Virus record (IMG/VR): IMGVR_UViG_3300027996_002186
Span: 1 to 64,000 of that record
Strand: one strand, 5' to 3'
DNA length: 64,000 bases
Part shown: positions 1 to 64,000 of the stretch, piece after piece
Position numbering within the stretch: position 1 is the first letter of the stretch
How the letters are laid out: the number at the start of each line of letters is the position of its first letter
The notes under the pieces: model-generated
The model's database searches: none
Told to the model about the DNA's origin: nothing
What the model saw: the letters and a program-made list of their open reading frames with translations, nothing else
Made by a program: the position numbers and the translations under genes

Positions 1-1
1 T

Positions 2-700
2 TATCCTGAATTTAGGTACACTGCAAAAGCTAACACAGTAGTATATAATTATGCTGACGGTGGAATGCCTGGCCCATTAGGTTGGAGAAATAACCTCAGA
101 CCTAATATGAGGCTTGGGTTTGGTGGCGGTGGTGGTTCACTACCAATTGAATTATTATCCTTTGGTGTTGAGTCTAACGATGCAAATGATGTGGTGGTTG
201 AATGGACTACAGCATCACAGAGCAACAATGACTACTTTACAGTTCAACGAAGTGTTGATGGATATGAGTGGGAGGAAGTAACTAAAATCACTGGTTGTGG
301 TAACTGTAATAGTCAGATAGATTACACATATTTAGACAGGAATCCATATACTGGCGTTTCATATTATAGATTGATGCAAACAGATTATGATGGAGTATTT
401 GAAATATTTGCACCACAGTCCGTTACTATCGCAAACAATCAAACAATAGGATTACATATTATACCTAATCCTGCAATAGATAACATCCAATTAGAGTTAG
501 TATATCCAGATCCATTACATCGAGACTATAATCATGATGTACGAATATACAATTCTGATGGAGTAGAAGTTTATAAGAAGTTTTATATGGGTGAGTTAGA
601 GGATTTTAACATTGATATTAAGAAACTTAAAACTGGATATTATATCATAAACACTAAAGGCGATCGAGTTAAAGGTACTGGAAAGTTTATAAAAGAATAG
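2..700 (+). CDS. T9SS (Por) type A sorting domain protein, 5'-truncated by window edge
   Basis: Frame open from nt 2. LPIELLSF...W.TASQ.NNDYF.VQRS.DG..W...YYRL.QTDYDG Ig-like module, then PNPA...IYN..G...L.TGYYII...KFIKE C-terminal domain typical of Bacteroidota T9SS cargo. Confidence 0.85.
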   Translation, partial: YPEFRYTAKANTVVYNYADGGMPGPLGWRNNLRPNMRLGFGGGGGSLPIELLSFGVESNDANDVVVEWTTASQSNNDYFTVQRSVDGYEWEEVTKITGCGNCNSQIDYTYLDRNPYTGVSYYRLMQTDYDGVFEIFAPQSVTIANNQTIGLHIIPNPAIDNIQLELVYPDPLHRDYNHDVRIYNSDGVEVYKKFYMGELEDFNIDIKKLKTGYYIINTKGDRVKGTGKFIKE

Positions 701-717
701 GACGGTATATAATAACT

Positions 718-948
718 TTATAAAGTTTTGATTATATTTGATTGTTTTAAAATTTCACTTATATCTTTTTGATTATACCAAATATATTCACTATTGGGAT
801 AACTAACACCGAAAAAGGGACCAGTACCTTCCTTATCCGTTCTTTTATATAATGGTAGGTTTTTCCCACTTTGTAATATCACTCCTTCTTTATCTTTGTG
901 AATAAATCTAATACCTATCCTCGGTCTCAATACTTCTATATTCATCAT
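718..948 (-). CDS. hypothetical protein
   Basis: ORF; start moved to MMNIEV to avoid overlap with upstream gene. Confidence 0.55.
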   Translation of the reverse strand: MMNIEVLRPRIGIRFIHKDKEGVILQSGKNLPLYKRTDKEGTGPFFGVSYPNSEYIWYNQKDISEILKQSNIIKTL

Positions 949-961
949 TATATTTCTTTTA

Positions 962-1156
962 CTATATGAAAAGCCAACCCACAATATCCAGATTAGTATC
1001 ATTATCAATTTTTTCTTCTTTAAACTTCAAGAAGCTTTCTTTGTTTGCAAATTGAGCAACTGATTGGTTACCATTAGTTTTATTTTTAAAGTGAATATAA
1101 CCCACCATGCTATTCTTTTTAAGTTCTTCTACGTTTGGTATTTTTACTATCATCAT
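962..1156 (-). CDS. hypothetical protein
   Basis: ORF; ATGA overlap with upstream small gene. Confidence 0.6.
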   Translation of the reverse strand: MMIVKIPNVEELKKNSMVGYIHFKNKTNGNQSVAQFANKESFLKFKEEKIDNDTNLDIVGWLFI

Positions 1157-1326
1157 ATATTATTTTTATTTCGGAGAATTAATAGATTTTCCATTCTCAT
1201 TCGAAGTTCTATAATCTTATACTCATCTGTCTCAGATTCTATCATTTCTTCTACTATATCGATAGAAGAATCTATCATCATTGATGATAATGCTTCATCT
1301 ACTTCTTCATCTGTTAGTTGTTTCAT
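1153..1326 (-). CDS. small acidic hypothetical protein (57 aa, not in ORF track)
   Basis: MKQLTDEEVDEALSSMM...RNKNNI*; TAATATATA motif just upstream; TGA overlaps next ATG. Confidence 0.65.
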   Translation of the reverse strand: MKQLTDEEVDEALSSMMIDSSIDIVEEMIESETDEYKIIELRMRMENLLILRNKNNI

Positions 1327-1362
1327 ATTATTATATATTACTTAGTTCTGAAAGATGTTAAA

Positions 1363-2607
1363 TTACATTTCTCCTTTAAGTGTTTCTAATTGGTTACTGA
1401 CCTCAGTAAGTCTTAGATTTGAATCTTCGAATATACCATCAAAGTGTTCTTCTGATACTAAGGTTTGGTTCTTATCAACTCCAGTAGTGATAGTTTCGAT
1501 GTTATATTCTATTTCAGATAAGTTAGTCCATATCTTGTTTAGTGACTCTCCTAAATTTTCACCAATACTCGATATTTTATTTTCAACATCACTGAGGTCT
1601 AATATAGATACTTCATTTGATTGTTTAAGTTTCGACATACTTATACCCGATGTTATCATATACCTACCAAGTGATTTAGCGCTCGTGTTAGGTAAACTAG
1701 AATTCAATACATAAATATAAACTTTATAAGCTTGTTTAAGAGCTATTATATAATAATCACATAATTGATCTTCTTCCAACGTTCTATGATCAATTCCATT
1801 TTGACTAACTAATTTAATATTTCCTTTATCAGCACCATAATCAACAAATTTGATTTGATATGTATCTAGTCCATTTTCACCAATGACATCAGCTTTCTTA
1901 TTATCATCAGGTACCGTACCATTAAGAAGACCTCCTATAAAAGACTCAAATAAGAACCCAGCACTTGTAGCATTAAAATGATCTTTCATCTCTTGTAAGT
2001 ATTTCAATAGCATGATAGCTGATATCTTTTGTTGTATTACTTGTGTAGCATTTGAATTATTATATCCGCGGATGCCTAATGGGTTATTTAGTTTATTTAA
2101 CTTTTCTCTTAACCCAGTCAGCCCTGTTCTATTACTAAGTGGTTTAGAGAACCTTTTAATCTTTTTGATAACCTCCATATCAATCTTAACATTGACCCAA
2201 CCACTCGCCTCAGTATCGATTATATTAGAATATTCTGGTATAGATGGTGTCGGATCAGTTTCATCCTCCCAGTCTTTGTTTCTTACCCATGGATTACCCA
2301 ATTCATCAGTAACCACTTCTCCATCAAAGTTTCTCAATTGGTGATTTCCATTAAAATCAAATCCAACTAAAAATCCATTCTTGTCGATACCACCAATATA
2401 TTCATGTTCTCTATTTCTTCTTAATTTATCAGTGTTATAATTCCAGTCCTTATCAATAATTATCTCAATTAAGTTACCACCTCTTCTGATATTTACTATA
2501 TGTCCTTTCTTCTTAACTAATCTACCATCATTACCAATTATCTTATCAAGAACTTTTATACTTGTTCCTAATTCCTTTTTTTCGTTAAATCTTTTTAGGT
2601 GTTTCAT
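1363..2607 (-). CDS. N-terminal-motif protein with putative PD-(D/E)XK nuclease-like domain
   Basis: Starts MKHLKRFNE; GFLFESF...KADV...TYQIK resembles the E...D...(E/Q)xK restriction-endonuclease motif order. Confidence 0.55.
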   Translation of the reverse strand: MKHLKRFNEKKELGTSIKVLDKIIGNDGRLVKKKGHIVNIRRGGNLIEIIIDKDWNYNTDKLRRNREHEYIGGIDKNGFLVGFDFNGNHQLRNFDGEVVTDELGNPWVRNKDWEDETDPTPSIPEYSNIIDTEASGWVNVKIDMEVIKKIKRFSKPLSNRTGLTGLREKLNKLNNPLGIRGYNNSNATQVIQQKISAIMLLKYLQEMKDHFNATSAGFLFESFIGGLLNGTVPDDNKKADVIGENGLDTYQIKFVDYGADKGNIKLVSQNGIDHRTLEEDQLCDYYIIALKQAYKVYIYVLNSSLPNTSAKSLGRYMITSGISMSKLKQSNEVSILDLSDVENKISSIGENLGESLNKIWTNLSEIEYNIETITTGVDKNQTLVSEEHFDGIFEDSNLRLTEVSNQLETLKGEM

Positions 2608-2612
2608 TGACA

Positions 2613-2622
2613 TATATATTAA
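2613..2622 (-). promoter_or_regulatory. TTAATATATA putative late promoter (example)
   Basis: 5 nt upstream of ATG at 2607; motif recurs dozens of times. Confidence 0.6.
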
Positions 2623-2674
2623 AAATAAATACTAGATTTGATATACACAATTTGGCGAAATCATCAGAAATACA

Positions 2675-2706
2675 AAAAGGCCCTGAGTAAAACTCAGAAC
2701 CTTTTT
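2675..2706 (-). terminator. intrinsic terminator after csp gene
   Basis: - strand aaaggttctgagt-ttt-actcagggcctttt hairpin (with G-U pairs) and U tail. Confidence 0.75.
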
Positions 2707-2732
2707 AATTGATTTTTCTAATTGATTTTTAA

Positions 2733-2930
2733 TTAATCAACTAACCCAACATCAACAGCAGTCTTGCCTTTACGACCCTCACCTTCTGTGTATGTTACCT
2801 TATCAGATTCTCTTATCTCCACACCTTCTAATAGTCCTGTTATGTGTACGAAGATATCTTCGCCTGTTTCATCATTATTAATGAATCCGAATCCTTTCGA
2901 ATCATTGAAAAATTTTACTGTTCCTTGCAT
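2733..2930 (-). CDS. cspA: cold-shock domain protein
   Basis: GTVKFFN..KGFGFI (RNP1) and DIFVHIT (RNP2) motifs, 65 aa. Confidence 0.95.
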   Translation of the reverse strand: MQGTVKFFNDSKGFGFINNDETGEDIFVHITGLLEGVEIRESDKVTYTEGEGRKGKTAVDVGLVD

Positions 2931-2979
2931 TATTTATTTATTTATTTTATTCTTTACTCAAAATGAGCTTGTTATTTAC

Positions 2980-3007
2980 ATTATACGTTGTTATTATAAT
3001 TAGTTTA
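2980..3007 (-). promoter_or_regulatory. TAAACT-N16-TATAAT promoter-like element (third class)
   Basis: Same spacing at 15434-15461(+), 42000-42027(-), 47496-47523(+). Confidence 0.5.
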
Positions 3008-3072
3008 ATAATTTATCATTTTTTTACGATACACAATTATAAAATTATAAATAAGTTTTTAATATATACTTT

Positions 3073-3483
3073 ATGAATCATATAAAATCATATAAAATAT
3101 TTGAATCCGAGTTGGGTTATGTTAGTAAACCAATCGATATAAAGTTCGATATAAAGACTGCTAAATTTGATTATAATAGAAATACAAAATATAGACATGG
3201 TATTGATAGGGTTATTAATGATGATGAAATAATTGAAATTGTCGAAAAGGGTATGGAAAAATTAACCATTGATTTGATGAATGATAATTTGGATATTGGT
3301 GATAGATTCGTGTTGAAAGGTGAGGGTTTTGATGGTGATATGTTAAATTTAGTTTGTCAGTTAAATCCTGGTGAGAATTTTTTCACATTGATGATCATAA
3401 CTGCTATGCGTAAAGAGGATTTCACAGGACATAGAAATCAATATATCTTGAATGTAGATACACAACAACATCATTACGAATAA
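3073..3483 (+). CDS. N-terminal-motif hypothetical protein
   Basis: MNHIKSYKIFES; TTAATATATA at 3059-3068. Confidence 0.8.
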   Translation: MNHIKSYKIFESELGYVSKPIDIKFDIKTAKFDYNRNTKYRHGIDRVINDDEIIEIVEKGMEKLTIDLMNDNLDIGDRFVLKGEGFDGDMLNLVCQLNPGENFFTLMIITAMRKEDFTGHRNQYILNVDTQQHHYE

Positions 3484-4313
3484 TGAGATATTTAAATAAA
3501 TATAATATCTATAAAGGTGATTTCTTGTTAGAAAGTTTGAATGAGTCTATTGATGTAGGTTCTTTTACATCTAAAATAAAAAATTATCTAAGTAATTTGA
3601 ATAAGAATCAAATAAAAGAATACTATAAAAAATTCATTGAAAAGGTATCAAAACTACCAAAAACAACAAAAAAGGCTATTTTAATAGGAGTTATACCAAT
3701 ATTTGCGTTAAATCTTAGTTCTGCTGACTTAGAACAATCAAGTGATCCAGTTGTTATAGAGGTTGTTAGTGAAGTAGAAACTTTAGAAGTGCAAGAACCA
3801 GTAGAAGAAATTGTAGAAGATAATTTCAAAAAAGGTTATGATTTTGTTTTAACACAAAACGGGTGGGATTCTATACGAGATGAAGAGAAATTAAGATTAT
3901 ATCCGTATGATATAGGTGATGGTAAAATAACAGTTGGATGGGGACATGCCGAAGATATCACTACATCTAAATATAAGATAGGTAATAAGATAAGTAAAGA
4001 GGAAGCTCAGAAATTATTAAAAGATGATTTGACATTAGCTGCTGATGCTGTTAGGCAAGTTTTCGTGGAGTGGAAAGAGAAGGATATAGATGTTGAAATA
4101 ACACAAGATATGTTTGATGCTTTAGTTTCAATAACATTTAACATTGGTGTTGGTGGTATGAGAAATTCGGACTTTATACAAGACTTAAAGAAAGGAGATT
4201 ATAAAGCTTGTGCTAATAGTATGAGAATACATAAGAGTAATCTATTTGAGAAGTTCCCTGGGTTAGAAACAAGACGAGGTAGAGAAGCTGATATTTACTT
4301 GAAAAATTATTAA
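3483..4313 (+). CDS. GH24 (phage lysozyme) with N-terminal motif extension
   Basis: EEKLRLYPYDIGDGKITVGWGH (E-x8-D-x5-T triad), FDALVSITFNIG, GLETRR..E; N-term MRYLNKY...LLESLNES. Confidence 0.9.
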   Translation: MRYLNKYNIYKGDFLLESLNESIDVGSFTSKIKNYLSNLNKNQIKEYYKKFIEKVSKLPKTTKKAILIGVIPIFALNLSSADLEQSSDPVVIEVVSEVETLEVQEPVEEIVEDNFKKGYDFVLTQNGWDSIRDEEKLRLYPYDIGDGKITVGWGHAEDITTSKYKIGNKISKEEAQKLLKDDLTLAADAVRQVFVEWKEKDIDVEITQDMFDALVSITFNIGVGGMRNSDFIQDLKKGDYKACANSMRIHKSNLFEKFPGLETRRGREADIYLKNY

Positions 4314-4333
4314 ATAAAAAAATAAATAATATC

Positions 4334-4615
4334 ATGAAGACGGAAGAAGAATTATCAAAAGAAAGTCAACCACAATATTTCACTTGGTTGTGGAGGAATA
4401 AAAAAACAGAGATATTACTTACCTTTGTTGGTATTGTATCATGTATTTTAACTACACCGATAATACTAGATCCTATGAACGAAAACCCAATTATTGTAAT
4501 GATTTTAGCTTTTATTGCAATATATGGATTTACTGTTGGTATGGCATTACAACCATACACAATATATAAAAAATTAGTTAAGATGAATTATTGGTCACGT
4601 AATTCTCCTTATTAG
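4334..4615 (+). CDS. two-TM membrane protein (holin candidate by position only)
   Basis: Two hydrophobic helices; directly follows lysozyme. Confidence 0.55.
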   Translation: MKTEEELSKESQPQYFTWLWRNKKTEILLTFVGIVSCILTTPIILDPMNENPIIVMILAFIAIYGFTVGMALQPYTIYKKLVKMNYWSRNSPY

Positions 4616-4633
4616 AAATAATATATAGAAAGT

Positions 4634-4930
4634 ATGAAATACTTAAAGACATTTGAAAATTATGGAATAGTAGAATCTGTTTCTTTCAATAGAAAGGATA
4701 AGGCTAGAATACTAACATTAAATGATAGAGCTACTGATGAGGATCACTTAATTAGACTAGCTGTTAATATGGCGAACGCTATTGGTAGAAATGTTGAAAA
4801 AGGAAGTGAGAACGAATATATCTCTGGTAAGAAAGCCTTTCAAAGAGGATTAGCAGCAGAAGATGAGAACTTCCACGAGGTAGCTCAGATATTTTTTGAT
4901 AGAGCAAAAGAATTGGGATTCGAAGAATAA
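4634..4930 (+). CDS. N-terminal-motif hypothetical protein
   Basis: MKYLKTFENYGIVES; TAATATATA at 4619-4627. Confidence 0.8.
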   Translation: MKYLKTFENYGIVESVSFNRKDKARILTLNDRATDEDHLIRLAVNMANAIGRNVEKGSENEYISGKKAFQRGLAAEDENFHEVAQIFFDRAKELGFEE

Positions 4931-6316
4931 TCATATAAATCTATACTTTTGAGAATTATAATTTTTCTCGAATTGTTCTTGTGATAATTCCACACCCCCA
5001 TGAATTGTCATTCCTAAAGTCTTTCCATTTAGAAAGTTTCCGACAGCAGACCTATCACACCCAATATTGAATCCATTTGTAACGCTACTAGTCAATGTAG
5101 TTATAGTTATAGTATCTTCTAATACACCATTAATGTATAATTTAGCGTTTCCATTTTCAACCGCTGAACATCCTATGTGATACCACGTATTTATTACAGG
5201 CGTAGTTGTAGCCGTCAAATTATCATTCACCGAAGCGTTTATTACAGTCGCTCTTAGTAAGTTTGGATTACCCGCATTAATCCTGATTAAAAAGTTTCTA
5301 TTGTTAGCATTATCATTATATTCAGACCGATACTCGCCTAAAAATGCGTTTATATAGATCCATTGCTCAAAACTAAAGGTAGATCCTATATCAGCAACAG
5401 GTAGAATCGGAAAACTTACATATTCGTCCGTGCCATCCATATCCAAAACCCCATCGGTTATGGTTAAACCATTTCGAAGCTCTCCTATCATTGTTGGATC
5501 TACTATATTCTTTATCAGATTACTTCCCCACTTATTAGTAAGTTGATTCGACTTCGTAATTATTTGACTTGACGTGTACACACCTTCTGCTACGAACATT
5601 TCCCCGTAAAATATATTGCCTGATCCCGTTAATGTCGATTGACCGTGACCTAAATAAGTAGCGCCTAAAGTCGCTAAAATAGCAGTTGCAGATGCGTTTA
5701 TTGGTTTAGTTCCATAAGACACACCATCAACAAATAATTCCATTAACTTATTTGATATTGATATTTTCAATGCGTAAATGTGTAAACTATCTATACTTTG
5801 GTCGGGTATTGTCCAAGTCGAAACTTCTTGCGTAGCCGTTCCTTGCCATTTATTAACACTCCTAAAAGTTGTTGATGTCGTGTGATTAATTGTTATTCCG
5901 TTAACTAATGGATTGATTGAAGTTGGCATTGAAAATATATTTCCATTGCTATAATCGAATGTGGAATACATTATAAGTAACTCCAAAATACCATCTGCAC
6001 TATATGAAGATGTTTGCACACCATTAGATGAGGTAACATCGTACCCGACACTTAAATTTCGATTGCTATAGTTCTCGTAAAATATAAACTCTTCGCCTAC
6101 TGCCGAGGTTCCCGTATAGCCATTTCCACTTTGGTCGGGAACTACCAATATATTATCGAGATTATTTAATCCCGTTATCTTAGAAAAATCCCAATGGAGT
6201 TTAATATTTGAATCAACTACATCTGGATAATTGGTTACCACAGATAGTTTATTACCCGTATCAGATTGAAACGTTCCTGAACTTGTTATTGCTGATTTAA
6301 ATCCTCCTGTGCTCAT
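4931..6316 (-). CDS. LamG/concanavalin-like virion fibre protein (two lectin-like domains)
   Basis: DGTDEYV, SFEQWIY, WYHI....KLYINGVL; C-term NYNSQKYRFI. Confidence 0.8.
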   Translation of the reverse strand: MSTGGFKSAITSSGTFQSDTGNKLSVVTNYPDVVDSNIKLHWDFSKITGLNNLDNILVVPDQSGNGYTGTSAVGEEFIFYENYSNRNLSVGYDVTSSNGVQTSSYSADGILELLIMYSTFDYSNGNIFSMPTSINPLVNGITINHTTSTTFRSVNKWQGTATQEVSTWTIPDQSIDSLHIYALKISISNKLMELFVDGVSYGTKPINASATAILATLGATYLGHGQSTLTGSGNIFYGEMFVAEGVYTSSQIITKSNQLTNKWGSNLIKNIVDPTMIGELRNGLTITDGVLDMDGTDEYVSFPILPVADIGSTFSFEQWIYINAFLGEYRSEYNDNANNRNFLIRINAGNPNLLRATVINASVNDNLTATTTPVINTWYHIGCSAVENGNAKLYINGVLEDTITITTLTSSVTNGFNIGCDRSAVGNFLNGKTLGMTIHGGVELSQEQFEKNYNSQKYRFI

Positions 6317-7044
6317 AAGTATCTATGTTTTTGTACTTCGTAATTATATAGTATCTGTTCGGGAGTTAATACTGCACTATGTATAGTTGTTAGACCGAGA
6401 GTTCCTTGAAGTGTATATTGATTAAAGGCATTTAGTTGCAACCTACCTAATACCCATATATTATTTACTAAATCCGTACCGTACTGCGTTATGGGATTAA
6501 TTGAATCGCTAACATCAGCAACCTTAACCCCATTAATAAACATTTCAGCATCCAATACATCTGAGGGTGCAGTATAAACTATGTTCATCCAATCTCCTTG
6601 ATTATAAGGAACTGTTGCGGGAATAGACCCATTACCCGAACCACCTTTTATTAACTGATTAAGGCAATTAACCGACACTTCATTTGATGCTGCTTGTCCA
6701 CTATTTCGACCCATACTTATTACCACAGCACCGCTTGAGCGACTTATGATATATGAACTAAAGATATTTCTTTCTTCTTGAACCCAAGTGGAAAGTGTAT
6801 AAGGTCTATCTGCTGCTCCTAAAGTTATTTGTGCTAATGGACTACTCGCTACATTCACTTGGTCATCGACACCATCAAAAACTATACCTTTGTCAGAGAA
6901 TGTTGTACCATTTTCTAAAAGGAGTTCTCTATGCTCAACAACATCTCTTATAGTAGTAGCGTCTTTACGCATAATTAAATTAGCACCATCAAAAGAGTAC
7001 CTTAGATTGTCCTTTACTATTGATTTACGTGCGAAGTGTCCCAT
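6313..7044 (-). CDS. LamG-like virion protein
   Basis: IVFDGVDDQV, TLSTWV, WMNIVYT, MFINGV; C-term NYEVQKHRYL. Confidence 0.8.
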   Translation of the reverse strand: MGHFARKSIVKDNLRYSFDGANLIMRKDATTIRDVVEHRELLLENGTTFSDKGIVFDGVDDQVNVASSPLAQITLGAADRPYTLSTWVQEERNIFSSYIISRSSGAVVISMGRNSGQAASNEVSVNCLNQLIKGGSGNGSIPATVPYNQGDWMNIVYTAPSDVLDAEMFINGVKVADVSDSINPITQYGTDLVNNIWVLGRLQLNAFNQYTLQGTLGLTTIHSAVLTPEQILYNYEVQKHRYL

Positions 7045-7045
7045 C

Positions 7046-7306
7046 TTATCCTTCTATAAGCCCTATTGGTAATGTCCATTCTACCGTTGCCATTACTGCT
7101 AATATCTCTTCGTGAGTGTATGTAGGTATGGTTGGTGTAATTACTGATACACTACTTGGTATATCTCCCTCCCATTTTAATACAAATTCTGTTTCATCAA
7201 TATTCTTACGAACTGTATCAGCAGATGTCTGTTGGACTTGTGAATAATCTACGTTATTTAATTCAGCTATCGGTGCTATTGCGTATGTCTTATTATTGTG
7301 TGCCAT
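7046..7306 (-). CDS. small conserved phage protein of LamG cassettes
   Basis: VDYSQV.QTS..TVRK..D.T.FVLKW.G; embedded between LamG genes. Confidence 0.7.
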   Translation of the reverse strand: MAHNNKTYAIAPIAELNNVDYSQVQQTSADTVRKNIDETEFVLKWEGDIPSSVSVITPTIPTYTHEEILAVMATVEWTLPIGLIEG

Positions 7307-7314
7307 AACTTTCT

Positions 7315-8034
7315 TTAATTTATATATCTTGATTTTTGTGCTTCGTAATTATCTAGTGCTTCTGCTTGGGTTAATTCTTTGTTGTAGATAACTAACTTTT
7401 TAAGACTTCCTTCTAAATAATTTGCAGACTCGTTAAATCTTCTACCGATTACAAATCTAGCATTTGCACCAATCGCTATTGGAGAAGCACTTAAAGTATC
7501 ATAGAATGTGACTAAAGTATCTTCAACGCCATCAGTATAAATGTGTATGCCCGAAACTAAACTACTACCATCATAAGTAACTACGTGGTGGTGTATTCCA
7601 TCGTTATACGTGTTTGTTGTTCTTACTGCAACCCCATTAGTAGTCGGTGTATTAACTAAACTGAAACCTAAAGCACCTAAAGGGGTATTTCGATATAACA
7701 CTCCCCAACCTCTGTATGAATTATCAGTTCCTTGTCTGCCACATACCCAATCAAATACCGAACCCGTAGATTTATCTATCCAAAATTCAATAGTAAATGA
7801 ATCAGTCCTCTCGAACTTGGCAAAGTCTTCATCAGCAAAATCAATCCATTGGTCAACACCATCAAGTTCCATTCCATCATCAACTACTGTAATTCCGTTT
7901 TGAAAAGTTCCATCATTACGAGCCACTAAGTCACGAATGGTACTGCCTGAATTCGGATAAGATACTTTATTGTCAGCATCTATAAGTAACCCAGAATTTG
8001 TTACTATTGGTATTTTATGATAGTGTACTCCCAT
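7315..8034 (-). CDS. LamG-like virion protein
   Basis: SYPNSGSTIRDL, DGVDQWI, FTIEFW, HHHVVTYDGS, IYNKELT; C-term NYEAQKSRYIN. Confidence 0.85.
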   Translation of the reverse strand: MGVHYHKIPIVTNSGLLIDADNKVSYPNSGSTIRDLVARNDGTFQNGITVVDDGMELDGVDQWIDFADEDFAKFERTDSFTIEFWIDKSTGSVFDWVCGRQGTDNSYRGWGVLYRNTPLGALGFSLVNTPTTNGVAVRTTNTYNDGIHHHVVTYDGSSLVSGIHIYTDGVEDTLVTFYDTLSASPIAIGANARFVIGRRFNESANYLEGSLKKLVIYNKELTQAEALDNYEAQKSRYIN

Positions 8035-8048
8035 AATTATGATATTTT

Positions 8049-8726
8049 TTATACTATTGTTGTGTTAAATACACTTGTTACTATCCACGCAGCTACTGTT
8101 GCCTCATATATTAGTTCTACTGAATCTCCTATATCGTTAAATGTTATAGTTGTATATCCTAAAAGGCTTGTGGGTGTTAGTGTTACTTTATCAGTAGGAT
8201 CACCTTCAGTAGTATATAATATTGTTATTCTCTGACCTTCAATACCATTTGGTAAGTCTAAAAAATCTGATGTGGTTGTGGTTGTTATTTTAGTAATACT
8301 TTTTGTAACATCTATACTTGCTGTAGTTCCTGTTGATGTTATGGTATAACTATTTAGATTTACGTCTATTGTGTTTGTGCTTAAAGTAGTATCTCCCGTC
8401 ACATCATTATAGTTTAACTCTAAAGGAACACCACTCGTTTGAAATGGATTTCCCATTTGAATTAACCAATCGGCATCCGCATACATAATATCATTACCAC
8501 TTACATCGGCTACTCCAAATAGTTGACCATCTTTATCGTCAGTGATTGTGAATAGACCTCCCGTAGTTCCATCAAAAGTAATGTTAGAAGCAGCAACTCC
8601 TGCTGTTGCTGATTGAACAATTTTAATAGCGTCAGATTCCAATGCCGCAGTTGATATAAACTTTAAATCACCATCTAGTTTTATATCACCATCTAGTATT
8701 TCCGCATTTCCGTATATTTTTGCCAT
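8049..8726 (-). CDS. putative virion structural/fibre protein
   Basis: Thr/Gly-rich beta-type composition; first gene of LamG operon, behind TTAATATATA at 8777-8786. Confidence 0.65.
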   Translation of the reverse strand: MAKIYGNAEILDGDIKLDGDLKFISTAALESDAIKIVQSATAGVAASNITFDGTTGGLFTITDDKDGQLFGVADVSGNDIMYADADWLIQMGNPFQTSGVPLELNYNDVTGDTTLSTNTIDVNLNSYTITSTGTTASIDVTKSITKITTTTTSDFLDLPNGIEGQRITILYTTEGDPTDKVTLTPTSLLGYTTITFNDIGDSVELIYEATVAAWIVTSVFNTTIV

Positions 8727-8839
8727 ATCCCGTTATTTATTTTACAATCGACTTAAAATATATAATTGTAATATAGTATATATTAATTTTTTAATAAAAA
8801 ATAGTTTGTGTTTCTAAATAATACGAAAAATAAATAAAA

Positions 8840-9535
8840 TTACTTACAGTGATAACAATTCTTACCAAAATTTTCACACCATTGGTCTATTGTGCAGAAA
8901 GCTTCCATATATTTAATATATCCCCTTAACCCTTGGCATATAAATTTATCCCAGTAATTATACTTTATTGTATAATTCCATAAATCAATTTCACTCCAAT
9001 TATACTTATCTTTTATATACTTAGCCACTTGATATCCAGTTCTATCAGCACCGGCTGTGCAGTGTATAAGAACTTTACCCCTTCTTAAATATGGTTGTAT
9101 AATATCTAAGGATTCAACATAACCACTATCTTTCTTATAACCCAAATGTGCATTAACCCATACAAACTTTTTACCTAAACTTTCAACCAATTTTCTCTCA
9201 GAGTTAATACCAACACCAGTACCTTCTAACGCATTCATTCTAACTACAACATCTATATCATAATTAGTTATTATTGACTTTAATTGAGATAGTGATGGTT
9301 GGTTTGTTCTAAAAACATTGTTACCACCAGGAACAGTATCAAATTTAGATGGTAGGTTATTTATCCTAATAAATGTGTCCTTTACAACCTCACCCACCTC
9401 ATTGTTATTTTCAACATTTTCAGTTAATTTATAATTACTAATAGAAACACCTTGATTATTTGAATAAATTGATAAAATTATAAAACTTGATATAAGTAAT
9501 AAAGATGATATTAATATAATATTTATTCTTGACAT
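8840..9535 (-). CDS. protein tyrosine/dual-specificity phosphatase with N-terminal signal anchor
   Basis: VLIHCTAGADRTG (HCxxGxxR) motif. ATG is cat at 9533-9535 and stop is tta at 8840, so the gene is on - (ORF track says +). Confidence 0.85.
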   Translation of the reverse strand: MSRINIILISSLLLISSFIILSIYSNNQGVSISNYKLTENVENNNEVGEVVKDTFIRINNLPSKFDTVPGGNNVFRTNQPSLSQLKSIITNYDIDVVVRMNALEGTGVGINSERKLVESLGKKFVWVNAHLGYKKDSGYVESLDIIQPYLRRGKVLIHCTAGADRTGYQVAKYIKDKYNWSEIDLWNYTIKYNYWDKFICQGLRGYIKYMEAFCTIDQWCENFGKNCYHCK

Positions 9536-9623
9536 ATGATATATATCACACTAAAAATATGTATATTGTATTTATAGTTGAAACTATTTAAAATTAGTTA
9601 CATATACAATAAAAATAAAAATT

Positions 9624-9842
9624 ATGAAAGATTACAAAAAATGGACAGAAGACGAAGTAGCTTTAGTTAGAGCTGCAATTAAAAACAATGCAGAGGATAT
9701 GAACTATCTAACCAAAGCACTTAACAGAACAGAGGGTAGTGTATCTTGTAGATTGGGAAGGGAAAGAATGTCAATGGGTTTAGAATCAAACTATACTGGT
9801 GAAACTATTGGTCATGTTAAGACAGAACCTATTTTAATATAA
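9624..9842 (+). CDS. small Myb/SANT-like HTH DNA-binding protein
   Basis: KKWTEDE...L.......LNRTEGSV..R pattern. Confidence 0.55.
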   Translation: MKDYKKWTEDEVALVRAAIKNNAEDMNYLTKALNRTEGSVSCRLGRERMSMGLESNYTGETIGHVKTEPILI

Positions 9843-9871
9843 ACAAATTAAAAAATTATACTATAATTTTA

Positions 9872-9959
9872 GTCGATGAGGTGGTGTGGGTTACGCGATC
9901 CTTAGACGTAAGGATTGGTCTTAAATGGCTAATTAGGGTTCGATTCCCTGACATCGACC
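9872..9959 (+). tRNA. non-canonical tRNA-like element (anticodon not assignable)
   Basis: Acceptor GTCGATG/CATCGAC, T arm TAGGG-TTCGATT-CCCTG, long variable arm; anticodon-position hairpin has a 4- or 8-nt loop; no encoded CCA. Confidence 0.55.
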
Positions 9960-9984
9960 TCCGGTTTTAATAAAGTTAGACAAG

Positions 9985-10821
9985 TTATGATAGTTGGTAT
10001 TCGGAAAACTTCAATATCTTACTTTCATTGAAGTAATTATCCACTGGGTTTATTTCTTTGCTATATGATACCTCAGTTTCGATTTCTTCATCAGGAAATA
10101 GTTTAGGAAACTTTATATTCTTTATCTTATCTATAACTCTCTTAACCGCTAATATACCAATATCATTAAATGATTTCAACCCTTTGATTATATCAACCAT
10201 GAAATGTTTTATAGCAAAAACACCAACACCAATACCAGTTACTATTAATTTACCGACACCATCAGTAGATATCGCAGTTAAAATTGATGATATTGAAGTA
10301 TCACTTTGTTGACCAATATCATTAAATATCAACGCAAATGGTACAAATAAGGCTGTATAAGCAAACATTTCACCAAAAGATGTTACTATTTTACCCAATT
10401 TAGATGATATAAAGTTAAAAACGTTCTTAATACCTTTCATTGATGTTATAAGTGGTTTTATTAAATGAAATATATTTTCATTCTTTAATTTGGTAATTAA
10501 GTCTTTATATTTCTCTTTAGGTTCACTTAATAAAATACCCATTAAACAAACAGTTAAATAAACAATACTTGATTTGGAAATCTCTTGTGGTAATTCCATT
10601 TCTGTTACAAGCTTCTCTATTATAGGATATAATCCCTTAACAGCTGGAGCGAAAACAAACACAAATGAATATTCATAACCTAATTGATTCATAAGTTTTT
10701 TAACACTACCATCCGGTTCTTCCTTATTATGATGATGAACAGCTGCTTGTCCCGGTGTCTTATTTTCCAATAAAAAATTACATTCTCTTTCTGTGATATA
10801 ATCACTATACTTATTAATCAT
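9985..10821 (-). CDS. N-terminal-motif membrane protein
   Basis: MINKYSDYITE...LLEN; several hydrophobic helices; on - strand (ORF track says +). Confidence 0.75.
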   Translation of the reverse strand: MINKYSDYITERECNFLLENKTPGQAAVHHHNKEEPDGSVKKLMNQLGYEYSFVFVFAPAVKGLYPIIEKLVTEMELPQEISKSSIVYLTVCLMGILLSEPKEKYKDLITKLKNENIFHLIKPLITSMKGIKNVFNFISSKLGKIVTSFGEMFAYTALFVPFALIFNDIGQQSDTSISSILTAISTDGVGKLIVTGIGVGVFAIKHFMVDIIKGLKSFNDIGILAVKRVIDKIKNIKFPKLFPDEEIETEVSYSKEINPVDNYFNESKILKFSEYQLS

Positions 10822-10840
10822 ACACTATATATAAATATAT

Positions 10841-10930
10841 CTAGATACTTTTCGAAATGTTAGCGAATAGATATTTTATATCAAGTGTATTGATAGATTC
10901 GAATAATTTATATCAACTTATATACTTCAT
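10841..10930 (-). pseudogene. relic of an N-terminal-motif gene
   Basis: TTAATATATA-gagca-ATG then MKYIS*YKLFESINTLDIKYLFANISKSI*. Confidence 0.7.
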
Positions 10931-10956
10931 TGCTCTATATATTAATAACGAATTAG

Positions 10957-10964
10957 TATATTTG
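10957..10964 (+). promoter_or_regulatory. Bacteroidota-type -7 box TATATTTG
   Basis: TAnnTTTG consensus ahead of a structured leader and ORF 11100. Confidence 0.6.
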
Positions 10965-10968
10965 TTAT

Positions 10969-11094
10969 ATGAATTGGTACGACTAATTCACCCTATGTGA
11001 AGGTAGGTAAATTTCAAACATGACTTCTCCTCTCTGTTTGTTTCGCCTAGCTGAGCGAGCTCCACTTTTTTGTAGGAAGCGAATCAGTTTTTTT
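10969..11094 (+). ncRNA. candidate structured leader/ncRNA
   Basis: Serial hairpins (TGAATTGG/CTAATTCA; CAAACA/TGTTTG; TTCGC/GCGAA), locally GC-richer, ends in T-run. Confidence 0.35.
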
Positions 11095-11099
11095 ATTAT

Positions 11100-11366
11100 A
11101 TGATAATATTTAATACCATAAAGAAAGCAGAACATTATGTCTCCTACTGTAACAAGAAGGTTGATCGGGAAGAGGGTGGATATGATTGGTCCTCTGTAAG
11201 AACTTTTATAGAGGGTGAATATATTATATGCAATAGCTCCGGTGATGGTTGTGGTTGTGGGTGTGATGATTATATGTATGATTATAATGAAGTAATTGGT
11301 CGTATAAAATCGTATGATAAAAAAAGTATTCGTGGTAATAAACTAAAACAGATCATCGGTTTTTGA
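11100..11366 (+). CDS. hypothetical protein with C-terminal RxxK(L/I)xxI tag
   Basis: GCGCGC cluster; ends IRGNKLKQIIGF. Confidence 0.7.
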   Translation: MIIFNTIKKAEHYVSYCNKKVDREEGGYDWSSVRTFIEGEYIICNSSGDGCGCGCDDYMYDYNEVIGRIKSYDKKSIRGNKLKQIIGF

Positions 11367-11434
11367 ACAGATTTGAACAGAAAAAAATCTACAATATCTC
11401 AATAAATAAATAATTTATATTAATATATATAAAT

Positions 11435-11944
11435 ATGTTATTAAAGTATAAACTTTTTTTAGAAAAAAAATTCGATTCTAGAAAAGATATTGAGGGTTAT
11501 GTAGATGCCAATGAATTGGTTGGACAAAGACTTTGGTTTCATACCAATAGGACTAATCGTAATAACGGTAATAATGGGATGATTGGTGTTTATAGTACAT
11601 CACCTTCTGGTAGAAAAAAGGGTTTAGCTGGTAGGTATACGAATGAAGTTAGACTAACAGATCCTATTTTCTTTCAGACCTCAATAGCAGGATCTGATAC
11701 TATAAAGGCTACAAAAAAGAGAGGTTTAATAGCAGGAGTTTCGGGTGTAGTTGTTGAAACAAATAATGATATAAATAATATGATTCCGATAACTTACAAC
11801 CCCAACGAAAATGGGTATTTTCATGAGGTGGGAGATGTGGATGCAAAAGAAATAATATCGGGTAGTGAGGTATATTTCAACTCAACAGAAGATGGACAAT
11901 GGTTTATCTATGTGAAAAATCCCGTGTATCAATTACTCAAATAG
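11435..11944 (+). CDS. N-terminal-motif phage protein
   Basis: MLLKYKLFLE; TTAATATATA upstream. Confidence 0.8.
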   Translation: MLLKYKLFLEKKFDSRKDIEGYVDANELVGQRLWFHTNRTNRNNGNNGMIGVYSTSPSGRKKGLAGRYTNEVRLTDPIFFQTSIAGSDTIKATKKRGLIAGVSGVVVETNNDINNMIPITYNPNENGYFHEVGDVDAKEIISGSEVYFNSTEDGQWFIYVKNPVYQLLK

Positions 11945-12149
11945 AAAATAAACCGAGTTCCGATTCAAATATTACTCCAAAAATATATAAGCCAAAAAAT
12001 TGGTCGTTGAGTAGCACTGGATTTATAACAATACCAAATTATTGGATTGAAGGAAGACAACCAGATTTACGTTTAGATATCTACGACATATACTTTCTTA
12101 AAGTGGTAATATTAATTTATGATATGTTTATTTTTAATATATAACTATA

Positions 12150-12704
12150 ATGAAACACCTTATAAGATATAATGAGTCTGATGAGTCTGATGATAATAAA
12201 TTAGATATTAAGTATATAGAATCTTGCTTTGCTGAATTAATAGATAATTATATTGATTATAATAATGGTTATTTAGGAAGAAATAGTTGGACGAAAAATC
12301 CTATTACTAGTAGTTTAGAATATGGTGCTGAGGATTATTACAGTAATGAAAGTTGGTCTATTAGGTTATTACTTGAAGGAACACCAACAAATATGTCTGA
12401 TGATCTATCCGATGGTAGTATAAAAACATCAGGGGTTCATAGATCATCATATAGAATTGGATATAAGTTAGGTAAGTTAGTCAAGGACGCAAATGAAAAA
12501 CTTGAGATATTAAAGGAAATTGAAGTGGGTGTTAAACGAATTAAGGAAAAATACCCATCATATAATATAGATTTCAATAAACAATTTACACATAGTAAGG
12601 ATACACAAACCACGATACAAGAATTTATAGTTGTTGGTATTAGTCAACCACATTCAGATCGTTTACGACAGGTTAAATATAACTGGAAAGACGCGAATAT
12701 TTAA
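12150..12704 (+). CDS. N-terminal-motif protein, paralog family
   Basis: MKHLIRYNES; YIESCFAELIDN. Confidence 0.8.
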   Translation: MKHLIRYNESDESDDNKLDIKYIESCFAELIDNYIDYNNGYLGRNSWTKNPITSSLEYGAEDYYSNESWSIRLLLEGTPTNMSDDLSDGSIKTSGVHRSSYRIGYKLGKLVKDANEKLEILKEIEVGVKRIKEKYPSYNIDFNKQFTHSKDTQTTIQEFIVVGISQPHSDRLRQVKYNWKDANI

Positions 12705-13054
12705 AAGATAATTGTATTAATTTTATATCCTCTTTCAAACATTTTATAAGCTCTCAGAAAATCTTCTTGTTTCGTAAATAAGCTTATTAAATAGTTTTCA
12801 AATTCTACACCAGTGTAACCATCCATGAGCGAGTTTCTAATTCCTCCTACCTTTATAACAATACCTTCATAATCAAAGACAGAATGATCAGTGTCTATAT
12901 CAATACTAAAATTACTCAAAAGGAATCCTATGTGTTTCGCTTTTTCTAAGTATTCTAATCCGATTTTATCATCATAATCACCACACATTATATCATTGAG
13001 GTTTTCACTTAAACCTCCAAAAGTTTTAAATGGTGTTTTATCCAAATGTTTCAT
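12701..13054 (-). CDS. hypothetical protein with C-terminal tag
   Basis: Ends ERGYKINTIIF; TATATTTG box at 13147-13154(-). Confidence 0.7.
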   Translation of the reverse strand: MKHLDKTPFKTFGGLSENLNDIMCGDYDDKIGLEYLEKAKHIGFLLSNFSIDIDTDHSVFDYEGIVIKVGGIRNSLMDGYTGVEFENYLISLFTKQEDFLRAYKMFERGYKINTIIF

Positions 13055-13178
13055 TTAATAAATTTACTGTGTATAATATAATCGACATACACATCAACCA
13101 TATTAAAAACTTGTTAATATTTTCTTTATACTTTTTATACATATCACAAATATAAGGATTATTATTAATATATAACAT

Positions 13179-13610
13179 ATGAAACATCTCAAAAGAATAA
13201 ATGAGTTATATCTAACATCAGATGTGTCTAGTGTTATAGATGATATATTATTGGAGATTAATGATATACCTAAGTTTGTTGGTCTTAATTGGAATCATAC
13301 GGATCGTTTGGGTCGGGCATCTGAACATAGTTTTTTGGTTATTATTAAGTTGAGTGAGGGTATAGAAGATGGTATGGATTATGGTGTTGGTTTAGATGAG
13401 GAAATAACAGAAACTATTAAAAGGTTATTAGAATTTATGACAAGCAATCGATATGAATACTTGATGGAATTTGGAACAGATAACATACCACCTGGTACTT
13501 CAAAAAAAGAATTAAGTGATTATATTAGGAAGTTTGAATATAGTGAATTATCTGATAATGATTTAACTATGTGGGTGGATGAATTTATAAGAATAACTTT
13601 TACAAAATGA
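13179..13610 (+). CDS. N-terminal-motif protein, paralog family
   Basis: MKHLKRINE; VIDDILLEIND...TIKRLLEFM. Confidence 0.8.
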   Translation: MKHLKRINELYLTSDVSSVIDDILLEINDIPKFVGLNWNHTDRLGRASEHSFLVIIKLSEGIEDGMDYGVGLDEEITETIKRLLEFMTSNRYEYLMEFGTDNIPPGTSKKELSDYIRKFEYSELSDNDLTMWVDEFIRITFTK

Positions 13611-14026
13611 GATACATGAAAACATATGAATCATTTGGGAATCCCTTTGGTAACAGTCCGAGGGATAGACGAATCAAGTTGTACAGTTTCCCCAGGGCAA
13701 CACTTTTACTTGAAATCGAGGATATTCTAAGAGAGTTAGAGGATAATAATATACGTGTTGAGGTATATTTTTGGGATGGTGTTGAGGTTTTCTTAACCAG
13801 TAGAAACGAACATGAAGTTAGAAGAGGCTTACTAGCTCCTGATACATTCCCATATGAGGTTATAAAACCTAATATAGAGCATCTAGTTTCTTTCTTAGAA
13901 GAAATTGGATATAAAATTAAAAGTATTCATAATATTGTTAATCTTGAATCAAGAGGATCAATAACTCAATATCCTGATTTGGATGGTGAAGAAATAGGTA
14001 GATTGGAATTTAGATTTATCAAATAA
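13607..14026 (+). CDS. N-terminal-motif protein, paralog family
   Basis: MRYMKTYES; EIEDILRELEDNN...IEHLVSFLEEIGY. Confidence 0.8.
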   Translation: MRYMKTYESFGNPFGNSPRDRRIKLYSFPRATLLLEIEDILRELEDNNIRVEVYFWDGVEVFLTSRNEHEVRRGLLAPDTFPYEVIKPNIEHLVSFLEEIGYKIKSIHNIVNLESRGSITQYPDLDGEEIGRLEFRFIK

Positions 14027-14207
14027 TTAATTACTTTATAAACAATACAACATTTAATTTTTAGTTCCATTTTTCTAATTCATATTCCTTTAAGGTTATC
14101 CAAATACCAAGTATTCTATGTTGTAAAGCTCTAGTAGTAACTAAACAAGTTGCCTTGCGGTTTCGGATAGTAAAAATATTTTTAGTTTTTATTCTATACA
14201 TAGTTAA

Positions 14208-14567
14208 TTATTTTAAAATACTATTGATTTTTTCATCACGAATCTCTAATAGTAGTTGATCTTTATCAAACTCAGGGTAAGCAAATTCACCGACACATAC
14301 TTGTGTGTGTCCATCTTTGACATAGAGTTCCCAAGCATCTCCAATACCTTGTCCAATACCAGATATCTTAAAAATATTATCTGGTTTGGTTTTAGAAAAT
14401 TTAATTATATCTTCTTCGTATGAATACCACTCACACCATGAATCTGCGTCTGAATCACCATATCTATCAAAGGCGTATTTAGCACTATCAGAAAAATTTC
14501 TAAATTTATTAATTAACTTATTACTACCCTCCACAATAGTAAATTGATACTTTGTTAAATATGACAT
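14208..14567 (-). CDS. phage hypothetical protein with C-terminal tag
   Basis: Start MSYLTKY; ends IRDEKINSILK. Confidence 0.75.
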   Translation of the reverse strand: MSYLTKYQFTIVEGSNKLINKFRNFSDSAKYAFDRYGDSDADSWCEWYSYEEDIIKFSKTKPDNIFKISGIGQGIGDAWELYVKDGHTQVCVGEFAYPEFDKDQLLLEIRDEKINSILK

Positions 14568-14624
14568 TAAACCAAATCTTTTATATCTTTGAATAAAAAT
14601 AATAATCACCCCTCGATAATATCA

Positions 14625-14828
14625 TTAAACTTTATATTTTTCAAGGTAAGTATCAAATGTTTTATCACATAAATCATTTCTAAAACCTTTAATAATAGTC
14701 TTATAGAAATATCCCGTATGTCTTTTAGCATACAAGTCAATAACATTACTAGCGTTACCGCAATCATTCATAGTTTCACAACCAGAAATAATTTCAGTTA
14801 CTTTATCAATTTCAAAATCTGTGTTCAT
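14625..14828 (-). CDS. hypothetical protein
   Basis: ORF downstream of TACATTTG box at 14864-14871(-). Confidence 0.65.
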   Translation of the reverse strand: MNTDFEIDKVTEIISGCETMNDCGNASNVIDLYAKRHTGYFYKTIIKGFRNDLCDKTFDTYLEKYKV

Positions 14829-14909
14829 AGTTTATATTTTTTAATTATTACTTTATTTATATACAAATGTAAGGATATTATCATACTAATACAAATTAAT
14901 ATATACTTT

Positions 14910-15050
14910 ATGGAAGGAATGAGGAAAATTATTATGTTTAGTCTTGTAATGATAGTGTTAAGTTCTTGTGGAGTACTCAAGGGTGGTAAAGGTAAATGTG
15001 AGTGTGAGGACTGGGGTCGAAGAGAGTCTGAAAAGACTGATAGTGTATGA
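14910..15050 (+). CDS. small lipoprotein
   Basis: MRKIIMFSLVMIVLSS-C lipobox; TTAATATATA at 14896-14905. Confidence 0.6.
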   Translation: MEGMRKIIMFSLVMIVLSSCGVLKGGKGKCECEDWGRRESEKTDSV

Positions 15051-15436
15051 AATACCTAAAAAAATTCAATGATATAAGATTCGAAATAGAAGAATCTGAT
15101 TCAACTAAAATACGTATGTATGATGTTGATGAAAAAGTTGGTTATTCATCAGTAACTATAAAGGATAATATTTTTGATAAATGGAATTTACATGATGATT
15201 TAGAAGTTGATCCGATAAAAAATACTAAAAGCTTATACATTCTAGGAATATCAATGAGGAATAGGAGAACAGGTTATGGTTCTAATTTAATAAACTATAT
15301 TGAGGAATATGCTAATAAGAAAGGATGTGAATACATCACACTAAGTTCTATTACCGATGCTTTGGGGTTCTGGAAAAAAATGGGATATGAAGTTTATAGT
15401 ATGGGTGATTACTATTCAATGTATAAGAAGTTATAA
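15047..15436 (+). CDS. GNAT N-acetyltransferase with N-terminal motif
   Basis: RRTGYGSNLI acetyl-CoA motif A and ALGFWKKMGY motif B; starts MKYLKKFND. Confidence 0.85.
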   Translation: MKYLKKFNDIRFEIEESDSTKIRMYDVDEKVGYSSVTIKDNIFDKWNLHDDLEVDPIKNTKSLYILGISMRNRRTGYGSNLINYIEEYANKKGCEYITLSSITDALGFWKKMGYEVYSMGDYYSMYKKL

Positions 15437-15465
15437 ACCTTATTGATATTGCTTATATAATGTTT

Positions 15466-15783
15466 ATGGATTTAGTAGAAATAAGATATGTTGGTGATAA
15501 GAGTTGGTCAGTTGTAACTCGATTCTTAGCAACAGGGATGTCTGGGATTGAAATGAGAGAGATTGATAAAAATGGACCTAAATTAACTCTAATCAACAAT
15601 CTAAATAAAGAATTTATCAAAGAGCGTACTTGTAATTGGGAGAAGGAGGATTATGAATACACAACACCATGTGGTGTTAATTTCGATTGTGATAAAGTTA
15701 CTAAAATTAACGATAATAACCTTGGTTATGTCCTCCACTACTGTCCAAATTGTGGTGGTAAGTTAGATTTAAATCTAATTTAA
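15466..15783 (+). CDS. zinc-ribbon protein
   Basis: TPCG...YCPNCGGKL. Confidence 0.7.
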   Translation: MDLVEIRYVGDKSWSVVTRFLATGMSGIEMREIDKNGPKLTLINNLNKEFIKERTCNWEKEDYEYTTPCGVNFDCDKVTKINDNNLGYVLHYCPNCGGKLDLNLI

Positions 15784-15792
15784 ATCTATTGG

Positions 15793-16260
15793 TTAACTTT
15801 TACCTATTCTCCATGCGTTTTTAACAACTCTTTTAATTTTAGTAGAATCTTCATAGTTACCAATTACGACACCATCTTTGATAGTGAATGCGTGTGATGT
15901 AACTTGTAGTATGTAAGTACCTTTATCATATTCTTTTATGAAAGTACCAACAGTCATTTTACTCTTACCATTGTTAGTTTTTAAGTGGTTTTTATTAATG
16001 GTATTTACCGTTTTTCGATTTAATCTAAGGTTATCATTATTCATACCATTCATACCTGGTGCGAATCCATATGTTCCTTTTTTATTTTTACGGCTGAATT
16101 TATTACAGACCCATTTATGTGATTTATCGTATGTCATACCAGATGCGGATGCAATGGCTCTAACAACACAGTCATTATTTTCTTTTTTAGCAATAACCGA
16201 ATCTCTGTATCCGTTAATCGCGGCTGATGAAGATGTATAAGGAATTTTTTTTGTTTTCAT
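15793..16260 (-). CDS. phage protein with DCxxRA...H motif (possible papain-like fold)
   Basis: NDCVVRAIA...GTYILQVTSHAFTIKDG. Confidence 0.6.
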   Translation of the reverse strand: MKTKKIPYTSSSAAINGYRDSVIAKKENNDCVVRAIASASGMTYDKSHKWVCNKFSRKNKKGTYGFAPGMNGMNNDNLRLNRKTVNTINKNHLKTNNGKSKMTVGTFIKEYDKGTYILQVTSHAFTIKDGVVIGNYEDSTKIKRVVKNAWRIGKS

Positions 16261-16313
16261 AGTAGTGATTTTTATTTCTACTAAGATACGGAATTTATAT
16301 CAATTAAAAAAAT

Positions 16314-16826
16314 TTATTTATTAAGTATTTTATTAAGTTTAGTATCTCTTAGTGTTGATTTACCTATAATATTGTGTATTTTCTTCATTGATTTATCACA
16401 ATTATCTTTTGAATTTTTATTAAATTCATTTTTATAATCAGCATACTTTTGGTAAAAGAATTTATAATCTTTTTCCTTTATATCTCCTTTGTGTGAGAAG
16501 AAGGTACCAGCTGATAAATAGATTGCGGATATTGTAAATATCCCACCTTCAATTTTATACTTTACTTTTAAGTCTACCTTATTTTTAGAAAATTTTATTT
16601 CTTCATAGTTCACTCCCAAATCCCAATTATCAATTTGTACTGAATGGAATATGTCCTCGAATGTGTCTTCAATATATTTGTCCTCGTTGAAGCTTTTTAT
16701 TTCAACAAATTCATCCTTTATGTTTTTTGGAATTACTTTTGATTTTTTTCCTTTATTCATCTTAATACCCAAATAGGAATATGTACATAATATGGCAATA
16801 ATTCCTATAAGTAATAATATATTCAT
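16314..16826 (-). CDS. membrane-anchored protein with C-terminal tag
   Basis: N-terminal TM; ends LRDTKLNKILNK. Confidence 0.75.
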   Translation of the reverse strand: MNILLLIGIIAILCTYSYLGIKMNKGKKSKVIPKNIKDEFVEIKSFNEDKYIEDTFEDIFHSVQIDNWDLGVNYEEIKFSKNKVDLKVKYKIEGGIFTISAIYLSAGTFFSHKGDIKEKDYKFFYQKYADYKNEFNKNSKDNCDKSMKKIHNIIGKSTLRDTKLNKILNK

Positions 16827-16843
16827 TTTGTAATTTTTTTTAA

Positions 16844-17033
16844 TATTGTTTTCATTAAAGTAGTCTAATGAAAGATTAACTTACTGATATCAATGAACCT
16901 CACTGTGTTGAATTTAACAGACTCTTTAAGAGGTTTGATAGTCTTAGTAGTATTCTCTATAATAGTTAGCTCAGTCCTCTAAAAAGACACCCAGTTGTGA
17001 TTCTTAGTCTATCAACCGGGTTATTGTTTTCAT
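16844..17033 (-). ncRNA. candidate structured element between 12-bp direct repeats
   Basis: ATGAAAACAATA repeated at both ends; internal hairpins; no ORF. Confidence 0.35.
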
Positions 17034-17035
17034 TT

Positions 17036-17509
17036 TTATTTTTCAAAATAATCAGTTAATTCATCCTTCAATATCTCTCTATATTTTAGAGTTCCTATTC
17101 CGTTATCTAGATAAATCCATATTATTGGTTTCATTTTACTAATGAATTCTCTCATTTCATCAGTAGCAACTTCTGACCACCTTTCATCTAAGACAGATAA
17201 ATTATCAACCTTGATGTAATATCTACTACCAACTTTACAACTACCAGATGGGATTTCTTTTATACAAGTATATAACTCAACCAAATCATTATCGATATCG
17301 ATATTACATTTAATATCTTCTTCTTTAGATAATTCAGATTTTAAATCTATAAGATCTGTCTTATGTTTGAGCAAATACTCTTTAATAATTGGATCATTAT
17401 CATCAAAAATATTTAATGCGTTAGTTAATACTACATGTTTGTTTTCTAAATTAGCAGCATTCTCAAAGTCTGATTCGAATTGTTCTATTGTGTAAGAAGT
17501 TTCTATCAT
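17036..17509 (-). CDS. hypothetical protein
   Basis: 157-aa ORF. Confidence 0.75.
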   Translation of the reverse strand: MIETSYTIEQFESDFENAANLENKHVVLTNALNIFDDNDPIIKEYLLKHKTDLIDLKSELSKEEDIKCNIDIDNDLVELYTCIKEIPSGSCKVGSRYYIKVDNLSVLDERWSEVATDEMREFISKMKPIIWIYLDNGIGTLKYREILKDELTDYFEK

Positions 17510-17545
17510 GTGTATAATTTTAGAGGGGATATTAACCCCCTATTT

Positions 17546-17734
17546 TTACGAAAGAATACCTTTTCCAAGAATAAGTGGAGAAGCATCTTTGTTTGTTGTT
17601 ATGGTAAAAAGATTTTCATATTCCTTTATGATAAGAGCTTTATCACCGAACATTTTTTTATAGTTCTCTCTAGCATAAGCTTCAACTTCATCTCTTACTG
17701 AATCTTCCATTATAATTTCTTCTTTTCTTTTCAT
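17546..17734 (-). CDS. hypothetical protein
   Basis: 62-aa ORF in - strand gene run. Confidence 0.65.
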   Translation of the reverse strand: MKRKEEIIMEDSVRDEVEAYARENYKKMFGDKALIIKEYENLFTITTNKDASPLILGKGILS

Positions 17735-17783
17735 TTCTTTTCTTTTTATAGGTTTATAATTGAATACAAAAATACAAATCTAT

Positions 17784-18041
17784 TTAATATATTCCTAATT
17801 TATTTAACTTTTTTATTCTATTATTAATTTTTTTTATTCTATACTGAGTATTTTTATAATTATTCATTATACAACTCTTCATAACAAGAGCCATATAGTC
17901 AAACTCTTTAGTGTTCTTGTTTGGTTTATAATGATGATAATGGTGTAACTTGGTTTTGTTAATAATGTCTTTTTTATTAATAAACCCAGTTATACCTGAA
18001 TTTTTGACCAACCTTTCATATAAATCATCAAAATCTAACAT
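17784..18041 (-). CDS. hypothetical protein, C-terminal tag variant
   Basis: Ends NRIKKLNKLGIY. Confidence 0.6.
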   Translation of the reverse strand: MLDFDDLYERLVKNSGITGFINKKDIINKTKLHHYHHYKPNKNTKEFDYMALVMKSCIMNNYKNTQYRIKKINNRIKKLNKLGIY

Positions 18042-18050
18042 TTTATAAAA

Positions 18051-18248
18051 CTACTTTCCATTTATATTTGATGCTATTGACAAAACCTCATAACTACAAC
18101 CATTATCAGAATTTTCATTCATAACTTCAGCAAGTTTATTTGCTACGTTTACTTGTGGTATTTCTAATACCTCACTATAACCATTTGTTAAAAATACATG
18201 GCTCTTCTTACCACTTTTGATAAGGGTTTTTTTAATTACATAAATCAT
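18051..18248 (-). CDS. hypothetical protein
   Basis: 65-aa ORF. Confidence 0.65.
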   Translation of the reverse strand: MIYVIKKTLIKSGKKSHVFLTNGYSEVLEIPQVNVANKLAEVMNENSDNGCSYEVLSIASNINGK

Positions 18249-18311
18249 ATTTCTCTATTTTTTAATTTTCAATTATACAAAAAGTCTATTTTATAAATAT
18301 AAGTAAATTAT

Positions 18312-18569
18312 TTACAATACCTTTCTAATTCTTACTTTTTTATATTTAAATTTTTCAATAACTATTGTATCTGTACAAGACCAATTAGACTCTTCTATAT
18401 AAATACAAAATTTATCACAATTATAATCTTCATAGTGTGAGTGATGTGATGGTATTGTTATAGTATCCTCTATTACTAAAATTTCCACACCATCATGAAC
18501 ATAATGTTCTGTGGTTTTACAAGATGTGAATATTATTGTAAGTGTTAGTAAGTATATTAATATCTTCAT
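18312..18569 (-). CDS. lipoprotein
   Basis: MKILIYLLTLTIIFTS-C lipobox. Confidence 0.7.
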   Translation of the reverse strand: MKILIYLLTLTIIFTSCKTTEHYVHDGVEILVIEDTITIPSHHSHYEDYNCDKFCIYIEESNWSCTDTIVIEKFKYKKVRIRKVL

Positions 18570-18597
18570 TTTATTATTTTTATCTATTACTATTTGA

Positions 18598-18831
18598 TTA
18601 ATACCATATTTGAAAATATCTGAAAATATTCCCGGGCTCTTCTTTATCCATTGATAAGTAAATTGGTAGATTTTGGTCATGGTCATTATCCATTATTTGA
18701 ATATCACTATCTGATATATGAAGTATTTCATATTCCTTACCAGGTGTTAAAAGAACAGTCATTGGGTAAATACAAGTTAGTTTTTCACCAACTGATATTT
18801 TTCTACTATTAATTGATATTTTCTTTGACAT
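18598..18831 (-). CDS. hypothetical protein
   Basis: TATCTTTG box (18836-18843) 4 nt upstream of ATG. Confidence 0.7.
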   Translation of the reverse strand: MSKKISINSRKISVGEKLTCIYPMTVLLTPGKEYEILHISDSDIQIMDNDHDQNLPIYLSMDKEEPGNIFRYFQIWY

Positions 18832-18854
18832 ATAACAAAGATAAGGAAAATATA

Positions 18855-19289
18855 TTAAAGTTTACGATATTTTAATATTATATCTATATGTGATGTTTCC
18901 ATATCTTTGATATGTTTTAATTTGGAATATGAATGTTTTTTATTCATACGAGAGTCATCTATATGATTAAATTCTCTATATGTTAACTTCCAAAGTTCTA
19001 ACCCATATTCTTTCTGTAAGAGTGGTAATGCGAAGTTAAGAACTCCCATAACATCATAGACTTTAAATCTACTAAAACTTGGTAAGGTATATCTTTCTAC
19101 AATCTTATCGATTTCTATTTTAACGTGTGGTGTCAATTCCATATTCATTTTAACTTCAACAGTAAACCCCAAATCACTTAATTCGATTAGAGATTCCTCC
19201 ACAACATATTTTAAATCTGTTGAAGTATCCTTCTTTTTCTTAAAGAAAGAAAAGTTATTAAATAATTCATATGTTTTGATATACTCCAT
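18855..19289 (-). CDS. N-terminal-motif protein, paralog family
   Basis: MEYIKTYELFNN; VVEESLIELSDLGFTVEV. Confidence 0.8.
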   Translation of the reverse strand: MEYIKTYELFNNFSFFKKKKDTSTDLKYVVEESLIELSDLGFTVEVKMNMELTPHVKIEIDKIVERYTLPSFSRFKVYDVMGVLNFALPLLQKEYGLELWKLTYREFNHIDDSRMNKKHSYSKLKHIKDMETSHIDIILKYRKL

Positions 19290-19312
19290 TGTTTATATAT
19301 TATTTAGGTATT

Positions 19313-20017
19313 TCATTTATTCTTAAATATTTCTAAATCTTTGAAGATGGTATCCAATAACATCTTTAATCCTTTTTTAGAACTAACAATATAATTAATA
19401 TATTCTTTAAGGACCTTTTCATTATTACATTGTAGTTTTAATAAATATGATTCTCTTCCTTGTAAACAAGAGATTGGGTGTATCTCAAAATGTAAGTTAT
19501 CAACTTGTGTGTAACTCTTATTATTAACAGGGCTAACTTCATCTAATGAATTATATGGTGATGATAGTTCTGGTTTATATTCATTATTAGTATAAGTTAT
19601 AAATTTATACTTACCATCATCTTCCAAACCATATTTATCATCTGTTGTGAAGTCGGTATGCCAATCATCTATATAATTGATTTGATCAAATCCTATATCA
19701 ATTGTATTCGCAGTCGTTGACCAATAACTTTTTTCCAAAGATTTATCATAAAATGATAATTGTTCTAAAACTTGCATCAATGTTTTGAATGTATAATGTT
19801 TATAAGCATTAGCACCACTTGGTCCCTCACTATCTTTATTACCATCATATTTTGTTATGATGTATTGTTCTTCGTGTTTATAGAAAAGGAATTTAATACC
19901 ATCGACAGCCATTACATGAAATCTAGTAATTCCATTATCTATTAAAGTATAATCTAATTCATTATCTTTTATAAATTGTATAATCTTATCTTTATCCTCT
20001 TTGGTGATTTCTATCAT
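19313..20017 (-). CDS. hypothetical protein
   Basis: 234-aa ORF behind the palindromic late motif. Confidence 0.8.
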   Translation of the reverse strand: MIEITKEDKDKIIQFIKDNELDYTLIDNGITRFHVMAVDGIKFLFYKHEEQYIITKYDGNKDSEGPSGANAYKHYTFKTLMQVLEQLSFYDKSLEKSYWSTTANTIDIGFDQINYIDDWHTDFTTDDKYGLEDDGKYKFITYTNNEYKPELSSPYNSLDEVSPVNNKSYTQVDNLHFEIHPISCLQGRESYLLKLQCNNEKVLKEYINYIVSSKKGLKMLLDTIFKDLEIFKNK

Positions 20018-20020
20018 AGT

Positions 20021-20040
20021 TTTATATATTAATATATAAA
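20021..20040. promoter_or_regulatory. palindromic bidirectional late-promoter motif
   Basis: Perfect 20-bp palindrome TTTATATATTAATATATAAA between divergent ATGs at 20017 and 20043. Confidence 0.7.
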
Positions 20041-20042
20041 GT

Positions 20043-20489
20043 ATGAAATACTTGAGAACTTATAAAATATTTGAGTCTGTTGATTTGGTTGAGTTGGAAT
20101 CAACCGTGGATGATATATCTTTAGAGATAAAGGATTTGGGCTATGAAGTAATGATTTATATGCTAAGGAACTTCGTTAGTGTTGAAGTAATATCAAAAAG
20201 GTCAGAAAATCTTTATTCTAAATGGACGCAAGATAGGGAGAATTTTTCAAAGAAGGAATATAATAAGTGTTCTGAGGTTTTGGATAGATTGGAAGATTTT
20301 TTGAAATCGGAAGGTATGTTAATTTATTCAAAGAACTTAATTCGGGTATCACAAGTTAATTACTCAAATTATTCACAATTCGAACATGGTGTATGTGATC
20401 AAGGGTATGATAGCACAGGTACTTGGGAATATAACGTGATGTATCATCTTCCACCTCCAAAACCTTTATATCCAAGAAAAATAAAGTAA
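20043..20489 (+). CDS. N-terminal-motif protein, paralog family
   Basis: MKYLRTYKIFES; VDDISLEIKDLGYEV...LDRLEDFLKSEG. Confidence 0.8.
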   Translation: MKYLRTYKIFESVDLVELESTVDDISLEIKDLGYEVMIYMLRNFVSVEVISKRSENLYSKWTQDRENFSKKEYNKCSEVLDRLEDFLKSEGMLIYSKNLIRVSQVNYSNYSQFEHGVCDQGYDSTGTWEYNVMYHLPPPKPLYPRKIK

Positions 20490-20494
20490 TAGTT

Positions 20495-21190
20495 ATGATA
20501 AATTGGCAAGGGTATGAGTGGTTGAGTGAAGAGAGATGGGGAGAATATCACCCAAATAAACCTATTGTTTGGTATGATCCATCAGCTATTGAGATAGACT
20601 CCCTCGATGTTCTAAAACTAAAATGTAGGTCTAATCCAAAAACTTTTGATGATATTATCATCCCAATTGGTACCGGTTTGATATCTTGTACTACTGAGTT
20701 TGGATATGGTAAGTTTGAGATATGTGCTAAGTTACCAGATGGTCCTTTTGTTTGGCCAGCATTTTGGATGTGGTCTTTTGATTCTTGGCCACCAGAAATA
20801 GATGTATTTGAGGGTTATACTAATAAAAGGAATAGTTATTTTAATTGGAGTTTACGTTCTTTACTTGGTAAATTCTGGGCAGTTAATTCGAATATACATC
20901 TTGGATCATCACCAGATAATTATATGATGGGTGCAAAATCTCATTGGTTGGGTTGGAAAAGTCCAAGTAAAGTTTTTAATAAGTATGGTGTAATTTGGAC
21001 AGATAAAGAAATAAAAATATTATTTAATGATAGAGTTGTTAGGGAAATAAAAGATGAAAAGGTTATAATCCAGTTACGGGGTAAGAAGATGAATGTTATA
21101 ATAAATAATTCTATACAAGATGGTTATATGGAAACTGATAGACCGGCTCATGAAATGATAGTTAAATATTTCACATACGAAAAATACTAA
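20495..21190 (+). CDS. glycoside hydrolase family 16
   Basis: YGKFEICAKLP..WPAFW...WPPEIDVFE (ExDxxE catalytic motif). Confidence 0.9.
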   Translation: MINWQGYEWLSEERWGEYHPNKPIVWYDPSAIEIDSLDVLKLKCRSNPKTFDDIIIPIGTGLISCTTEFGYGKFEICAKLPDGPFVWPAFWMWSFDSWPPEIDVFEGYTNKRNSYFNWSLRSLLGKFWAVNSNIHLGSSPDNYMMGAKSHWLGWKSPSKVFNKYGVIWTDKEIKILFNDRVVREIKDEKVIIQLRGKKMNVIINNSIQDGYMETDRPAHEMIVKYFTYEKY

Positions 21191-21270
21191 CCAAATAATT
21201 CATTGGTTAAGTCTTTGTTTTTGTGTGGTAAAGAATAAGATGTTGATAATACAAATTAATATATACAATA

Positions 21271-21477
21271 ATGAAAAATTTGAAAGAGAGTGATAGTTGG
21301 GCTGGTTCTAATTACGCTTATAACCAAACAATAGTACCTAGAAATACTGAGATATTTAAAGTAAATGATCCTATATCCTATAAGTGTGATAGTTGTGAGT
21401 TTGAATTTTTCACTTATACTAAAGAGCAAGACTACTGTACCCTTTGTGGATCAGAAGATATAAAACAAATAAATTAA
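21271..21477 (+). CDS. small zinc-ribbon protein
   Basis: CDSC...CTLCGS; starts MKNLKES; TTAATATATA upstream. Confidence 0.7.
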   Translation: MKNLKESDSWAGSNYAYNQTIVPRNTEIFKVNDPISYKCDSCEFEFFTYTKEQDYCTLCGSEDIKQIN

Positions 21478-21479
21478 TA

Positions 21480-21836
21480 ATGAAATTAAAAAGATTTAAT
21501 GAGGATATCACAGATGATTCTGTTATACCAACAGGAATTCCCAATCCAGAGAATGATATGTTCCAAACAAGTATATTTGCTGATATAGAAGGTGATTTGG
21601 AAGATATGTCACCCGGAGAAGCAGAAGATTATCTATCAAGTATAATTGTTTTCTGTAACCAACAGATTAAAGGCATCATTGAGGAAGAAGTGGATGAAGA
21701 AGAAGTGGATGAAGAAGATGAAAGAAGATATGATGATAGAGAAAATTATGGTACAGATGATGAATCAAGATATGATGATACAGTAGCACGTAACATCAGA
21801 AATTATAAATACGGAAACCATCCTGATGAAAAATAA
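21480..21836 (+). CDS. acidic N-terminal-motif protein
   Basis: MKLKRFNED; EEEVD tandem repeat. Confidence 0.75.
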   Translation: MKLKRFNEDITDDSVIPTGIPNPENDMFQTSIFADIEGDLEDMSPGEAEDYLSSIIVFCNQQIKGIIEEEVDEEEVDEEDERRYDDRENYGTDDESRYDDTVARNIRNYKYGNHPDEK

Positions 21837-22071
21837 TAATAAAATAATGAAAAAAATAATTAAAAAAGTAAAGTGTTATTTTGAGAAAGTTAAGAACTTC
21901 TTAAATAGATTTAATCTAATAAATGGTTGGAAAAATGGATCAGGTTCTAAACAAGGAGATAAATATATTCTCGAATTAAGACTTGGTAAGTTAACTGTGG
22001 TTGAGTTGGATATTGATTTGAATAAATCATTTAGATTAACATTATTTAACTTTGCTATATCCTTTAAGTAA
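21826..22071 (+). CDS. hypothetical protein
   Basis: ORF. Confidence 0.6.
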   Translation: MKNNNKIMKKIIKKVKCYFEKVKNFLNRFNLINGWKNGSGSKQGDKYILELRLGKLTVVELDIDLNKSFRLTLFNFAISFK

Positions 22072-22072
22072 A

Positions 22073-22327
22073 TCACTTTAATGCTTTATATGACTCGTTA
22101 TACATGAAATGATATAACATGCCTATGATCATGGAAAAGATGCCTATGATTAGTATTGGTGATATAATAACACCAATGCTTTTATATCTAAACATAGATA
22201 AAAGTAATACAAGTCCACCCAAAGATAAAAACAATAATGTTTTTATCTTAATTGATGATAAAAATTTATCTACATCACCACCATAATTGGTATCTACTAT
22301 TTTCTTAACTTCCTTTTCAAATTCCAT
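22073..22327 (-). CDS. two-TM membrane protein
   Basis: Hydrophobic helices. Confidence 0.7.
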   Translation of the reverse strand: MEFEKEVKKIVDTNYGGDVDKFLSSIKIKTLLFLSLGGLVLLLSMFRYKSIGVIISPILIIGIFSMIIGMLYHFMYNESYKALK

Positions 22328-22668
22328 TATTTACTTAATTTATCCTTTAGTTTTATTAATCCAAACATTTGTTCTTCTCCTCGGCCATCGAATTTACGTT
22401 TATTATTTAATATCCATTCTAAATCAACAATTCTTTTATTACAATTCTTTATATAGTAAACACCATACTTAATTCTTGAAGATTTAAGGTTATTCCAATC
22501 AGCAATCATAACTTCGTCTATATCAATATTTTTATTTTTTAGAAGAACCTTCATGAAATTAAACGACCTTATAGTAAGTTGTGTTTTTATATCAACTATA
22601 TTTTTACCTCCTTTGAAGGATTGTATTATGGTTCTATCAACCATCTGTAATATTTTTTCTGGACTCAT
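22327..22668 (-). CDS. hypothetical protein
   Basis: TATATTTG box (22673-22680) 4 nt upstream of ATG. Confidence 0.7.
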   Translation of the reverse strand: MSPEKILQMVDRTIIQSFKGGKNIVDIKTQLTIRSFNFMKVLLKNKNIDIDEVMIADWNNLKSSRIKYGVYYIKNCNKRIVDLEWILNNKRKFDGRGEEQMFGLIKLKDKLSK

Positions 22669-22837
22669 ATTACAAATATAGTAAATTAATTTGAATATAT
22701 AAAGTTTATGTCGGATTTTTTTATGGTACTATCAAATATAAACAAATGATATAAAATAAACAAATGATATATTATTTAATATATAGGTGTGTTAGTTTTG
22801 CTATTTGTGTAATGATATTTAATTTAAAATAAAAGTT

Positions 22838-23092
22838 ATGGGAGAAGATAATCATAAGAAGGATCAACAAGAAGTTATTAAAAAACAAGCTAGTTATCTC
22901 GAAAAGTCTATAAAGGAAAAGACAAAGGAACTGAAATTTGTACAAAACACCTGTAAACATCCAGAAGAATCGATAAAACTTAAAGATATGAATCCAAGTG
23001 GTGCATCTGATATAAGAAAATGTTGTGATTCTTGTGGACATGTTTTAGGATATCCGAGTAAAACTGAAATGGATAATTGGATAGGTAAATAA
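22838..23092 (+). CDS. coiled-coil/zinc-binding hypothetical protein
   Basis: CKH...CDSCG. Confidence 0.7.
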   Translation: MGEDNHKKDQQEVIKKQASYLEKSIKEKTKELKFVQNTCKHPEESIKLKDMNPSGASDIRKCCDSCGHVLGYPSKTEMDNWIGK

Positions 23093-23100
23093 TTACTTTT

Positions 23101-23553
23101 CTATATTAATCTATTATCATTTAGTAAACCAGTACCCAAAGCCGCGGTAGTAGCTAATACATCACATCTTTCATTTTCTTCATGTCCGTTGTGCCCCTTA
23201 ACCCAATTAAAATTTATATTGAAATTGTTGTGTATGTTTAAGTATCTTCTCCAAAGGTCTTCATTTTTCTTACCGCCAAAGTTTTTCTTCTTATCCCAAT
23301 TAAAAACCCATCCTTTGCTAATAGAGTCAACGACATATTTTGAATCAGAATAAACTTCTATTCTATATTTGGTATTTTTAATTGCTTCTAAAGCAACGAT
23401 TATAGCAAGTAACTCCATTCGGTTATTCGTTGTGTGGATATATCCTTGTGATAGTTCTTTGACTTTACCTTTGAACTTCATGACAACTCCATAACCACCC
23501 GGACCAGGGTTACCACGAGAACTACCATCTGTATATATGTAAATTTTATCCAT
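23101..23553 (-). CDS. rnhA: ribonuclease HI
   Basis: YTDGSSRGNPGPGG, TTNNRMEL, SDSKYV, WVKGH.G..ENERCD. Confidence 0.97.
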   Translation of the reverse strand: MDKIYIYTDGSSRGNPGPGGYGVVMKFKGKVKELSQGYIHTTNNRMELLAIIVALEAIKNTKYRIEVYSDSKYVVDSISKGWVFNWDKKKNFGGKKNEDLWRRYLNIHNNFNINFNWVKGHNGHEENERCDVLATTAALGTGLLNDNRLI

Positions 23554-23861
23554 TATATTTTTATGGATTTCCATACCTCCACGGGGTTATTTTTTTGTTC
23601 AACTTTGAAAACACTTTTAAATGGTGTTTTGAAAACTCTAACTGTTATACCTGTTTTTGAATTAGAAAATTCTTTGATTGATTTAAAATCATCTGTTCCA
23701 TAAGAATATAAAGATTTGAATCTCTTGTCGATTTCGCCTTTTTTATTTATGCGATTAATCAAATAACAAAAAGAGTTTGATTCTTTAATTCCTGTATAAA
23801 ACCTAGTCATTACTAATCTACGTTTGGTATCTACTTTTGGGGAAAATTTTTTGTATCTCAT
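23553..23861 (-). CDS. basic hypothetical protein
   Basis: TATCTTTG box (23866-23873) upstream. Confidence 0.7.
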   Translation of the reverse strand: MRYKKFSPKVDTKRRLVMTRFYTGIKESNSFCYLINRINKKGEIDKRFKSLYSYGTDDFKSIKEFSNSKTGITVRVFKTPFKSVFKVEQKNNPVEVWKSIKI

Positions 23862-23889
23862 AATACAAAGATACGGAAAATAATCCGAA

Positions 23890-24615
23890 TTACAAAATCG
23901 ACTTTATCTCATTTACTTTATCCTCACTCAATAACTTAGACATAACTCTCCAAAATATATCATCATTATCAGCCATTGATTCTGATAATCTAAAAATAGG
24001 AATTGGTTTTTCTATATTTTTTAATTCCATCTCAAAGATATAAAACAACATAAATTCTTTAGATATCAAAATAACTTCTGGATTATCAACTAACAATTTA
24101 TCATAATTATCACTTTTCATTATATCAAATGATGCTGGGTAAAAATGTTCGATAAGTCTGTTATATAAATGGAATCCAATAGATGCTTTAGTATCACCAA
24201 ATAATTTAGTATTAGCTTCTATTCTAGATGTTCTATTTATAACAGTCCCAACATAAGTATTTAATAAACCTGTTCCAACTTCCCATATGTTACCGGAGTC
24301 AGATCCTATACCAAATGATGCTTTTACTCCAGTGATACTAACAAAGTCATTACATAATTTATTTAAAGCTCTGTGTGTTGATAATAGATAAGCGTATCCT
24401 TCAATATAATTTTTATCTGATAAAAATATTGTTAATACTCCATCACCGGTTGTACCCATATGTATATCATCGGATATAATATTAGCTATATCTGATTGTA
24501 TTTGATAATAAGACTCGATGAAATTTAAAAATTCATTGGATTGTTTATATTGAAAGTTTTCAAATAACCCACTAAAATTCCTGATATCTGTTAATATTGT
24601 AGTCGCTGATTTCAT
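23890..24615 (-). CDS. class III nucleotidyl (adenylate/guanylate-type) cyclase, stand-alone catalytic domain
   Basis: TDIRNFS, GDGVL, GIGSDSG, YVGTVINRTSRIE motifs. Confidence 0.85.
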   Translation of the reverse strand: MKSATTILTDIRNFSGLFENFQYKQSNEFLNFIESYYQIQSDIANIISDDIHMGTTGDGVLTIFLSDKNYIEGYAYLLSTHRALNKLCNDFVSITGVKASFGIGSDSGNIWEVGTGLLNTYVGTVINRTSRIEANTKLFGDTKASIGFHLYNRLIEHFYPASFDIMKSDNYDKLLVDNPEVILISKEFMLFYIFEMELKNIEKPIPIFRLSESMADNDDIFWRVMSKLLSEDKVNEIKSIL

Positions 24616-24664
24616 AAATACAAAGATAGATAAATTTTATCATATATCAATATATTATAAGTAT

Positions 24665-24934
24665 TTATATTTTATTCCTAGATTTTTCTTCTTTACCACA
24701 AAAAAAACATTTAATATATCTTTTATCATCACTACCAACTATCCTTTTATCACATTGACTTAGACACTTAGCCTGTGGTATAACTTCTTCTTTACCAACT
24801 AACTTAATTCTATTTGGTTTGAAGAATTTAATCACAACATCATCACCATTTTCAGAAACGACCTTACCTAATCTACCTCTCACAGTAACTATATCATCTT
24901 TTGTGAATTCTTCAAATAATTTTAAATGTAACAT
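24665..24934 (-). CDS. N-terminal-motif protein, SH3/KOW-like plus zinc ribbon
   Basis: MLHLKLFEEF; CxxxC...CFFC. Confidence 0.75.
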   Translation of the reverse strand: MLHLKLFEEFTKDDIVTVRGRLGKVVSENGDDVVIKFFKPNRIKLVGKEEVIPQAKCLSQCDKRIVGSDDKRYIKCFFCGKEEKSRNKI

Positions 24935-24985
24935 AAGTTATATATTATAATTAATATATAAAGAAATAATAAAAAATATAATTAT

Positions 24986-25372
24986 ATGAAATATTTAAAG
25001 AAATTTTTCGAAGACCTTGAGGAAGCTCAAGAAGAAGTAGTACAGGCACAGAGTGAAGGTGATATGGATGCTTGTATTGAGGCTTGTAATAAATGTGCTG
25101 AGATATGTAAAAGGTGTGCTGATGAGTGTGCTAAGAATGATAATGAAGAGTGTGCTAAGAATTGTACAGAATGTGCTTTATTATGTGAATTATGTGCTAC
25201 AGCTTGTGAGAGTGGATCAACTAGATCTAAAGATATCTGTGAGTTGTGTGTAGATTGTTGTAAAGACTGTGTTGAGTCATGTGATGATTGTGGTTCAGAA
25301 ACTTGTACAGAATGTTCAGCGGCTTGTAATGTTTGTATAGAAGAGTGTATGATGTGTCTTGAGTCCATGTAA
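24986..25372 (+). CDS. Cys-rich four-helix-bundle Cu-storage-like protein (Csp/DUF326) with N-terminal motif
   Basis: Regular CxxxC/CxxC helices (CIEACNKCAEICKRCADEC...); starts MKYLKKFFE. Confidence 0.75.
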   Translation: MKYLKKFFEDLEEAQEEVVQAQSEGDMDACIEACNKCAEICKRCADECAKNDNEECAKNCTECALLCELCATACESGSTRSKDICELCVDCCKDCVESCDDCGSETCTECSAACNVCIEECMMCLESM

Positions 25373-25390
25373 AAAAAATATTTAGAAAGT

Positions 25391-25543
25391 ATGCTTAATC
25401 GAAAATATATAACGGAGTCTGAATTTATTAATTGGCTTAAGGGATATTTAGATGCTATTGATGCTAATAGTATAACCTACAAAGAGTATGAAAAAATATT
25501 AGAAAAATTAGTATTAGTCAAGCCTAAAGATTACGAAGATTGA
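25391..25543 (+). CDS. small hypothetical protein (50 aa, not in ORF track)
   Basis: MLNRKYITESEFINWLKGYLDA...DYED*. Confidence 0.55.
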   Translation: MLNRKYITESEFINWLKGYLDAIDANSITYKEYEKILEKLVLVKPKDYED

Positions 25544-25565
25544 GTCTAAACTCATTACAATATTA

Positions 25566-26180
25566 TTAATTTTTTATAATCCCTAAATCTTTTAATGCTA
25601 GATAACCAAAGTAAGCTCCGAATAGAGCCATAAATAAGAATCCTGACATAACACTAACGATAATTAATAACACTGATGTTACTAAAGAAACTTTAGCCGC
25701 TATTGAAAATGCTTGTCCTCGGTTGATTCCTAATTTTCTACTTTTTATTGATAATAAATCTCTTAAAATTCTACCACCATCCATTGGATATATTGGGAGA
25801 ATGTTAAATACGAACAGTAATAGGTTAACCATCATAAATGAATCAATGAATGTGTTTGGATAAACAAAACTAATCAACATTCCAATGAAATATAGAGTTA
25901 GATTACTTATTGGACCTGCGGCCGTGATTGGAATAGAATCTCTCTCGTGTATATTAGAATCAATAGAGGCAGATCCACTAAATAAACCAACCTCAATACC
26001 ATATACTCTATAACCCCTTCTGTTAGCTACAAAAGCGTGTGCCATTTCATGCAATATTACTGATATAAAAATTGAAACTGCAATCGGTATTGGTGTTATT
26101 ATAAATATAATCAGGAAGAGTAGGTTCAGATTAACTGGTGTTCCCTGGAATGTAAATAACTTAAATATTAAATTTGTCAT
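25566..26180 (-). CDS. site-2 protease (M50) membrane metalloprotease
   Basis: HEMAH, AAGP, FNILPIYPMDGG. Confidence 0.93.
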   Translation of the reverse strand: MTNLIFKLFTFQGTPVNLNLLFLIIFIITPIPIAVSIFISVILHEMAHAFVANRRGYRVYGIEVGLFSGSASIDSNIHERDSIPITAAGPISNLTLYFIGMLISFVYPNTFIDSFMMVNLLLFVFNILPIYPMDGGRILRDLLSIKSRKLGINRGQAFSIAAKVSLVTSVLLIIVSVMSGFLFMALFGAYFGYLALKDLGIIKN

Positions 26181-26296
26181 AACTAATTTTTCTTTGCTTT
26201 ATATTTCATTTATACAAATATAGTTATATTATATCAAGAACCATAAAAAGTGTTTAATTATTTAATATATAATTGTATAAAAATCACTACAAAAAC

Positions 26297-26512
26297 ATGG
26301 CATTACCGATGGTATCTTTTAAGGAATTTGTAAAAAACCCAATAGTGGCTCTATTATTTATGTGCTTAATGGCTATTGGATATTTATATATTGATAATAA
26401 ATCAACATTAACCACACAAATAGAGACTCTACAAGTAGAAGTAATTAACTTAAAGAAGGATTATAAAGAATTGAATGATAAATTCATAGAAACAATACAA
26501 AAAATGAAATGA
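26297..26512 (+). CDS. TM plus coiled-coil protein (lysis/spanin-like candidate)
   Basis: Single TM then heptads; late motif upstream. Confidence 0.6.
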   Translation: MALPMVSFKEFVKNPIVALLFMCLMAIGYLYIDNKSTLTTQIETLQVEVINLKKDYKELNDKFIETIQKMK

Positions 26513-27096
26513 AAAATTTTTTAGTTATATTTTCAGCATTTTGTTTATTATTAACATTAGTGGTAATAATCAGAAGTAATCAACATATGTATGAACACGA
26601 TTATGAAGATGCTCAATCTAATATAGATAGTATGAAAATTGAAAAAGACAGTCTATTTCAATTAGCGGATGATGTGTTAGATATCGTTTTTCATGAAAAA
26701 GAAATGAAGGACTCTATCGTTAGTAATTTAGACTATCAAGTTAAGAATAGTGAAATTACTATCGAACAACAGGTTCGTCAACTAAAGGAATTATTAAGGG
26801 AATCTAATGAATCTAATGAATTTGCATTAGAACAAAAGGATATAGCTATACAGGTACAGAGAATGGCTCAATTAGAAAAGGAAAAAGCTGAAATGGCAAG
26901 AATGATATCACAGAAAAAATATCAAGAACTTCTAAAAGAGAATATGATGTTATTGGAAGAGATAAAGAACTTTAAGGAACTTACTGAAAAAGTTGTGTTA
27001 GATAATATCGAAATATCTGATACTTTAAGTGTTGATGATATAGATATCAAAAAGGATAAGAAGAAGAAAAACAAGAAGAAAAAGAATAAAAATTAA
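26509..27096 (+). CDS. membrane-anchored coiled-coil protein
   Basis: N-terminal TM, long coiled coil, poly-Lys tail. Confidence 0.7.
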   Translation: MKNFLVIFSAFCLLLTLVVIIRSNQHMYEHDYEDAQSNIDSMKIEKDSLFQLADDVLDIVFHEKEMKDSIVSNLDYQVKNSEITIEQQVRQLKELLRESNESNEFALEQKDIAIQVQRMAQLEKEKAEMARMISQKKYQELLKENMMLLEEIKNFKELTEKVVLDNIEISDTLSVDDIDIKKDKKKKNKKKKNKN

Positions 27097-27154
27097 TCTA
27101 AAAATTTGATTAGTTTATCATCTCTATTTAAATCTTTATATCCACTAAAATTAT

Positions 27155-27886
27155 TTACAAAATTATTATGATTGGTAAATGATCTGATAATTTTCTTTTA
27201 TCATTTTTATATTCAAACTCAAAAACCTCAGAATGGTTTATCTTAATACCCCTTTCTACAAAGAAATGGTCATAACTATTTTTACTAATACTACCATCCC
27301 TTTTGAATGTGGTCGGCTCACCCACCAAAGGACATTGGAAATTTACCAATAGTGGTATATAAATTATATGTTTAGATGTTAGATTAAAATCCCCACAAAG
27401 TATTCCATCTTTATAGTTATATAAATGTTTTATTTCTCCTTGTGGGTTTTTTGACGCTGGTACAATGTGAACTTGTCTTATTATAATTTCCTCACATTTA
27501 TATTTGAAGTGAGCAATATAAGGTTCTCTATTAATCGAATCCTCTAATGTTACATCTAAGTAAGCTGTGTCTAATTCAACATCTTTACTATAAAGGTAAG
27601 CGTATCTTTCTGTTCCTCTACCAGTAGTCTTGTCGGATATAACATAATTATAATTTAATATGTTTGCTAATTGTATAATACAAGAGTCCCCATACTTATT
27701 TGTCACCAATTCCTGAATAGCTATTATATCAGCATTTGATTGTATCATAACATCAGCTATTGCTGGTACAATGGTATCTTTCTTGAATTTTGATTCTCCT
27801 AAATATTGTATATTCCAAGACATAATAACCTGAGAGAAGGTTATAGTTGGAAGTAAAAGTGATAGTATTAAGATTATTTTTTTCAT
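27155..27886 (-). CDS. secreted endonuclease/exonuclease/phosphatase (DNase I-like)
   Basis: Signal peptide; SWNI, DIIAIQE, ERYAY, GDFN, YDHF, SDHLP. Confidence 0.92.
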   Translation of the reverse strand: MKKIILILSLLLPTITFSQVIMSWNIQYLGESKFKKDTIVPAIADVMIQSNADIIAIQELVTNKYGDSCIIQLANILNYNYVISDKTTGRGTERYAYLYSKDVELDTAYLDVTLEDSINREPYIAHFKYKCEEIIIRQVHIVPASKNPQGEIKHLYNYKDGILCGDFNLTSKHIIYIPLLVNFQCPLVGEPTTFKRDGSISKNSYDHFFVERGIKINHSEVFEFEYKNDKRKLSDHLPIIIIL

Positions 27887-27948
27887 GTAGTTATATATAA
27901 AGATATACCCTTGTAAATTATTAGACTATTTATTTAATATATAAATAC

Positions 27949-29415
27949 ATGAAATCTTACACAGAGTTTCTTTTAGAAAAAAAGGAAAATGATTTATTGG
28001 AATTACTCAATGAGGCTGTATTTATTATGGCACCGGAAATGAGTGATATAATAGATGAGTTATATAATAGTGAAGAGGGTTATTCTAAAATAGCTAAATG
28101 TTTCTATATGTTAGATATGGAAGACATAGACACTCAGATAAGTTATCTAAACTTAGGAGATGATAATTCAACTATAACATTCCTAAAACCAGAAAAAGTT
28201 GATAAGATAAGAAAGGAAAAAGAATGGACAATAAATGATGTGTGGGTAAATGTCAAAGGTAATGGTATTAGAGTTGGGAGGTTAACTAGAAAGGTTATCG
28301 AACTTTATAATAAATCAAGAAGTGTAAAAACCACTAAAGCGACTAATTCTTCCATAAGTGATGTTAAATTTACAGATCAAGAAATCGAGAAGTTTGTAAA
28401 TGCTTACAAATCTCAATATGATTTTAATAATAATATAATGGATAATTTTAGTTTAGTATCAAGTGAAGATGATATTAAAGAAGCTTATTTAGAAGATAAT
28501 TATTATAGTGGTGATGGTACACTTGGTGGTTCTTGTATGAGAAACGATGATGCTCAAAATTACCTTGAATTATATCATAATACATCAGTAAATCTATTGG
28601 TATTGAAATCAGCAAATAATAAAATTATGGGAAGATCTGTTATATGGACCCTAAGTGATGGTAGGAAATTTATGGATAGAACTTACACGAATAGAGATTC
28701 TGATGTTGATTTGTTTATAAAATATGCTCAAGAGAATAGATATATTTATAAAGCGGAACAAGACTCACGAGCCCACACTTATTTTTATGAACCTGGTGAT
28801 AATTATAACAACAGCTCATTTATACAATTGGAATCAAAAGTTTATGAATTTAGTATTGGTAATAATGGGGGCGAGGAATTTCCTTATATGGACACAATGA
28901 AATATCTTTACTGGGAAGAAGGTATTATACGCAATTATAAAGATAAATCAAATTATTATATCAAATTGGAAGATGTTGATGGTTGGTGTGATTGTGCTGA
29001 ATGTGATGGCGAAGGTAGAGAAGAATGTAATAAGTGTGATGGTGATGGTAACAATACATGTGAAGATTGTCGTGGGTATGGGTATGAGGAATGTAGTAGA
29101 TGTAATGGATATGGTGATAATATGTGTAAAGAATGTGATGGTGATGAGGAAGTTGAGTGTGAAGAATGTGATGGTGAAGGTTATATAGATGGGGAAACGT
29201 GTGGTACTTGTGGTGGATCCAGTAAGGTTACTTGTGTTACTTGTGATGGATATGGTACAGAAAATTGTTCAAATTGTGATGGTGATGGTAGAGAAGAATG
29301 TGGTGAGTGTAATAACAACGGAACAATTGAATGTGAGACTTGTGATGGTGATGGTGAAGGTGAATGTAGTAGATGTGGGGGATATTCTCATAGAGATTTT
29401 TTTGTTAGTAATTGA
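27949..29415 (+). CDS. N-terminal-motif protein with 12 DnaJ-type CxxCxGxG repeats
   Basis: MKSYTEFLLE; LGGSCM..GRSVIW..FMDRTYT core; paralog of 38632..40113. Confidence 0.85.
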   Translation: MKSYTEFLLEKKENDLLELLNEAVFIMAPEMSDIIDELYNSEEGYSKIAKCFYMLDMEDIDTQISYLNLGDDNSTITFLKPEKVDKIRKEKEWTINDVWVNVKGNGIRVGRLTRKVIELYNKSRSVKTTKATNSSISDVKFTDQEIEKFVNAYKSQYDFNNNIMDNFSLVSSEDDIKEAYLEDNYYSGDGTLGGSCMRNDDAQNYLELYHNTSVNLLVLKSANNKIMGRSVIWTLSDGRKFMDRTYTNRDSDVDLFIKYAQENRYIYKAEQDSRAHTYFYEPGDNYNNSSFIQLESKVYEFSIGNNGGEEFPYMDTMKYLYWEEGIIRNYKDKSNYYIKLEDVDGWCDCAECDGEGREECNKCDGDGNNTCEDCRGYGYEECSRCNGYGDNMCKECDGDEEVECEECDGEGYIDGETCGTCGGSSKVTCVTCDGYGTENCSNCDGDGREECGECNNNGTIECETCDGDGEGECSRCGGYSHRDFFVSN

Positions 29416-29533
29416 TCAAGAAGAATTTGATTATTTATCAAACACATACACAATTCTATATTAGAGGATCATAAATTCAACATATTAGTTGATAAGACAG
29501 AAAACGGAACAAAAAATAAAAATTAAAAGATGA
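29411..29533 (+). pseudogene. possible relic of a histidine kinase C-terminus
   Basis: Fragments IDQEEFDYLSNTYT / ILEDHKFNILVDKTENGTK / IKIKR* joined across two frame shifts; the last stop overlaps the response-regulator ATG. Confidence 0.45.
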
Positions 29534-29964
29534 TAGATTCAATTTTATTAGTGGATGATGAAGACTTATTTCACTTGGTTTTCGAAGATGCGTGTAGCTT
29601 ATTAGATATAACGTTATCATTAGAAAGTTTAACATCTGCTGATGAAGCAGAAAATCTATTCAAAGAATATTTTCAAAATAAAAATATCGATAAACCAGAA
29701 TGTGTATTCGTAGATTTGAATATAATCGGATCATCATTCGATGGTATAGAATTAATTAGAAAGATTAATTTCGAATATGGTAATGGTGTTGTTCTTGGTA
29801 TAATTTCATCATCAGGTGAAGTAGAAGAGCAATCAAAGGCTATAGGGGCTGGTGCTCAATTCTGGATAATTAAATCAGATGATATAGAACCTAGATTGGA
29901 AGAGTTTAGAAAGGACTACAAAGGTTATAAGAACCGAACAAACCCATTTAAAATATATAAATAA
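29530..29964 (+). CDS. stand-alone response regulator receiver domain
   Basis: ILLVDDE, FVDLN (phospho-Asp), DGIELI, ISSS, WIIK. Confidence 0.9.
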   Translation: MIDSILLVDDEDLFHLVFEDACSLLDITLSLESLTSADEAENLFKEYFQNKNIDKPECVFVDLNIIGSSFDGIELIRKINFEYGNGVVLGIISSSGEVEEQSKAIGAGAQFWIIKSDDIEPRLEEFRKDYKGYKNRTNPFKIYK

Positions 29965-29966
29965 TA

Positions 29967-30647
29967 ATGAAAATTAAAGTTGATAAAGGAACTAGGAAAC
30001 AATTACTTGATATCTATAAATCAAAAAGGATTTATTTAGAGGGTAATATTTTGAAGTTAATTGATTGTGATGGTGATGAAGAATTTCAACTTTATGTGGA
30101 GGCCGCTATCAATAAAGATAAGGAGGTAAGAAGGAAAAGATTAGATATAACCAAAAGAGTACAGTCACAGAATACTGAACTAGTAAATGGTCAGAATGAA
30201 AATGATAGAGTAAATAAACAACTAATAAAAGCTTTAGATGAAGCTGAAAAATCTAAATCTCGAGCAGTTAGTGCGAAGGATGAAGCAGAGAAATCTAAAG
30301 ATGAGGCTAATGAATTGAGATTAGAAGCAGAGGAAGCGAGGGTAGAATCTGAAAAAGCTAGAATGGAATCTGATAACGCTAAAAATTCTGCTGAAAATGA
30401 TTTAGAATTAATACAAAAGAAAAGTCAATTTGAATTAATAGGCACGATTGTTAAAGTTTCACTTTGGGTTATTTTGGGAGTTGGTGTATCAACAACTTTA
30501 ATATACACAACAGCTTTATTCTTAGGTGTGGATACAACCGGATTATTTACAACTTGGAGCAATATAATTGGTATTTTATTAACAAATTCATTTAGTATAA
30601 TTGGTACGATAATGGGTGTTAAATATGCACTTGGTAATAAGGAATAA
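29967..30647 (+). CDS. coiled-coil protein with two C-terminal TM helices
   Basis: AE(K/E)(S/A)K repeats, two hydrophobic helices; co-transcribed with RR. Confidence 0.8.
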   Translation: MKIKVDKGTRKQLLDIYKSKRIYLEGNILKLIDCDGDEEFQLYVEAAINKDKEVRRKRLDITKRVQSQNTELVNGQNENDRVNKQLIKALDEAEKSKSRAVSAKDEAEKSKDEANELRLEAEEARVESEKARMESDNAKNSAENDLELIQKKSQFELIGTIVKVSLWVILGVGVSTTLIYTTALFLGVDTTGLFTTWSNIIGILLTNSFSIIGTIMGVKYALGNKE

Positions 30648-30656
30648 AATATAGTT

Positions 30657-30935
30657 TTAGATATTTAATCTTTTGTATTTTTTTGATTCTACCCAACGAA
30701 CTATAAATCTACCAGATCCACTATATCTTGAGTTAGTATCACATATAAGTTTATTTGTTTTTTTATTGAATTTAAAATCCACCTTTCTAAGTTCATCACA
30801 TACGACTTGTGATACTTTTAGTACATATATTTTCTTACCGACTCCAAAATCGTAACAAAAGAGACCGTTCAGTCCTCTCATCTCAATGAAACTAGATTTT
30901 GAGTTATTCTTAACTGCACTAGAAAGTAAATTCAT
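30657..30935 (-). CDS. hypothetical protein
   Basis: ORF, ATGA-coupled. Confidence 0.6.
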   Translation of the reverse strand: MNLLSSAVKNNSKSSFIEMRGLNGLFCYDFGVGKKIYVLKVSQVVCDELRKVDFKFNKKTNKLICDTNSRYSGSGRFIVRWVESKKYKRLNI

Positions 30936-31159
30936 ATTTTATGTAATAATTTATGTAATATTCTAAGTTGTGATAAATCTGAATTTGCATCCTCAACACT
31001 CTTATAAAGAAATAATATTTTTTCAGTATTACTCTTTTTATATTCTAGTCTAAATTCATCATCTATTAGAATTACTTTCATGTCATTTAATGAATTCTGA
31101 TCTCTTAGAATTTCATAGAAGTCTGTCTGGAAGGCGTAATTTTTTAGTTTTTGTAACAT
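30932..31159 (-). CDS. hypothetical protein
   Basis: ORF. Confidence 0.65.
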   Translation of the reverse strand: MLQKLKNYAFQTDFYEILRDQNSLNDMKVILIDDEFRLEYKKSNTEKILFLYKSVEDANSDLSQLRILHKLLHKI

Positions 31160-31298
31160 AATTATTTTTTATAAAGATAGGTATGTTATTATTACTAAAG
31201 AAATTTAAAAAGTTTTAATTATTTATACACATATAAAAAATTATACTAATCTATATAATTCATAATATTTGTATATATTTGATATAAATACAATTCAA

Positions 31299-31496
31299 AT
31301 GAATAAATTTAAGAAAGGACAAAGAGTATTTTACCTTTTGATGGGTAGTACTTGTCAATCGAATATTGTGGATTTTTATACTAAAGATGGTATAATCTTT
31401 TACGTTGATGATTTATTTGATAATATTAAAGAATTTTATTTATTCACGAATAGAAAGAGTTGTATAGAATTTCACCAAAATAGTTTTAAAAGTTAA
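31299..31496 (+). CDS. hypothetical protein
   Basis: MNKFKKGQRV; TATATTTG upstream. Confidence 0.6.
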   Translation: MNKFKKGQRVFYLLMGSTCQSNIVDFYTKDGIIFYVDDLFDNIKEFYLFTNRKSCIEFHQNSFKS

Positions 31497-31506
31497 TATA
31501 TACAAT

Positions 31507-31707
31507 ATGAAAAATATAAAAACATTTGAAAACTACGAGTACGAAAATTTCACATATAGTGATATGGAATTCGCTAAAGAATTATACGAAGAAGGTATGA
31601 CTGACCCAAAAGACATTGCTAGAGAAATGGATTGGAAAGATGATATGGATGAAGCAACAGTTAAACAGATGATATACACAATGAAAAAAAGTGGAGAGAT
31701 AACATGA
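31507..31707 (+). CDS. N-terminal-motif protein, HTH-like
   Basis: MKNIKTFENYEYE; AKELYEEG..PKDIAREM. Confidence 0.75.
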   Translation: MKNIKTFENYEYENFTYSDMEFAKELYEEGMTDPKDIAREMDWKDDMDEATVKQMIYTMKKSGEIT

Positions 31708-32177
31708 AATATTTAAAGAAATTTGATAAAATAGATGAGTCTATTCATGATGGGATGGTAAATGTTATTAGAAATATTCTAAGAGAAACTTATGACTCTA
31801 ATAATGAGGCTAGTATAACTGATGTTATAAATAAATTTGCTGATAAATTATTCATTGATGTTTCTGATAGAGAAGCTTTCTCAACTAGTATAATCGGTGA
31901 GATTATGGAAGAAAGTTTAAATGAATCTAGGATATATGACTATAAAATACTACCGGATGAAGCCTTAAAGGAATTAGAGATGTATGTTGATTATAATGAT
32001 ACTGATAATAAAATAGAGGTTGTTCCGGATCCAAGAGTTGATGGGTCTTTTGCTGTTAAAGTTTATAGAATAAATGATGACTATACTTTCCATTTATTGT
32101 GGAACAGAGGTGCTTATGATGAGGTTGAGTTTGATACATTCCCACCAATATCAAGTGACTTAAAGTTTTTTACCTGA
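31704..32177 (+). CDS. N-terminal-motif protein
   Basis: MKYLKKFDKIDES; internal SLNES. Confidence 0.8.
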   Translation: MKYLKKFDKIDESIHDGMVNVIRNILRETYDSNNEASITDVINKFADKLFIDVSDREAFSTSIIGEIMEESLNESRIYDYKILPDEALKELEMYVDYNDTDNKIEVVPDPRVDGSFAVKVYRINDDYTFHLLWNRGAYDEVEFDTFPPISSDLKFFT

Positions 32178-32201
32178 TAAAAAATCATAATAATATAACA
32201 A

Positions 32202-32597
32202 ATGAAAACTTTAAATAAATTAAAATTATACGAGGAGTTTGTGGAAGAACCAACTATTAATCATTCATATATAAAGGCTAAGATGAAAGAATTATCTGAG
32301 TTAGTAAACTATACCTTAAAAAGTGATTTTGATAAAGGCGCTCATTTTGAATATGGTATAACAGAAGATGATGTAGAAATTACATTGGTGTATAGAAATC
32401 ACGAAATAGAGAATTCTATAACATTACAGATACTTTTTAACCTAGACTCATTGATATTAGGATTCTATATGGGAGGTCCTGTTGACTATGAGGGCCACGA
32501 AGAACACTTTAGGGTGTCTTCAATAGAAGAAGGTATGGAATGTATAGAAAAGAAAATTTACGACGCTATAGGTGTCTCTGAGAAGAAAGAAATATGA
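32202..32597 (+). CDS. N-terminal-motif protein
   Basis: MKTLNKLKLYEEFVEE. Confidence 0.8.
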   Translation: MKTLNKLKLYEEFVEEPTINHSYIKAKMKELSELVNYTLKSDFDKGAHFEYGITEDDVEITLVYRNHEIENSITLQILFNLDSLILGFYMGGPVDYEGHEEHFRVSSIEEGMECIEKKIYDAIGVSEKKEI

Positions 32598-33475
32598 AAC
32601 ACTTAACAACACATAACGAAGGTTTATTCAATTGGAGAAGAAATAGGGGTAAGGAACCTTTACATAGAGGATTCTCTAAAGATGATATGTACATATCCAG
32701 TGGTATTGGATATAAGAAAAGGATTGGTACATCACAATTAAAGGATTCTAATACTTTTTACTCTATCCGTTTTCCTGATATGTCTTTAAATATGATAAAA
32801 CAACACATAGTTTCTAAGAGAGATATTCATTCTAAAGGTATATTTGGTGACTTTGGTAGTTATAGAACAGACGGGCCTCGATATAGAGAAAAGAGTTGGG
32901 TTAAGAGCACATCTGTTTGGTATGATTGTGGGAATATATTTAACTCTCTTAGAAATATATCAGATCAATGTGGGTATAGTTTGAATCAGTCTGTTCATGT
33001 TACATCTACACAAAAAGATACTAAGATAGTAGAAATAGTAAACTTTTCTTTTTATAAATTAACTGGTATTTTATCAGATGGTATTGATGAATGTTTAACA
33101 CTTTTATATAAGGTTGAAGAAGATGATAATTATTATCAGATAGGTCAGATAGAAAAAATAGAAGATAGTCCAGAAAGAAATATAGTGGATGAGGTTATAG
33201 AGGAAAATTTCTTGGAACTTATGGATGATGGTTTAATTACCTTTAAATCAGAGGAAATAAAAATAAAGGGTGTTGTTAATTATAAATGTTATGTTAAAGT
33301 ATCAAAAGATATGACACCACAAGTTCTATTTAAGATATCAGAATGTTTATTAGTTGCTGCTCAAAGGTTGAATGATATTAACATTGATATTGATATAAAG
33401 TCTATGCAACATTCAGAAGATAGAAATACAAGAACTGGTACAACTGATATTGAGTTTACTGCTATTCAAAGATAA
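32594..33475 (+). CDS. N-terminal-motif protein, paralog-family domain at C-terminus
   Basis: MKHLTTHNEG; VIEENFLELMDDG. Confidence 0.8.
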   Translation: MKHLTTHNEGLFNWRRNRGKEPLHRGFSKDDMYISSGIGYKKRIGTSQLKDSNTFYSIRFPDMSLNMIKQHIVSKRDIHSKGIFGDFGSYRTDGPRYREKSWVKSTSVWYDCGNIFNSLRNISDQCGYSLNQSVHVTSTQKDTKIVEIVNFSFYKLTGILSDGIDECLTLLYKVEEDDNYYQIGQIEKIEDSPERNIVDEVIEENFLELMDDGLITFKSEEIKIKGVVNYKCYVKVSKDMTPQVLFKISECLLVAAQRLNDINIDIDIKSMQHSEDRNTRTGTTDIEFTAIQR

Positions 33476-34007
33476 ATCCTAAATCTCTTAGTCTATCACC
33501 GTGGTCAAAAGCAAATCCATTTTTATTCATTTGATTTAATTCTTCAATCGAAAACCATCTAGCTGATTGAGCATCATCCATACCGATTATATTGTTACCC
33601 ATATCTCCAGGAATCTCAACAGTAAACGAATGAGCTTCTACCCATGATGTATCACTATTTCTAGGATCTCTATTCTTATCATCAAAAACTCCTAATAGTT
33701 TGAATTTAGAATCTTCTATTTCCGATAGGTCTAATCCCGTCTCTTCTAGAATTTCTCTTTTACCAGCTTGTAACTCAGTCTCTAACCCAGGTTCCCATTC
33801 ATTACCCCGATTAGCAGTAGTATCAACAAAACCACCAGGAATACTCCATTTATTTGGTTCTGCCTTAACAGACTCACCTCTTTGTATTAATAATACTTGT
33901 TGTGTACCATCAACTGTTCTAGTTACGATAGTATCAGCGGTTGGGTTTGGACCAACATATCTTAATGATGGCTTGTCGAATGACTCAAATGTTTTTACAA
34001 ATTTCAT
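33462..34007 (-). CDS. NUDIX hydrolase (ADP-ribose pyrophosphatase/NadM-NrtR-like) with N-terminal motif
   Basis: VLLIQR, WSIPGGFVD, AGKREILEETGL, RDPR, GMDDA..ARW, AFDH; starts MKFVKTFES. Confidence 0.92.
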   Translation of the reverse strand: MKFVKTFESFDKPSLRYVGPNPTADTIVTRTVDGTQQVLLIQRGESVKAEPNKWSIPGGFVDTTANRGNEWEPGLETELQAGKREILEETGLDLSEIEDSKFKLLGVFDDKNRDPRNSDTSWVEAHSFTVEIPGDMGNNIIGMDDAQSARWFSIEELNQMNKNGFAFDHGDRLRDLGFIFE

Positions 34008-34043
34008 AGTGTATATATTATAAAATTTTTATATATTTGTAGG

Positions 34044-34466
34044 ATGAGTAAATTATACGGAGTTGCTTTAATAACCAATTCCAAAATTAGAGATTTGATA
34101 TTGAGTTATGTTTTAGACGAAGAATCATTCAACAAGAATGATTATGTTTATGATGGTGAGTATGATTATATTATTGATATCAATAACACACTCAATACAG
34201 ATATCTCTAGATATACAAAGGTTTATAAAACATTAAATGGGGCTAAAAGACTAAGAGATAGTTTTGGAACAGATTCAGTAATGAGACTAAGGTACGCCAT
34301 ACCAGCAGGTGTTGGTTGGAAACGAGAATATAATACACCGACACATCAAGCTGTTATTATTGATATAACAAAAAAGTGGGATGATATAATCGATAAAAGA
34401 ATTGAAGAACGTACTAAAATCTTTAATAAAGATATAGAGAGGTTAAAATCAAAGAAGTCCAAATAA
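34044..34466 (+). CDS. hypothetical protein
   Basis: TATATTTG (34032-34039) 4 nt upstream of ATG. Confidence 0.75.
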   Translation: MSKLYGVALITNSKIRDLILSYVLDEESFNKNDYVYDGEYDYIIDINNTLNTDISRYTKVYKTLNGAKRLRDSFGTDSVMRLRYAIPAGVGWKREYNTPTHQAVIIDITKKWDDIIDKRIEERTKIFNKDIERLKSKKSK

Positions 34467-34874
34467 CAAGTAAGCAACTTGTATAATCAACCCAATAATC
34501 ATAAAAATAGTTCTATTTCTATAAGTCATTATCTTTGTTAACTTAGCAGTTGAAGTTGTTGATTGTGATTTCCATTTTAATGGATAAACTTTAGAATCTA
34601 TTCTATTTCTAGTAACATAATAACTTCCATTATGGAAGAAACTAAATACTAAAGCCATACCAACAGTATTTAGTATAGAGAACCACCCAATGGTAAATGA
34701 TAACATAACTCCTATTAATATAAGTATTATACCTCTTTGTGATGCGAACACAGGGTGTATTTCAAAGTCATTTTTAGATTTTGAAATTCCCTTGAAATAC
34801 CAATAAAAACCTTCTCTAAATCCCTCTAACATTGAATATAATATCCAAAGTATATTTGTTATTAATACTATCAT
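34449..34874 (-). CDS. multi-TM membrane protein
   Basis: 3-4 hydrophobic helices. Confidence 0.75.
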   Translation of the reverse strand: MIVLITNILWILYSMLEGFREGFYWYFKGISKSKNDFEIHPVFASQRGIILILIGVMLSFTIGWFSILNTVGMALVFSFFHNGSYYVTRNRIDSKVYPLKWKSQSTTSTAKLTKIMTYRNRTIFMIIGLIIQVAYLLFGLL

Positions 34875-34879
34875 AATTA

Positions 34880-35893
34880 TTATTTTTCTACTTTTACTCT
34901 AAAGTACAATTCATAAACATCAAAGACTTTAGTAACATCTCTTGAAAATCTTTTTGGTTCAGTAACAATCTTAAATGTTTTTTGTTCTTCATACCAATAA
35001 AATATTGTTATTAATATATTACCATCATTATCAATAATCTTATATCCCCGCTCGGCACTATGTGATTGTATATGTGGTCTAGATGCTTTAACTGGTACTA
35101 ATTTTAATTCATGGCTTTCGATTTTACTGTAAAACTTAGTAACCCAAGTGTTGAATAAAGACATTAGTTGTTCTCTATTATCAGATTTACCACTATCCAT
35201 AGCAGTTTTTATAGCCCATTCCGATGGTAGTAAATCATTATTTAATATTCTTATTTCATTTGGTAAAGTTCTAAGTTGTGCTTTATATTCATAAGTATCA
35301 CCACTTGGTCTTCTCCAAGTAGAATCGAAACTTAATGAATACCCTTCTATTCGAGCACCATCTAGGTCACGGTACCTAACACCTCTGTGGTGATGGTCAT
35401 CCACTATCTGTAAAGATTTTAATATATCTTCTACACCTTCATAATTAATAAAGGAATCACTTTGCTCTCTATCGAAAATTATTCTTATTGTAATATGATT
35501 TATATTTCTAATTGAATAATACACACTGGCTTTACCATCAAGCATTGATTTTATCCTATGTATTGAGTTATAGATAGAGTCTATTATATTTAACTCTGAT
35601 TCGAAATAAACACTCCCATTCCAATTCCTAACATCACCAGATCCACCATCAGATATAGATTTATCATTAATCGTTCTATCAAGTTCTATTTCGATACCTG
35701 GATAATAATCTTTAACATCTCTAGTTCTTCTGTGTGGGTAACCTGTTGATAGTGATATGTAAACAGGATCTATCATATAAGTATATCCCAAATCAACCAT
35801 ATCGATAAATATTTCCTCGATATTATCATCATCAGCATTTATTCTTGATAACAAGTCTTCTTTACTTTCTAATATTTGGGAAAATTTTCTCAC
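34880..35893 (-). CDS. N-terminal-motif protein, paralog family
   Basis: GTG start MRKFSQILES; IEEIFIDMVDLGY. Confidence 0.8.
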   Translation of the reverse strand: MRKFSQILESKEDLLSRINADDDNIEEIFIDMVDLGYTYMIDPVYISLSTGYPHRRTRDVKDYYPGIEIELDRTINDKSISDGGSGDVRNWNGSVYFESELNIIDSIYNSIHRIKSMLDGKASVYYSIRNINHITIRIIFDREQSDSFINYEGVEDILKSLQIVDDHHHRGVRYRDLDGARIEGYSLSFDSTWRRPSGDTYEYKAQLRTLPNEIRILNNDLLPSEWAIKTAMDSGKSDNREQLMSLFNTWVTKFYSKIESHELKLVPVKASRPHIQSHSAERGYKIIDNDGNILITIFYWYEEQKTFKIVTEPKRFSRDVTKVFDVYELYFRVKVEK

Positions 35894-35927
35894 ATAGATA
35901 TATATTAAAATAAATCTATTTAAATTG

Positions 35928-35956
35928 AAAAACCCACCGTTACAGCGGTGGGTTTT
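35928..35956. terminator. intrinsic terminator
   Basis: AAAACCCACCG-TTACAG-CGGTGGGTTTT. Confidence 0.85.
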
Positions 35957-36114
35957 ATTAACTCCTCGTTACAAGTATTAACTATTTTCTTACACCTGAG
36001 AACTTGCTAAACCTGGACTCACGGATTCACTTTTCAAGTAGAAAAGCTAACATCGTGTTAGAGAAGGAAATGAATTAAAGTTGTTTAATTCTGAATGTCT
36101 TTCTTTTTATTTAT
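35928..36114 (-). ncRNA. candidate ~185-nt ncRNA
   Basis: TATATTTG box (36119-36126), ORF-free hairpin series, then terminator. Confidence 0.5.
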
Positions 36115-36204
36115 ATTACAAATATAGTGAAAAGTTTTTAATAAAAAATAAAATTTTACATTTTTAATATATAATACTCATATTAGTTAAAATAAAAACA
36201 ATAA

Positions 36205-36594
36205 ATGGGTCATATAGAGAAATTTAAGAGTTTTAGTAGAAGAAAAGTGGATAAAATAAGGAATCTTACTTGGGATGATGTTAAATCATTCGGTAATAAG
36301 AGTTGGGTTTACCTTAAACGTGAGAGTGATGAGACAAAACAAGCCGCTATGATTCTAAACAAAATGATATCTGGTAAAGATGTTACTAACAACGAAAAGA
36401 AATTCTTAAAAGAACAGAGCAAAGACCTTGTTAGGATAATATCAACCGGTGCTTTACCTATACCAATCACAGCTATCTTGGTATCTCTTGGTAAGAAATA
36501 TAATTTTGAAGTTTTTCCTGGTGATCAAAAAGAATTAAAAGCTCTTATCGAAAAGGAAAAGGAAGAGTTGGGTGTTGCTATCGAAGAAGAATAA
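36205..36594 (+). CDS. N-terminal-motif protein, weakly LETM1-like
   Basis: MGHIEKFKSF; EKKFLKEQSKDLVRII..LP followed by hydrophobic stretch. Confidence 0.7.
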   Translation: MGHIEKFKSFSRRKVDKIRNLTWDDVKSFGNKSWVYLKRESDETKQAAMILNKMISGKDVTNNEKKFLKEQSKDLVRIISTGALPIPITAILVSLGKKYNFEVFPGDQKELKALIEKEKEELGVAIEEE

Positions 36595-36627
36595 TTAAAC
36601 CACCAATATTATCGGTGGTCTAAACTA

Positions 36628-37386
36628 TTATTTTAAGTGGGGTAATACTTCTTTTGCGTAGTAATCATCAAACCCTTCAAGTAATCCAGTAATTGGAGTA
36701 CTCTTATCAGTTATAATGATTTCATCAATGAAACCAAAGTCTAAAGCTTCTTGTGAGTTTAACCACTTATCTCTTCTAGCACTTTCTAATACTTCATCAA
36801 AAGATTTACCACTATTCTCAGCTAACATCTTAAATAAGATATAATTATACTTCTCAGATTCCATTTGTGAGATGCGATTATCAGCAACATGTCCTTGTGC
36901 ACCACTCGATACTTGGTGAATCATAACCTTTGAGAAATTCAAAGATGAACGTTTGCCTTTTGTACCAGATGATAATAGAATAGAACCCATAGATGCTGCC
37001 ATACCTGTGTTGATAGTTTCAATATCACAATCGATATATCTCATTACATCAACCATAGATAATCCACTTTTAACTGAACCACCTGGTGAATCAATGTGCA
37101 TCCTAATATCTCTTTTCTCCGCTGCTCCTTCTTCTACGGAATCAAGATACATCAATTGTGCTTGTACAACAGTTGACATATTATCATTCACAACACCAGC
37201 AACCCATAAAATTCTTTCTCTCATTAATCTAGAGAAAATATCCATTTGAGTTACTCTCATTTCTCTTTCTTCAAGTATGTATGGTGTCATACTATTCTCC
37301 ATTTGTTTTTGGTAATAGTGTAAGTTCATAGAAGATAACCCCTCACTCTTTGCGTACTTATTAAAATCTTTCCCGTAATCTATCAT
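36628..37386 (-). CDS. clpP: ATP-dependent Clp protease proteolytic subunit
   Basis: MDIFSRLMRERI, IDSPGGSV, GMAASMG (catalytic Ser), VMIHQ, RDKWL. Confidence 0.97.
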   Translation of the reverse strand: MIDYGKDFNKYAKSEGLSSMNLHYYQKQMENSMTPYILEEREMRVTQMDIFSRLMRERILWVAGVVNDNMSTVVQAQLMYLDSVEEGAAEKRDIRMHIDSPGGSVKSGLSMVDVMRYIDCDIETINTGMAASMGSILLSSGTKGKRSSLNFSKVMIHQVSSGAQGHVADNRISQMESEKYNYILFKMLAENSGKSFDEVLESARRDKWLNSQEALDFGFIDEIIITDKSTPITGLLEGFDDYYAKEVLPHLK

Positions 37387-37472
37387 ATTTCTTAATTTAG
37401 TTATTAATCATATAAAGAATAATCAAAAAAGTTTAATTGTTATTTAATTACTTTATCCTTATATTTGTGATT

Positions 37473-37781
37473 GTGAAAAAGAGTTTAATACTTAAAGGTA
37501 AGAGTGAAATCGATAATTTGTTTACAACTGGGTATCCAGTTTCAAGTGATTTTGTATTTGCTAAAGTTTTATCTTCTGATTCAACTAAATTCCTATTCGC
37601 TGTTTCATCTAAGAAATTTAGAAGAGCAGTTGATAGAAATAGAATAAAAAGGTTGATGAGAGAAGTTACTCGTAAAATAGATATAAGTGGTGTTAAAATT
37701 GCTTTTATCTACACCGGAAAATATTTACCGACATACTCAGAAGTAGAATTATCCATCAAATCAATAATCGGTAAAATATGA
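37473..37781 (+). CDS. rnpA: ribonuclease P protein component
   Basis: LK.K.EI..LF..G; FAVSSKKFRRAVDRNRIKRLMRE (RNR motif); GTG start 5 nt after TATATTTG (37460-37467). Confidence 0.9.
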   Translation: MKKSLILKGKSEIDNLFTTGYPVSSDFVFAKVLSSDSTKFLFAVSSKKFRRAVDRNRIKRLMREVTRKIDISGVKIAFIYTGKYLPTYSEVELSIKSIIGKI

Positions 37782-37886
37782 CATATTAAGGAATCTTAAC
37801 AATATAGTAACAATAAGATAGCACCATTTTATACATTTTTTTGACTTTTAGGTATATATAAAATCAAATAAAAATGTATAAAATAA

Positions 37887-38504
37887 ATGAATCTTAAAAT
37901 AAAATTATTATCATTACTAATGTTATTCACATTTAGTGGTATTTCTCAAATAAATTATGAAAATTGGTCAACTCTGAATGTTTGTGGTGGTGTAAGTGAT
38001 AAATTCAAGGTATACATGGAATTAGAACAAAGGTTCAATCATACAAACAAAAAAATAAGATATCTACATGGTGATATTGGATTGGTATATAAAGTAGGTG
38101 ATAAATTATCTATTGGTGGTTATTACAGAGAGTTATATGAAACTAAAAAGGGTGTTCGTGTTTCTGAAATTAGACCACATTTGGATATCTTTTATAAATT
38201 CAATAAGAATTGGAAAGTAAGAATAAGAAATGAATATCAAATAAAAGAATTTGATGATGATATTTATAGACTGAGAATAAGAGGTACTTACAAATTGAAC
38301 AAATTTGAAAATTTCAATCCATTAATACAAACAGAGGTTTTTTTAACACCAAATGGGTTAGTTAGGAATAGATTAAATATAGCGACCTCAATAAAGGTAG
38401 GTGATAAATTAATTATAGAACCTGGTTACTTATTAGAATCTAATAATAAGTCAGGATGGACTAACATACACATTTTGTGGGTTAATACAAAAATTAAATT
38501 TTAA
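37887..38504 (+). CDS. DUF2490-like outer-membrane beta-barrel protein
   Basis: Signal peptide, alternating beta-strand pattern, E.RP and R.R.E motifs, terminal Phe. Confidence 0.75.
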   Translation: MNLKIKLLSLLMLFTFSGISQINYENWSTLNVCGGVSDKFKVYMELEQRFNHTNKKIRYLHGDIGLVYKVGDKLSIGGYYRELYETKKGVRVSEIRPHLDIFYKFNKNWKVRIRNEYQIKEFDDDIYRLRIRGTYKLNKFENFNPLIQTEVFLTPNGLVRNRLNIATSIKVGDKLIIEPGYLLESNNKSGWTNIHILWVNTKIKF

Positions 38505-38631
38505 TAGTTTATTTAAGTAAATTACAATATTCTTTGAAGTGTTTGATTCTATCATATAATTTTATTGAAAAATAAAGCCGCTGATGCTAAAGGATATTTA
38601 TCAACCACTATATTAAAAGGTGTGGTTATGG

Positions 38632-40113
38632 TTATTGACAATCATAACAAGGTCGTTCACCTCTCCCACTACAATCAGAACATTCTATGGTTGAATTACC
38701 ATCACATTCAGTACAATCTACTTTACCCCTAGCATCACAATCCTCACAATCTACATCATGTTCTTCACCATCAGATCCTTCTTCTGTTATAGTTCCTCCA
38801 CCATCACAATTTGAACAATTTTCTGTACCATATCCGTCACATTCTGGACAGTCTCTTTCACCACTACCACCACAATCATAACATTCCACTTCGCCTCCAC
38901 CACCACATCCCTCACATCTATAATGTGAGCCTTCAGTATCTTCTAATATATAACAATTACCACATTCATCTATTGATAGTGTACCATTATCTTTATTCCA
39001 ATATTTCAAAGTGTCTAAGTAAGGATATTTTTCATATTCACCTGGTTTTATATCCACGATTATGTTCAAATTTGTATCATCACCATTAGGATCAATACAA
39101 CTACCATTGGCGTTGGATGCGTTTCCACGTTTTGTATACCAACCATTCTCTTTAGCATAATCCTTAAATAATTGAACATCAGAATCATTGGCTGTGTATA
39201 TTCTATCCATAAATCTTTTACCATCTCTCAATTTCCAAAGTAATGCTCTTCCTAAAATTTTATCTGTATCATCATCTGATTTATAAATAACCAAAGTACA
39301 AACTTCTGGATTAGAAATATAGATATCAAAAAATTCCTCATCAACAGCGGACATACAAGAACTACCTAATACGCCCCTCCTTGTCGAGTAATGTGAATAG
39401 TGATACCAATATCCTATTTTATCACCAGTAACTTCTTCAAATAGTGAAAATTTATCATTAAATTTATCAATTGTTGCTTTATATAAATTAACAAATACTT
39501 CAATATCCTTATCAAGGAATTCTATATCATTAGTTTTAAGTAATGCTCTAATAGCTCTACCTACTTTAACTTCTTGTCTATTCGTTGACCAAATTTTATC
39601 CAATCTATCATCAACCTTTCTAATCTTTTCGGCATTTATGACCAATTCTGTACTTGGGAATTTAACATAAACAAATCTCTTACCCGATTCTTCCGAAACT
39701 GTTTCTTTAATAATTTCTCCTAGTTCATCATTTTCTGGTTTTATCAATTCCTCACCAGGTGTGAATCCTAAAGCATCGAAAATAGTTTTATTTTTATATT
39801 CTCCTCCTTCATTTTTATTAAAAGTTAACCAACCACCATTATTACCAACAAATCTAACCTTAATATTTTCCTCACTCAGTATTTGTTGTGCTCTTCTATC
39901 TGGTATAAATGATACTTTATCATTTTTATCCATTACTATATCAAAATAATTAGACCTAACGTCTAAATCTTTATTCTCAACATCTAAAAGTGATTTGGAT
40001 ACTGGGTTCTCTATTTTTGAAAGAGTGAGTCTAAATTTATCAGAATAAACGACATCCGACTCCAATATTAACTCTAATGACTCATTTATGAAATCAAAAT
40101 ACTTTTTTAACAT
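38632..40113 (-). CDS. N-terminal-motif protein with 8 DnaJ-type CxxCxGxG repeats
   Basis: MLKKYFDFINESLELILES; LGSSCM..GRALLW..FMDRIYT core; paralog of 27949..29415. Confidence 0.85.
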   Translation of the reverse strand: MLKKYFDFINESLELILESDVVYSDKFRLTLSKIENPVSKSLLDVENKDLDVRSNYFDIVMDKNDKVSFIPDRRAQQILSEENIKVRFVGNNGGWLTFNKNEGGEYKNKTIFDALGFTPGEELIKPENDELGEIIKETVSEESGKRFVYVKFPSTELVINAEKIRKVDDRLDKIWSTNRQEVKVGRAIRALLKTNDIEFLDKDIEVFVNLYKATIDKFNDKFSLFEEVTGDKIGYWYHYSHYSTRRGVLGSSCMSAVDEEFFDIYISNPEVCTLVIYKSDDDTDKILGRALLWKLRDGKRFMDRIYTANDSDVQLFKDYAKENGWYTKRGNASNANGSCIDPNGDDTNLNIIVDIKPGEYEKYPYLDTLKYWNKDNGTLSIDECGNCYILEDTEGSHYRCEGCGGGGEVECYDCGGSGERDCPECDGYGTENCSNCDGGGTITEEGSDGEEHDVDCEDCDARGKVDCTECDGNSTIECSDCSGRGERPCYDCQ

Positions 40114-40151
40114 AATTATATTTCAGTTTTTATATATATTAAATACTATTT

Positions 40152-40433
40152 ATGAAATATATTAAACCATATAAAATTTTTGAATCAAGATACACTCTTG
40201 AGGAATACTTATATGCTGTTTCACAAGAATTTAGTAAGTATAATATCTCTGCGGTCGGTGTTCGAGAGTTGTTAGATAATTATAAAGTAGCTATCGAAGA
40301 TGCTATATCAAGTGATGTTGATCCATATACATTTGTAAAAAATATTGCTAATGATATGCAATTATCTGATAATGGTGGTTTCATGAGTCATGACACACCG
40401 CCTCCGCAACCAACAACGATTAAATATCTATAA
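40152..40433 (+). CDS. N-terminal-motif protein
   Basis: MKYIKPYKIFES. Confidence 0.8.
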   Translation: MKYIKPYKIFESRYTLEEYLYAVSQEFSKYNISAVGVRELLDNYKVAIEDAISSDVDPYTFVKNIANDMQLSDNGGFMSHDTPPPQPTTIKYL

Positions 40434-40526
40434 TCTATATCTTTTTTCTCATTATATAGGAAAACATAAACTTGAGCAGATTATTGAATTGAAAAGTTAA
40501 TATATACAGAAAGTATTAATTTTATT

Positions 40527-40907
40527 ATGAGAATAAAGAGATTCAATGAAATAGAAAAATCAGGAGAAATATCTGAAGGTATAGATGCTGATATCTTAGG
40601 TATCACAACTAACACTGGTAGAAGAACCGGAACTAGAAGTCCTAATAGAAGAACTCAATACTTTTATGATTACTATACTGGTAAGAAAATTAGTGGTAAA
40701 TCTAAATATGAATTAAACTCTAAAGTTTTTGACTTGGCTAAGAGAGATGATGAACTTGGTTTATTAGCTCAATTTTGTTTACAAGTTGAAAGAGATTCAA
40801 TGACTACTGATTATAGTATTACAGGACAAATGGATAAAGGTGGTTTGTCTGATGAATTTATACAAAAGATTAAAAATATCAGTGATAATATTGAAGGTGA
40901 AGAGTAA
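40527..40907 (+). CDS. N-terminal-motif protein
   Basis: MRIKRFNE...EISEG; TTAATATATA upstream. Confidence 0.8.
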   Translation: MRIKRFNEIEKSGEISEGIDADILGITTNTGRRTGTRSPNRRTQYFYDYYTGKKISGKSKYELNSKVFDLAKRDDELGLLAQFCLQVERDSMTTDYSITGQMDKGGLSDEFIQKIKNISDNIEGEE

Positions 40908-40918
40908 ATAAACTTGTT

Positions 40919-41140
40919 TCAATTTAATCTAACTATAACACACCCATAATTTGTAGGGTGATCAATAACATTAAAATTATAATCATAACAAGTTTCTTTA
41001 ACGATTTCTTTCATACGATTACTAATACCCGTTATAATTTCAATCTCAATCTCATTTTTTTGCATCATTTCCCAAAAGAAGGTATCTAACCTCCTTGACA
41101 CAAACTCATGTTTAATTCCATGTAAATCTAACTTTTTCAT
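40919..41140 (-). CDS. small Smr/MutS2-domain protein
   Basis: KLDLHG...IITG...NYG.VIV. Confidence 0.75.
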   Translation of the reverse strand: MKKLDLHGIKHEFVSRRLDTFFWEMMQKNEIEIEIITGISNRMKEIVKETCYDYNFNVIDHPTNYGCVIVRLN

Positions 41141-41157
41141 TTTAATATATATCTTAT

Positions 41158-41412
41158 ATGAGATATCTGAGAACATACAAAAAGTTTACGGAAAATGCTT
41201 ACGTAGCAGCATCCACTGCTGGTTCTGGTAGTGTAGTTGCTGCTCAACCTGGATCCTTACCTGGTACATTCGGAACAGATGGGTCTGGTGATATTGGGTT
41301 TACCTTTAAGAAGGAGAAAAGAAAAAAAGGTGATGTTACCGAGGTTAGTGATTTGAGAGACCTAGAAGAGGTTGAAATTGAGAAGGTTGATGATATAAAA
41401 ATCAAAAATTAA
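41158..41412 (+). CDS. N-terminal-motif protein
   Basis: MRYLRTYKKFTEN; TTAATATATA at 41142-41151. Confidence 0.8.
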   Translation: MRYLRTYKKFTENAYVAASTAGSGSVVAAQPGSLPGTFGTDGSGDIGFTFKKEKRKKGDVTEVSDLRDLEEVEIEKVDDIKIKN

Positions 41413-41427
41413 TAAGTTATTTAAAAT

Positions 41428-41696
41428 AAAAAAGAAACTGATTTACATCTGTGTGATCAGATATAATTTCAGTCTCTTTTCTTACGAGTCCAGAAGTTCA
41501 CAATTTCATTTACTCTACTACACACCTTTTAATTCAACCGTATCGGTATAGCTAATACTAATCTACTGCGGATTAAACAGATAAAGAATCCATAACCTCG
41601 GTAAAAGTTATCCCAATTTTCATCACAAGTTACCGCGAGTGATTTATATGAGAGTGATTAAACACTTTTTTAATTTCGGTATAAATTAAATACCTT
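41428..41696 (-). ncRNA. candidate ~265-nt structured ncRNA
   Basis: TATATTTG box (41701-41708); ORF-free; potential kissing loops; long terminal hairpin plus U-run. Confidence 0.5.
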
Positions 41697-41709
41697 AATA
41701 CAAATATAG

Positions 41710-41985
41710 TTATTTTATTTTAATATTTGATCTTTTTTTATTATTATATTTCTGAGCTTTCTCCTTGATATCGGTCAGAGACATACCAAATATTAATGCG
41801 ATTATTATTATAACTACTGACAATAAAGCAGTTGATATGATAATCAAAAATGGTATCCATAATGGAGATGTTACCCACCACCAAGACCAAGTTGCGACCA
41901 TACCTACTTCAGCTAATTTTAATCCCAAAAATAGGAGGAAAATTAACACAGGTAAACTCAAACCACTGTTATTAGATTTTGACAT
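41710..41985 (-). CDS. membrane protein (WSWWWVxxPLW family)
   Basis: LKL.....WSWWWVTSPLWIP motif. Confidence 0.8.
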   Translation of the reverse strand: MSKSNNSGLSLPVLIFLLFLGLKLAEVGMVATWSWWWVTSPLWIPFLIIISTALLSVVIIIIALIFGMSLTDIKEKAQKYNNKKRSNIKIK

Positions 41986-42057
41986 ACAATCTTTTTTATT
42001 TTATACCTATTTCTTATAATAAGTTTTCTATTTTTTTTTGTGAATATATGAGATTGA

Positions 42058-42252
42058 TTATGTAACTGAGACTTTTCTTATTTCAATGTATTCACTTTCA
42101 TATCCATCATATAAGTCTTTCCTATCCAAAGTCCAACGGCTCACACCCAATTGCTCATTACCATAATGAGCGTATAATTTTCCGAGGTTAACAAACACCT
42201 CTACTCTGTTCGTCAATTTCCAACGAATATAAATTATAGTTTGACTTCTCAT
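42058..42252 (-). CDS. hypothetical protein
   Basis: 64-aa ORF. Confidence 0.6.
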   Translation of the reverse strand: MRSQTIIYIRWKLTNRVEVFVNLGKLYAHYGNEQLGVSRWTLDRKDLYDGYESEYIEIRKVSVT

Positions 42253-42276
42253 ATATATTATAAAAAGAAGAGAGAA

Positions 42277-43056
42277 TTATACTCTCTCTTCCCAAAGTTC
42301 ACCAATATTAAGTAATCGATGTTGTATACCATACATATTTATAGTAGCACTTCTGTGGAAGTGACCATAATAGTGGTGTGTGATATCATTACCATTTAAT
42401 CTCAATAAATGAAACATATCTGTTATTTGATTTCGTTCAAATAACAGATCGGTTTTTAATTCTGTATCACCAGTATCTCTAATTATACCTTCAACAAAAG
42501 GACCAAGTCCAATGCTATTATCAACAGGACAATAATCGGGTGAGTTATGTGTAACTACAATATCGATGTCTTTCATGTTAGCTATTTTATCACGATCTAA
42601 TACGAATACTTCATCTTTCCACCAACTTTGACCTGGGTGTATTGTATAGTCACCTTTTCTTTGTTTATCAGTTCTTCTCCAATTTCTATCAACACTCACA
42701 GCACCACCAACACAAAGTATATTTTTTGTTTCGGTAAATCCTAATGTATCTAATTCTAAATTAAGGATGGTGTAGTCTGGAATAAGTTTAATATTACTAA
42801 ATCCAAATGGGTCATTATCGAAATAAGGTTTGAAGTCATGATTACCACGAATTGCGTATAACATGATGTTATTCTTCTCAAGAATAGTATTTACATATCC
42901 TAATGTTCGGCGCTCTTTCTCAAGAGTAGCAAAACCAACACCAAAGTCACCAACTTGAATTATGATAGCATCTTTTATATCATACTGCTTAACATATTGA
43001 TTAATCAAGTTAAAATTTCCGTGGATATCACCGAGATATAAAATTCTTTTTTTCAT
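42277..43056 (-). CDS. calcineurin-like metallophosphoesterase
   Basis: GDIHG, GDFG, RGNHD, VTHNSP, YGHFH; TATATTTG at 43061-43068. Confidence 0.93.
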   Translation of the reverse strand: MKKRILYLGDIHGNFNLINQYVKQYDIKDAIIIQVGDFGVGFATLEKERRTLGYVNTILEKNNIMLYAIRGNHDFKPYFDNDPFGFSNIKLIPDYTILNLELDTLGFTETKNILCVGGAVSVDRNWRRTDKQRKGDYTIHPGQSWWKDEVFVLDRDKIANMKDIDIVVTHNSPDYCPVDNSIGLGPFVEGIIRDTGDTELKTDLLFERNQITDMFHLLRLNGNDITHHYYGHFHRSATINMYGIQHRLLNIGELWEERV

Positions 43057-43122
43057 ATTACAAATATAAGTAAAATTTACAGAAGGCAAAAATTATTTAT
43101 AGTATATCATGATGTTACATGA

Positions 43123-43335
43123 TTAACTTATACTTTTGAACCTTTTTTTACCACTCTCTACATTAGAATTCCAATTATCGAGGGGTCTAGCATGGTATGA
43201 TCCGAAAAGAATTGATTTGTAGATAACTAGCTTATCACCATTCTCGCTATGTGGGGCCATAAATAAAAATTCATATACACCACCTTTATAATGCCTGTAT
43301 TTCCCACCAGGCTCGGGATATTTTACTTTTTCCAT
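43123..43335 (-). CDS. DUF1653-like protein
   Basis: GKYRHYKGG.Y.....HSE....VIYK.......RP. Confidence 0.85.
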   Translation of the reverse strand: MEKVKYPEPGGKYRHYKGGVYEFLFMAPHSENGDKLVIYKSILFGSYHARPLDNWNSNVESGKKRFKSIS

Positions 43336-43366
43336 ATAAATAATATGTAGTAAGTAAGTGAAAGTT

Positions 43367-43810
43367 TTAATTTTTTATTAAATATCTCACAACAGAATCC
43401 CAATTTTCGAATTTATCAGAACCAAAGTGTAACCACTCTCCTTCAAATTCTGGTTGTCCATCAGCGTCACTATCATCAATTAGGTATTCACCCTTCAATA
43501 ATGATTTGTCACCACACAGAACCATTCTTTGAACAACGTCAAATCCTAAGTGGTCCCAAATCCATTGTGCCTTTTCTGTGAAACAATTTACGTTTCTAAA
43601 TGAAGGTCTTGTTAGAATCCAAACATCATATTTTTCTTCTAGTTTCCTAAATGAATCAATTGCACCAGGCATTTCTTCTAATTTAAGAAAAAATCCCCAT
43701 TGAGATTGTGGATATTTTTGCTCAGGATATTTTTCTAAAGCTTCTGATGCGGCTTTGAAAAAATCACAAAGGACTCCATCCATATCTACGTAAACTTTTT
43801 TTCTTTTCAT
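43367..43810 (-). CDS. 5'(3')-deoxyribonucleotidase (HAD, NT5C-like)
   Basis: YVDMDGVLCDF, EK..W, DKSLLKGEYLIDD. Confidence 0.92.
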   Translation of the reverse strand: MKRKKVYVDMDGVLCDFFKAASEALEKYPEQKYPQSQWGFFLKLEEMPGAIDSFRKLEEKYDVWILTRPSFRNVNCFTEKAQWIWDHLGFDVVQRMVLCGDKSLLKGEYLIDDSDADGQPEFEGEWLHFGSDKFENWDSVVRYLIKN

Positions 43811-43965
43811 AATATTTCTTTTAATTTTCTACTTCGAAAAATGTTACTTTCTATGAAATAACAAGTAAGGTACTTATAAGTGTGTTCATAATATAATATA
43901 CAGAATTAATATATAATATTATAATTATAGTTGATAATTATAGATTAGTTTAAATAAGGAACAAC

Positions 43966-44499
43966 ATGAAACATATAAAAAGATTTGATGAGGTTATTAA
44001 AGTCGATATTAAAGTCGGTGATACTGTCCTTGGTGGTCGATTTAAGAATAAGAAAACCCTTGTTAAGAAAATAGGTAAAAATAAAAAAGGTGATATAACT
44101 ATTAATGATAAGCCTTTGCTTAAATATAGAATCATAAAAGAAGATGTTGATATTAAAGATGTTGTTACTTATTACTTATCACATTTAATAGATGATGGAT
44201 TCGTAGCTTATGATGGAGATGAATTTATAAGAATTTTCAAACCAAAGTATGGTGATGTTTATACTTATACGAATTTAATAGAATTTAATTTTGCTGAAAT
44301 AGCTGGTGATATAATCAGGTTTGTTAATTCAGTGGACGATATTAAAAATATATCATATATGACAATTGCTGAAAAACCAAAAGAGTATAAAATGCAAGGT
44401 GGTGGTGTGTTATTTGATAATTTGGAAAGAAATGTTATTGATATTAATAATTTAGAACAAGTCAATATGGATATGTATTCATTGACTATATTATTTTAA
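43966..44499 (+). CDS. N-terminal-motif protein, paralog-family domain
   Basis: MKHIKRFDE; internal IIKE-D; YLSHLIDDGF. Confidence 0.8.
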   Translation: MKHIKRFDEVIKVDIKVGDTVLGGRFKNKKTLVKKIGKNKKGDITINDKPLLKYRIIKEDVDIKDVVTYYLSHLIDDGFVAYDGDEFIRIFKPKYGDVYTYTNLIEFNFAEIAGDIIRFVNSVDDIKNISYMTIAEKPKEYKMQGGGVLFDNLERNVIDINNLEQVNMDMYSLTILF

Positions 44500-44551
44500 T
44501 ATAATGTAAACTTTTACATGGTCAAGAAATAAAAGAAATAAATCTTTAAAA

Positions 44552-44815
44552 ATGTCAAAATCAGAAAACGTTAAAGTTAAGAAGAAAACCACTAAGAAAC
44601 CTAGTGCTAAAAAAACTACTCAGAAGAAAGTAGTTAAGAAACCTAAAGTTATTAAAGACCTAAGTTTATGGGCCTTAAACGAGAATAACGAAATCGAAAA
44701 AGTTATTGTACCACTTAAATATAAATTGGATTATATTAAAAGATTCGGTGTTATGGAAATAACAAATAAAACGGAGTTAAAAACTTGGTTAGAAAATATT
44801 AAATTAGTAGGATGA
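44552..44815 (+). CDS. Lys-rich hypothetical protein
   Basis: Histone-like basic N-terminus. Confidence 0.7.
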   Translation: MSKSENVKVKKKTTKKPSAKKTTQKKVVKKPKVIKDLSLWALNENNEIEKVIVPLKYKLDYIKRFGVMEITNKTELKTWLENIKLVG

Positions 44816-45258
44816 TTAAAATATCAATGGGTTCGGACCATGCTGGTTTTGAATTAAAACAGGAAATTAAAAAATACCTTCACACACTTGGTAATAAAGT
44901 TGAAATAAGTGATAAGGGTTGTTTTGTTGAGGAAAGGTGTGACTACCCAGACTATGCACATTTAGTTGCAGAAGATGTTGAAAAAGATATATGTGATTTT
45001 GGTATATTAGTTTGTGGATCAGGTAATGGTATAAATATGTCAGCTAATAAATGGGATGGTGTTAGATCTGCATTATGTTGGAACTCCGAAATAGCTAATA
45101 TGGCGAGACTTCATAACGATGCTAATATACTAACACTACCTGGGAGATATATTTCGGTAGAAGACGCAATAGAGTGTGTGTGTGAGTTTATGAAGACCGA
45201 ATTTGAAGGTGGTAGACACTCCGATAGAGTTGAAAAAATATCTATTTGTAGATCCTAA
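44812..45258 (+). CDS. rpiB: ribose-5-phosphate isomerase B
   Basis: GSDHAGFELK, DYPD, CGSGNG, ANK..GVR, ARLHNDAN, FEGGRH..RV. Confidence 0.96.
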   Translation: MIKISMGSDHAGFELKQEIKKYLHTLGNKVEISDKGCFVEERCDYPDYAHLVAEDVEKDICDFGILVCGSGNGINMSANKWDGVRSALCWNSEIANMARLHNDANILTLPGRYISVEDAIECVCEFMKTEFEGGRHSDRVEKISICRS

Positions 45259-45363
45259 AATTGGTAAAAATAAATTCGATGAAATTTATTAAAATTTCAA
45301 GGTTTTGGTATAAAGTGATAATATAAAGTTAATAGATATATTACAAAAAATAACATCTTACTT

Positions 45364-45597
45364 ATGAAAAATTTCGATAACAACCTTAGAGAATTTACTA
45401 TTTCACATTTAAATGGAAATAAAATAGATGAAGATTATAAATTTCTTGTTGAGAAATTTATTTTTTATATGGATGCTTATTGTGCTGAAATGAAAACCAC
45501 AGATAGTGAAGTTTTAAACAATGATAAGTTATATAAAACGGTATCTTCTCTTTTTAAGAGTGTTATTATGGAGAAGCAACTTAATATGGTTGTTTAA
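45364..45597 (+). CDS. hypothetical protein
   Basis: 77-aa ORF. Confidence 0.7.
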   Translation: MKNFDNNLREFTISHLNGNKIDEDYKFLVEKFIFYMDAYCAEMKTTDSEVLNNDKLYKTVSSLFKSVIMEKQLNMVV

Positions 45598-45999
45598 TTA
45601 AAAGTTTGTGTGTGCTACACCATCACCGAATGTAACATATTCCTTTTCTTTTTCTTTTGTAAAAGAAAGATATTTATCAATAGGATAATGTTCACGATCT
45701 TCGGTATCTTTTTCGAACCATTCTGATATTTTCATTAAGTCACGTATCCTCTCAATTATATCTTTTAGGTTTGAAGAATCTGGTGTTTCCTTATATTCTT
45801 TCCATTGAATTCTAACAAATATTTGATCACTTTTGGGTAACATCTTACTAACATTTATAGAAAATCCTTCGTCTTCCAATTCCATACAAATATCCTTTAT
45901 CGTTTGTACCAAACAATCTGTTTCTTCGTTATCATATCCCATTCTACAAGGTTTGGAAACGTTTGAGTTAAATTCATTTATAGATTTTAGATATCTCAT
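45598..45999 (-). CDS. N-terminal-motif protein, paralog family
   Basis: MRYLKSINEF; TIKDICMELEDEGF...IIERIRDLM. Confidence 0.8.
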   Translation of the reverse strand: MRYLKSINEFNSNVSKPCRMGYDNEETDCLVQTIKDICMELEDEGFSINVSKMLPKSDQIFVRIQWKEYKETPDSSNLKDIIERIRDLMKISEWFEKDTEDREHYPIDKYLSFTKEKEKEYVTFGDGVAHTNF

Positions 46000-46517
46000 T
46001 TTTCGTAAGGAGCAAATATGTGTTCCCAGGGGATAATATCTTCTGTGTGATACATAGCAATATCAAATCTAATACCATGTTCACCATCACCTTGAAATAC
46101 CGAGGACTCTAAAGAAAAATTAAGTATTTTGAATTTATACCCAAAATCTTTTATTTTAATTAACGAATCAGAAAACTCATTAAAGAATTCAATTGTACTA
46201 GACATTTGTTTATCATTTACATCTCTAATTGATGATGATAAATCATCAAATCTTAATCTAAGTGTATATCCTTTATAAAGAGGTTTATCTATGTAATTTA
46301 TTCTATCTCTAACTTCAAAGTTTTCATCAACTAAAGTATGTGTTGAGTTTTTAATTCCTATAATTTTACCACCTAAATCAACCAATTCTAAGAAAAATTC
46401 TTTTAACTCACCATCTCTATTATATTCAGATCTCATGATAGCTAATTCAAACCAACCATCTCCCTCGCCCGATTCGTTTATCATCTCTACATTATTATAA
46501 TTCTTTAAGTATTTCAT
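45996..46517 (-). CDS. N-terminal-motif protein, paralog family
   Basis: MKYLKNYNNVEMINES; LKEFFLELVDLG. Confidence 0.8.
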   Translation of the reverse strand: MKYLKNYNNVEMINESGEGDGWFELAIMRSEYNRDGELKEFFLELVDLGGKIIGIKNSTHTLVDENFEVRDRINYIDKPLYKGYTLRLRFDDLSSSIRDVNDKQMSSTIEFFNEFSDSLIKIKDFGYKFKILNFSLESSVFQGDGEHGIRFDIAMYHTEDIIPWEHIFAPYEK

Positions 46518-46527
46518 TAACTATATA

Positions 46528-46748
46528 TTATTTTCCTTTGAAGAAATTCCAAAATCCACCGACTTTCTTTTTAGGATATTCAACTGCTTGTGGTTTGATT
46601 GGTTCTTCTGGTTTATTTAACTCTCCATTACTATACCACATATTTCTCTTATCTTTAGATAGTCTTGGTATTCTGGGGAATCGGTGTTGACTCCATTTTT
46701 ATTTAATATCGATTTAGCGTATGCTATATTTTCATTAATAATACTCAC
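46528..46748 (-). pseudogene. internally deleted/frameshifted late gene relic
   Basis: TTTATATATA-caac-GTG: MSIINENIAYAKSIL...KIREICGIVMES* then out-of-frame tail ELNKPEEPIK...GGFWNFFKGK*. Confidence 0.5.
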
Positions 46749-46765
46749 GTTGTATATATAAAAAC

Positions 46766-46800
46766 AAAAAAACCCAATCACTTTTGGTGATTGGGTTTTT
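46766..46800. terminator. intrinsic terminator after slyD-like gene
   Basis: AAAAACCCAATCAC-TTTTG-GTGATTGGGTTTTT. Confidence 0.88.
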
Positions 46801-46819
46801 ATATCAATATGTTTGGTTA

Positions 46820-47266
46820 TTAAGCCTCTGTTGTCTCAGTAGCAGTTGCTTGAATATCAATAACTTCAATGTCAAATTGGATATCTTTCCCAGCTAACGG
46901 GTGATTACCATCAATCACAATGTGATTTTCTTTAATCTCTTTAACTTTTACTGGTGTACTTTGACCATTGTCTGATTGTGCTTCAAGTGTTAATCCAACT
47001 TCAACATCCCCAGGCATTTGGTCTTTAGGTACTTCTACAATTAGGTCTTCTCTTACTGGTCCGTAAGCATCTTCTGGTGTTAAAAACTCTGTGTTGACTT
47101 TATCTCCTATATTTTTACCGATTAAAACGTCTTCAAATCCCGGAATTATTTGTCCAGAACCAATTTGAAACGTTAAGGGATCTCTTCCCTGTGATGTGTC
47201 AAAAGTTGTTCCATCAGTTAATTTACCAGTATAATGAACGCTAACTACATTTCCATTTTCTATCAT
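46820..47266 (-). CDS. slyD: FKBP-type peptidyl-prolyl isomerase (SlyD/FkpB-like)
   Basis: VSVHYTGKL.DG..FDTS, G.GQIIPGFE, PEDAYG, IDGNHPLAGK. Confidence 0.93.
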   Translation of the reverse strand: MIENGNVVSVHYTGKLTDGTTFDTSQGRDPLTFQIGSGQIIPGFEDVLIGKNIGDKVNTEFLTPEDAYGPVREDLIVEVPKDQMPGDVEVGLTLEAQSDNGQSTPVKVKEIKENHIVIDGNHPLAGKDIQFDIEVIDIQATATETTEA

Positions 47267-47527
47267 AATAATTAATTTATTTTTAAGTTATATTATTAAT
47301 TCTTTTTTTGTTGTTATAATTGGTTAATTAATAACCATTTTTTATATTTAAGTGTGTTACTTAGAAAGTCATCTATTTCATATTCAACTGAATCTGTTGG
47401 TACCTCAATTATTAATATATTATCTTTTATAATCATAATTCTTAAATGTTTGTATATTTATATATTTTTCTTAAATGTTTTTGTTAATTATATATTAAAC
47501 TTTTTGTTATTATTAATTAGAATTAAT

Positions 47528-48217
47528 GTGAGAGAATCTTTCGAAGAATATAAAAAAACAATAGAAACCTTAATTATCAACTTCAAATATCTATATGATG
47601 GTGATGTTAAATCATCTAGTAATAAATCATACTCTGGTAGTATATCACATAAAAACACTTCACCTAGTTTTGTTATAAATTGTATAAATCAAATATACGA
47701 TGAAAGTATTCAATCGATGATCGATAAGTCAATACCAATGAGTATAGGATTAAAAACTGAACCATTGATAGGTAAACCAAGTAATGTGGCTGATAATATA
47801 TTTTATTATATTGATAAATTAAAAACAAACTCATTCAAACCTCTTTATGTTTTTTGTTCATATAATGGAAGAAAATTATTTGGTATAACTAAAGAAATTA
47901 ATAAAAACAAGCCTTTCCCGGGACACTTTTATGATATAGAAAAGTATCATAGTAGATCATATGACTTATATTTATCACCTATACTAATTAATGATAAAGA
48001 AGATGATATTGAGATTTATGTAACTGACAAATCAATACAAAGCTTAGTTTATTCTATACAAAATATGGATTATAAAATTTCAAAAGATGATGAATCATAC
48101 AAACATACAATGTCTTATCATTTTTATGATTGTGACTTTACCTGTTATAAATTGATAATCAAGGATGTATCTAAATGGAGGGATGAGAAAATAAATGAAA
48201 TATTAAATGAGAATTGA
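47528..48217 (+). CDS. hypothetical protein with C-terminal tag
   Basis: Probable GTG start after TAAACT-N16-TAGAAT; ends WRDEKINEILNEN. Confidence 0.75.
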   Translation: MRESFEEYKKTIETLIINFKYLYDGDVKSSSNKSYSGSISHKNTSPSFVINCINQIYDESIQSMIDKSIPMSIGLKTEPLIGKPSNVADNIFYYIDKLKTNSFKPLYVFCSYNGRKLFGITKEINKNKPFPGHFYDIEKYHSRSYDLYLSPILINDKEDDIEIYVTDKSIQSLVYSIQNMDYKISKDDESYKHTMSYHFYDCDFTCYKLIIKDVSKWRDEKINEILNEN

Positions 48218-48614
48218 TTGTGATAGTTTGGATTTTGGATTGGAATGTTATGATCCAAGTTCTTTAGAGGAACGAAATAGATTAAAATCTAGTAAATTAG
48301 TTAAGGATTTATTGAAAATAAATAATAAAATGGAACCTAGAAGAAACTATATGGTTATATCAATGAATGTCTTTAATCTATTAGAGTATCACGATAGATT
48401 TGAACATATAAAATTATCTAGTAAAAAAGAAATAGGCCCATTAACACTTGTTGGTTATATAGGTGGTTTAGATTGTTATGTAGATTTAAATATGAAACAT
48501 AATAACATACTATTACATTACGATAAACAAGTTATTCGTAATCTTAGATTAGAATCTATATTAGATGATAGTAATATTATTGATGATGAGGTTGAAATTG
48601 AAGTGATAATTTAA
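48207..48614 (+). CDS. hypothetical protein
   Basis: Near-terminal IRNLRLESILD tag variant. Confidence 0.75.
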   Translation: MRIDCDSLDFGLECYDPSSLEERNRLKSSKLVKDLLKINNKMEPRRNYMVISMNVFNLLEYHDRFEHIKLSSKKEIGPLTLVGYIGGLDCYVDLNMKHNNILLHYDKQVIRNLRLESILDDSNIIDDEVEIEVII

Positions 48615-48647
48615 CTGGACTAAAAGATTTTTATCTCACCTAACATA

Positions 48648-50648
48648 TTATTTATTATTGTTATTGAATTTCTCAAATTTAGCGATAATCTTTTTATTTG
48701 TATTATCGATAGTCATTAAGCTTTTCCTATCCGTTTTCATTCCTTTTCCAGCACCGGCCCTAATAAATTCTTCTTTTGTTACTGTTGATGGTGTACCATC
48801 GTTATTAACTAATTGATATTCGAAATTTTCATTAGTATCTTGTCCTAATAACTTAACACCTTTGGTATCATAATCAACATCCTCTCCAGATCTAGCAGTA
48901 TCTATCTTTTCTTTAAGAGCATTTACAAAATCTCTAGCTATCTTCTTTAATACATCAACATATTTATCTGTATCATAAGCTATTTTCATCATAGCTTTAT
49001 TATATTTTAATAGATTAAGACCAGCGATATTTGTAATTGATGGGTGACCTCCACTATTTCTTATTACAATTTCCCATACTGGAATTTTGAGATTATTTAA
49101 TAGTGTTTTTTGTTCGTAAGATAAATCTTTATGTAAAACATTCATAGCTTCTTCTAATCCATCTTCTTTAATATCAACATTAAGAATAGTTCTACCCTCT
49201 TTCTTAAATACACAATCAGAATAAAAAGCTTCTAAATCAGAATATTTAAATCCAACACCTTCGTATGAATCACCTTCATCCTTCTTCATTTTTTTCCAAT
49301 CTTGTGAATTTTCAAATTCATTCTTAATTGATTCTAATGATATATAATACTTACTCATCATTGGTTCATACTTAGCTAATACTTCTTTAGAGATTTCTCC
49401 TAAGTTAATATCTTTAAGTATTTTCTCCTTAAATGGATTACAAGAAACTTGTACAAGACCCATTGGCCAAACAATACAGATAAATTCCGCATCCGGGAAA
49501 TTCTTAAATGGTGTATATCTATCATAAGAACCTGGTTTAATCATACTACCACCTCCATATTGCATAAGTATTTTATAATCTTCATCAATATGAATACCCT
49601 TTATAGAACTCTTACCATTGAGAGCTTTTCTTCCTAACCAAGTAACGCTATAAACATTTTTCGGTTTATCTTCAATATAATTTTTATCAAATAATCTATC
49701 AACATACTTAACATACTCTTCGTTAGATATTCCTAGCTTCTTAGCTAATTCAACATCTTGAGAGGCTGGCATTCTGTGTATATTTTTTAGGATGCTTAAT
49801 TCGGTTCTACCAATTTCCATAACATCACCACTTTCACTTTCAACGAATCCGTAATCCTTCATTCTCTCGATATAGTTAGTAAGGTTTGTTTTTATTTCTT
49901 CTGGTGTTGCTAATCTACCAAGCTTATCGCTTGTTTTTGCATTATTAATATAATGTCTAATATTGTTAAACATTGAGTATAAACTCGCAGTTGAGTCTAA
50001 TAATAAACACTCAAGTATATTCTTATTTATGTGATCTCTTTTACCATCTAATGATTTAACAGTTATTCTTTTATTCTTATAAGCTAATAATAATCTATTA
50101 ACCACTAATCCCATCATAAATCTATTCTTTTGTGGTGTTTCTGCCTTTTCATATTTGAATATAGAATTTTGAACATCTTCTGGCTTAATATTATTTCTCA
50201 AGAAATCTGCTGAATCAATTGTTTGAATCATTTTTATATCTTGTGCCGTGAATATATCTGAATATGAAACTTCACCTGATATAATCTCAACATTTGATCT
50301 AGCTGATTTGAAATATGTTGATTCTGTGTCCTCAGCACCAACTTGTTTATCATGATGATCCGATTGTATATGGAACATTGGTTTACCGTGTGCGAAATCA
50401 ACTAAAACTTTTAATGTATCAGGTCTTCCGTTTTTAACAGCATACTCTAATCCACCATATTGAATGATATGACAATCAACTGTTTCTATTTGATAGTAAT
50501 TTTTTAAGAATACACTCATAGCTAATGCTGATGTTACTCCATCTAAATCTTTGTGAAAGTATATCTCACATTCTTTATATCCTTTAGTTATAGCTTTTAT
50601 GTTTCTTAAACCTACTTCCTCGTTTACAAACTCAGTATATTTTTTCAT
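48648..50648 (-). CDS. DHH-family phosphoesterase-like protein with winged-helix insertion and N-terminal motif
   Basis: HKDLDG, VDF, SDHH, DSAD, GGH motifs; ELAKKLGIS...L...NYI...Y.VT.LG wHTH; starts MKKYTEFVNEE. Confidence 0.75.
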   Translation of the reverse strand: MKKYTEFVNEEVGLRNIKAITKGYKECEIYFHKDLDGVTSALAMSVFLKNYYQIETVDCHIIQYGGLEYAVKNGRPDTLKVLVDFAHGKPMFHIQSDHHDKQVGAEDTESTYFKSARSNVEIISGEVSYSDIFTAQDIKMIQTIDSADFLRNNIKPEDVQNSIFKYEKAETPQKNRFMMGLVVNRLLLAYKNKRITVKSLDGKRDHINKNILECLLLDSTASLYSMFNNIRHYINNAKTSDKLGRLATPEEIKTNLTNYIERMKDYGFVESESGDVMEIGRTELSILKNIHRMPASQDVELAKKLGISNEEYVKYVDRLFDKNYIEDKPKNVYSVTWLGRKALNGKSSIKGIHIDEDYKILMQYGGGSMIKPGSYDRYTPFKNFPDAEFICIVWPMGLVQVSCNPFKEKILKDINLGEISKEVLAKYEPMMSKYYISLESIKNEFENSQDWKKMKKDEGDSYEGVGFKYSDLEAFYSDCVFKKEGRTILNVDIKEDGLEEAMNVLHKDLSYEQKTLLNNLKIPVWEIVIRNSGGHPSITNIAGLNLLKYNKAMMKIAYDTDKYVDVLKKIARDFVNALKEKIDTARSGEDVDYDTKGVKLLGQDTNENFEYQLVNNDGTPSTVTKEEFIRAGAGKGMKTDRKSLMTIDNTNKKIIAKFEKFNNNNK

Positions 50649-50698
50649 ATTATTTTTCATATCAGTATAATAATTTTCTTTATTCTTTATATATTAAA

Positions 50699-51142
50699 TT
50701 AGACAACGTATTTTATTTTTATGTCTTCTATTCGATGCATAAATATTTTAAGTTGATATCCCACTACCTTTGACTTCGAAATATACCATCCAAAATCACC
50801 CAATCTATCATTTGTGGTTTCTATTATTTCTTTAAATTCACTAGATTTTATATAATCTTCTAATTCTTCTTTTTGTCTTCCGACATCATTAGCATTCCGT
50901 TGAACCAATTCCTGAAAGACACATCTTATATAAGGTATAGATTCTATAACCATTTTACCATCCTCTTTATCAACTGATGTATCTCTTTGGATAAGATTTT
51001 TATCAAAGTATGTTGATGTATTATATCCAGCATCCGATATATCAACAAACATATCCTCAATGTATTCCTTTGTTAATCCATTATAATGTTCTTCCTTTGG
51101 TACTAACATTTCCCAACCTTCGAATGTCTTTAAATATTTCAT
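50699..51142 (-). CDS. N-terminal-motif protein, paralog family
   Basis: MKYLKTFEG; YIEDMFVDISDAGY. Confidence 0.8.
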   Translation of the reverse strand: MKYLKTFEGWEMLVPKEEHYNGLTKEYIEDMFVDISDAGYNTSTYFDKNLIQRDTSVDKEDGKMVIESIPYIRCVFQELVQRNANDVGRQKEELEDYIKSSEFKEIIETTNDRLGDFGWYISKSKVVGYQLKIFMHRIEDIKIKYVV

Positions 51143-51149
51143 TATTTCA

Positions 51150-52544
51150 TTATTTCTTTAAGAATTGCTTACCATATGATTTCATAATACCCTTATCAGT
51201 TCCTTTCTCTCCATCAGCATCAAACTTAGTATCAAAGAAGTTATTATAATCAGTAACAATCTTAACATCTGAATCCATTGTTGCATAAGGACCTAGTTTA
51301 CCTGATCGATAAACACCACCTCTCATATCACCATTTAAATAACCTCCTACAAAATAACAATTGGTTAATTTACTACGCTCAACATTACAATTTAATATCT
51401 TTGTATCTTCTGCATCAGAGTTATTTAATTTTGATTTAGATACTTGTGAATTTATTATGTTAGTTCCCATAAAGAAACAATCATCAAATATACCCTCGAC
51501 ATTACAGTTTATTAATTCATATCCTTTTATGGTAGATGTTCCTTTTATATTAGCATCAACAACCTCCATGGTTTGATCAGTTGTTACATAATTGATAATA
51601 CACTCTTTCATATCTTCCGAACCTTCTATTATATTATAAAGTTTTGTATAAATTTTACCATAATATGCAGAAACGATATCATATGAGTGATTCTGGTCTA
51701 TTTGTATTTGTATAGTTGGAAAATCGATTATAAAATTATCATAACTTGATAAGTTCTTATAATTCAATATATTTTCTTCTAAATAATCTTCTAATTTATT
51801 AATATCTTCTGAATTGAAATCAGATCTAACTGAATCATAAACATTAATAATAAATCTTTCCAAGAAGTAAATTAATTGTCCAATATTTTTCTCGTAATCT
51901 TCACCCCCGATATATCTAAATTCTAACCTTTGTGTTTCTCTGGTATTACTTATGTTAGTGAAGTTTATACCATAATATTTATCATTTGGTAATCTCATGT
52001 TGTTTTTAACAACACCAATTGGTATGTTAAAAAAATCATATTCCTTAAATGGAATCATTTTCTTAATACTCTTAGCATAAACATTTGATTTCCTTGATGG
52101 ATAAGCTCTGTATATCTCTTCTTCATCAGTATTTAATATTAATTTTAATACATTTAGATCATTTAGATCCATATCATCATCAGTAAAAGATATATTAAAG
52201 TGTACTGATGACTTCTCATTTGTATATCCATAATTTTGTATGAACTTTAGAATCTTAATTAAGAAGTATTTAGCATTATAAAAATCCATTGGTCCAGTCA
52301 CTATTTCAACCATATTGGAACCACCAGATAAATCAGGTTCTATTTTGAAATTATTTGCATCTGGTTTGAAGTCTGAGTGATATTGTCTAAATCCCCAAAC
52401 TTTCACTGGATTAAGTTCCTGATTCAATAATTCAAGTGTTTTATAATAAGATAAATCCTTTAAATAAAATTCAAACTCGAAACCAACTTGTGATTTTTTG
52501 AGCTTGTTTGTTTGGCTTAGAAATTTATCAGAGTATTTTCTCAT
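51150..52544 (-). CDS. putative amidoligase (COOH-NH2 ligase family) with C-terminal beta-helix
   Basis: VGFEFEF, EPDLS, EIVTGP, SSVHFNIS, KYYGIN, LEFR; pentapeptide-like tail. Confidence 0.75.
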   Translation of the reverse strand: MRKYSDKFLSQTNKLKKSQVGFEFEFYLKDLSYYKTLELLNQELNPVKVWGFRQYHSDFKPDANNFKIEPDLSGGSNMVEIVTGPMDFYNAKYFLIKILKFIQNYGYTNEKSSVHFNISFTDDDMDLNDLNVLKLILNTDEEEIYRAYPSRKSNVYAKSIKKMIPFKEYDFFNIPIGVVKNNMRLPNDKYYGINFTNISNTRETQRLEFRYIGGEDYEKNIGQLIYFLERFIINVYDSVRSDFNSEDINKLEDYLEENILNYKNLSSYDNFIIDFPTIQIQIDQNHSYDIVSAYYGKIYTKLYNIIEGSEDMKECIINYVTTDQTMEVVDANIKGTSTIKGYELINCNVEGIFDDCFFMGTNIINSQVSKSKLNNSDAEDTKILNCNVERSKLTNCYFVGGYLNGDMRGGVYRSGKLGPYATMDSDVKIVTDYNNFFDTKFDADGEKGTDKGIMKSYGKQFLKK

Positions 52545-52725
52545 AATAGTATATATTAAAAATAAATATTCTAATAAGTTCGAAGAGAATGTTATATTTC
52601 AATATATATGATTATGAAATCTTGTAACAAATGTGAATTTTATAAAATGACACCAATAAGTATAATAAAGTCTTTAGATAACCTATTATACACTAAAGAT
52701 AATTCAAAATTAAATAAAATATAAT

Positions 52726-53115
52726 ATGGAATTCTTTTGTGTATATTGCAAGACTCGCAAGAAGTTTGATAAGTTTGTTAAAGTTAACAAAATTAAAAAT
52801 AAGTATATTGTTGATATACGAAGGATTGTTGATGAAGAAGAAGTCGATTTCACTGATGATAAGACTTACCTCAAAATATTAATCTTTAATAAAATTCAAC
52901 AAGCAATAGATAAGAAAAAGGATATTTACTATATTCCAGATTTTGACAAAGACTTTGCAATCGAGAAATTATTAAACCTTAAAAAGATATTAGCCGAGAA
53001 TAACTTCAATGTTCTCATTTTTTACAACGAATTCAGAAAGAATCCAGAAATAATGGATGATGTTCTATCAAACCTTTCTAAATTTTCAAATTCGCAAATT
53101 ATTCGCGATTATTAA
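52726..53115 (+). CDS. hypothetical protein
   Basis: 129-aa ORF. Confidence 0.75.
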   Translation: MEFFCVYCKTRKKFDKFVKVNKIKNKYIVDIRRIVDEEEVDFTDDKTYLKILIFNKIQQAIDKKKDIYYIPDFDKDFAIEKLLNLKKILAENNFNVLIFYNEFRKNPEIMDDVLSNLSKFSNSQIIRDY

Positions 53116-53183
53116 ATAAATAAAGATGTATAATTATTAGTAGAGATTACTAATAATTAATATATACTAAAAAGATATTATAT

Positions 53184-55003
53184 ATGGCAATATTAGGAGG
53201 ATCACCACTAGGACTTATAGGTATTAAAAGTACCCCATCTAGAGATGGTATGTCAACTTTTAATGCTGGGAACTCTCGTAATGTTAATGTTAATAAATAT
53301 AACACAGGTAAACCTAATGAGGGTAGTGCTAAAGGAGGAATGGTATCATTATTCAGTGGTGGTAATGTTGTAAAAGCGTGGGGTAATATTAAAGCTGCAG
53401 GGACCGAGATGGATTCAACTGGACTTACGGATAATTCAAAGGAACTTCTAGATCAACATTACACAACAATGATATTTATGATACTAGTGTGTTAAATTTA
53501 ATAGAGAAATTATCAACTACTCCAGCAAGGCTAAGACCATCTGATTTTGCTTATCTCAAAGATTTAGGTCGTTATCCAAATAATAGACTAATGATAGCTA
53601 GAAGATTTGGTGGAGCAATTGGTGATGATATTATCGGAAAATCTAGAAAGCCGGACGTACAGGCGCTGTTGATAACATGGAAACCAGAGGGTGAAGAATT
53701 TTTTGAAATTTCATTTAGTGAAGACTGGGAAGATGCTGCTGCTGATTTTACTGGTATAATAAATGAAATGGGTGAAGACTTCTTGGGTAAGAGTGTTGGT
53801 AGCGGTATGGGAGCTGCTTTGGGATCTATACCACTCCCTGGATTCACAGAAGGTTTACAAAGACAATTCATGAAAAATTTAGGGATATTTGATAAGCTCC
53901 CAACAAATTCTAAAGGTATCGAGATTTTACCAGCAGGTAACCCTAATATAATTAAAATGGCCAAGAAAAGGAAAACTATCAATGCTGCTGACAAGGGTAG
54001 TGGTTTGAAATGTAGCTTTGCGGTGAAAATGGTGTGTGAATATGAGCAGAAGTTTATTTCGGGTATAGATCCAACAATTGTTTGGCAGGATTTATTAGGC
54101 ACTATGTTAAGGTTCGGTACTTCTAAAAAATCAAGTTATGGATTATCAAAAGATTTTGTTAAAAAAGTAGGTGAATGGTCTACAGATCCAGGTAAAGCTG
54201 TCGCATTTATTGCTAAAAAACTTTCATCCGCGGTCAATGCAATCGCTGATGAAGTTTATGAATTAATTGCAGCCATGACAGAAGATAAAGATGATAAAGA
54301 GGATAGGTTAGAAGAAGAAGCTGCTGAAGCAGGTAATCTAGCTACGGCGTTCTTCAAAGGCTTACTCGCTGATATTAAGAGCTCAGTTGAATCAACTGTT
54401 CTTAAATATAAACATGATATAATGGGTGTTGCTAACGCATTATCTGGTATGCCGTCAACACCTTGGCATATAACAATTGGAAACCCATTAAGACCTATGT
54501 TTTGTTCAGGTGATATGTTAGTTGAGGACACCAGATTAATCGTTGGTGCGGATTTAGCATTTAATGATCTACCATCTAAAATAAGAGTTGAGTTTACTCT
54601 GAAAAATTCTAGACCTTGGGGTTTAGGTGAAATAGCTAGTAAATTTAATACTGGTAATATACGTACTGTGAATACTATTAGGGATTTTTCATCATTAAAA
54701 GCTGGTCAAACTTTACACAACTCACCACTTGAGAATGTTCCAACTCCAAAGGCCGAACCAGTGGGATCAGGACCCGGGGTTTCTAATACAGCCGCTGGTG
54801 TTGATAATACCAATAGTGGAGTAACAACTGAAAACAAAGAAGTGGAAGTGGTTGTTCCTGAGGCTGGAAGTGGATCAGAACCTGAATCTGTTGTAACCGA
54901 TGGAGAGACCACATCCCCTACTGAAGTACAAGTAGCCGCCGAAGCCGCTGCCGCCACAGCCGCCGCAGCCGCAGCACCAGAATCAGAAACACCTGCCCCA
55001 TAA
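53184..55003 (+). CDS. putative baseplate/tail protein, split by a -1 frameshift near 53435
   Basis: Second ORF's frame is open back to TTC AAA GGA ACT at ~53435; TTAATATATA at 53157-53166; PWHITIGNP..P; precedes gp53-like gene. Confidence 0.65.
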
Positions 55004-55018
55004 AAATAATTAATATAA

Positions 55019-55546
55019 ATGAACTTTAAATCACTTGCTGAGTATATAGGAATAAATAAGTATCGAGAATTAGGTGATAATGAAGATGTTTTTTATGATT
55101 TGTTTTCATCTACGTTTAAGTATAATCAACGTATAGTATTATCAGAATATAGAGTTCCTAAGGGGTTTGATATGAGATTAGATTTGGTGTTTCAGGAAAT
55201 GTATAATTTAGAGCCTAATGAAGTTGGTAATTATTTAGAAGATATGGATGTTATATACTTTATCAATAATATTGATAATCCACTTAATATAAAGGAAGGA
55301 CTTGTATTAAAATATCCGCCCGATTTGGGTAACCTACGTGAGTTTAGAGTTCTTAATGTTGATGATGATATTAATCATAAAGATAGAGTGAAAGAGAAAT
55401 TAGCATACCCTAATAAGTCAACTCGTAAAGATAAGTCTAGAGAAAATTTTGTCAAAAATGGGTATTCACTACCACCAGTAGTATTAGAAACACCCAGGCC
55501 ACCAGTTTCAGTAAAAGATGGTAAATTCAATATTGGTGGACTTTGA
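55019..55546 (+). CDS. baseplate wedge gp53/LysM-like protein
   Basis: Y.V.....MRLDLV....Y.......INNIDNPLNIKEG..LKYP. Confidence 0.7.
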   Translation: MNFKSLAEYIGINKYRELGDNEDVFYDLFSSTFKYNQRIVLSEYRVPKGFDMRLDLVFQEMYNLEPNEVGNYLEDMDVIYFINNIDNPLNIKEGLVLKYPPDLGNLREFRVLNVDDDINHKDRVKEKLAYPNKSTRKDKSRENFVKNGYSLPPVVLETPRPPVSVKDGKFNIGGL

Positions 55547-55565
55547 TAAATTTTATAAATAGTTT

Positions 55566-57683
55566 ATGGCTAAAGAACCGGATGTATCAGTAAGAGTTAG
55601 AGCAATTAATACAAATCTAGATGAGAGGCACTCAGGGTTGGGTGATATAGAGGTTCGTGTTATTCATGAGGGTGGTAAAAAATATAAAGTCGCTTGGATT
55701 CCTAAGGGTGGATACGGATATGTTACGGAATTTAAAAAGAAAGGCAAATATGAATTATACACTGCTGAAAACTTTATACATGCTGTGATTTATCAAGCAA
55801 CTAAGATTAAACTTGGAGGAAATTCTTCTATCGTTGATGTTAATGATTATAAATTATTTGGTGATGATCAATATTATGAGATAATACAAAATCCCTTTGA
55901 GCAAAATCCCCCATTGTATAGATCTTTTGGTAATGATCCATATTATTTAAATAATCAAACTAAAGTCAGTATATTTTGGTTTATAGGTGATAAACAATCT
56001 ATATCTAGATTGGAGTTTAGTAAAACTTATGCACAAACTGAAGCAGTTAACTCAGTTAATGCGGTAACTGGGAATTTCGAACTTCGGGCGACATTTGGAG
56101 GTACAGAGGGTGTGTGGTCAGGTGGTGCTCTTTGGAGTCTTCCTAATGGTCGAGAGAAATTACGAAATACCAGAGATACAAATGGTGAGGGTATATTTAG
56201 TGAGGGTAATACATATGATGACAAGGCTGCTTGGGGTCAAATTTATGGATTATATATTGAATCTGATAATACATATGAAGACCCGTTAAATATTATAGAA
56301 TATAAGAAATGTGATATAAAGAAATATGTCTTGATAGAGCATAAAGAATCCGGTGAGAAATTCACACTTGAGGAGAATATGACAGATTTCGTGGGCCCCT
56401 TCACAGGAGAAATAGAAAAACAATATGGGTTTGAAATAGATGGGGAAATACTCGATGTGGAAATACTCGAGTCTATCTTGACTATTTGGAAAAAAAAGGT
56501 TGCTGATTATGATGCACTTGATGTTTGTTATAAGGACTATGGGAATACCAAAGGTAAGGATTTACCTAAACACTTTTCTTGTAATGAGGTTGAGTATAGA
56601 AGTCCTATACAAATAGAACCAAAAGAACCGGAACCTACACCAAACGAAGAATCTGTACAAACACAGGGCACACCAAAGATTAAACTGAGTGTTGTTTTAC
56701 CGGAAGATTTCGAGTTGAAGGTTAAAGAAGATTTAGATGAGGTTAAAGTTTATATAGGTGATCCACCATCAGATGGTTTTGTTTTCCAGGATGATTTTGA
56801 TAATCTAGAAGAGTTGGATCCTGAATATATGGAGTCTGATTTTGAAGGAAGTCAAGAGGTGATAAATACACCAGAAGAGGTTGAAGAAAATATGGAGGTT
56901 GCTAAAGTTGATAATACTGGACCTCCTTCCGCTGTAATATCAACTGGTGATTTTACGTGCTCTGAGCCCCGTCAATCATCCGATAGCACCTTTCAGAATA
57001 ATAAAGTACCTTATTATTTCCAATATGATACTAGATGGAATTATGTCATATTTGGATTATCGAAGGAAAAACAGTTTATAGAGGATGAAATCTTACCAGC
57101 GCTTTCAAGAGGTTCTTCAGGTAAGCTATATACTGTTAATTTTAAAGGAAGTAGTTATAAGATACAATGTGATCATAGAAGTGGGGATAAAGGGTATTCC
57201 GGAATTGGAGGTGGTGGGTGTGGTCCTACTAGTTTGGCTATGGTTAGTAATTACTGGGCAAAAAGGAATGGTAAAGGAGTTTATACATCCCCTGTAAAAA
57301 CAGCAAAAATGATATGTGATCTAGCTATCAGTGCTCGACCTGGTCCACCATGTAGCGGTACTGCCATGCGTACAGTAGAAAAAAAATGTAATGACACACT
57401 ATCTTCGTTATTCGGTTTTAAATTACGGAAAGTCAGTAAGGAGCAAGCGATTTCTAGAATTAAAAGTGGAAATCCAGTTATATGGCAATGTAGGCAAGGA
57501 TCAGGTTACAACAAAACGGGTGGTAAGAAGAAGTATGGTGGTCATTATATGGTGATATCCGAATTTAGAGATGGTAAATTTTGGGTAAGTGATCCTGGTA
57601 ATAAATCCAAAAAGGGTATTGTATATTTAGATTCCACGTTGAGTACTTGTAAAGGTTATTACTTTGAATGTTATAAGGCATAA
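55566..57683 (+). CDS. virion protein with C-terminal C39-like cysteine peptidase
   Basis: YYFQYD.RW, GCGPTSLAMV, GHYMVI, VSDPG (Q, C, H, D). Confidence 0.8.
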   Translation: MAKEPDVSVRVRAINTNLDERHSGLGDIEVRVIHEGGKKYKVAWIPKGGYGYVTEFKKKGKYELYTAENFIHAVIYQATKIKLGGNSSIVDVNDYKLFGDDQYYEIIQNPFEQNPPLYRSFGNDPYYLNNQTKVSIFWFIGDKQSISRLEFSKTYAQTEAVNSVNAVTGNFELRATFGGTEGVWSGGALWSLPNGREKLRNTRDTNGEGIFSEGNTYDDKAAWGQIYGLYIESDNTYEDPLNIIEYKKCDIKKYVLIEHKESGEKFTLEENMTDFVGPFTGEIEKQYGFEIDGEILDVEILESILTIWKKKVADYDALDVCYKDYGNTKGKDLPKHFSCNEVEYRSPIQIEPKEPEPTPNEESVQTQGTPKIKLSVVLPEDFELKVKEDLDEVKVYIGDPPSDGFVFQDDFDNLEELDPEYMESDFEGSQEVINTPEEVEENMEVAKVDNTGPPSAVISTGDFTCSEPRQSSDSTFQNNKVPYYFQYDTRWNYVIFGLSKEKQFIEDEILPALSRGSSGKLYTVNFKGSSYKIQCDHRSGDKGYSGIGGGGCGPTSLAMVSNYWAKRNGKGVYTSPVKTAKMICDLAISARPGPPCSGTAMRTVEKKCNDTLSSLFGFKLRKVSKEQAISRIKSGNPVIWQCRQGSGYNKTGGKKKYGGHYMVISEFRDGKFWVSDPGNKSKKGIVYLDSTLSTCKGYYFECYKA

Positions 57684-57778
57684 AATCTCACATTAGTTAT
57701 TACGGAGATAACGAGTTCTATGATAGTTTATCAAACTAATCGAGTGGTTATTTAAGAACAAGAATACTATCAATATAA

Positions 57779-57997
57779 TTACCAAGTTCTGATAGAACTT
57801 AAAGGTGTATTTCCTGAGTTAGGAGCTGCATCTACAAGTACTAATAAATTAGATAAAGCTAATTCATATGTTGTTCCGGTAGCGGATAAATTAACTTCCG
57901 GCATAATAGCAATGAATAATCCGGGATCGTTTCTTCCTGAAGTAGCAAGTCCGGATGGTTGATAATGTATGTTTATTAGATATGTAGGATTTACCAT
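57779..57997 (-). CDS. small protein, tandem duplicate copy 2
   Basis: MVNPTYLINI.Y.PS...MPEVNLSATG.TYELAL.NLL.LVDAAPN..N.PLSSIRTW. Confidence 0.8.
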   Translation of the reverse strand: MVNPTYLINIHYQPSGLATSGRNDPGLFIAIMPEVNLSATGTTYELALSNLLVLVDAAPNSGNTPLSSIRTW

Positions 57998-58018
57998 TTT
58001 AAGTATTTTTAATTATTT

Positions 58019-58273
58019 TTACCAAGTTCTGATAGAACTTAAAGGTCCATTTACTGGGTTAGGAGCTGCATCCACAAGTATTAATAAATTATCTAAAGCT
58101 AATTCATATGTTGATCCAGTAGCGGATAAATTAACTTCCGGCATACCAGCAACGAAACAAGCAGGTCCATATGTGTTTACTGATGATGTTACACCACCAA
58201 CATTTACGAGTTGTTGTCCACTAAGATGAGATGGACTATAAGATATGTTTATTAGATATGAAGGATTTACCAT
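58019..58273 (-). CDS. small protein, tandem duplicate copy 1
   Basis: Near-identical to copy 2 except the central loop; TTAATATATA at 58295-58304. Confidence 0.8.
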   Translation of the reverse strand: MVNPSYLINISYSPSHLSGQQLVNVGGVTSSVNTYGPACFVAGMPEVNLSATGSTYELALDNLLILVDAAPNPVNGPLSSIRTW

Positions 58274-58311
58274 TTTAATTAGTATATTTTTAATTATATA
58301 TTAATTTTCAA

Positions 58312-59856
58312 TTATATAAATTTATCGAAATCACTTTTTCTGATAAGTGTGTATGTAAAGGTATCTTTATTTGTAACTTTTACTTGATTTTCACAATTAT
58401 TCATAAACTGTTTAAATTGTCTAGATTTCTTAAATACCTGACAGCCTTTCGACCAGTTATAAACATTATTAGAACTACCACCTTTACTAGATCTGTGTAT
58501 ATTTATACCAAATGATCCTTCTTCTGTACTAGCTTTGAAGTTATATGCTCCATCTTTATCATTTCTGTGTACTATACTCTTGGCGTATTTTAGACATTTA
58601 TGATCTTTTTTACCCTGGTGTAATCCTATCTTATATTGATCGATATATTGACCAAGTGCTAACACAGCAACATTTTTCGGTAACTTCTTAGTCTTCGGTA
58701 TAAAACCTGGAGTTGTAGTTACATTATATTCCATCGATATCCATGTGTTATTCACATTTTTAAAGAAAACATAAATAGTATCATCAAATTTATTCGAAAC
58801 GGTTCCATCATCTTTAGTTCTAATACCAACTATATTCATCATACCAACTTGGTCATAAACCACATAACCCTTTGATTGCATAAACCTTACCCACTTATTT
58901 ACTTCCTCATTAGATTCTGTTGATGTCAGATCTATTGGTGGATTTGTGTTTTCTGCTGGTACATCGTCCGGTTCTCCATCCGTTGCTGGTGCAACATAAT
59001 CTTCATCATATTCTTGCTTAGGACCATCTAGAGGTTTGAAATCTTCATCAGTTTTAGCTGTCATATCATTTTCAATTCCTCCTACTTCTTCTGGACCCTT
59101 TGTTGAATCCCAAGCATCCCCTACTTGTGGATCATCTTGTCTTTCAGGGAAAGAGTGGCATCTAACAGCAGTTACTTTATTATTATCTACTATATTAACG
59201 TGATGTGATAGAAAGACCGGATCTCTCAAAGATTTATATTTTAATAGAACTGATATCATTTCTGGATTTGGTACAACCGGAGCTCCCAAGTTTCCTAAAT
59301 AAGGACCGGCTTTGCTACCCAATAGGTTATCCACAAACTCATCAAACCAATCCATCCAATGATTACCTAATATAGCTTGTTGTGAAGCACCAGCATCCCC
59401 AATATTAACATCTCTATTATTATCTTTAAGATTTAAATCAATTGTATCTTCTGTTATATTAATATTATTATACTTATAGTCTATTTTAAGTCCTTCATCA
59501 TCATTAACATAAATTTGTGTTTTGTGATCAAAAATCAAAGACTTCATCGATTTATAATTATCACCATCTAAAGATTCTAACTTCTTTTCTAAATTTACAT
59601 TGTAGTGATCTGAGAATATGAATTCTGGTTTATATTCATCACCTTGGTCAAAAACAACAATTAAAACTTTACCCTTTTCTGGTACATTAAATTCATTACC
59701 ATTTATATCTTTCCATGGTGTAGCCCAGGGTAAATCCTCTAGCTTCATTTCATCAAAAATATCCATAACCCTAACTTTAACTCTCCCGAGTTTCTTAGGA
59801 TCTGCATTGTCTTCGACAACACCTATATATGTTTTGTTAGCTTCTACTTTATTCAT
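58312..59856 (-). CDS. gp5/VgrG-like baseplate hub/spike protein (OB-fold) with C-terminal putative peptidoglycan-acting domain
   Basis: YIGVVEDN.DP.KLGRVKVRV...LPWA.P...VPEKG; C-term GINIH...WSKGCQVF (YkuD-like H/C pair). Confidence 0.8.
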   Translation of the reverse strand: MNKVEANKTYIGVVEDNADPKKLGRVKVRVMDIFDEMKLEDLPWATPWKDINGNEFNVPEKGKVLIVVFDQGDEYKPEFIFSDHYNVNLEKKLESLDGDNYKSMKSLIFDHKTQIYVNDDEGLKIDYKYNNINITEDTIDLNLKDNNRDVNIGDAGASQQAILGNHWMDWFDEFVDNLLGSKAGPYLGNLGAPVVPNPEMISVLLKYKSLRDPVFLSHHVNIVDNNKVTAVRCHSFPERQDDPQVGDAWDSTKGPEEVGGIENDMTAKTDEDFKPLDGPKQEYDEDYVAPATDGEPDDVPAENTNPPIDLTSTESNEEVNKWVRFMQSKGYVVYDQVGMMNIVGIRTKDDGTVSNKFDDTIYVFFKNVNNTWISMEYNVTTTPGFIPKTKKLPKNVAVLALGQYIDQYKIGLHQGKKDHKCLKYAKSIVHRNDKDGAYNFKASTEEGSFGINIHRSSKGGSSNNVYNWSKGCQVFKKSRQFKQFMNNCENQVKVTNKDTFTYTLIRKSDFDKFI

Positions 59857-59863
59857 TATATTC

Positions 59864-61720
59864 TTATCTTCTTTGACCGCCATTAGAGAATCCACCACCA
59901 ACTGCACCACCCAATGAGTCTCCTAAAAACCCAACTAAATCACCCCTTACATCATAGAAAAATCTTTGTGACACATTACTACCAGCATTCAATAATGAAC
60001 CTTGTTCTCCTGGGCCAAGCTCATATATATTTTTGGGTGGTGGTATCGTACCTCCCTGTAATGATATTGCTGCTTTATTTAATGTTCTGGCTAATAATTG
60101 TGCTTTTGTGTTTATAACACCTTGTAATTCTTTTTTAGCAGATGATACCAATCTATCCTTAGCTTTTTTTGCCGCAGCTTTAGCCTTTCCTTTAGATGCT
60201 TTCTTATCTCCTTCTAAACTTTCCCCATCACTCGGTGGATCATCAGCGGTTAGGACTTCAGGAGCCAGTATAATTTCTGTTGTTCCTAATTTATTTATAC
60301 TTTTTAAAACAAATGGTGATTCAACACCATTTTCTCTTAACTTATTTTTACCAACTGTGAAGAAATTTGGTATTGATGTGTCTCCAACTGATTGTGTTCC
60401 TCTTGCTCCTGGGTTACCAATTTTCCAAATAGCACCACTATCATAACCAACATAGCTACCAAAACCATCACCGGTTGGTACAAACTTTTCAAATTTAACG
60501 GCTGAGTATTTATAATCAAATGTTACTGGTGTTGTGCCTTGCGCAGCAATACTACCCATGTCTATCTGAGCTGGGTGAGGTAGTTGGTCAAAAAAGAATT
60601 GACATTCTCTTAGAGAATAAACATATCTAGATACATTATCCTTTATTATTTCTAAATTACCAGTCTCTACTGCTTTTCTAACCCTGTTAAAATTTCTACA
60701 TTCCGAAACTACTATATCACAATTAAATCTCAATAGATTCTCAGGAATCATTCCCTTACCATTTGGTTTAGACCAATATAATAATTTATAAAGATGTGTT
60801 AAAGTACCAACACTCAAAGAAACATCTTCCAAAAAGTCTAATGTTATGACATCTTTTCTATAATCAGTAATATATTTTAATGTTCCTGGTTTATTACTCT
60901 CTACTAAGAAGTTTAGACCTGTTATTTTTTGTATATAATAACCCATATAAGCTTTTTTACCCAATTGAAAAATTGATTTCGAGTTATCAAAACTAGCTGA
61001 GTTTACACCACTATTACTCATTGTTGTTTGTTCTGGATCAATCCTTAATGTTCCTTTTGTTTTGAAAAATTTCAAAAATTGTTGCTTAAAATCCTCATAT
61101 ACTGGTATCCTAGCGGCCATTTCATTTATTCCCTTATATTGATTTAAAAAATCTATCACAGATCCGTTTAATAATGGTGATGATATACCATCAATTATTA
61201 AATCAAATCCATACATAACCGGATCATTATTTTCGAATGGTGTTGCTTTGAATTGACTCAATCTTAAATCAGAAGCACCTTCTGAATTTTCAATTGGTGT
61301 TAACCCATCAATTATTTGTAAACCGTGTTTAAAATAATCCGTTTTATTATCATCAAATATCATATAATGATCTCTCATGGAATAAGGGATATCTTCTAAA
61401 TCTGCACTTGATTTCGGTAAATCTTTACTTTCGTTAAATCTATCCGTAGTATCTAAATCAATTAAACCATTTGGTGTTATTTTCTGACCTAACCAATCTT
61501 CATATTCATATTGTCCATATTTAATTTTAACAGCTTCTTGCTGCTTCCCAAAAACAGACAATGATGGTTGTATCAAAACTGGTGGTAAGAATCCAGAAGT
61601 TTTTGAAAAATCGGGATTTACTAATGTTTGTGGCCAAGGATTACTCACAAAAGCAATAATACTTGATGCTGAGTTAGATATTTTCTCTTTTAAATCTGTG
61701 ATTTTGTCGAATACTCCCAT
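59864..61720 (-). CDS. putative tail/baseplate structural protein
   Basis: 618-aa ORF directly upstream of gp5-like gene; TTAATATATA at 61728-61737. Confidence 0.65.
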   Translation of the reverse strand: MGVFDKITDLKEKISNSASSIIAFVSNPWPQTLVNPDFSKTSGFLPPVLIQPSLSVFGKQQEAVKIKYGQYEYEDWLGQKITPNGLIDLDTTDRFNESKDLPKSSADLEDIPYSMRDHYMIFDDNKTDYFKHGLQIIDGLTPIENSEGASDLRLSQFKATPFENNDPVMYGFDLIIDGISSPLLNGSVIDFLNQYKGINEMAARIPVYEDFKQQFLKFFKTKGTLRIDPEQTTMSNSGVNSASFDNSKSIFQLGKKAYMGYYIQKITGLNFLVESNKPGTLKYITDYRKDVITLDFLEDVSLSVGTLTHLYKLLYWSKPNGKGMIPENLLRFNCDIVVSECRNFNRVRKAVETGNLEIIKDNVSRYVYSLRECQFFFDQLPHPAQIDMGSIAAQGTTPVTFDYKYSAVKFEKFVPTGDGFGSYVGYDSGAIWKIGNPGARGTQSVGDTSIPNFFTVGKNKLRENGVESPFVLKSINKLGTTEIILAPEVLTADDPPSDGESLEGDKKASKGKAKAAAKKAKDRLVSSAKKELQGVINTKAQLLARTLNKAAISLQGGTIPPPKNIYELGPGEQGSLLNAGSNVSQRFFYDVRGDLVGFLGDSLGGAVGGGFSNGGQRR

Positions 61721-61779
61721 AATGATTTATATATTAAAAATATCCTACTCTAATAGAAGTTTGTTGAAAATTAAGGTGA

Positions 61780-63960
61780 TTAAGCAGGGGCGTATTTACC
61801 AGTACCATTTTTTTCGGCTCTAACATCATTATAAGTAGCTAAAGCAGCTTCACACTTCTTTATTCTTTCACCAGCGTGATGTTTGTAATAGTCCCTATTG
61901 GATACTCCGTTTTTATAGATTGCATCAGGCTTCTTTAGTGGTCGGCCGACTGAACCAGGAACCTCAAAGTCACATAAAATTGCTTCACAATAAGCACCTA
62001 TTGTTTGTGTTGGCTTACCACCCTTTTGGTTGATAAAAGTACCATTCTTTATCAACTTAGCTGAATTACCAGATGGAATACCAGCGAACATTTTTTGAAT
62101 TCTACCTCCTTTACCGGAGCTCTGAGTCAATTCAGATATTAAAAAGGCACATTGTGCCTCAAATAAATAAGGCACTGATTTCAAATATACTTCGAGTTTA
62201 TTTAAAGTATCTCTTCCAATCTTAACAGTTCCGCCTCCATGTGGTCTTGGATCTGTATCAAGGAATCCATTCTTCAAAGCTGAAGTCTTAACTCCTTTGT
62301 TAGTTAGATACTCACCACAAAATTTCTCCATGTTATATCTCCTTGAATATGTCCATTGAGCTAAGCCGAGACCAGAGAATACTTGACATTTACCTTTCTT
62401 ACACGTATAATGTTTTACTGATCCTTGTTTTGCGTTCTCTTTTGACCACCGTTTTGCACCCATCCCACCGGGTACTATGTAATTTGCTTGATTTTCAATA
62501 TTCCAAAATTTAAAACTTGATTCTGCATCGATATTACCACAGATACCAGCTGCTTGGTCTTTTGTAAACCCGCCCTCCTTGATTAACAATTCCATCAAAA
62601 TATAAATCGCCTGTCGTTTCGTTTGGTTGTTACTAGGTGATGCTGGTGTAGGAGGTTCACCAGTAGCTGGATCAGCGTCTGGATCATTGGATCCATTCTG
62701 TTCCCGCGCCTCATCCCGCTCCTCAGCTGCTTCTGCTTCTGCCTCCTCTTGACCTAAGAATGCAGTTTCTCGGTACTCATCGTCCAATTCACCAAGTTGT
62801 TCAAAATCATCCTGGAAAACAAACCCACCGGGTTCGATTAGTGTTAATTTACCAATTTTTGAATCTACTATTATTGATAAAGAATCTTCATATGATTTGA
62901 GAGAATCGTTACTAGTTGTTCCGCCGCTTGCACTTCCACTTGATAAAGGAAGAAACACTCCCTCAATTTCAACATTGAATGTTATTATATTTTTTTTTGA
63001 TTCTACATCACCGCTTTGTGAACCCGTAATTACAGGCGCGGGCTCTTCTACTTCTTCTTCTGGTAGTAATTTTATGGGGCTTTTATACTCTACTAATTCT
63101 CCTGAATAATATAAACCTTTTTCACTTTTAGCAGGTGTTGAATTAGCCGCCCCCAATCTACCACCACCTTCGGGGTTATATATGTTACAAGCCACACCAT
63201 TACCAAATATTTTATTAGTGTTCCCATCCTTCGCTGGCCACCTACCGAGTGATGTTTCCTGTGGATCTATCAACTCACATTGACCAACATTATAATTAGG
63301 TACTTTTTTATTCCAAGCAGATAGTATATCATTTATGATATCAACATCATCAACATTACCAGTATATTTCTTTTCTTGCTTCTCTAATTTTGTTGTGGTA
63401 GATTTCCCAGTATCGTCATAAGTCGTTTCATATCCAACCTTAGTAGATAATTCTAATAAATTATCCTCTGTTATATAAAGAACAGATTCTTCGGTCTTCC
63501 ATTGTGGATCAAAAGAAGGGTCACTAGGAGTCCGTATGGTTACCGACTTAATTATTCTAGATTTGATACTTTGATAAATTATCAAACCATTACCATCTCC
63601 AATACTACCATCACTATAATAGGATTGTGTGGGTGATACACCATCAGGTAATGCTAATTCATTACCTTCATCATCACTCCATTGTTCACCACCCAACATA
63701 GTATATGGACCAACAGTGCGCCCAAAGTATGTAGTATCTCCATTTTCATCGACCTGACTAGAAGATGCGCCGAAGTCTGGTGATGTCCATCTAATATCTA
63801 CCCTTGTTCCATTATTTAAATGATAATAATCGGATCCGAAGTTTCTTTTTCTAGCTATATTTACTGACCAGGGGTCCTGTATTATTTCAGAGCCTTTGGG
63901 TATTTTACCCGAGGCCGAATTCACATGCAACCAATCAGCTATGATTTCATCGGAACTCAT
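61780..63960 (-). CDS. virion protein with C-terminal phage tail lysozyme domain
   Basis: QAAGICGNIDAES.F, GLGLAQWT..RR, AQ..F...EL, FEVP; N-terminal scaffold paralogous to 55566..57683. Confidence 0.8.
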   Translation of the reverse strand: MSSDEIIADWLHVNSASGKIPKGSEIIQDPWSVNIARKRNFGSDYYHLNNGTRVDIRWTSPDFGASSSQVDENGDTTYFGRTVGPYTMLGGEQWSDDEGNELALPDGVSPTQSYYSDGSIGDGNGLIIYQSIKSRIIKSVTIRTPSDPSFDPQWKTEESVLYITEDNLLELSTKVGYETTYDDTGKSTTTKLEKQEKKYTGNVDDVDIINDILSAWNKKVPNYNVGQCELIDPQETSLGRWPAKDGNTNKIFGNGVACNIYNPEGGGRLGAANSTPAKSEKGLYYSGELVEYKSPIKLLPEEEVEEPAPVITGSQSGDVESKKNIITFNVEIEGVFLPLSSGSASGGTTSNDSLKSYEDSLSIIVDSKIGKLTLIEPGGFVFQDDFEQLGELDDEYRETAFLGQEEAEAEAAEERDEAREQNGSNDPDADPATGEPPTPASPSNNQTKRQAIYILMELLIKEGGFTKDQAAGICGNIDAESSFKFWNIENQANYIVPGGMGAKRWSKENAKQGSVKHYTCKKGKCQVFSGLGLAQWTYSRRYNMEKFCGEYLTNKGVKTSALKNGFLDTDPRPHGGGTVKIGRDTLNKLEVYLKSVPYLFEAQCAFLISELTQSSGKGGRIQKMFAGIPSGNSAKLIKNGTFINQKGGKPTQTIGAYCEAILCDFEVPGSVGRPLKKPDAIYKNGVSNRDYYKHHAGERIKKCEAALATYNDVRAEKNGTGKYAPA

Positions 63961-64000
63961 ATCTTTATACCTATTACCTTTATAATCCCCTTCACCTAGA

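What the first reader, a model, noticed from the sequence alone, without database searches (positions are those of the whole stretch)
9872..9959. Non-canonical tRNA-like RNA with 13-bp acceptor/T branch and no standard anticodon loop
Seen: GTCGATG/CATCGAC acceptor and a canonical GGTTCGATTCC T-loop. An extra A gives a 7+6 or 8+5 branch. There is a 5-bp D-like stem with a 4-nt loop, an ATCCTTA-GACG-TAAGGAT hairpin at the anticodon position and a long variable arm (TGGTC-TTAAAT-GGCTA). Known: 8/5 branches with long D stems and variable arms typify tRNA-Sec-like RNAs, but there is no UCA here. Inference: a tRNA mimic or decoy (e.g. for anticodon nucleases or synthetases), a frameshift-suppressor-type tRNA with an 8-nt loop, or a decayed tRNA. 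The phage also encodes RnpA.
Basis: partly seen in the sequence, partly recalled or inferred. Interest (0 to 1): 0.62.

Follow-up and report, generated by a model that had tools for sequence, protein, structure and literature searches.

The report
Anticodon-less tRNA mimic in jumbo phage
A marine 483-kb phage carries a conserved small gene, with its own promoter-like sequence, for an RNA that has a tRNA's ends and elbow but a closed hairpin in place of the anticodon, so it most likely acts as a non-decoding tRNA look-alike whose partner is still unknown.

Summary
Window 9872-9959 (+) encodes an 88-nt tRNA-shaped RNA. It has a 7-bp acceptor stem, a GG-containing D region, a canonical T arm and a long variable arm. 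At the anticodon position it has a 7-9-bp hairpin capped by GACG.

ARAGORN and Rfam gathering thresholds miss it. The best permissive hit is tRNA-Sec at 25 bits, against a threshold of 47.

Four sequence variants from related marine phage contigs keep the fold. Changes on both sides preserve pairing in the acceptor, T and variable stems. The D region and the hairpin never change. A conserved promoter-like block travels with the RNA into three different gene neighbourhoods.

The "13-bp branch" is not conserved. Homologs show 7 bp, one bulged A, then 5 bp, so this is not tRNA-Sec-like 8/5. No homolog has a 7-nt anticodon loop, and the discriminator base varies (C or A).

I read it as a functional, non-decoding tRNA mimic that uses tRNA maturation and displays an invariant hairpin. 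A decoy or ligand role is inferred, not shown. The few RNA contigs available do not cover it, so expression is untested.

The same C-UUA-GACG-UAA-G hairpin tip recurs on unrelated tRNA-like scaffolds in other metagenomic contigs, some in tRNA arrays and none shown to be viral. This hints at a wider, undescribed class.

The parts
9840..9867 (+). Promoter-like block. It has TAAACA (9840-9845), a 16-nt spacer and TATAAT (9862-9867), with an overlapping TATACT at 9857-9862. G1 of the RNA lies 4-9 nt downstream, so the transcript would have almost no 5' leader.
   Evidence: Consensus scan, 10 of 12 matches. The block stays conserved next to the RNA in L037 and in L012/L034, where the gene sits at a different site (alignment A4). 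Function as a promoter is inferred.
9872..9878 (+). Acceptor stem, 5' strand (GUCGAUG).
   Evidence: It pairs with 9952-9958. Pair 1:72 is G-C, G.U or A-U across the variants, and pair 5:68 is A-U or G.U.
9879..9896 (+). Linker plus D region, invariant except 9895 (G/A). There are two possible registers: GUGGU-GUGG-GUUAC (9881-9894), or GUGUG-GGU-UACRC (9884-9896). Both contain the GG needed for the tRNA elbow. A8 and U14 could replace the usual U8-A14 contact.
   Evidence: There is no covariation apart from the one-sided 14:24 change. The tertiary contacts are inferred from general tRNA knowledge.
9898..9915 (+). Hairpin H1 at the anticodon-arm position: AUCCUUA-GACG-UAAGGAU. It can extend to 9 bp with C9896-G9917 and G9897.U9916. 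The inner 6 bp and the loop are invariant. The outermost pair varies (A-U, G.U, A x C).
9916..9931 (+). Long variable arm UGGUC-UUAAAU-GGCUA. Loop length varies among homologs (6, 7 or 18 nt).
   Evidence: The closing pair changes from C-G to U-A on both sides. Twelve extra nt are present in L012, L034 and L077.
9934..9950 (+). T arm: a 5-bp stem (UAGGG/CCCUG) and the canonical loop UUCGAUU.
   Evidence: The fourth pair is A-U, G.U or U.G, with changes on both sides.
9951..9951 (+). Conserved unpaired A between the T stem and the acceptor 3' strand.
   Evidence: Present in all four variants. Its possible partner at 9933 is U only in the window and G elsewhere.
9952..9959 (+). Acceptor 3' strand (CAUCGAC) plus the discriminator, which is C here and in L037 and A in L012, L034 and L077. 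CCA is not encoded.

Best explanation
The element is a real, separately transcribed gene for a class-II-shaped tRNA mimic that cannot decode.

Shown:
- It has a closed acceptor stem, a canonical T arm, a GG-bearing D region and a length-variable extra arm. Covariation supports the acceptor, T and variable stems.
- The anticodon arm is replaced by an invariant 7-9-bp hairpin with a GACG tetraloop.
- A promoter-like block moves with the gene.

Inferred:
- The RNA folds into a tRNA L-shape.
- It is trimmed at its 3' end and given CCA. The phage itself encodes a CCA-adding-family enzyme and RnpA.
- The closed hairpin and the bulged A at the acceptor/T junction keep it out of the ribosomal decoding site.
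- It works as a stable tRNA-bodied carrier of the invariant D-region and hairpin surface. That would make it a decoy or ligand for a tRNA-binding factor of the host or the phage. That factor would read the tRNA body, the elbow or the hairpin rather than an anticodon or an amino-acid identity set.
For: - Detection: a single-sequence covariance model finds full-length homologs at 79-87 bits in related contigs.
- Structure: 96.7% of pair cells are paired, against 33-47% when slid. Three pairs change on both sides, in the acceptor, variable and T stems. An independent RNAalifold run gives the same cloverleaf with the A unpaired.
- Uneven constraint: none of the differences between the window and L012 fall in two blocks (9877-9894 and 9899-9919, 39 nt together). 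All of them, about 10, fall in the other 49 nt.
- Conservation: the element is 91-92% identical between variants, against 85-88% for the flanking genes and 68-81% for intergenic DNA.
- Mobility: the promoter-like block stays attached in three different gene contexts.
- Identity: the discriminator varies (C or A) and pair 1:72 varies, so a fixed aminoacylation identity is unlikely.
- Phage tRNA toolkit: RnpA, a CCA-adding-family enzyme and a T4 RnlA-family ligase.
- Recurrence: the same 12-nt tip C-UUA-GACG-UAA-G sits on extended but different lower stems. It occurs in unrelated tRNA-like scaffolds L032 and L035, and in L036, where only the 3' part looks tRNA-like. It is absent from 596 Gb of cellular genomes.
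Against: - There is no expression evidence. The only RNA-library contig on the stretch covers 9570-9740, not the element.
- Only four distinct variants exist, all from one narrow clade.
- More distant relatives of the neighbouring genes lack the RNA within the flanks fetched. One 83%-identical relative (L078) also lacks it locally.
- No partner protein or complementary RNA was found.
- The D arm and hairpin show no covariation, so their structure rests on thermodynamics and invariance.
- The recurrence of the hairpin tip was found with a pattern that demanded the tip. Conservation of the tip itself is therefore partly built into the search.
Confidence: 0.5

Rival explanations
1. It is the precursor of a decoding class II tRNA. 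Taken above a 5-bp stem (9896-9900 with 9913-9917), the 12 nt CUUAGACGUAAG equal 7+5. Removing 5 nt could leave CUUAGAC or CUUAGAG (anticodon UAG, Leu), CUUAAAG (UAA, Leu), CUGUAAG (GUA, Tyr) or CUUUAAG (UUA, ochre suppressor). The extra 5 nt would mask the anticodon until a phage enzyme pair, a nuclease plus the RnlA-type ligase, processes it.
For: - The long variable arm fits Leu or Tyr class II tRNAs.
- With this register, exactly one nucleotide separates the D stem from the anticodon stem.
- The phage encodes a T4 RnlA-family RNA ligase.
- ARAGORN with introns allowed and a lowered threshold forces a 3-nt 'intron' model.
Against: - To my knowledge, no mechanism for removing 3-5 nt from a bacterial or phage tRNA loop is known.
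- There is no bulge-helix-bulge motif, because the hairpin is fully paired.
- The discriminator is C in two variants and A in the others, whereas bacterial Leu and Tyr identity rests on A73 (general knowledge).
- The conserved bulged A at the acceptor/T junction is unusual for an elongator tRNA.
- The ARAGORN intron calls are arbitrary and differ between settings.
Confidence: 0.1
2. It is a decaying pseudo-tRNA with no function, kept only because the phages compared are close relatives.
For: - The distribution is narrow and only four variants are known.
- It is absent from L078 and from more distant relatives within the flanks fetched.
- Its identity is only a few points above that of the coding flanks.
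Against: - Three stems show changes on both sides that preserve pairing.
- Substitutions avoid the D region and hairpin completely.
- The promoter-like block is retained through two rearrangements.
- The element is unchanged in a brine-metagenome strain that has 13 differences per kb around it. Only about one change would be expected in 88 nt, so this point is weak.
Confidence: 0.12
3. It is an aminoacylated tRNA-like donor or regulator used outside the ribosome. It would be charged by a synthetase that ignores the anticodon, and would feed a transferase or titrate a synthetase.
For: - SerRS and bacterial LeuRS do not read the anticodon (general knowledge).
- The acceptor end and elbow are intact.
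- The bulged A could weaken EF-Tu binding (inference).
- The phage encodes a truncated HisRS-like protein, and the window variant has C73.
Against: - The discriminator and first base pair vary between close variants.
- There is no G-1.
- No aminoacyl-tRNA-dependent transferase was seen near the gene.
- The HisRS-like gene is 271 kb away.
Confidence: 0.08
4. It is a cis-acting tRNA-like element. It could be an RNase P or RNase Z processing signal that defines the ends of neighbouring mRNAs (mascRNA-style), or an attachment or recombination site.
For: - It lies 29 nt after the stop codon of ORF 9624-9842 in the window and in L037.
- It lies 13 nt before the start of a 101-aa ORF in L012.
- No terminator follows it.
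Against: - It has its own conserved promoter-like block.
- Its neighbours differ in the three contexts.
- Both halves of the tRNA shape are present, rather than the 3' fragment typical of att sites.
- Cellular genomes contain no tRNA-like gene carrying the hairpin-plus-T-loop pattern. The 12-mer pattern found nothing and the 10-mer version found only tmRNA-like or chance matches. This does not test for a host tRNA that shares only the 3' half, as att sites usually do.
- The mascRNA model scores 15 bits against a threshold of 42.5.
Confidence: 0.08

Closest known systems
Class II tRNAs and tRNA-Sec (Rfam RF00005, RF01852)
   Same: It shares a 7-bp acceptor stem, a canonical T arm, GG in the D region and a long stem-loop variable arm. 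tRNA-Sec is the best Rfam hit.
   Different: It has no 7-nt anticodon loop and no anticodon. It has a conserved bulged A between the T and acceptor stems. The 13-bp branch is not conserved, there is no UCA, and the score is far below threshold (25 against 47).
Allo-tRNAs and 'irregular' tRNA-like genes from metagenomes (Mukai et al. 2017, as reviewed in PMC7609411)
   Same: Both are non-canonical cloverleaves found in bacteria and phages, often with long variable arms. Some carry extra loops or bulged nucleotides, some cannot be charged in E. coli, and some are suspected of non-translational roles.
   Different: Allo-tRNAs are defined by an 8/4 or 9/3 branch and still carry a 7-nt anticodon loop. 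This RNA is 7 bp, a bulge, then 5 bp, and has no anticodon loop.
Non-decoding tRNA mimics: mascRNA, the bacterial Y-RNA (YrlA) tRNA-like domain, and the tmRNA tRNA-like domain (my own knowledge; only the mascRNA model was scored here)
   Same: All keep the acceptor/T-arm elbow of a tRNA, use tRNA-processing enzymes and do not decode.
   Different: This RNA is a complete five-helix cloverleaf closed by its own 5' and 3' ends. It lacks the G3.U70 pair of tmRNA and has no Ro-binding stem. The mascRNA model scores 15 bits (threshold 42.5).
Phage tRNA-array paralogs with one scaffold and variable middles, seen here in IMG/VR contigs L046, L047, L051, L052 and L056
   Same: These are tRNA-like genes (RF00005, 36-42 bits) without a standard anticodon loop. 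They carry a hairpin capped UUA-GACG-UAA whose lower stem covaries.
   Different: They use a different scaffold (AGUCAGG...CCUGACUA, derived from tRNA-Leu). Their hairpin occupies the D-arm position and probably derives from the Leu D arm (GGUAGACGC). They sit in large tRNA arrays, whereas the window's gene stands alone.
Engineered 'tRNA scaffold' RNAs, in which the anticodon arm is replaced by a cargo hairpin (my own knowledge; not tested)
   Same: The architecture is the same: an intact acceptor, D and T framework with a foreign hairpin in place of the anticodon stem-loop. This design is known to give stable, correctly processed RNA in bacteria.
   Different: Those are man-made. Here the design is natural, and the role of the cargo is unknown.

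Membership tests
Canonical elongator tRNA (RF00005 / ARAGORN) | A 7-bp acceptor stem closed by the 5' and 3' ends, plus a T arm with a GTTCRANYC-type loop. | tested here: met
   There is covariation in both stems.
Canonical elongator tRNA (RF00005 / ARAGORN) | A 5-bp anticodon stem with a 7-nt loop (Y32-U33-NNN-R37-N38). | tested here: not met
   All variants have a 7-9-bp hairpin with a GACG tetraloop. ARAGORN finds nothing. No other arm has a conserved 7-nt loop.
Canonical elongator tRNA (RF00005 / ARAGORN) | An uninterrupted 12-bp acceptor/T coaxial stack. | tested here: not met
   A conserved unpaired A at 9951 interrupts it.
Canonical elongator tRNA (RF00005 / ARAGORN) | A score above the curated threshold. 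| tested here: not met
   There is no hit at gathering thresholds. In the tRNA clan, the best permissive score is 25 bits.
tRNA-Sec (RF01852) | A 13-bp acceptor/T branch (8/5 in bacteria). | tested here: not met
   The pair that would make 13 (9933:9951) is kept in 1 of 4 variants.
tRNA-Sec (RF01852) | A UCA anticodon in a 7-nt loop. | tested here: not met
   One search shows no UCA and no 7-nt loop.
tRNA-Sec (RF01852) | A 6-bp D stem with a 4-nt loop. | tested here: inconclusive
   Two 5-bp registers are possible, with a 4-nt or a 3-nt loop. The sequence is invariant, so nothing decides between them.
tRNA-Sec (RF01852) | A long variable arm. | tested here: met
tRNA-Sec (RF01852) | The Rfam gathering score of 47 bits. 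| tested here: not met
   The score is 25 bits.
Allo-tRNA | An 8/4 or 9/3 acceptor/T branch with a normal anticodon loop. | tested here: not met
   The branch is 7 bp, a bulged A, then 5 bp, and there is no anticodon loop. The definition is taken from PMC7609411.
tmRNA tRNA-like domain | A G3.U70 pair, no D stem, and acceptor halves separated by a long mRNA-like and pseudoknot body. | tested here: not met
   Position 3:70 is C-G. The whole RNA is 88 nt. ARAGORN tmRNA search and Rfam find nothing.
Non-decoding tRNA mimic or decoy (functional class) | tRNA elbow and acceptor elements are kept, and decoding capacity is absent. | tested here: met
   Sequence and covariation support this.
Non-decoding tRNA mimic or decoy (functional class) | It is expressed as a discrete stable RNA and has a defined binding partner. 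| not testable with these tools
   The RNA-library contigs do not cover the element. No partner was identified.

The most novel reading that the evidence does not exclude
The element may belong to an undescribed class of natural 'tRNA-scaffold' RNAs carried by phages. In these, a tRNA framework is processed and stabilised by the tRNA machinery. In place of the anticodon it displays a conserved hairpin tip, C-UUA-GACG-UAA-G. The tip would be a specific ligand or decoy for a host or phage factor, for example in the conflict over tRNA-targeting defences. That would explain why the same tip sits on unrelated scaffolds (window clade, L032, L035, L036, and the IMG/VR tRNA-Leu-derived family).
Probability: 0.2. 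Interest if true: 0.75.

Novelty: new variant of a known kind. Interest (0 to 1): 0.55.

Why it matters
Phage tRNA genes are currently explained by codon supply or by escape from host nucleases that cut anticodon loops. A conserved phage tRNA look-alike with no anticodon fits neither explanation. It points instead to tRNA-shaped RNAs that act as ligands, decoys or carriers.

If the recurring GACG-capped hairpin proves to be a functional module, it would define a natural counterpart of the engineered tRNA scaffold. It would also give a handle (pull-down with an 18-nt hairpin) for finding a new phage-host interaction.

There is a practical point too. Standard tRNA finders miss these genes, so the RNA repertoire of huge phages is under-counted. 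This genome has three canonical tRNAs and at least three non-canonical tRNA-like genes.

Tried and rejected
1. Rfam and ARAGORN found no family membership.
2. INPHARED phages: no DNA homolog of the element region was found. The only nearby hit (window 4629-4936) is to LR745206, whose whole record has no homolog of the RNA.
3. IMG/VR searches by neighbour protein, by protein alignment and by exact motifs returned only the same phage. The other hits to the 16-nt hairpin are chance matches inside coding DNA.
4. Cellular genomes: the 12-mer plus T-loop pattern gave 0 hits. The 10-mer version gave only tmRNA-like or chance matches. A relaxed T-loop scan of IMG/VR added one probable tmRNA 3' fragment.
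5. Expression: one RNA-library contig covers 9570-9740 but not the element, and two other RNA runs gave nothing. This counts as no data, not as evidence of absence.
6. I asked whether the neighbouring 231-aa Cys-phosphatase is an RNA 5'-phosphatase acting on this leaderless transcript. Its P-loop resembles those of baculovirus and capping-enzyme RNA phosphatases only locally. The protein has an N-terminal hydrophobic anchor. Its best fold matches are PFA-DSP/Siw14, DUF442 and the periplasmic TpbA. More distant homolog loci carry no such RNA, and L037 has the RNA without this gene. I rejected the idea as unsupported.
7. I looked for base-pairing between the hairpin and the GOLLD RNA, the two GOLLD-flanking tRNA-likes or the phage tRNAs. 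None is better than shuffled controls. The genome has no second copy of, or complement to, TTAGACGTAA.
8. Alternative parses also failed. The variable arm cannot be the real anticodon arm, because its loop is 6, 7 or 18 nt in different variants. A tRNA-Leu-like D-arm reading of GCG-AUCCUUAGA-CGU leaves no partner strand for an anticodon stem.
9. 'Family A' in IMG/VR (L043 and relatives) was dropped as an analog. The Rfam tRNA model places its UUAGACGUAA in the variable region of a tRNA with a CUUCUAC loop.
10. PHROGs and NCBIfam gave no function for the immediate neighbours in any of the three contexts.

Full report
**What is there**

The window is the first 64 kb of a 483,262-bp phage genome with 29.6% G+C. 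The phage is found in seawater and brine metagenomes from at least 16 studies.

Numbering the RNA from 9872 = 1, it has these parts:
- a 7-bp acceptor stem (1-7 with 81-87);
- a G-rich D region;
- a fully paired hairpin AUCCUUA-GACG-UAAGGAU (27-44, called H1 below);
- a second hairpin UGGUC-UUAAAU-GGCUA (45-60);
- a T arm with the canonical UUCGAUU loop (63-79);
- an extra A (80);
- a discriminator C (88), with no encoded CCA.

ARAGORN finds no tRNA in the window, and Rfam finds nothing at its gathering thresholds. With permissive thresholds the whole element aligns to tRNA-Sec at 25 bits (threshold 47, E = 0.008 for the 401 nt searched). It aligns to mascRNA at 15 bits. The MFE is -31.2 kcal/mol, z = -2.8. 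GGTTCGAWTCC occurs only three times in the genome, each time in a tRNA or tRNA-like gene.

**Homologs**

A covariance model built from the single sequence (R1) found full-length matches in contigs reached through the neighbouring 278-aa protein and through a DNA pattern:
- L012-L015, L034 and L077 are 100 nt long, with a variable arm 12 nt longer.
- L037 is 89 nt long.
- L033, L038 and L039 are identical copies. L039 comes from a second, 492,776-bp assembly.

There are four distinct sequences.
- With the stored structure, 96.7% of pair cells are paired, against 33-47% when the 3' partners are slid by 1-3 columns.
- Three pairs change on both sides: acceptor 1:72 (G-C, G.U, A-U), the closing pair of the variable arm (C-G to U-A), and the fourth T-stem pair (A-U, G.U, U.G).
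- An independent RNAalifold run on a MAFFT alignment gives the same cloverleaf.
- With only four related sequences this is supportive evidence, not a statistical proof.

**Corrections to the anatomy**

- The pair that would give a '7+6 = 13-bp branch' (U62:A80) exists only in the window's variant. The other three have G opposite A. The conserved form is 7 bp, one unpaired A, then 5 bp.
- RNAalifold prefers a D stem shifted by three positions (13-17 with 21-25, loop GGU). In that register the only variable D-region position (24, G or A) keeps pairing with U14. I cannot decide between the two D-arm registers.
- H1 can extend to 9 bp through C25-G46 and G26.U45. Read that way, a canonical 5-bp anticodon stem carries 12 nt, CUUAGACGUAAG, which pair with themselves.

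**Constraint is uneven**

- Between the window and L012, about 10 substitutions fall in the acceptor, variable and T stems and in the linkers. None falls in positions 6-23 or 28-48.
- The element is 91-92% identical between variants. The flanking genes are 85-88% identical and intergenic DNA 68-81%.
- The discriminator is C in two variants and A in the others.

I take this to mean that the D region and H1 are read for their sequence, while the acceptor end is not held to one aminoacylation identity. This is an inference.

**An independent gene cassette**

A promoter-like block, TAAACA-16 nt-TATAAT (9840-9867), lies 4 nt before G1. It is conserved in L037 and in L012/L034, while the DNA beyond it and downstream of the RNA is unrelated.

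The cassette occurs in three gene contexts:
- in the window: phosphatase(-), ORF72(+), RNA(+), 278-aa gene(-);
- in L012, L034 and L077: 87-aa gene, phosphatase, RNA, then a 101-aa ORF starting 13 nt downstream;
- in L037: ORF72, RNA, then a 350-aa ORF.

L078, an 83%-identical relative of the 278-aa gene, lacks the RNA locally. So do relatives at 44-66% identity, within the flanks fetched. No terminator follows the RNA. Its 3' end would therefore depend on tRNA-type trimming and CCA addition.

The phage encodes several tRNA-related proteins:
- RnpA (window 37437-37781);
- a CCA-adding/PcnB-family enzyme (genome 398540-399742);
- a T4 RnlA-family RNA ligase (genome 358129-359394);
- a truncated HisRS-like protein (genome 280785-281420).

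It has only three canonical tRNAs: Cys, Met and Gln.

**Expression**

Of the runs that hold this stretch, only one is an RNA library. Its single contig covers 9570-9740, not the element. Two other metatranscriptomes gave nothing. Contigs cannot show small RNAs, so this is no evidence either way.

**What it most likely is**

The RNA keeps everything a tRNA needs for its L-shape and for recognition of its ends. It has a closed acceptor stem, a canonical T loop, GG in the D region and an A8/U14 pair that could replace U8-A14. It lacks everything needed for decoding.

I therefore read it as a functional, non-decoding tRNA mimic. It would be processed like a tRNA and kept off the ribosome by the closed hairpin and perhaps by the bulged A. 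It would act through the invariant D-region and H1 surface as a decoy or ligand. Only the anatomy, the conservation and the mobility of the cassette are shown. The processing, the L-shape and the decoy role are inferred. Confidence is about 0.5.

**Rivals**

1. Precursor of a decoding tRNA.
   - The 12 nt equal 7+5. Removing 5 nt could leave a loop for Leu(UAG or UAA), Tyr(GUA) or an ochre suppressor. This suits the long variable arm, and the phage has an RnlA-type ligase.
   - No such splicing is known, there is no bulge-helix-bulge motif, and the discriminator varies (one search shows how arbitrary the intron models are). Confidence is about 0.1.
2. Decaying pseudogene.
   - The narrow distribution fits.
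   - The compensatory changes, the travelling promoter and the uneven constraint argue against it. Confidence is about 0.12.
3. Charged donor or regulator acting off the ribosome.
   - This is possible for synthetases that ignore the anticodon.
   - The identity positions vary. Confidence is about 0.08.
4. Cis-acting processing signal or att site.
   - Its position just after or just before ORFs fits.
   - Its own promoter-like block and its changing neighbours argue against it. Confidence is about 0.08.

**A possible wider class**

The pattern CTTAGACGTAAG, 15-45 nt, GGTTCGANTCC found nothing in 596 Gb of cellular genomes. In metagenome contigs it found three hits outside the phage clade:
- L032 has a 117-nt tRNA-like RNA with a 7-bp acceptor stem and one extra nucleotide after its T stem. 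It sits in tandem with a paralog that has the same acceptor and T arms but a different middle. Each copy follows the same promoter-like repeat.
- L035 carries it as the third gene of a tRNA array. It scores 37.5 bits on the tRNA model, with a 60-nt insertion in the anticodon loop that holds the hairpin.
- L036 looks tRNA-like only in its 3' part.

In all three the 12-mer is the tip of a longer hairpin whose lower stem differs between lineages.

In IMG/VR, a family derived from tRNA-Leu (L046, L047, L050, L051, L052, L056) scores 36-42 bits on the tRNA model and sits in large tRNA arrays. It carries a UUA-GACG-UAA-capped hairpin whose lower stem covaries: AUUGA/UCAAU, AUUGG/CCAAU, AUUAA/UUAAU. 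L051 holds at least seven paralogs with one scaffold and hypervariable middles.

Two cautions apply:
- The searches required the tip, so its conservation is partly built into the result.
- UAGACG is also the normal D-loop and D-stem sequence of tRNA-Leu, so some of the resemblance may come from common descent.

I give about 0.2 to the reading that these form one functional class of natural tRNA-scaffold RNAs.

**Comparison with known kinds**

- It is not a member of tRNA, tRNA-Sec, allo-tRNA, tmRNA or mascRNA (see the membership table).
- In function it most resembles non-decoding tRNA mimics.
- In architecture it most resembles the engineered tRNA scaffold.
- The nearest published company is the 'irregular' tRNA-like genes that Mukai et al. 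found in metagenomes, as reviewed in PMC7609411. Those still have anticodon loops.
- Literature searches found no description of an anticodon-less phage tRNA-like RNA or of the GACG hairpin.

**Verdict**

It is a new variant of a known kind, the tRNA-like mimics. Interest is moderate (0.55). It would rise if the hairpin module proves general or a partner is found.

Noticed in passing
Outside the window: genome 313612-314019 (L003 2113-2520): A GOLLD RNA (RF02032, 278 bits) lies here. It is directly followed by a non-canonical tRNA-like gene (genome 314029-314123; RF00005 43.5 bits, aligned with a 24-nt insertion in the D loop). About 520 nt upstream is a paralogous tRNA-like gene (about 312993-313088). 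Both have a long GUAACC-UUUUCG-GGUUAC arm and no standard anticodon loop. ARAGORN misses both unless introns are allowed.
   Followed up: partly
window 37437-37781 (+) and 36628-37386 (-): The phage encodes an RNase P protein subunit (RnpA; TIGR00188, 48.2 bits, above the cut-off) next to a ClpP-family protease. The same RnpA-ClpP pairing, with a homolog of the Cys-phosphatase beside it, appears in related contigs L061 and L062.
   Followed up: partly
Outside the window: genome 358129-359394, 398540-399742, 280785-281420, 360461-362341, 357063-357599: Other notable genes are a T4 RnlA-family RNA ligase (131.8 bits) and a CCA-adding/PcnB-family nucleotidyltransferase (149-156 bits). There is also a 211-aa truncated HisRS-like protein (TIGR00442, 155 bits, the N-terminal catalytic part plus a second stretch), a full DnaK and an adenylate kinase. 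The genome has only three canonical tRNAs (Cys, Met, Gln).
   Followed up: partly
window 8840-9535 (-): This 231-aa protein has a cysteine-phosphatase fold (P-loop HCTAGADRTGY) and an N-terminal hydrophobic anchor. Its best fold matches are PFA-DSP/Siw14, DUF442 and the periplasmic TpbA. It has about 74 homologs in marine metagenomes, several on contigs of 290-390 kb. It sits beside the RNA in two of the three contexts.
   Followed up: yes
L017 7314-7396 (-): A phage contig whose 278-aa homolog is 55% identical carries a different odd tRNA-like gene (RF00005 26.7 bits, below threshold). It has an 8-bp acceptor stem, a 4-bp T stem and a 9-nt loop C-UUCUAGA-C, which centres on CUA and could be an amber-suppressor anticodon.
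   Followed up: no
L051 270-9933 (-), L056, L046, L047, L052: Phage tRNA arrays contain many paralogs sharing one tRNA-Leu-like scaffold (AGUCAGG...CCUGACUA) with middles of 20-90 nt that differ completely. One copy (L051 7259-7351) has a loop AUUCACG, which would give anticodon UCA.
   Followed up: partly
L032 reverse strand, about 19-147 and 193-309: Two tandem tRNA-like RNAs have identical acceptor and T arms but different inserts. Each follows the same repeat, AAACTTTTTGAGCATATCAAAAAGG, and ordinary tRNAs lie next to them.
   Followed up: partly
window 4629-4936: This is the only stretch of the first 20 kb with a nucleotide match in the phage collection. It is 82.8% identical to a 634,780-bp uncultured phage (LR745206.1) and covers the 98-aa ORF 4634-4930, which has no PHROG match.
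   Followed up: no
window 9624-9842 (+): This 72-aa ORF lies just upstream of the RNA in the window and in L037. By eye it resembles a Myb/SANT-like helix-turn-helix (W..EE...L motif). It has no PHROG or NCBIfam hit. A 171-nt contig from an RNA library covers its 5' part.
   Followed up: no

What the first reader, a model, noticed from the sequence alone, without database searches (positions are those of the whole stretch)
10957..43068. Bacteroidota-type TAnnTTTG promoters and near-leaderless gene architecture
Seen: TATATTTG/TATCTTTG/TACATTTG at 10957+, 13147-, 14864-, 18836-, 22673-, 23866-, 24621-, 26215-, 34032+, 36119-, 37460+, 41701-, 43061-. In seven cases the start codon is only 4-5 nt downstream. 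The late motif is likewise often 2-6 nt from the ATG, and no SD sequences are evident. Known: TAnnTTTG is the -7 element of the Bacteroidota primary sigma factor. Inference: the host is Bacteroidota, these are early genes, and many phage mRNAs are leaderless or almost so.
Basis: partly seen in the sequence, partly recalled or inferred. Interest (0 to 1): 0.6.

Follow-up and report, generated by a model that had tools for sequence, protein, structure and literature searches.

The report
Megaphage promoters placed for leaderless mRNAs
A 483-kb uncultured phage carries two kinds of promoter, one of the type only Bacteroidota read and one of its own. About 40% of them sit so close to the start codon that the mRNA should begin at the AUG itself, which is rare in that host phylum and unreported for giant phages; no RNA data could be obtained.

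Summary
All 13 sites exist. Seven precede an ATG-ORF of 33-259 aa by 4-5 nt. TAHHTTTG-N4-ATG occurs 8 times in the window against 1.45 expected (0 of 100 shuffles), although TAnnTTTG as a bare word is not enriched.

The window is the first 64 kb of a 483,262-bp phage with the standard code, kin of the >630-kb phage LR745206. Genome-wide there are two promoter classes.
- E class (~49 genes): TTTG at exactly -33/-32 plus (cc)TATATTTGT, the Bacteroidota sigma-A type.
- L class (~210 genes): TTAATATATA with no -35 element, probably read by a phage sigma (a T4 gp55-like protein and two ECF-like sigmas are encoded).

Both classes show the same two-state spacing to the ATG: 4-6 nt, or 15-35 nt, almost never 8-14. 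In Flavobacterium the -7 box ends at -5, so a 4-nt spacing puts +1 on the A of AUG. About 110 of 617 genes (42% of motif-bearing genes) are therefore predicted to be leaderless.

Shine-Dalgarno cores are depleted (3.1%). Relatives keep the architecture; Bacteroides phages B40-8 and crAss001 do not. A Bacteroidota host is supported by four indirect lines. "Early" is an inference, and the "late" motif also drives RNR, a Lon-like protease and a tRNA.

The parts
10957..10964 (+). E-class -7 box TATATTTG. An ATG lies 4 nt downstream but opens only 5 codons. About 125 nt then run to a U-run near 11095: a possible small RNA or a long leader for the gene at 11100.
   Evidence: fold z = -1.5, not significant
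13147..13154 (-). E-class -7 box, 4 nt before the ATG of a 33-aa hydrophobic peptide ORF (13142 down to 13040). That ORF overlaps the start of gene 12701-13054(-).
14864..14871 (-). E-class -7 box TACATTTG with a TTTG about 20 nt upstream. It is 35 nt before the ATG of 14625-14828(-): the leadered state.
17767..17782 (-). Two overlapping -7-like boxes (TAGATTTG, TATTTTTG), 32 and 40 nt before the ATG of 17546-17734(-).
18836..18843 (-). E-class -7 box TATCTTTG, 4 nt before the ATG of 18598-18831(-), 77 aa: predicted leaderless.
22673..22680 (-). E-class -7 box, 4 nt before the ATG of 22327-22668(-), 113 aa: predicted leaderless. A second box at 22733-22740(-), with a TTTG about 20 nt upstream, lies 60 nt further up.
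23866..23873 (-). E-class -7 box TATCTTTG with a TTTG 19 nt upstream, 4 nt before the ATG of 23553-23861(-), 102 aa: predicted leaderless.
24621..24628 (-). E-class -7 box, 5 nt before the ATG of 23890-24615(-), 241 aa: predicted leaderless.
26215..26222 (-). E-class -7 box, 5 nt before an 8-codon mini-ORF and 34 nt before the ATG of 25566-26180(-), 204 aa.
31274..31281 (+). E-class -7 box, 17 nt before the ATG of 31299-31496(+).
34032..34039 (+). E-class -7 box, 4 nt before the ATG of 34044-34466(+), 140 aa: predicted leaderless. It shares a divergent intergenic region with the L motif at 34012-34018(-).
36119..36126 (-). E-class -7 box with no ORF downstream. It precedes an ORF-free stretch of about 185 nt (about 36114 down to 35929) that ends in a strong GC hairpin plus U-run: a candidate small RNA.
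   Evidence: z = -4.08, 0 of 200 shuffles; no phage-database match
37460..37467 (+). E-class -7 box, 5 nt before a GTG that opens 102 codons (37473-37781).
41425..41708 (-). E-class -7 box (41701-41708) followed by a conserved ORF-free RNA candidate of about 270 nt, ending in a long terminator hairpin at about 41428.
   Evidence: Fold z = -2.97. 78% identity over 98% of its length in LR745206 and 73.6% in LR756502. The box is invariant, the upstream DNA is not conserved, and 13 of 55 predicted pairs show compensatory changes. No Rfam match.
43061..43068 (-). E-class -7 box with a TTTG 18 nt upstream, 4 nt before the ATG of the metallophosphoesterase gene 42277-43056(-): predicted leaderless.
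   Evidence: The Pfam Metallophos match starts at residue 4. Orthologues keep the box at 4-5 nt or at 16-30 nt.
13168..13174 (+). Example of the L-class motif (TTAATATATA core), 4 nt before the ATG of 13179-13610(+), divergent from the E promoter at 13147(-). Other L sites in the window at 3-7 nt from the ATG, given by motif start: 3062+, 4621+, 9540-, 10826-, 11425+, 12137+, 19294-, 20023-, 20032+, 21259+, 24939-, 27892-, 27937+, 29953+, 31496+, 34012-, 41145+, 46522-, 52550-, 61728-.
24954..24960 (+). Example of the L-class motif in the leadered state, 25 nt before the ATG of 24986-25372(+). Others, by motif start: 26265+, 36167+, 37854+, 40131-, 40500+, 47459-, 50688-, 53160+, 58295-.

Best explanation
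The phage uses host RNA polymerase with two promoter classes.

Class E is a bona fide Bacteroidota primary-sigma promoter: TTTG at -33, then (cc)TATATTTGT as the -7 box. Host holoenzyme can read it without any phage factor. It heads about 49 genes (small ORFans, DNA ligases, nucleases, phosphoesterases, ClpP, GluRS, an operon with an ECF-like phage sigma) and at least two small RNAs.

Class L is TTAATATATA, a -10-only element. It heads about 210 genes, including the virion genes. It is probably read by a phage-encoded sigma, the T4 gp55-like protein being the best candidate.

In both classes the box is placed in one of two discrete ways.
- Its last base lies 4-6 nt before the ATG. Transcription, which in Flavobacterium starts 4-5 nt after the -7 box, then begins on the A of AUG and gives a leaderless mRNA. 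Such an mRNA would be translated by direct ribosome binding to the 5'-terminal AUG.
- It lies 15-35 nt upstream, giving an A-rich leader of about 11-30 nt without a Shine-Dalgarno sequence, as in Bacteroidota hosts.
Leaders of about 3-10 nt are avoided.

Shown here: the motifs, their position-exact -33 element, their restriction to heads of transcription units, the bimodal spacing, its conservation in relatives, and the SD depletion.

Inferred: the actual start sites, which sigma reads L, the temporal order, and the mode of translation.
For: Spacing:
- TAnnTTTG to the first ATG of called genes is 4 nt in 9 genes and 5 nt in 5, then a second class at 15-35 nt.
- ATATATA to the ATG is 4, 5 and 6 nt in 50, 28 and 15 genes, then a hump at 19-25 nt.
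- A count free of gene calls gives 50, 32 and 20 at 4-6 nt, against 0-3 at each of 0-3 nt and 7-15 nt. ATG outnumbers GTG 102 to 4.

Location and orientation:
- TAATATATA occurs 164 times, 143 of them intergenic, where intergenic DNA is 7.7% of the genome. Its reverse complement shows no link to gene starts.

The -33 element:
- TTTG/TTGG has its G at -33/-32 in 16 of 42 E sites, against 0 of 42 and 2 of 42 in flanking control windows and 7 of 211 in L sites.

Promoter rather than ribosome-binding site:
- 136 of 182 divergent-head genes carry an exact motif, against 23 of 240 co-directional genes with a gap under 25 nt.
- Orphan E boxes head ORF-free, terminator-ended RNAs, and one is conserved with covariation.

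Start-site geometry:
- The -7 box lies at -12..-5 with 4-5 nt to the start site in F. johnsoniae (PMC6847099) and F. psychrophilum (PMC9723704).
- In leadered promoters A peaks at the 5th-7th nt after the box.

The start codon is real:
- The Metallophos domain starts at residue 4.
- LigA and its 73%-identical orthologue align from the first Met, and both have the box at 4 nt.

Conservation:
- Ten orthologous loci have the box at 4, 4, 4, 4, 5 or 16, 17, 20, 26, 30 nt.
- The same bimodality is seen in nine related contigs and in LR745206.

Sigmas and polymerases:
- ECF-like sigma of 202 aa (Pfam 60 bits; nearest solved structure SigW) inside an E-headed operon.
- A gp55-family hit, phrog_234, E = 1.9e-7.
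- No RNAP beta, beta' or T7-type hit.
- E. coli-type promoters are not enriched.
Against: - There is no RNA evidence at all; every start site is inferred from geometry measured in Flavobacterium, not in the unknown host.
- Efficient leaderless translation has not been shown in Bacteroidota, where only about 4-6% of mRNAs are leaderless.
- Only 38% of E sites have the -33 element.
- The gp55-like assignment rests on one profile hit. Pfam region 2 scores only 17 bits, and no solved structure matched by sequence.
- One structural gene's orthologues have the L motif lost, or at about 12-14 nt, so the two-state rule is not absolute.
- Divergent phage RNA polymerases would escape Pfam.
- My gene calls are home-made (first ATG plus a codon-bias score).
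Confidence: 0.7

Rival explanations
1. The boxes next to the ATG are translation signals (AU-rich ribosome-docking or Kozak-like elements, perhaps for S1 or phage bS21-modified ribosomes), not promoters. The mRNAs would then be leadered and start further upstream.
For: Bacteroidota rely on A-rich upstream context rather than SD (PMC6847099). The phage encodes bS21 and S1-domain proteins. The upstream region is A-rich in all genes.
Against: - The motifs are nearly absent before operon-internal genes (10%) but present at 75% of divergent heads.
- One and the same motif sits at two discrete distances, which a ribosome-binding site would not do.
- E boxes come with a -33 TTTG at an exact distance.
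- E boxes also precede ORF-free, terminated RNAs.
Confidence: 0.06
2. The boxes are promoters, but the start site lies further downstream (E. coli-like 6-8 nt after the element). Transcripts would start inside the annotated ORF, translation would begin at a later in-frame ATG, and there would be no leaderless mRNAs.
For: The offset was never measured for this host or for the L motif. T4 late promoters have 5 nt, not 4, between the box and +1 (PMC1524935).
Against: - The ATG itself is what is positioned: a sharp peak at 4-6 nt, with ATG outnumbering GTG 102 to 4.
- The conserved N-termini and the catalytic motif of the metallophosphoesterase begin right at that ATG.
- Bacteroidota offsets of 4-5 nt are documented in two species.
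Confidence: 0.08
3. E-class promoters do not mark an early temporal class. They are host-type promoters that travelled with genes captured from Bacteroidota, or that are simply constitutive, and the timing is set otherwise.
For: Several E genes are host-like: GluRS, ClpP, CoaE, NAD-ligase, M28 peptidase. E sites are scattered over the whole genome, 9 of 49 lying in the first 40 kb. L also drives RNR, a Lon-like protease and a tRNA.
Against: Many E genes are phage ORFans in the window with no family hit. None of about 25 annotated E genes is structural. A phage sigma lies in an E operon, as expected for a cascade. GluRS is only 40-46% identical to bacterial ones, so it is not a recent capture.
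Confidence: 0.25
4. The host is not Bacteroidota. The TAnnTTTG-like box would be read by a phage sigma in another AT-rich host, and the resemblance would be chance.
For: There is no CRISPR spacer or prophage link. The host of the related marine megaphage Mar_Mega_1 is unresolved (PMC9723777). The word TAnnTTTG is not enriched overall.
Against: The -33 TTTG at the exact canonical position; SD depletion; all top GluRS hits are Bacteroidota; LR745206 was predicted to replicate in Bacteroidetes (PMC7162821); no enrichment of TTGACA/TATAAT promoters.
Confidence: 0.08

Closest known systems
Bacteroidota primary-sigma (sigma-ABfr) promoters: -33 TTTG / -7 TAnnTTTG (B. fragilis, B. thetaiotaomicron, Flavobacterium)
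   Same: Same -7 word, with no G at the two free positions (34 of 42 are TATATTTG). Same -33 TTTG at the same distance. Leadered members give leaders in the host's usual range (modal 23 nt in B. thetaiotaomicron).
   Different: About 35-40% of the phage's E promoters are set so that +1 falls on the AUG. In hosts only about 3.7% (B. thetaiotaomicron, 5' UTR under 10 nt) to 5.5% (F. psychrophilum) of mRNAs are leaderless. The phage consensus is tighter, with a C-rich stretch before the box and a T after it.
Leaderless-rich genomes recognised by a -10 box at fixed distance from the start codon (Deinococcus deserti, mycobacteria; method of Zheng et al. 2011 and GeneMarkS-2)
   Same: A promoter box a fixed few nt upstream of an AUG, no SD, and strong ATG preference. 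The inference made here is the one used in those studies (PMC4007540, PMC4633059, PMC3160421, PMC6028130).
   Different: Here it is a phage, in a phylum not known for leaderless translation. There are two different promoter types sharing one geometry, and a clear forbidden zone between the two states.
T4 late promoters (TATAAATA at -13..-6, read by gp55 with gp33 and gp45)
   Same: The L motif is a short AT-rich -10-only box without a -35 element. A gp55-family protein is encoded. Virion genes carry the motif.
   Different: The word differs (TTAATATATA). It also precedes RNR, a Lon-like protease and tRNA-Met. T4 late mRNAs are leadered and use SD. gp33 and gp45 partners were not sought.
Jumbo phages with mapped transcriptomes (phiKZ, AR9)
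   Same: A giant phage with its own AT-rich promoter classes.
   Different: phiKZ showed no leaderless transcript, and AR9 5' UTRs are 26-491 nt. Those phages bring their own multisubunit RNA polymerases; none was detected here.
Cultured Bacteroides phages B40-8 and crAss001
   Same: TAHHTTTG boxes 20-38 nt before ATGs (the leadered state).
   Different: No peak at 4-5 nt in either genome.

Membership tests
Bacteroidota sigma-A (-33/-7) promoter | -7 box TAnnTTTG (TAHHTTTG) at the head of transcription units, in the sense orientation | tested here: met
   49 genes have the box within 80 nt upstream. TAT[ACT]TTTGT occurs 124 times, 58 of them intergenic, where intergenic DNA is 7.7% of the genome. 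The two free positions are G-free in the selected sites.
Bacteroidota sigma-A (-33/-7) promoter | -33 element TTTG about 19-21 nt upstream of the -7 box | tested here: met
   The G of TTTG/TTGG falls at -33/-32 in 16 of 42 E sites, against 0 of 42 and 2 of 42 in control windows and 7 of 211 in L sites. It is present in a minority only, as in Flavobacterium, where it is weak.
Bacteroidota sigma-A (-33/-7) promoter | Transcription starts 4-5 nt after the final G | not testable with these tools
Indirect evidence only: A peaks at the 5th nt after the box in leadered sites, and AAGG sits at that place in three aligned phages.
Bacteroidota sigma-A (-33/-7) promoter | Recognition by host sigma-ABfr holoenzyme | not testable with these tools
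   This needs in vitro transcription or a reporter in a Bacteroidota strain.
Leaderless mRNA genes | 5' end of the mRNA at, or within about 3 nt of, the start codon | not testable with these tools
   Predicted from box position only.
Leaderless mRNA genes | Promoter -10-type box at a fixed short distance upstream of the start codon | tested here: met
   Sharp peaks at 4-6 nt for both motifs. Window shuffles: 8 against 1.45 and 11 against 1.44.
Leaderless mRNA genes | AUG start strongly preferred; no SD | tested here: met
   102 ATG against 4 GTG at 4-6 nt after the L motif. SD cores in 3.1% of genes.
T4-type late transcription (gp55 system) | Short AT-rich -10-only promoter without a -35 element | tested here: met
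   The logo reads tTAATATATAa, and no upstream position exceeds 0.25 bit.
T4-type late transcription (gp55 system) | Phage-encoded gp55-family sigma | tested here: inconclusive
   G000 126163-126528 (121 aa) matches phrog_234 'late sigma transcription factor', E = 1.9e-7. Pfam region 2 scores only 17 bits. No solved structure matched by sequence.
T4-type late transcription (gp55 system) | The motif is confined to late (virion and lysis) genes | tested here: not met
   The motif also heads the RNR large subunit, a Lon-like protease and tRNA-Met.
T4-type late transcription (gp55 system) | gp33 co-activator and sliding-clamp dependence | not tested
   Not searched.

The most novel reading that the evidence does not exclude
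This megaphage clade (this phage, LR745206, LR756502 and many IMG/VR fragments) has made leaderless initiation a programmed part of its gene expression. Each transcription unit is set to one of two states, 5'-AUG or an A-rich leader of 11 nt or more, with intermediate leaders selected against. The phage's own ribosomal protein bS21 and S1-domain proteins would tune host ribosomes towards these mRNAs, giving the phage a translational channel that host mRNAs hardly use.
Probability: 0.15. Interest if true: 0.8.

Novelty: new variant of a known kind. Interest (0 to 1): 0.6.

Why it matters
- It gives a sequence-only host call for a clade of the largest known phages, one of whose members (Mar_Mega_1) has no assigned host.
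- It gives a first transcription map of such a phage: host-sigma units, phage-sigma units and small RNAs.
- It predicts that about one gene in six, and about 40% of promoter-proximal genes, is translated from a leaderless mRNA in a phylum where this is rare. That makes leaderless initiation in Bacteroidota directly testable with short reporter constructs.
- It is practical for annotation. The two boxes fix true start codons and reveal very small ORFs and non-coding RNAs that gene callers miss.

Tried and rejected
I did not look for another route.
- Other genetic codes: reading TAG, TGA or TAA through does not lengthen ORFs meaningfully. The phage therefore uses the standard code and is not a Lak phage, which was my first guess.
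- Phage RNA polymerase: no Pfam beta, beta' or T7-type hit and no large protein with a DFDGD-type motif. A divergent enzyme is not excluded.
- A third, ECF-type promoter class (AAC...CGT) was sought and not found. K-mer enrichment in the 115 motif-less upstream regions gave only A-rich words.
- Initiation factors IF1 and IF3: none found.
- Rfam: no family in the window at gathering score, and none at E <= 1 around the conserved RNA.
- The RNA after 10957 does not fold better than shuffles (z = -1.5). The RNA after 36119 has no match in the phage collection.
- The recurring word AATCACTAC near predicted start sites is too rare (9 copies) to interpret.
- Leaderless and leadered L genes do not differ significantly in length (P = 0.075).
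- E. coli-type promoters: 141 against 148 +/- 11, not enriched.
- CRISPR spacer search: not attempted.

Full report
WHAT THE WINDOW IS

The window is bases 1-64000 of a 483,262-bp virus record, estimated 98% complete. GC content is about 29%. Reading any stop codon through gives no real gain in ORF length, so the standard code applies. That excludes my first guess of a Lak phage.

The only DNA relative among deposited phages is LR745206, 634,780 bp. [quoted passage not shown] For the related marine Mar_Mega_1 no host could be assigned (PMC9723777).

I called 619 genes with a simple codon-bias and first-ATG scheme, covering 92% of the genome. Wherever possible I repeated the key counts without gene calls.

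THE OBSERVATION

All 13 sites exist.

- As a bare word TAnnTTTG is not enriched: 113 against 99.5 +/- 9.9.
- What is far from chance is its position. TAHHTTTG-N4-ATG occurs 8 times in the window against 1.45 +/- 1.27, with none of 100 shuffles reaching 8.
- Seven sites lie 4-5 nt before an ATG that opens a real ORF of 33 to 259 aa: 13147, 18836, 22673, 23866, 24621, 34032 and 43061.
- 37460 lies 5 nt before a GTG ORF.
- 10957 and 26215 lie before 5- and 8-codon mini-ORFs.
- 14864 is 35 nt from its ATG.
- 36119 and 41701 have no ORF downstream.

TWO PROMOTER CLASSES, GENOME-WIDE

Class E has the consensus aTTTGG-N19-(tcc)TATATTTGTa.
- An unselected feature clinches its identity. The G of a TTTG/TTGG lies at exactly -33 or -32 in 16 of 42 E sites. 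The figures are 0 of 42 and 2 of 42 in flanking control windows, and 7 of 211 in the other class. This is the -33/-7 promoter of the Bacteroidota primary sigma (PMC6847099, PMC7366714).

Class L is tTAATATATAa with no upstream element.
- TAATATATA occurs 164 times, and 143 copies are intergenic although only 7.7% of the genome is intergenic.
- 59 copies lie 3-7 nt and 62 lie 15-35 nt before a called ATG; only 2 lie at 8-14 nt.
- The reverse complement shows no such link.

E. coli-type promoters are not enriched.

PROMOTERS, NOT RIBOSOME SITES

- An exact E or L motif lies within 80 nt of 136 of 182 genes whose upstream neighbour is on the other strand. The figure is 23 of 240 for co-directional genes with a gap under 25 nt.
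- The two E boxes without an ORF are each followed by a structured, ORF-free stretch ending in a hairpin plus U-run (z = -4.08 and -2.97).
- The stretch after 41701 is 78% and 74% identical in LR745206 and LR756502, phages that otherwise share little DNA with this one.
- In the three-way alignment the -7 box is invariant, the DNA upstream of it is not conserved, conservation resumes right after it, and 13 of 55 predicted pairs change compensatorily. That is the signature of a promoter, a transcript and a terminator.

THE TWO-STATE SPACING AND WHY IT MEANS LEADERLESS

- From the G of TAnnTTTG to the first ATG the distance is 4 nt in 9 genes, 5 in 5, 3 in 1 and 6 in 1, then a broad class at 15-35 nt.
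- From the last A of ATATATA the distance is 4, 5 and 6 nt in 50, 28 and 15 genes, then a hump at 19-25 nt.
- Without gene calls (any ATG opening at least 60 codons) the L counts are 50, 32 and 20 at 4-6 nt. They are 0, 0, 0, 3 at 0-3 nt and 3, 3, 3, 1, 0, 1, 1, 1, 0 at 7-15 nt. GTG appears only 4 times at 4-5 nt.
[quoted passage not shown] In F. psychrophilum the box is at -12..-5.
- A 4-nt spacing therefore puts +1 on the A of ATG: truly leaderless, not merely a short leader.
- In the leadered promoters A is enriched at the 5th nt (E) or the 5th-7th nt (L) after the box. Those are the positions the A of the ATG occupies in the other state.

In all, about 110 of 617 genes (18%), or 42% of the 260 motif-bearing genes, are in the leaderless state, and 8 are in the gap at 8-14 nt.

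Hosts of this phylum have about 3.7% (5' UTR under 10 nt) to 5.5% leaderless mRNAs. The mapped jumbo phages phiKZ and AR9 have none.

THE ATG IS THE TRUE START

- The metallophosphoesterase (42277-43056) matches Pfam from residue 4, and its GDxHG motif follows at once.
- NAD-ligase (G000 269782) heads a divergent unit. Its 73%-identical orthologue aligns from the first Met and also has TATATTTG-N4-ATG, although the DNA upstream has diverged.

CONSERVATION

- Orthologues of the phosphoesterase in ten related contigs (58-65% identity, plus one identical copy) all keep a TAnnTTTG box. The spacings are 4, 4, 4, 4, 5 or 16, 17, 20, 26, 30 nt, never between.
- Nine related contigs and a 46-kb sample of LR745206 show both motifs with the same bimodality.
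- One exception: orthologues of a virion gene have lost the L motif, or carry it at about 12-14 nt.
- Bacteroides phages B40-8 and crAss001 show only the leadered state, so the trait is not general to phages of the phylum.

WHO READS WHAT

- No RNA polymerase subunit was detectable.
- The phage encodes an ECF-like sigma of 202 aa (Pfam region 2 at 60 bits and region 4; nearest solved structure SigW). It also encodes a weaker second one of 199 aa, and a 121-aa region-2-only protein that matches the PHROG family of T4 gp55 'late sigma transcription factor' at E = 1.9e-7.
- The strong sigma lies in an operon headed by NAD-ligase behind a leaderless E promoter. This fits a cascade from host sigma to phage sigma to L promoters.
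- T4 late promoters are likewise -10-only (TATAAATA at -13..-6; PMC1524935).
- Which phage sigma reads L remains an inference.

WHAT THE CLASSES DRIVE

- E genes with a family hit: two DNA-ligase types, GluRS, ClpP, CoaE, an HD protein, a PD-(D/E)XK nuclease, two metallophosphoesterases, an M28 peptidase and a DUF2201 metallopeptidase. None is structural. The small E genes in the window have no family.
- L genes include a virion structural protein, a tail fibre, the tail sheath, the large terminase and the head protease. They also include the RNR large subunit and a Lon-like protease, and tRNA-Met.
- L is therefore the phage's general own promoter rather than a purely late one, and 'E = early' is reasonable but untested.

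HOST

Four indirect lines point to Bacteroidota:
- the -33/-7 promoter type;
- SD cores in only 3.1% of genes, below control windows, with 53-65% A upstream;
- the first ~58 of 80 bacterial GluRS relatives are all Bacteroidota, with Cytophagales on top at 40-46% identity and other phyla at 36% or less;
- kinship with LR745206.
No spacer or linkage evidence was obtained.

LIMITS

- No start site was mapped.
- No alternative code was applied to any protein.
- A literature search found no paper combining 'leaderless' with huge phages or megaphages, and none on TAnnTTTG promoters in such phages. This covers open-access texts only.

VERDICT

- the Bacteroidota host is likely;
- the leaderless architecture is strongly predicted, exact rather than approximate, and shared by both promoter classes;
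- the temporal labels are inferred.
This is a new variant of known kinds (sigma-ABfr promoters, leaderless mRNAs, gp55-type promoters) rather than a new kind of system.

Noticed in passing
window 41425-41708 (-): A conserved, ORF-free RNA candidate of about 270 nt behind an E promoter, ending in a long terminator hairpin. It is 78% identical in LR745206 and 74% in LR756502, with compensatory changes in 13 of 55 predicted pairs. No Rfam family matches; the function is unknown.
   Followed up: partly
window 35929-36126 (-): A second orphan E promoter, followed by a structured ORF-free stretch of about 185 nt (z = -4.08) and a strong GC hairpin terminator. There is no match in the phage collection.
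   Followed up: partly
window 10969-10986 (+) and 26183-26209 (-): Mini-ORFs of 5 and 8 codons sitting exactly at the predicted leaderless position of E promoters, ahead of longer untranslated stretches or the real gene. They could be regulatory leader peptides, or could occur by chance.
   Followed up: no
window 13040-13142 (-): An unannotatable 33-aa ORF with a hydrophobic core, at the leaderless position of the E promoter at 13147. Its end overlaps the start of gene 12701-13054, which suggests translational coupling.
   Followed up: no
G000 237927-238121 (+); 260118-261221 (-); about 133.3 kb (-): The phage encodes ribosomal protein bS21 (Pfam 45.6 bits) and S1-domain proteins, one with two S1 domains. 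It has no IF1 or IF3. This may bear on translation of SD-less and leaderless mRNAs.
   Followed up: partly
G000 272913-273521, 471487-472086, 126163-126528 (all +): Three sigma-like genes: a clear ECF-like sigma inside an E-headed operon, a weaker ECF-like one behind an L promoter, and a 121-aa gp55-family candidate. No ECF-type (AAC...CGT) promoter class was found for them.
   Followed up: partly
G000 113141, 171340, 403218 and 345433 upstream regions: Heads of transcription units that lack the exact box often carry a one-base-shorter variant (CCTTATATTGTA, TCGTATATTGTAG). It recalls the TAnnTTGY motif SM5 described in F. psychrophilum (PMC9723704).
   Followed up: no
G000 291055 (tRNA-Met), 213719 (tRNA-Cys), 480858c (tRNA-Gln): Only three tRNAs in 483 kb. 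tRNA-Met has two L motifs immediately upstream, and tRNA-Gln has a degenerate E-like box (CCGTATCTTTAT).
   Followed up: no
L009/L022/L136 and L133 (IMG/VR contigs of metagenome 3300025770): Two other IMG/VR records, of 241,918 and 312,709 bp from one metagenome, hold stretches identical to this genome. The same phage is therefore filed several times as fragments.
   Followed up: no
G000, e.g. 191924 (-), 26283 (+), 403673 (+); also L131: The word AATCACTAC(A)AAA recurs a few nt after promoter boxes in several 5' leaders, here and in LR745206. There are too few copies (9) to judge.
   Followed up: partly

What the first reader, a model, noticed from the sequence alone, without database searches (positions are those of the whole stretch)
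11100..48614. A second, C-terminal tag R-D-x-K-[IL]-N-x-I-L on a non-overlapping set of proteins
Seen at or near C-termini: IRGNKLKQII (11100), ERGYKINTII (12701), IRDEKINSIL (14208), LRDTKLNKIL (16314), NRIKKLNKL (17784), WRDEKINEIL (47528), IRNLRLESIL (48207). These proteins are otherwise unrelated, lack a clear N-terminal motif and mostly lie in non-late units. Inference: a short amphipathic helix acting as a shared docking/localisation signal, an oligomerisation tag, or a degron (the phage encodes its own ClpP). The phage would then have two peptide addressing systems.
Basis: partly seen in the sequence, partly recalled or inferred. Interest (0 to 1): 0.78.

Follow-up and report, generated by a model that had tools for sequence, protein, structure and literature searches.

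The report
Shared C-terminal docking helix in megaphage proteins
About one in eight proteins of this 0.6-Mb Bacteroidetes megaphage, mostly small and unrelated to each other, end in the same ten-residue helix (R-D-x-K-I/L-N-x-I-L), which behaves like a portable plug for one shared but still unidentified partner.

Summary
All seven peptides exist, and six lie within 3 residues of a stop codon. In the related complete genome LR745206, a regex derived only from the window finds 48 C-terminal hits, against about 0.1 in shuffles. An HMM finds 114 carriers and a looser pattern 147 of 983 ORFs.

Selection acts on the protein, because codon usage in the motif matches the genome. Carriers are not paralogs: 105 fall into 101 BLAST clusters. 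They include an alpha/beta domain, whose roughly 1,500 relatives mostly lack the tail, and an HK97 capsid-like fold. There is also an internal copy in a DEAD helicase.

AlphaFold models the tail as a helix of low confidence, although its key residues are invariant in 43 aligned homologs. This is the signature of a binding motif.

Tail genes avoid the N-terminal MKYLKxF tag (1 overlap against 13.5 expected). They sit behind Bacteroidetes-type TAnnTTTG boxes rather than the AATATATA box of tagged and baseplate genes.

In LR756504 the tails of non-homologous proteins have shifted together to R-K-x-I-I-x-D-L-L, which suggests co-evolution with one partner. The partner and the function (docking, degron or loading) remain unproven. 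The phage does encode ClpP, in the window, and its relative also encodes an N-domain-less ClpC.

The parts
11100..11366 (+). Carrier gene, 88 aa. The tail ..SIRGNKLKQIIGF is encoded at 11328-11357. This is a weak instance (HMM 6.4 bits).
   Evidence: The ortholog in LR745206 (2766-3035) keeps a tail with K3 changed to S (..RTQSLKLILDD..).
12701..13054 (-). Carrier gene, 117 aa. The tail ..FERGYKINTIIF is encoded at 12707-12736. This is a weak instance (HMM 5.2 bits).
   Evidence: The 50%-identical ortholog in LR745206 stops just before the tail (..ELFESKF-stop), so the tail is gained or lost between orthologs.
14208..14567 (-). Carrier gene, 119 aa, of the 'MGYYT' family (phrog_6306). The tail ..LLEIRDEKINSILK is encoded at 14214-14243.
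   Evidence: 15.7 bits. The family has 1,490 representatives that mostly end near query residue 105 (..FDESKLK). Only about 4 of 150 carry a tail. In the AF2 model the body has pLDDT 93-98, and the tail is helix 110-118 in the final blocks, which average 72-81.
16314..16826 (-). Carrier gene, 170 aa, with a hydrophobic N-terminus. The tail ..STLRDTKLNKILNK is encoded at 16323-16352.
   Evidence: 15.8 bits. The LR745206 relative (20590-20793) keeps ..ASIRDSKIDDILR.
17784..18041 (-). Carrier gene, 85 aa. The tail ..NNRIKKLNKLGIY is encoded at 17787-17822. It is the 'LGI' sub-form of the tail.
   Evidence: It is not scored by the main HMM, but it matches R..K[IL]..LG[IL], which has 22 C-terminal members in LR745206. 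Orthologs alternate between ..KILKK and ..DLGI endings.
47528..48217 (+). Carrier gene, 229 aa, GTG start, with an HK97 capsid/encapsulin-type fold. The tail ..SKWRDEKINEILNEN is encoded at 48176-48205.
   Evidence: 118 of 119 homologs keep the tail. R218, I222 and L226 are invariant. Tail entropy is 0.90 against 1.45 for the body. In the AF2 model the body has pLDDT 90-97, and the tail is helix 214-227 in final blocks averaging 63-67. The fold matches HK97 capsid proteins (Foldseek probability 1.0; VIA Z 10.1 to T4 gp23), and the alignment ends at residues 210-216.
48207..48614 (+). Carrier gene, 135 aa, overlapping the previous gene. The tail ..QVIRNLRLESIL is encoded at 48534-48563 and is followed by 16 more residues.
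   Evidence: 11.4 bits. The LR745206 ortholog has ..YARDLKIESIL plus 16 residues.
36628..37386 (-). Context only: phage ClpP, a candidate component of a partner machine. It is not shown to interact with the tail.
   Evidence: Pfam CLP_protease, E = 8e-53. LR745206 also has a second ClpP and a ClpC-like unfoldase that lacks Clp_N but has a VGF loop.

Best explanation
The tail is a portable, partner-binding amphipathic helix (a short linear motif). Its form is [hydrophobic]-R-[D/E/N]-x-K-[I/L]-[N/D/K]-x-[I/L]-[L/I], or the variant ending L-G-I.

It has been added, kept, lost and occasionally placed internally on well over a hundred non-homologous proteins of this megaphage lineage. These proteins are mostly small and of unknown function. 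The invariant Arg and the hydrophobic stripe at +4/+7/+8 lie on one face of the helix.

The helix does not appear to be part of the carrier's own fold. I infer that it plugs every carrier into one common receptor, and that this receptor co-evolves with the phage lineage. The effect is to gather or route one class of phage proteins, namely those expressed from Bacteroidetes-type promoters and not from the box used by baseplate genes.

Shown: the motif, its modularity, its helicity, its conservation, its exclusivity with the N-terminal tag and with the late-type upstream box, and the concerted change of consensus between lineages.

Inferred: that it binds a single partner. Which partner is not known. 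My leading named candidate is the phage's own Clp machine (ClpP in the window; a second ClpP and an N-domain-less ClpC in the relative). In that case the tail would be a hand-over or degradation handle. A host hub or a capsid-like shell remains possible.
For: 1. Enrichment and position. LR745206 has 48 C-terminal hits against about 0.1 expected. The HMM finds 114 carriers against 0-1 in controls. A generic pattern finds 147 of 983 ORFs.

2. Selection on the protein. Codon usage at R, D, K, I4 and N matches genome usage (p = 0.4-1.0), and codons differ among the window copies.

3. Modularity.
- 105 carriers with tails trimmed form 101 BLAST clusters.
- The MGYYT family has 1,490 representatives, and only about 4 of the 150 listed carry a tail.
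- Two carriers have different folds: a small alpha/beta domain and an HK97 fold.
- Copies occur internally or near the N-terminus, including inside a DEAD-box helicase.
- Tails are gained or lost between orthologs.

4. Binding-motif signature.
- In 43 homologs at 45-65% identity, R218, I222 and L226 are invariant and K221 nearly so.
- 118 of 119 homologs keep the tail.
- AF2 gives the tail the lowest confidence in the protein (final blocks 63-67, against 90-97 for the body) while still calling it a helix. The MGYYT protein shows the same pattern.

5. Concerted evolution. With one generic regex, position +1 is D/E/N in 86% of LR745206 tails, but K/R in about 72% of cluster-weighted LR756504 tails. 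Position +3 is K in 64% against I in 46%. Non-homologous carriers changed together.

6. Lineage restriction despite similar base composition. Tails are present in the window genome, LR745206, LR756502, LR756504 and an unrelated metagenome contig. They are absent from sampled parts of LR756501, LR756508 and LR756500.

7. Separate gene class. The nearest upstream box is TAnnTTTG in 43 cases against AATATATA in 7 for tail genes. For N-tagged genes the counts are 6 against 61 (p = 7e-18). Baseplate operons in the window carry the AATATATA box.
Against: - No partner was identified, and no interaction was modelled or measured.
- AF2 output gave no coordinates, so I could not check whether the helix packs on its own domain. 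Low pLDDT is only indirect evidence.
- The consensus shift between lineages could in principle come from within-genome spread of tail-coding segments by recombination rather than from co-evolution with a receptor. The genome-typical codon usage argues against recent spread.
- In LR756504 many carriers are tandem paralogs (26 clusters for 43 carriers), so part of the abundance there reflects family expansion.
- Gene calls are simple ORF calls. Promoter classes are consensus matches in very AT-rich DNA.
- The early/late assignment is inferred only from the baseplate genes sharing the AATATATA box.
Confidence: 0.55

Rival explanations
1. Degron. The tail marks early proteins for timed destruction by the phage-encoded ClpC(no N-domain)-ClpP1/P2 protease, or by a host AAA+ protease.
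For: - ClpP is encoded in the window.
- LR745206 has two ClpP genes and a ClpC-like unfoldase. It has AAA, AAA_lid_9, UVR, AAA_2 and ClpB_D2-small domains and a VGF ClpP-docking loop, but no Clp_N adaptor domain.
- The tail is terminal, low-confidence and surface-like.
- A carrier gene lies directly downstream of the second ClpP gene.
Against: - The motif sits 0-9 residues from the end, and in some proteins 16-19.
- It also occurs internally or near the N-terminus, unlike ssrA-type tags that use the free carboxylate.
- Invariant charged residues and a defined helix are more typical of specific docking than of an unfoldase entry site.
- An HK97-fold protein that is strongly conserved in this lineage carries it.
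- LR756508 has a ClpC-like gene but no tails in the 50 kb sampled.
Confidence: 0.2
2. Loading peptide for an HK97-fold shell. The tail would target proteins into the prohead, or into an encapsulin-like compartment, as encapsulin cargo peptides and (from memory) the C-terminus of the HK97 protease do.
For: - One conserved carrier (47528-48217) has an HK97 capsid/encapsulin fold of only 229 aa.
- Encapsulin cargo is loaded through short targeting peptides (abstracts listed, e.g. PMC10960027 and PMC8346489).
- Carriers are small, soluble and diverse, like packaged internal proteins.
Against: - The shell-like protein itself carries the tail, which is not how cargo systems are built.
- The motif does not resemble family-1 encapsulin peptides (own knowledge of their L-x-I-G-S-L-K type consensus).
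- Tail genes avoid the box shared by baseplate genes and N-tagged genes. The N-tagged genes are the better candidates for packaged proteins.
- More than 100 cargo types would be unprecedented.
Confidence: 0.08
3. Tail-to-tail zipper. The helices pair with each other (charge-complementary R/K and D/E, with an I/L core). This would oligomerise each carrier or glue all carriers into one assembly or condensate.
For: - The helix is amphipathic and carries both charges.
- When position +1 turns basic in LR756504, acidic residues rise at -2 and +6. This is compatible with a self-complementary surface.
- Some proteins carry two motif copies (LR745206 543674-544372).
Against: - Nine to twelve residues are too short for a stable coiled coil.
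- The invariant Arg sits in the middle of the hydrophobic face, which is unusual for a zipper core.
- There is no heptad extension upstream.
Confidence: 0.08
4. One fast-evolving superfamily. The tail would be the only recognisable remnant of common ancestry rather than an added module.
For: - In LR756504 many carriers are tandem paralogs of small 'GD-I/V-L-I/V-x-K' proteins.
- Most carriers are short ORFans with no detectable homologs.
Against: - Lengths run from 41 to 731 aa.
- Two modelled carriers have unrelated folds.
- The MGYYT family is overwhelmingly tail-less.
- A helicase carries an internal copy.
- Orthologs occur with and without the tail.
Confidence: 0.05
5. By-product of composition or of a DNA/RNA signal at gene ends, for example the translation-initiation region of the next, overlapping gene.
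For: - K, N, I and L are the cheapest residues at 29% GC.
- 58% of carriers are followed by a tightly coupled gene, against 36% of other genes.
- The last two motif codons favour ATA and TTA.
Against: - Shuffles that keep each protein's composition, or that of its last 30 residues, give 0.05-0.13 hits against 48 observed.
- Sampled regions of LR756500 (24% GC) and LR756501 (31-38% GC), two other AT-rich huge phages, have none.
- Arg, Asp and Lys codon choice follows genome usage.
- About 42% of carriers have no coupled downstream gene.
Confidence: 0.02

Closest known systems
Phage T4 capsid targeting sequence (CTS) of internal proteins
   Same: A roughly 10-residue peptide is shared by otherwise diverse, fast-evolving small phage proteins and serves as an address (concept: PMC3012670). 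This megaphage also has an N-terminal MKYLKxF tag that resembles the CTS.
   Different: The CTS is N-terminal, belongs to late head proteins and is cleaved off. This tail is C-terminal, is excluded from the N-tagged set, and sits on genes lacking the late-type box. No processing site is evident.
Encapsulin cargo targeting peptides and the C-terminal capsid-targeting end of the HK97 protease
   Same: Both are short, mostly C-terminal peptides appended to unrelated proteins that dock on an HK97-fold shell. One carrier here has an HK97 fold.
   Different: The sequence is different (a charged amphipathic helix). There are more than 100 carriers instead of 1-4. The HK97-fold protein is itself a carrier. 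No shell has been demonstrated.
Helical docking motifs such as the PIP box (Q-x-x-[ILM]-x-x-[FY]-[FY]), LxxLL boxes and bacterial or T4 clamp-binding tails
   Same: The hydrophobic spacing is the same (+4, +7, +8, with a polar residue at +1). The location is mostly extreme C-terminal, with occasional internal copies. There are basic flanks, and folding on binding is implied (own knowledge of these motifs; anatomy).
   Different: There is no Gln and there are no aromatic residues. An invariant Arg precedes the motif. The number of carriers far exceeds any known clamp interactome in a phage. No clamp link was tested.
ssrA / ClpX C-motif degrons
   Same: Both are C-terminal peptides read by Clp machines, and the phage encodes Clp components.
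   Different: ssrA-type tags end in non-polar residues at the free carboxylate. This motif is charged and helical, sits at a variable distance from the end, and sometimes occurs internally.
C-terminal translocation signals of type IV secretion effectors, and C-terminal F-box-like (PRANC) motifs of poxvirus ankyrin proteins
   Same: A large share of a proteome, made of unrelated proteins, carries one C-terminal recognition element that hands them, or their bound targets, to a single machine (own knowledge).
   Different: These belong to different organisms and machines and have no sequence similarity. The comparison is only by analogy of logic.

Membership tests
Short linear motif / molecular recognition feature (generic class) | Short (3-15 aa) conserved pattern with a few fixed positions | tested here: met
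   The logo from 105 tails fixes R0 (by selection), then D/E/N at +1, K at +3, I/L at +4, I/L at +7 and L/I at +8. In one family of 43 homologs, R, I and L are invariant.
Short linear motif / molecular recognition feature (generic class) | Modular: occurs on non-homologous proteins and is gained or lost independently of the domain | tested here: met
Short linear motif / molecular recognition feature (generic class) | Lies outside the folded domain, in a region of low structural confidence, yet is conserved | tested here: met
   pLDDT of the final blocks is 63-81 against 90-98 for the body. Structural alignments stop before the tail. Tail entropy is 0.90 against 1.45 for the body.
Short linear motif / molecular recognition feature (generic class) | Binds a defined partner domain | not testable with these tools
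   No multimer prediction or binding data were available.
Encapsulin cargo targeting peptide | Terminal peptide on a cargo protein encoded next to an HK97-fold shell gene | tested here: inconclusive
   An HK97-fold 229-aa gene exists (47528-48217). However, it carries the tail itself, and most carriers are scattered over the genome.
Encapsulin cargo targeting peptide | Family-1-type consensus (hydrophobic-x-hydrophobic-G-S-L-K/R; own knowledge) | tested here: not met
   The tail logo is R-[DEN]-x-K-[IL]-x-x-[IL]-[LI]. Only the L-G-I ending of the sub-form is faintly reminiscent.
T4-type capsid targeting sequence | N-terminal position on late, head-packaged proteins | tested here: not met
   The tail is C-terminal. 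The carriers lack the N-tag and the late-type box.
ssrA-like C-terminal degron | Non-polar last residues at the free C-terminus, at a fixed position | tested here: not met
   After the motif there are 0-9 residues, often D/K/N/E. Internal copies exist.
PIP-box / clamp-binding motif | Q at position 1 and two aromatic residues at positions 7-8 | tested here: not met
   Position 1 is D/E/N (or K in LR756504), and positions 7-8 are I/L. Only the spacing agrees.
PIP-box / clamp-binding motif | Binding to a sliding clamp | not tested
   The phage clamp was not identified and no interaction was assessed.

The most novel reading that the evidence does not exclude
The tail is a hand-over handle. More than 100 different small proteins of the non-late class would each bind a different host (or phage) target through their variable body, and would use the common helix to dock on the phage's own N-domain-less ClpC-ClpP protease. 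This would be a virus-encoded targeted-degradation system in bacteria. It would be analogous to viral hijacking of ubiquitin ligases through a shared box, with the N-terminal MKYLKxF tag as a second, head-directed address.
Probability: 0.1. Interest if true: 0.92.

Novelty: new variant of a known kind. Interest (0 to 1): 0.72.

Why it matters
Peptide addresses shared by many unrelated phage proteins are rare. The T4 capsid targeting sequence is the classic case.

Here a different, C-terminal address marks roughly 12-15% of the ORFs of the largest known phages, and up to 28% of genes in some regions. It is mutually exclusive with a T4-like N-terminal tag. It also shifts in concert between lineages.

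If a single receptor exists, it would organise a large part of the unknown 'dark' proteome of megaphages into one pathway. That gives a direct experimental handle (peptide pull-down, tag swap) on more than 100 ORFans at once.

The motif is also a practical annotation tool. An HMM of 16 residues separates the carriers with essentially no false positives.

Tried and rejected
- Pfam and PHROGs on the seven carriers and on the ten largest LR745206 carriers gave nothing, apart from phrog_6306 for 14208 and weak noise such as NUMOD4.
- ESM Atlas look-alikes of two carriers returned only unnamed viral clusters below the reliability threshold.
- A word-based homolog search for 14208 found only the protein itself. 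The exhaustive HMMER search was needed.
- IMG/VR loci related to the 670-aa neighbour returned only the same phage at 100% identity, so they gave no evolutionary depth.
- Foldseek of the 14208 model against the PDB gave no significant match.
- Literature searches for the motif or for linear motifs in huge or jumbo phages found nothing relevant.
- A DNA-level repeat or regulatory-site origin is rejected because codon usage is genome-typical.
- A compositional artefact is rejected by the shuffles and by tail-free AT-rich relatives.
- A SAP/HeH/Rho_N-like helix for the L-G-I form is rejected because the Arg-to-Gly spacing is 8 rather than 7 (own comparison).
- I tried to link tails to the presence of ClpC across genomes. 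The result was inconclusive, because tblastn hits are dominated by bacterial contaminants and LR756508 has ClpC without tails in its sample.
- I also dropped my own candidate ..EDKVNEIKSIL at 23890-24615, which is not in the finding, because it does not fit the motif.

Full report
**What the window is.** The window is 29% GC. A conserved block is 79% identical in nucleotides to LR745206 (634,780 bp) and 74% identical to LR756502 (642 kb). [quoted passage not shown] IMG/VR holds the same phage at 100% identity on contigs up to 483 kb. The right end of the window carries baseplate and tail genes: a gp5-like hub, a tail lysozyme and a C39-like peptidase. It also encodes ClpP, FKBP, RNase H, RpiB, a cold-shock protein and other enzymes, none of which has the tail.

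**The observation.** All seven peptides are present, in frame, at ORF ends. The numbers given in the finding are ORF boundaries. The regex R..[KR][IL][NEK].[IL][IL] has six hits in about 18.9k residues of called ORFs, and all six are C-terminal.

Because that regex was fitted to the window, I tested it on independent data. I fetched the whole of LR745206 and called 983 ORFs.
- The same regex gives 55 hits there, 48 of them within 8 residues of the end. Whole-protein shuffles give 0.05, shuffles of the last 30 residues give 0.13, and reversed proteins give 0.
- A 16-column HMM built from the tails finds 114 proteins at 8 bits or more (101 C-terminal). Shuffled sequences give 0 and reversed sequences give 1.
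- A second ending, R..K[IL]..L-G-I-stop, adds 22 carriers. The window's NRIKKLNKLGIY belongs to this form.
- With a generic pattern, 147 of 983 ORFs (15%) carry a tail.

The extended logo is hydrophobic-x-[K/S]-x-x-hydrophobic-R-[D/E/N]-x-K-[I/L]-[N/D/K]-x-[I/L]-[L/I], followed by 0-9 residues, most often one.

**Protein signal or DNA signal.** Arg is encoded by CGT, AGA or AGG in the window copies, and Leu and Ile codons also vary. In LR745206, codon usage at R0, D1, K3, I4 and N5 cannot be distinguished from genome usage (p = 0.4-1.0). Only the last two codons lean towards ATA and TTA. That may reflect the frequent overlap with the next gene's start: 58% of carriers are tightly coupled to a downstream gene, against 36% of other genes. 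The constraint is therefore on the peptide.

**Are the carriers relatives?**
- With tails trimmed, 105 carriers fall into 101 BLAST clusters. The only links are window-to-LR745206 orthologs and one pair.
- Lengths run from 41 to 731 aa, with a median of 105. The carriers are mostly soluble.
- Pfam and PHROGs say almost nothing about them.

Two cases settle the question of modularity.

*Carrier 14208-14567.* It belongs to a very large family (1,490 representatives at E of 1e-3 or better, beginning 'MGYYT', about 105 aa, phrog_6306). Its members end at ..FDESKLK, near query residue 105. Only about 4 of the 150 best carry an extension with the motif. In this lineage the tail is therefore an add-on to a pre-existing domain.

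*Carrier 47528-48217.* The true start is GTG at 47528, giving 229 aa. It has an HK97 capsid/encapsulin fold. Every top Foldseek hit in the PDB, BFVD and AFDB is a capsid or encapsulin protein at probability about 1.0. VIA-align gives Z 10.1 to T4 gp23, 9.2 to gp24, about 9 to HK97 prohead and 8.2-8.8 to encapsulins. The alignments stop at residues 210-216, just before the tail. The 14208 model is a different, small alpha/beta domain.

Other evidence points the same way.
- Motif copies also occur internally or near the N-terminus. One lies between helicase motifs of a DEAD/ResIII helicase in LR745206.
- Orthologs differ in having the tail. The LR745206 ortholog of 12701-13054 stops just before it.

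**Structure and conservation.** AlphaFold2 with a 125-sequence alignment models 14208 with pLDDT 93-98 in the body. Residues 110-118 (RDEKINSIL) form a helix, in the final blocks that average 72-81. For the HK97-fold carrier the body is at 90-97, and the tail is helix 214-227 in final blocks averaging 63-67.

Yet in 43 homologs at 45-65% identity, R218, I222 and L226 are invariant and K221 nearly so. 118 of 119 homologs keep the tail. The tail window ranks 32nd of 220 for conservation.

A segment that is conserved and helical but not confidently placed is what one expects of a motif that folds on a partner. On a helical wheel, R0, I/L+4, I/L+7 and L+8 share one face (inference from the logo).

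**Gene class.** LR745206 also has the N-terminal tag M-K-[Y/H]-[L/I]-K-x-[F/Y] on 90 ORFs, and the window has it on 24 of 119. Only one ORF has both tags, against 13.5 expected (p = 4e-6).

Two upstream boxes are over-represented in intergenic DNA.
- TAnnTTTG occurs in 86 of 461 gaps, against 20 when shuffled. It is the Bacteroidetes -7 type (own knowledge).
- (T)AATATATA occurs in 141 gaps, against 39 when shuffled. It usually ends 5-8 nt before the start codon.

The nearest upstream box is TAnnTTTG 43 times and AATATATA 7 times for tail genes. For N-tagged genes the counts are 6 and 61 (Fisher p = 7e-18).

In the window, the AATATATA box heads the baseplate operon and most N-tagged genes, and none of the tail genes. 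I therefore infer that the AATATATA class is late and that tail genes are mostly not late.

The HK97-fold carrier is ambiguous, because it has a conserved TATATA-like element about 30 nt upstream.

**Distribution and concerted change.** Tails and N-tags are present in LR756502 (21 of 179 sampled ORFs by HMM) and on an unrelated metagenome contig with tRNA-synthetase genes. They are absent from 100 kb of LR756501 (735 kb), 50 kb of LR756508 and 50 kb of LR756500, although these are also AT-rich.

LR756504 (636 kb) is the most telling case. In its first 50 kb, 43 of 151 ORFs end in a tail, against 1.3 expected. These fall into 26 BLAST clusters, many of them tandem arrays of small 'GD-I-L-I-x-K' proteins. 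The consensus there is E-[Y/H]-R-K-x-[I/K/R]-I-x-[D/E/N]-L-[L/I/N].

With one generic regex applied to both genomes, position +1 is D/E/N in 86% of LR745206 tails. In LR756504 it is K/R in about 72% of cluster-weighted tails.

Non-homologous proteins within a genome share a dialect, and the dialect differs between lineages. The simplest reading is co-evolution with one receptor per lineage.

**Mechanism.** I commit to a portable docking helix that couples a large, heterogeneous, mostly non-late set of proteins to one common partner (confidence 0.55). The partner is not identified.

The Clp idea has material support only at the level of parts. There is a ClpP in the window (E = 8e-53). LR745206 has a second ClpP and a 701-aa ClpC-like unfoldase, which has the VGF ClpP-docking loop but lacks the Clp_N adaptor domain.

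Several points argue against a classical degron: the variable distance to the end, the internal copies, the invariant charges, and the presence of the tail on a strongly conserved HK97-fold protein.

The HK97-fold carrier brings encapsulin and HK97 cargo peptides to mind. However, the shell-like protein is itself tagged, and the tail genes are in the wrong expression class for packaged proteins.

A tail-to-tail zipper, a single superfamily and an artefact are progressively less likely, for the reasons given under the rival explanations.

**Limits.** Gene calls are longest-ORF calls. Promoter classes are consensus matches. The other genomes were only sampled, apart from LR745206. No coordinates of the models were available, so helix packing could not be inspected. 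No interaction was tested.

Noticed in passing
Window, e.g. 4634-4930(+), 15047-15436(+), 20043-20489(+), 31704-32177(+), 45996-46517(-), 50699-51142(-); 27949-29415(+) begins MKSYTEF: An N-terminal tag M-K-[Y/H]-[L/I]-K-x-[F/Y]-x-E occurs on 24 of 119 window ORFs and 90 of 983 LR745206 ORFs. It is nearly always behind an (T)AATATATA box that ends 5-8 nt before the ATG. It resembles the T4 capsid targeting sequence (from memory), and it is the counterpart of the C-terminal tail.
   Followed up: partly
Window 47528-48217 (+): This 229-aa tail carrier has an HK97 capsid/encapsulin fold (VIA Z 10.1 to T4 gp23). It is very small for a capsid protein, sits beside the baseplate module, and is conserved in 119 protein clusters from contigs up to 816 kb. 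Its role is unknown (minor capsid protein, vertex protein or separate shell).
   Followed up: partly
Window 36628-37386 (-); LR745206 123556-124221 (-) and 423224-425329 (+): The phage encodes ClpP. The relative has two ClpP paralogs and a ClpC-like double AAA+ unfoldase that has a VGF loop but lacks the Clp_N adaptor domain. Together these could form a complete phage-encoded Clp protease.
   Followed up: partly
LR745206 intergenic regions; window upstream regions (e.g. before 51150-52544, 59864-61720, 22327-22668, 42277-43056): Two upstream box classes, TAnnTTTG and (T)AATATATA, both often end only 4-8 nt before the start codon. This suggests leaderless or very short-leader mRNAs and two transcription programmes.
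   Followed up: partly
Window 4931-6316, 6313-7044, 7315-8034 (all -): Three adjacent proteins share a different C-terminal ending, ..Y-[N/E]-x-Q-K-x-R-[F/Y]-[I/L]. They lie in a region with higher GC and have no homolog in LR745206.
   Followed up: no
Window 27949-29415 (+) and 38632-40113 (-): Two proteins of about 490 aa have Cys-rich CxxC C-termini. The first has a weak Pfam BSD2/DnaJ-type match and a clear N-terminal tag; the second (MLKKYFDF) only a looser one. Each has an ortholog in LR745206.
   Followed up: no
Window 1-19000: This part is not syntenic with LR745206. Its few homologs map to 600-634 kb and 0-50 kb of that genome, which are the regions richest in tail carriers. It appears to be a hypervariable arm.
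   Followed up: no
LR756504 1-50000 (locus L026): Long tandem arrays of 70-100-aa proteins begin with 'GD-I/V-L-I/V-x-K' (SH3-like by eye) and end in the lineage's version of the tail. 28% of ORFs in this stretch are carriers.
   Followed up: partly
Window 14208-14567 (-): The 'MGYYT' domain family (phrog_6306, unknown function) has about 1,500 representatives at 50% clustering. The confident AF2 model has no significant PDB match.
   Followed up: partly
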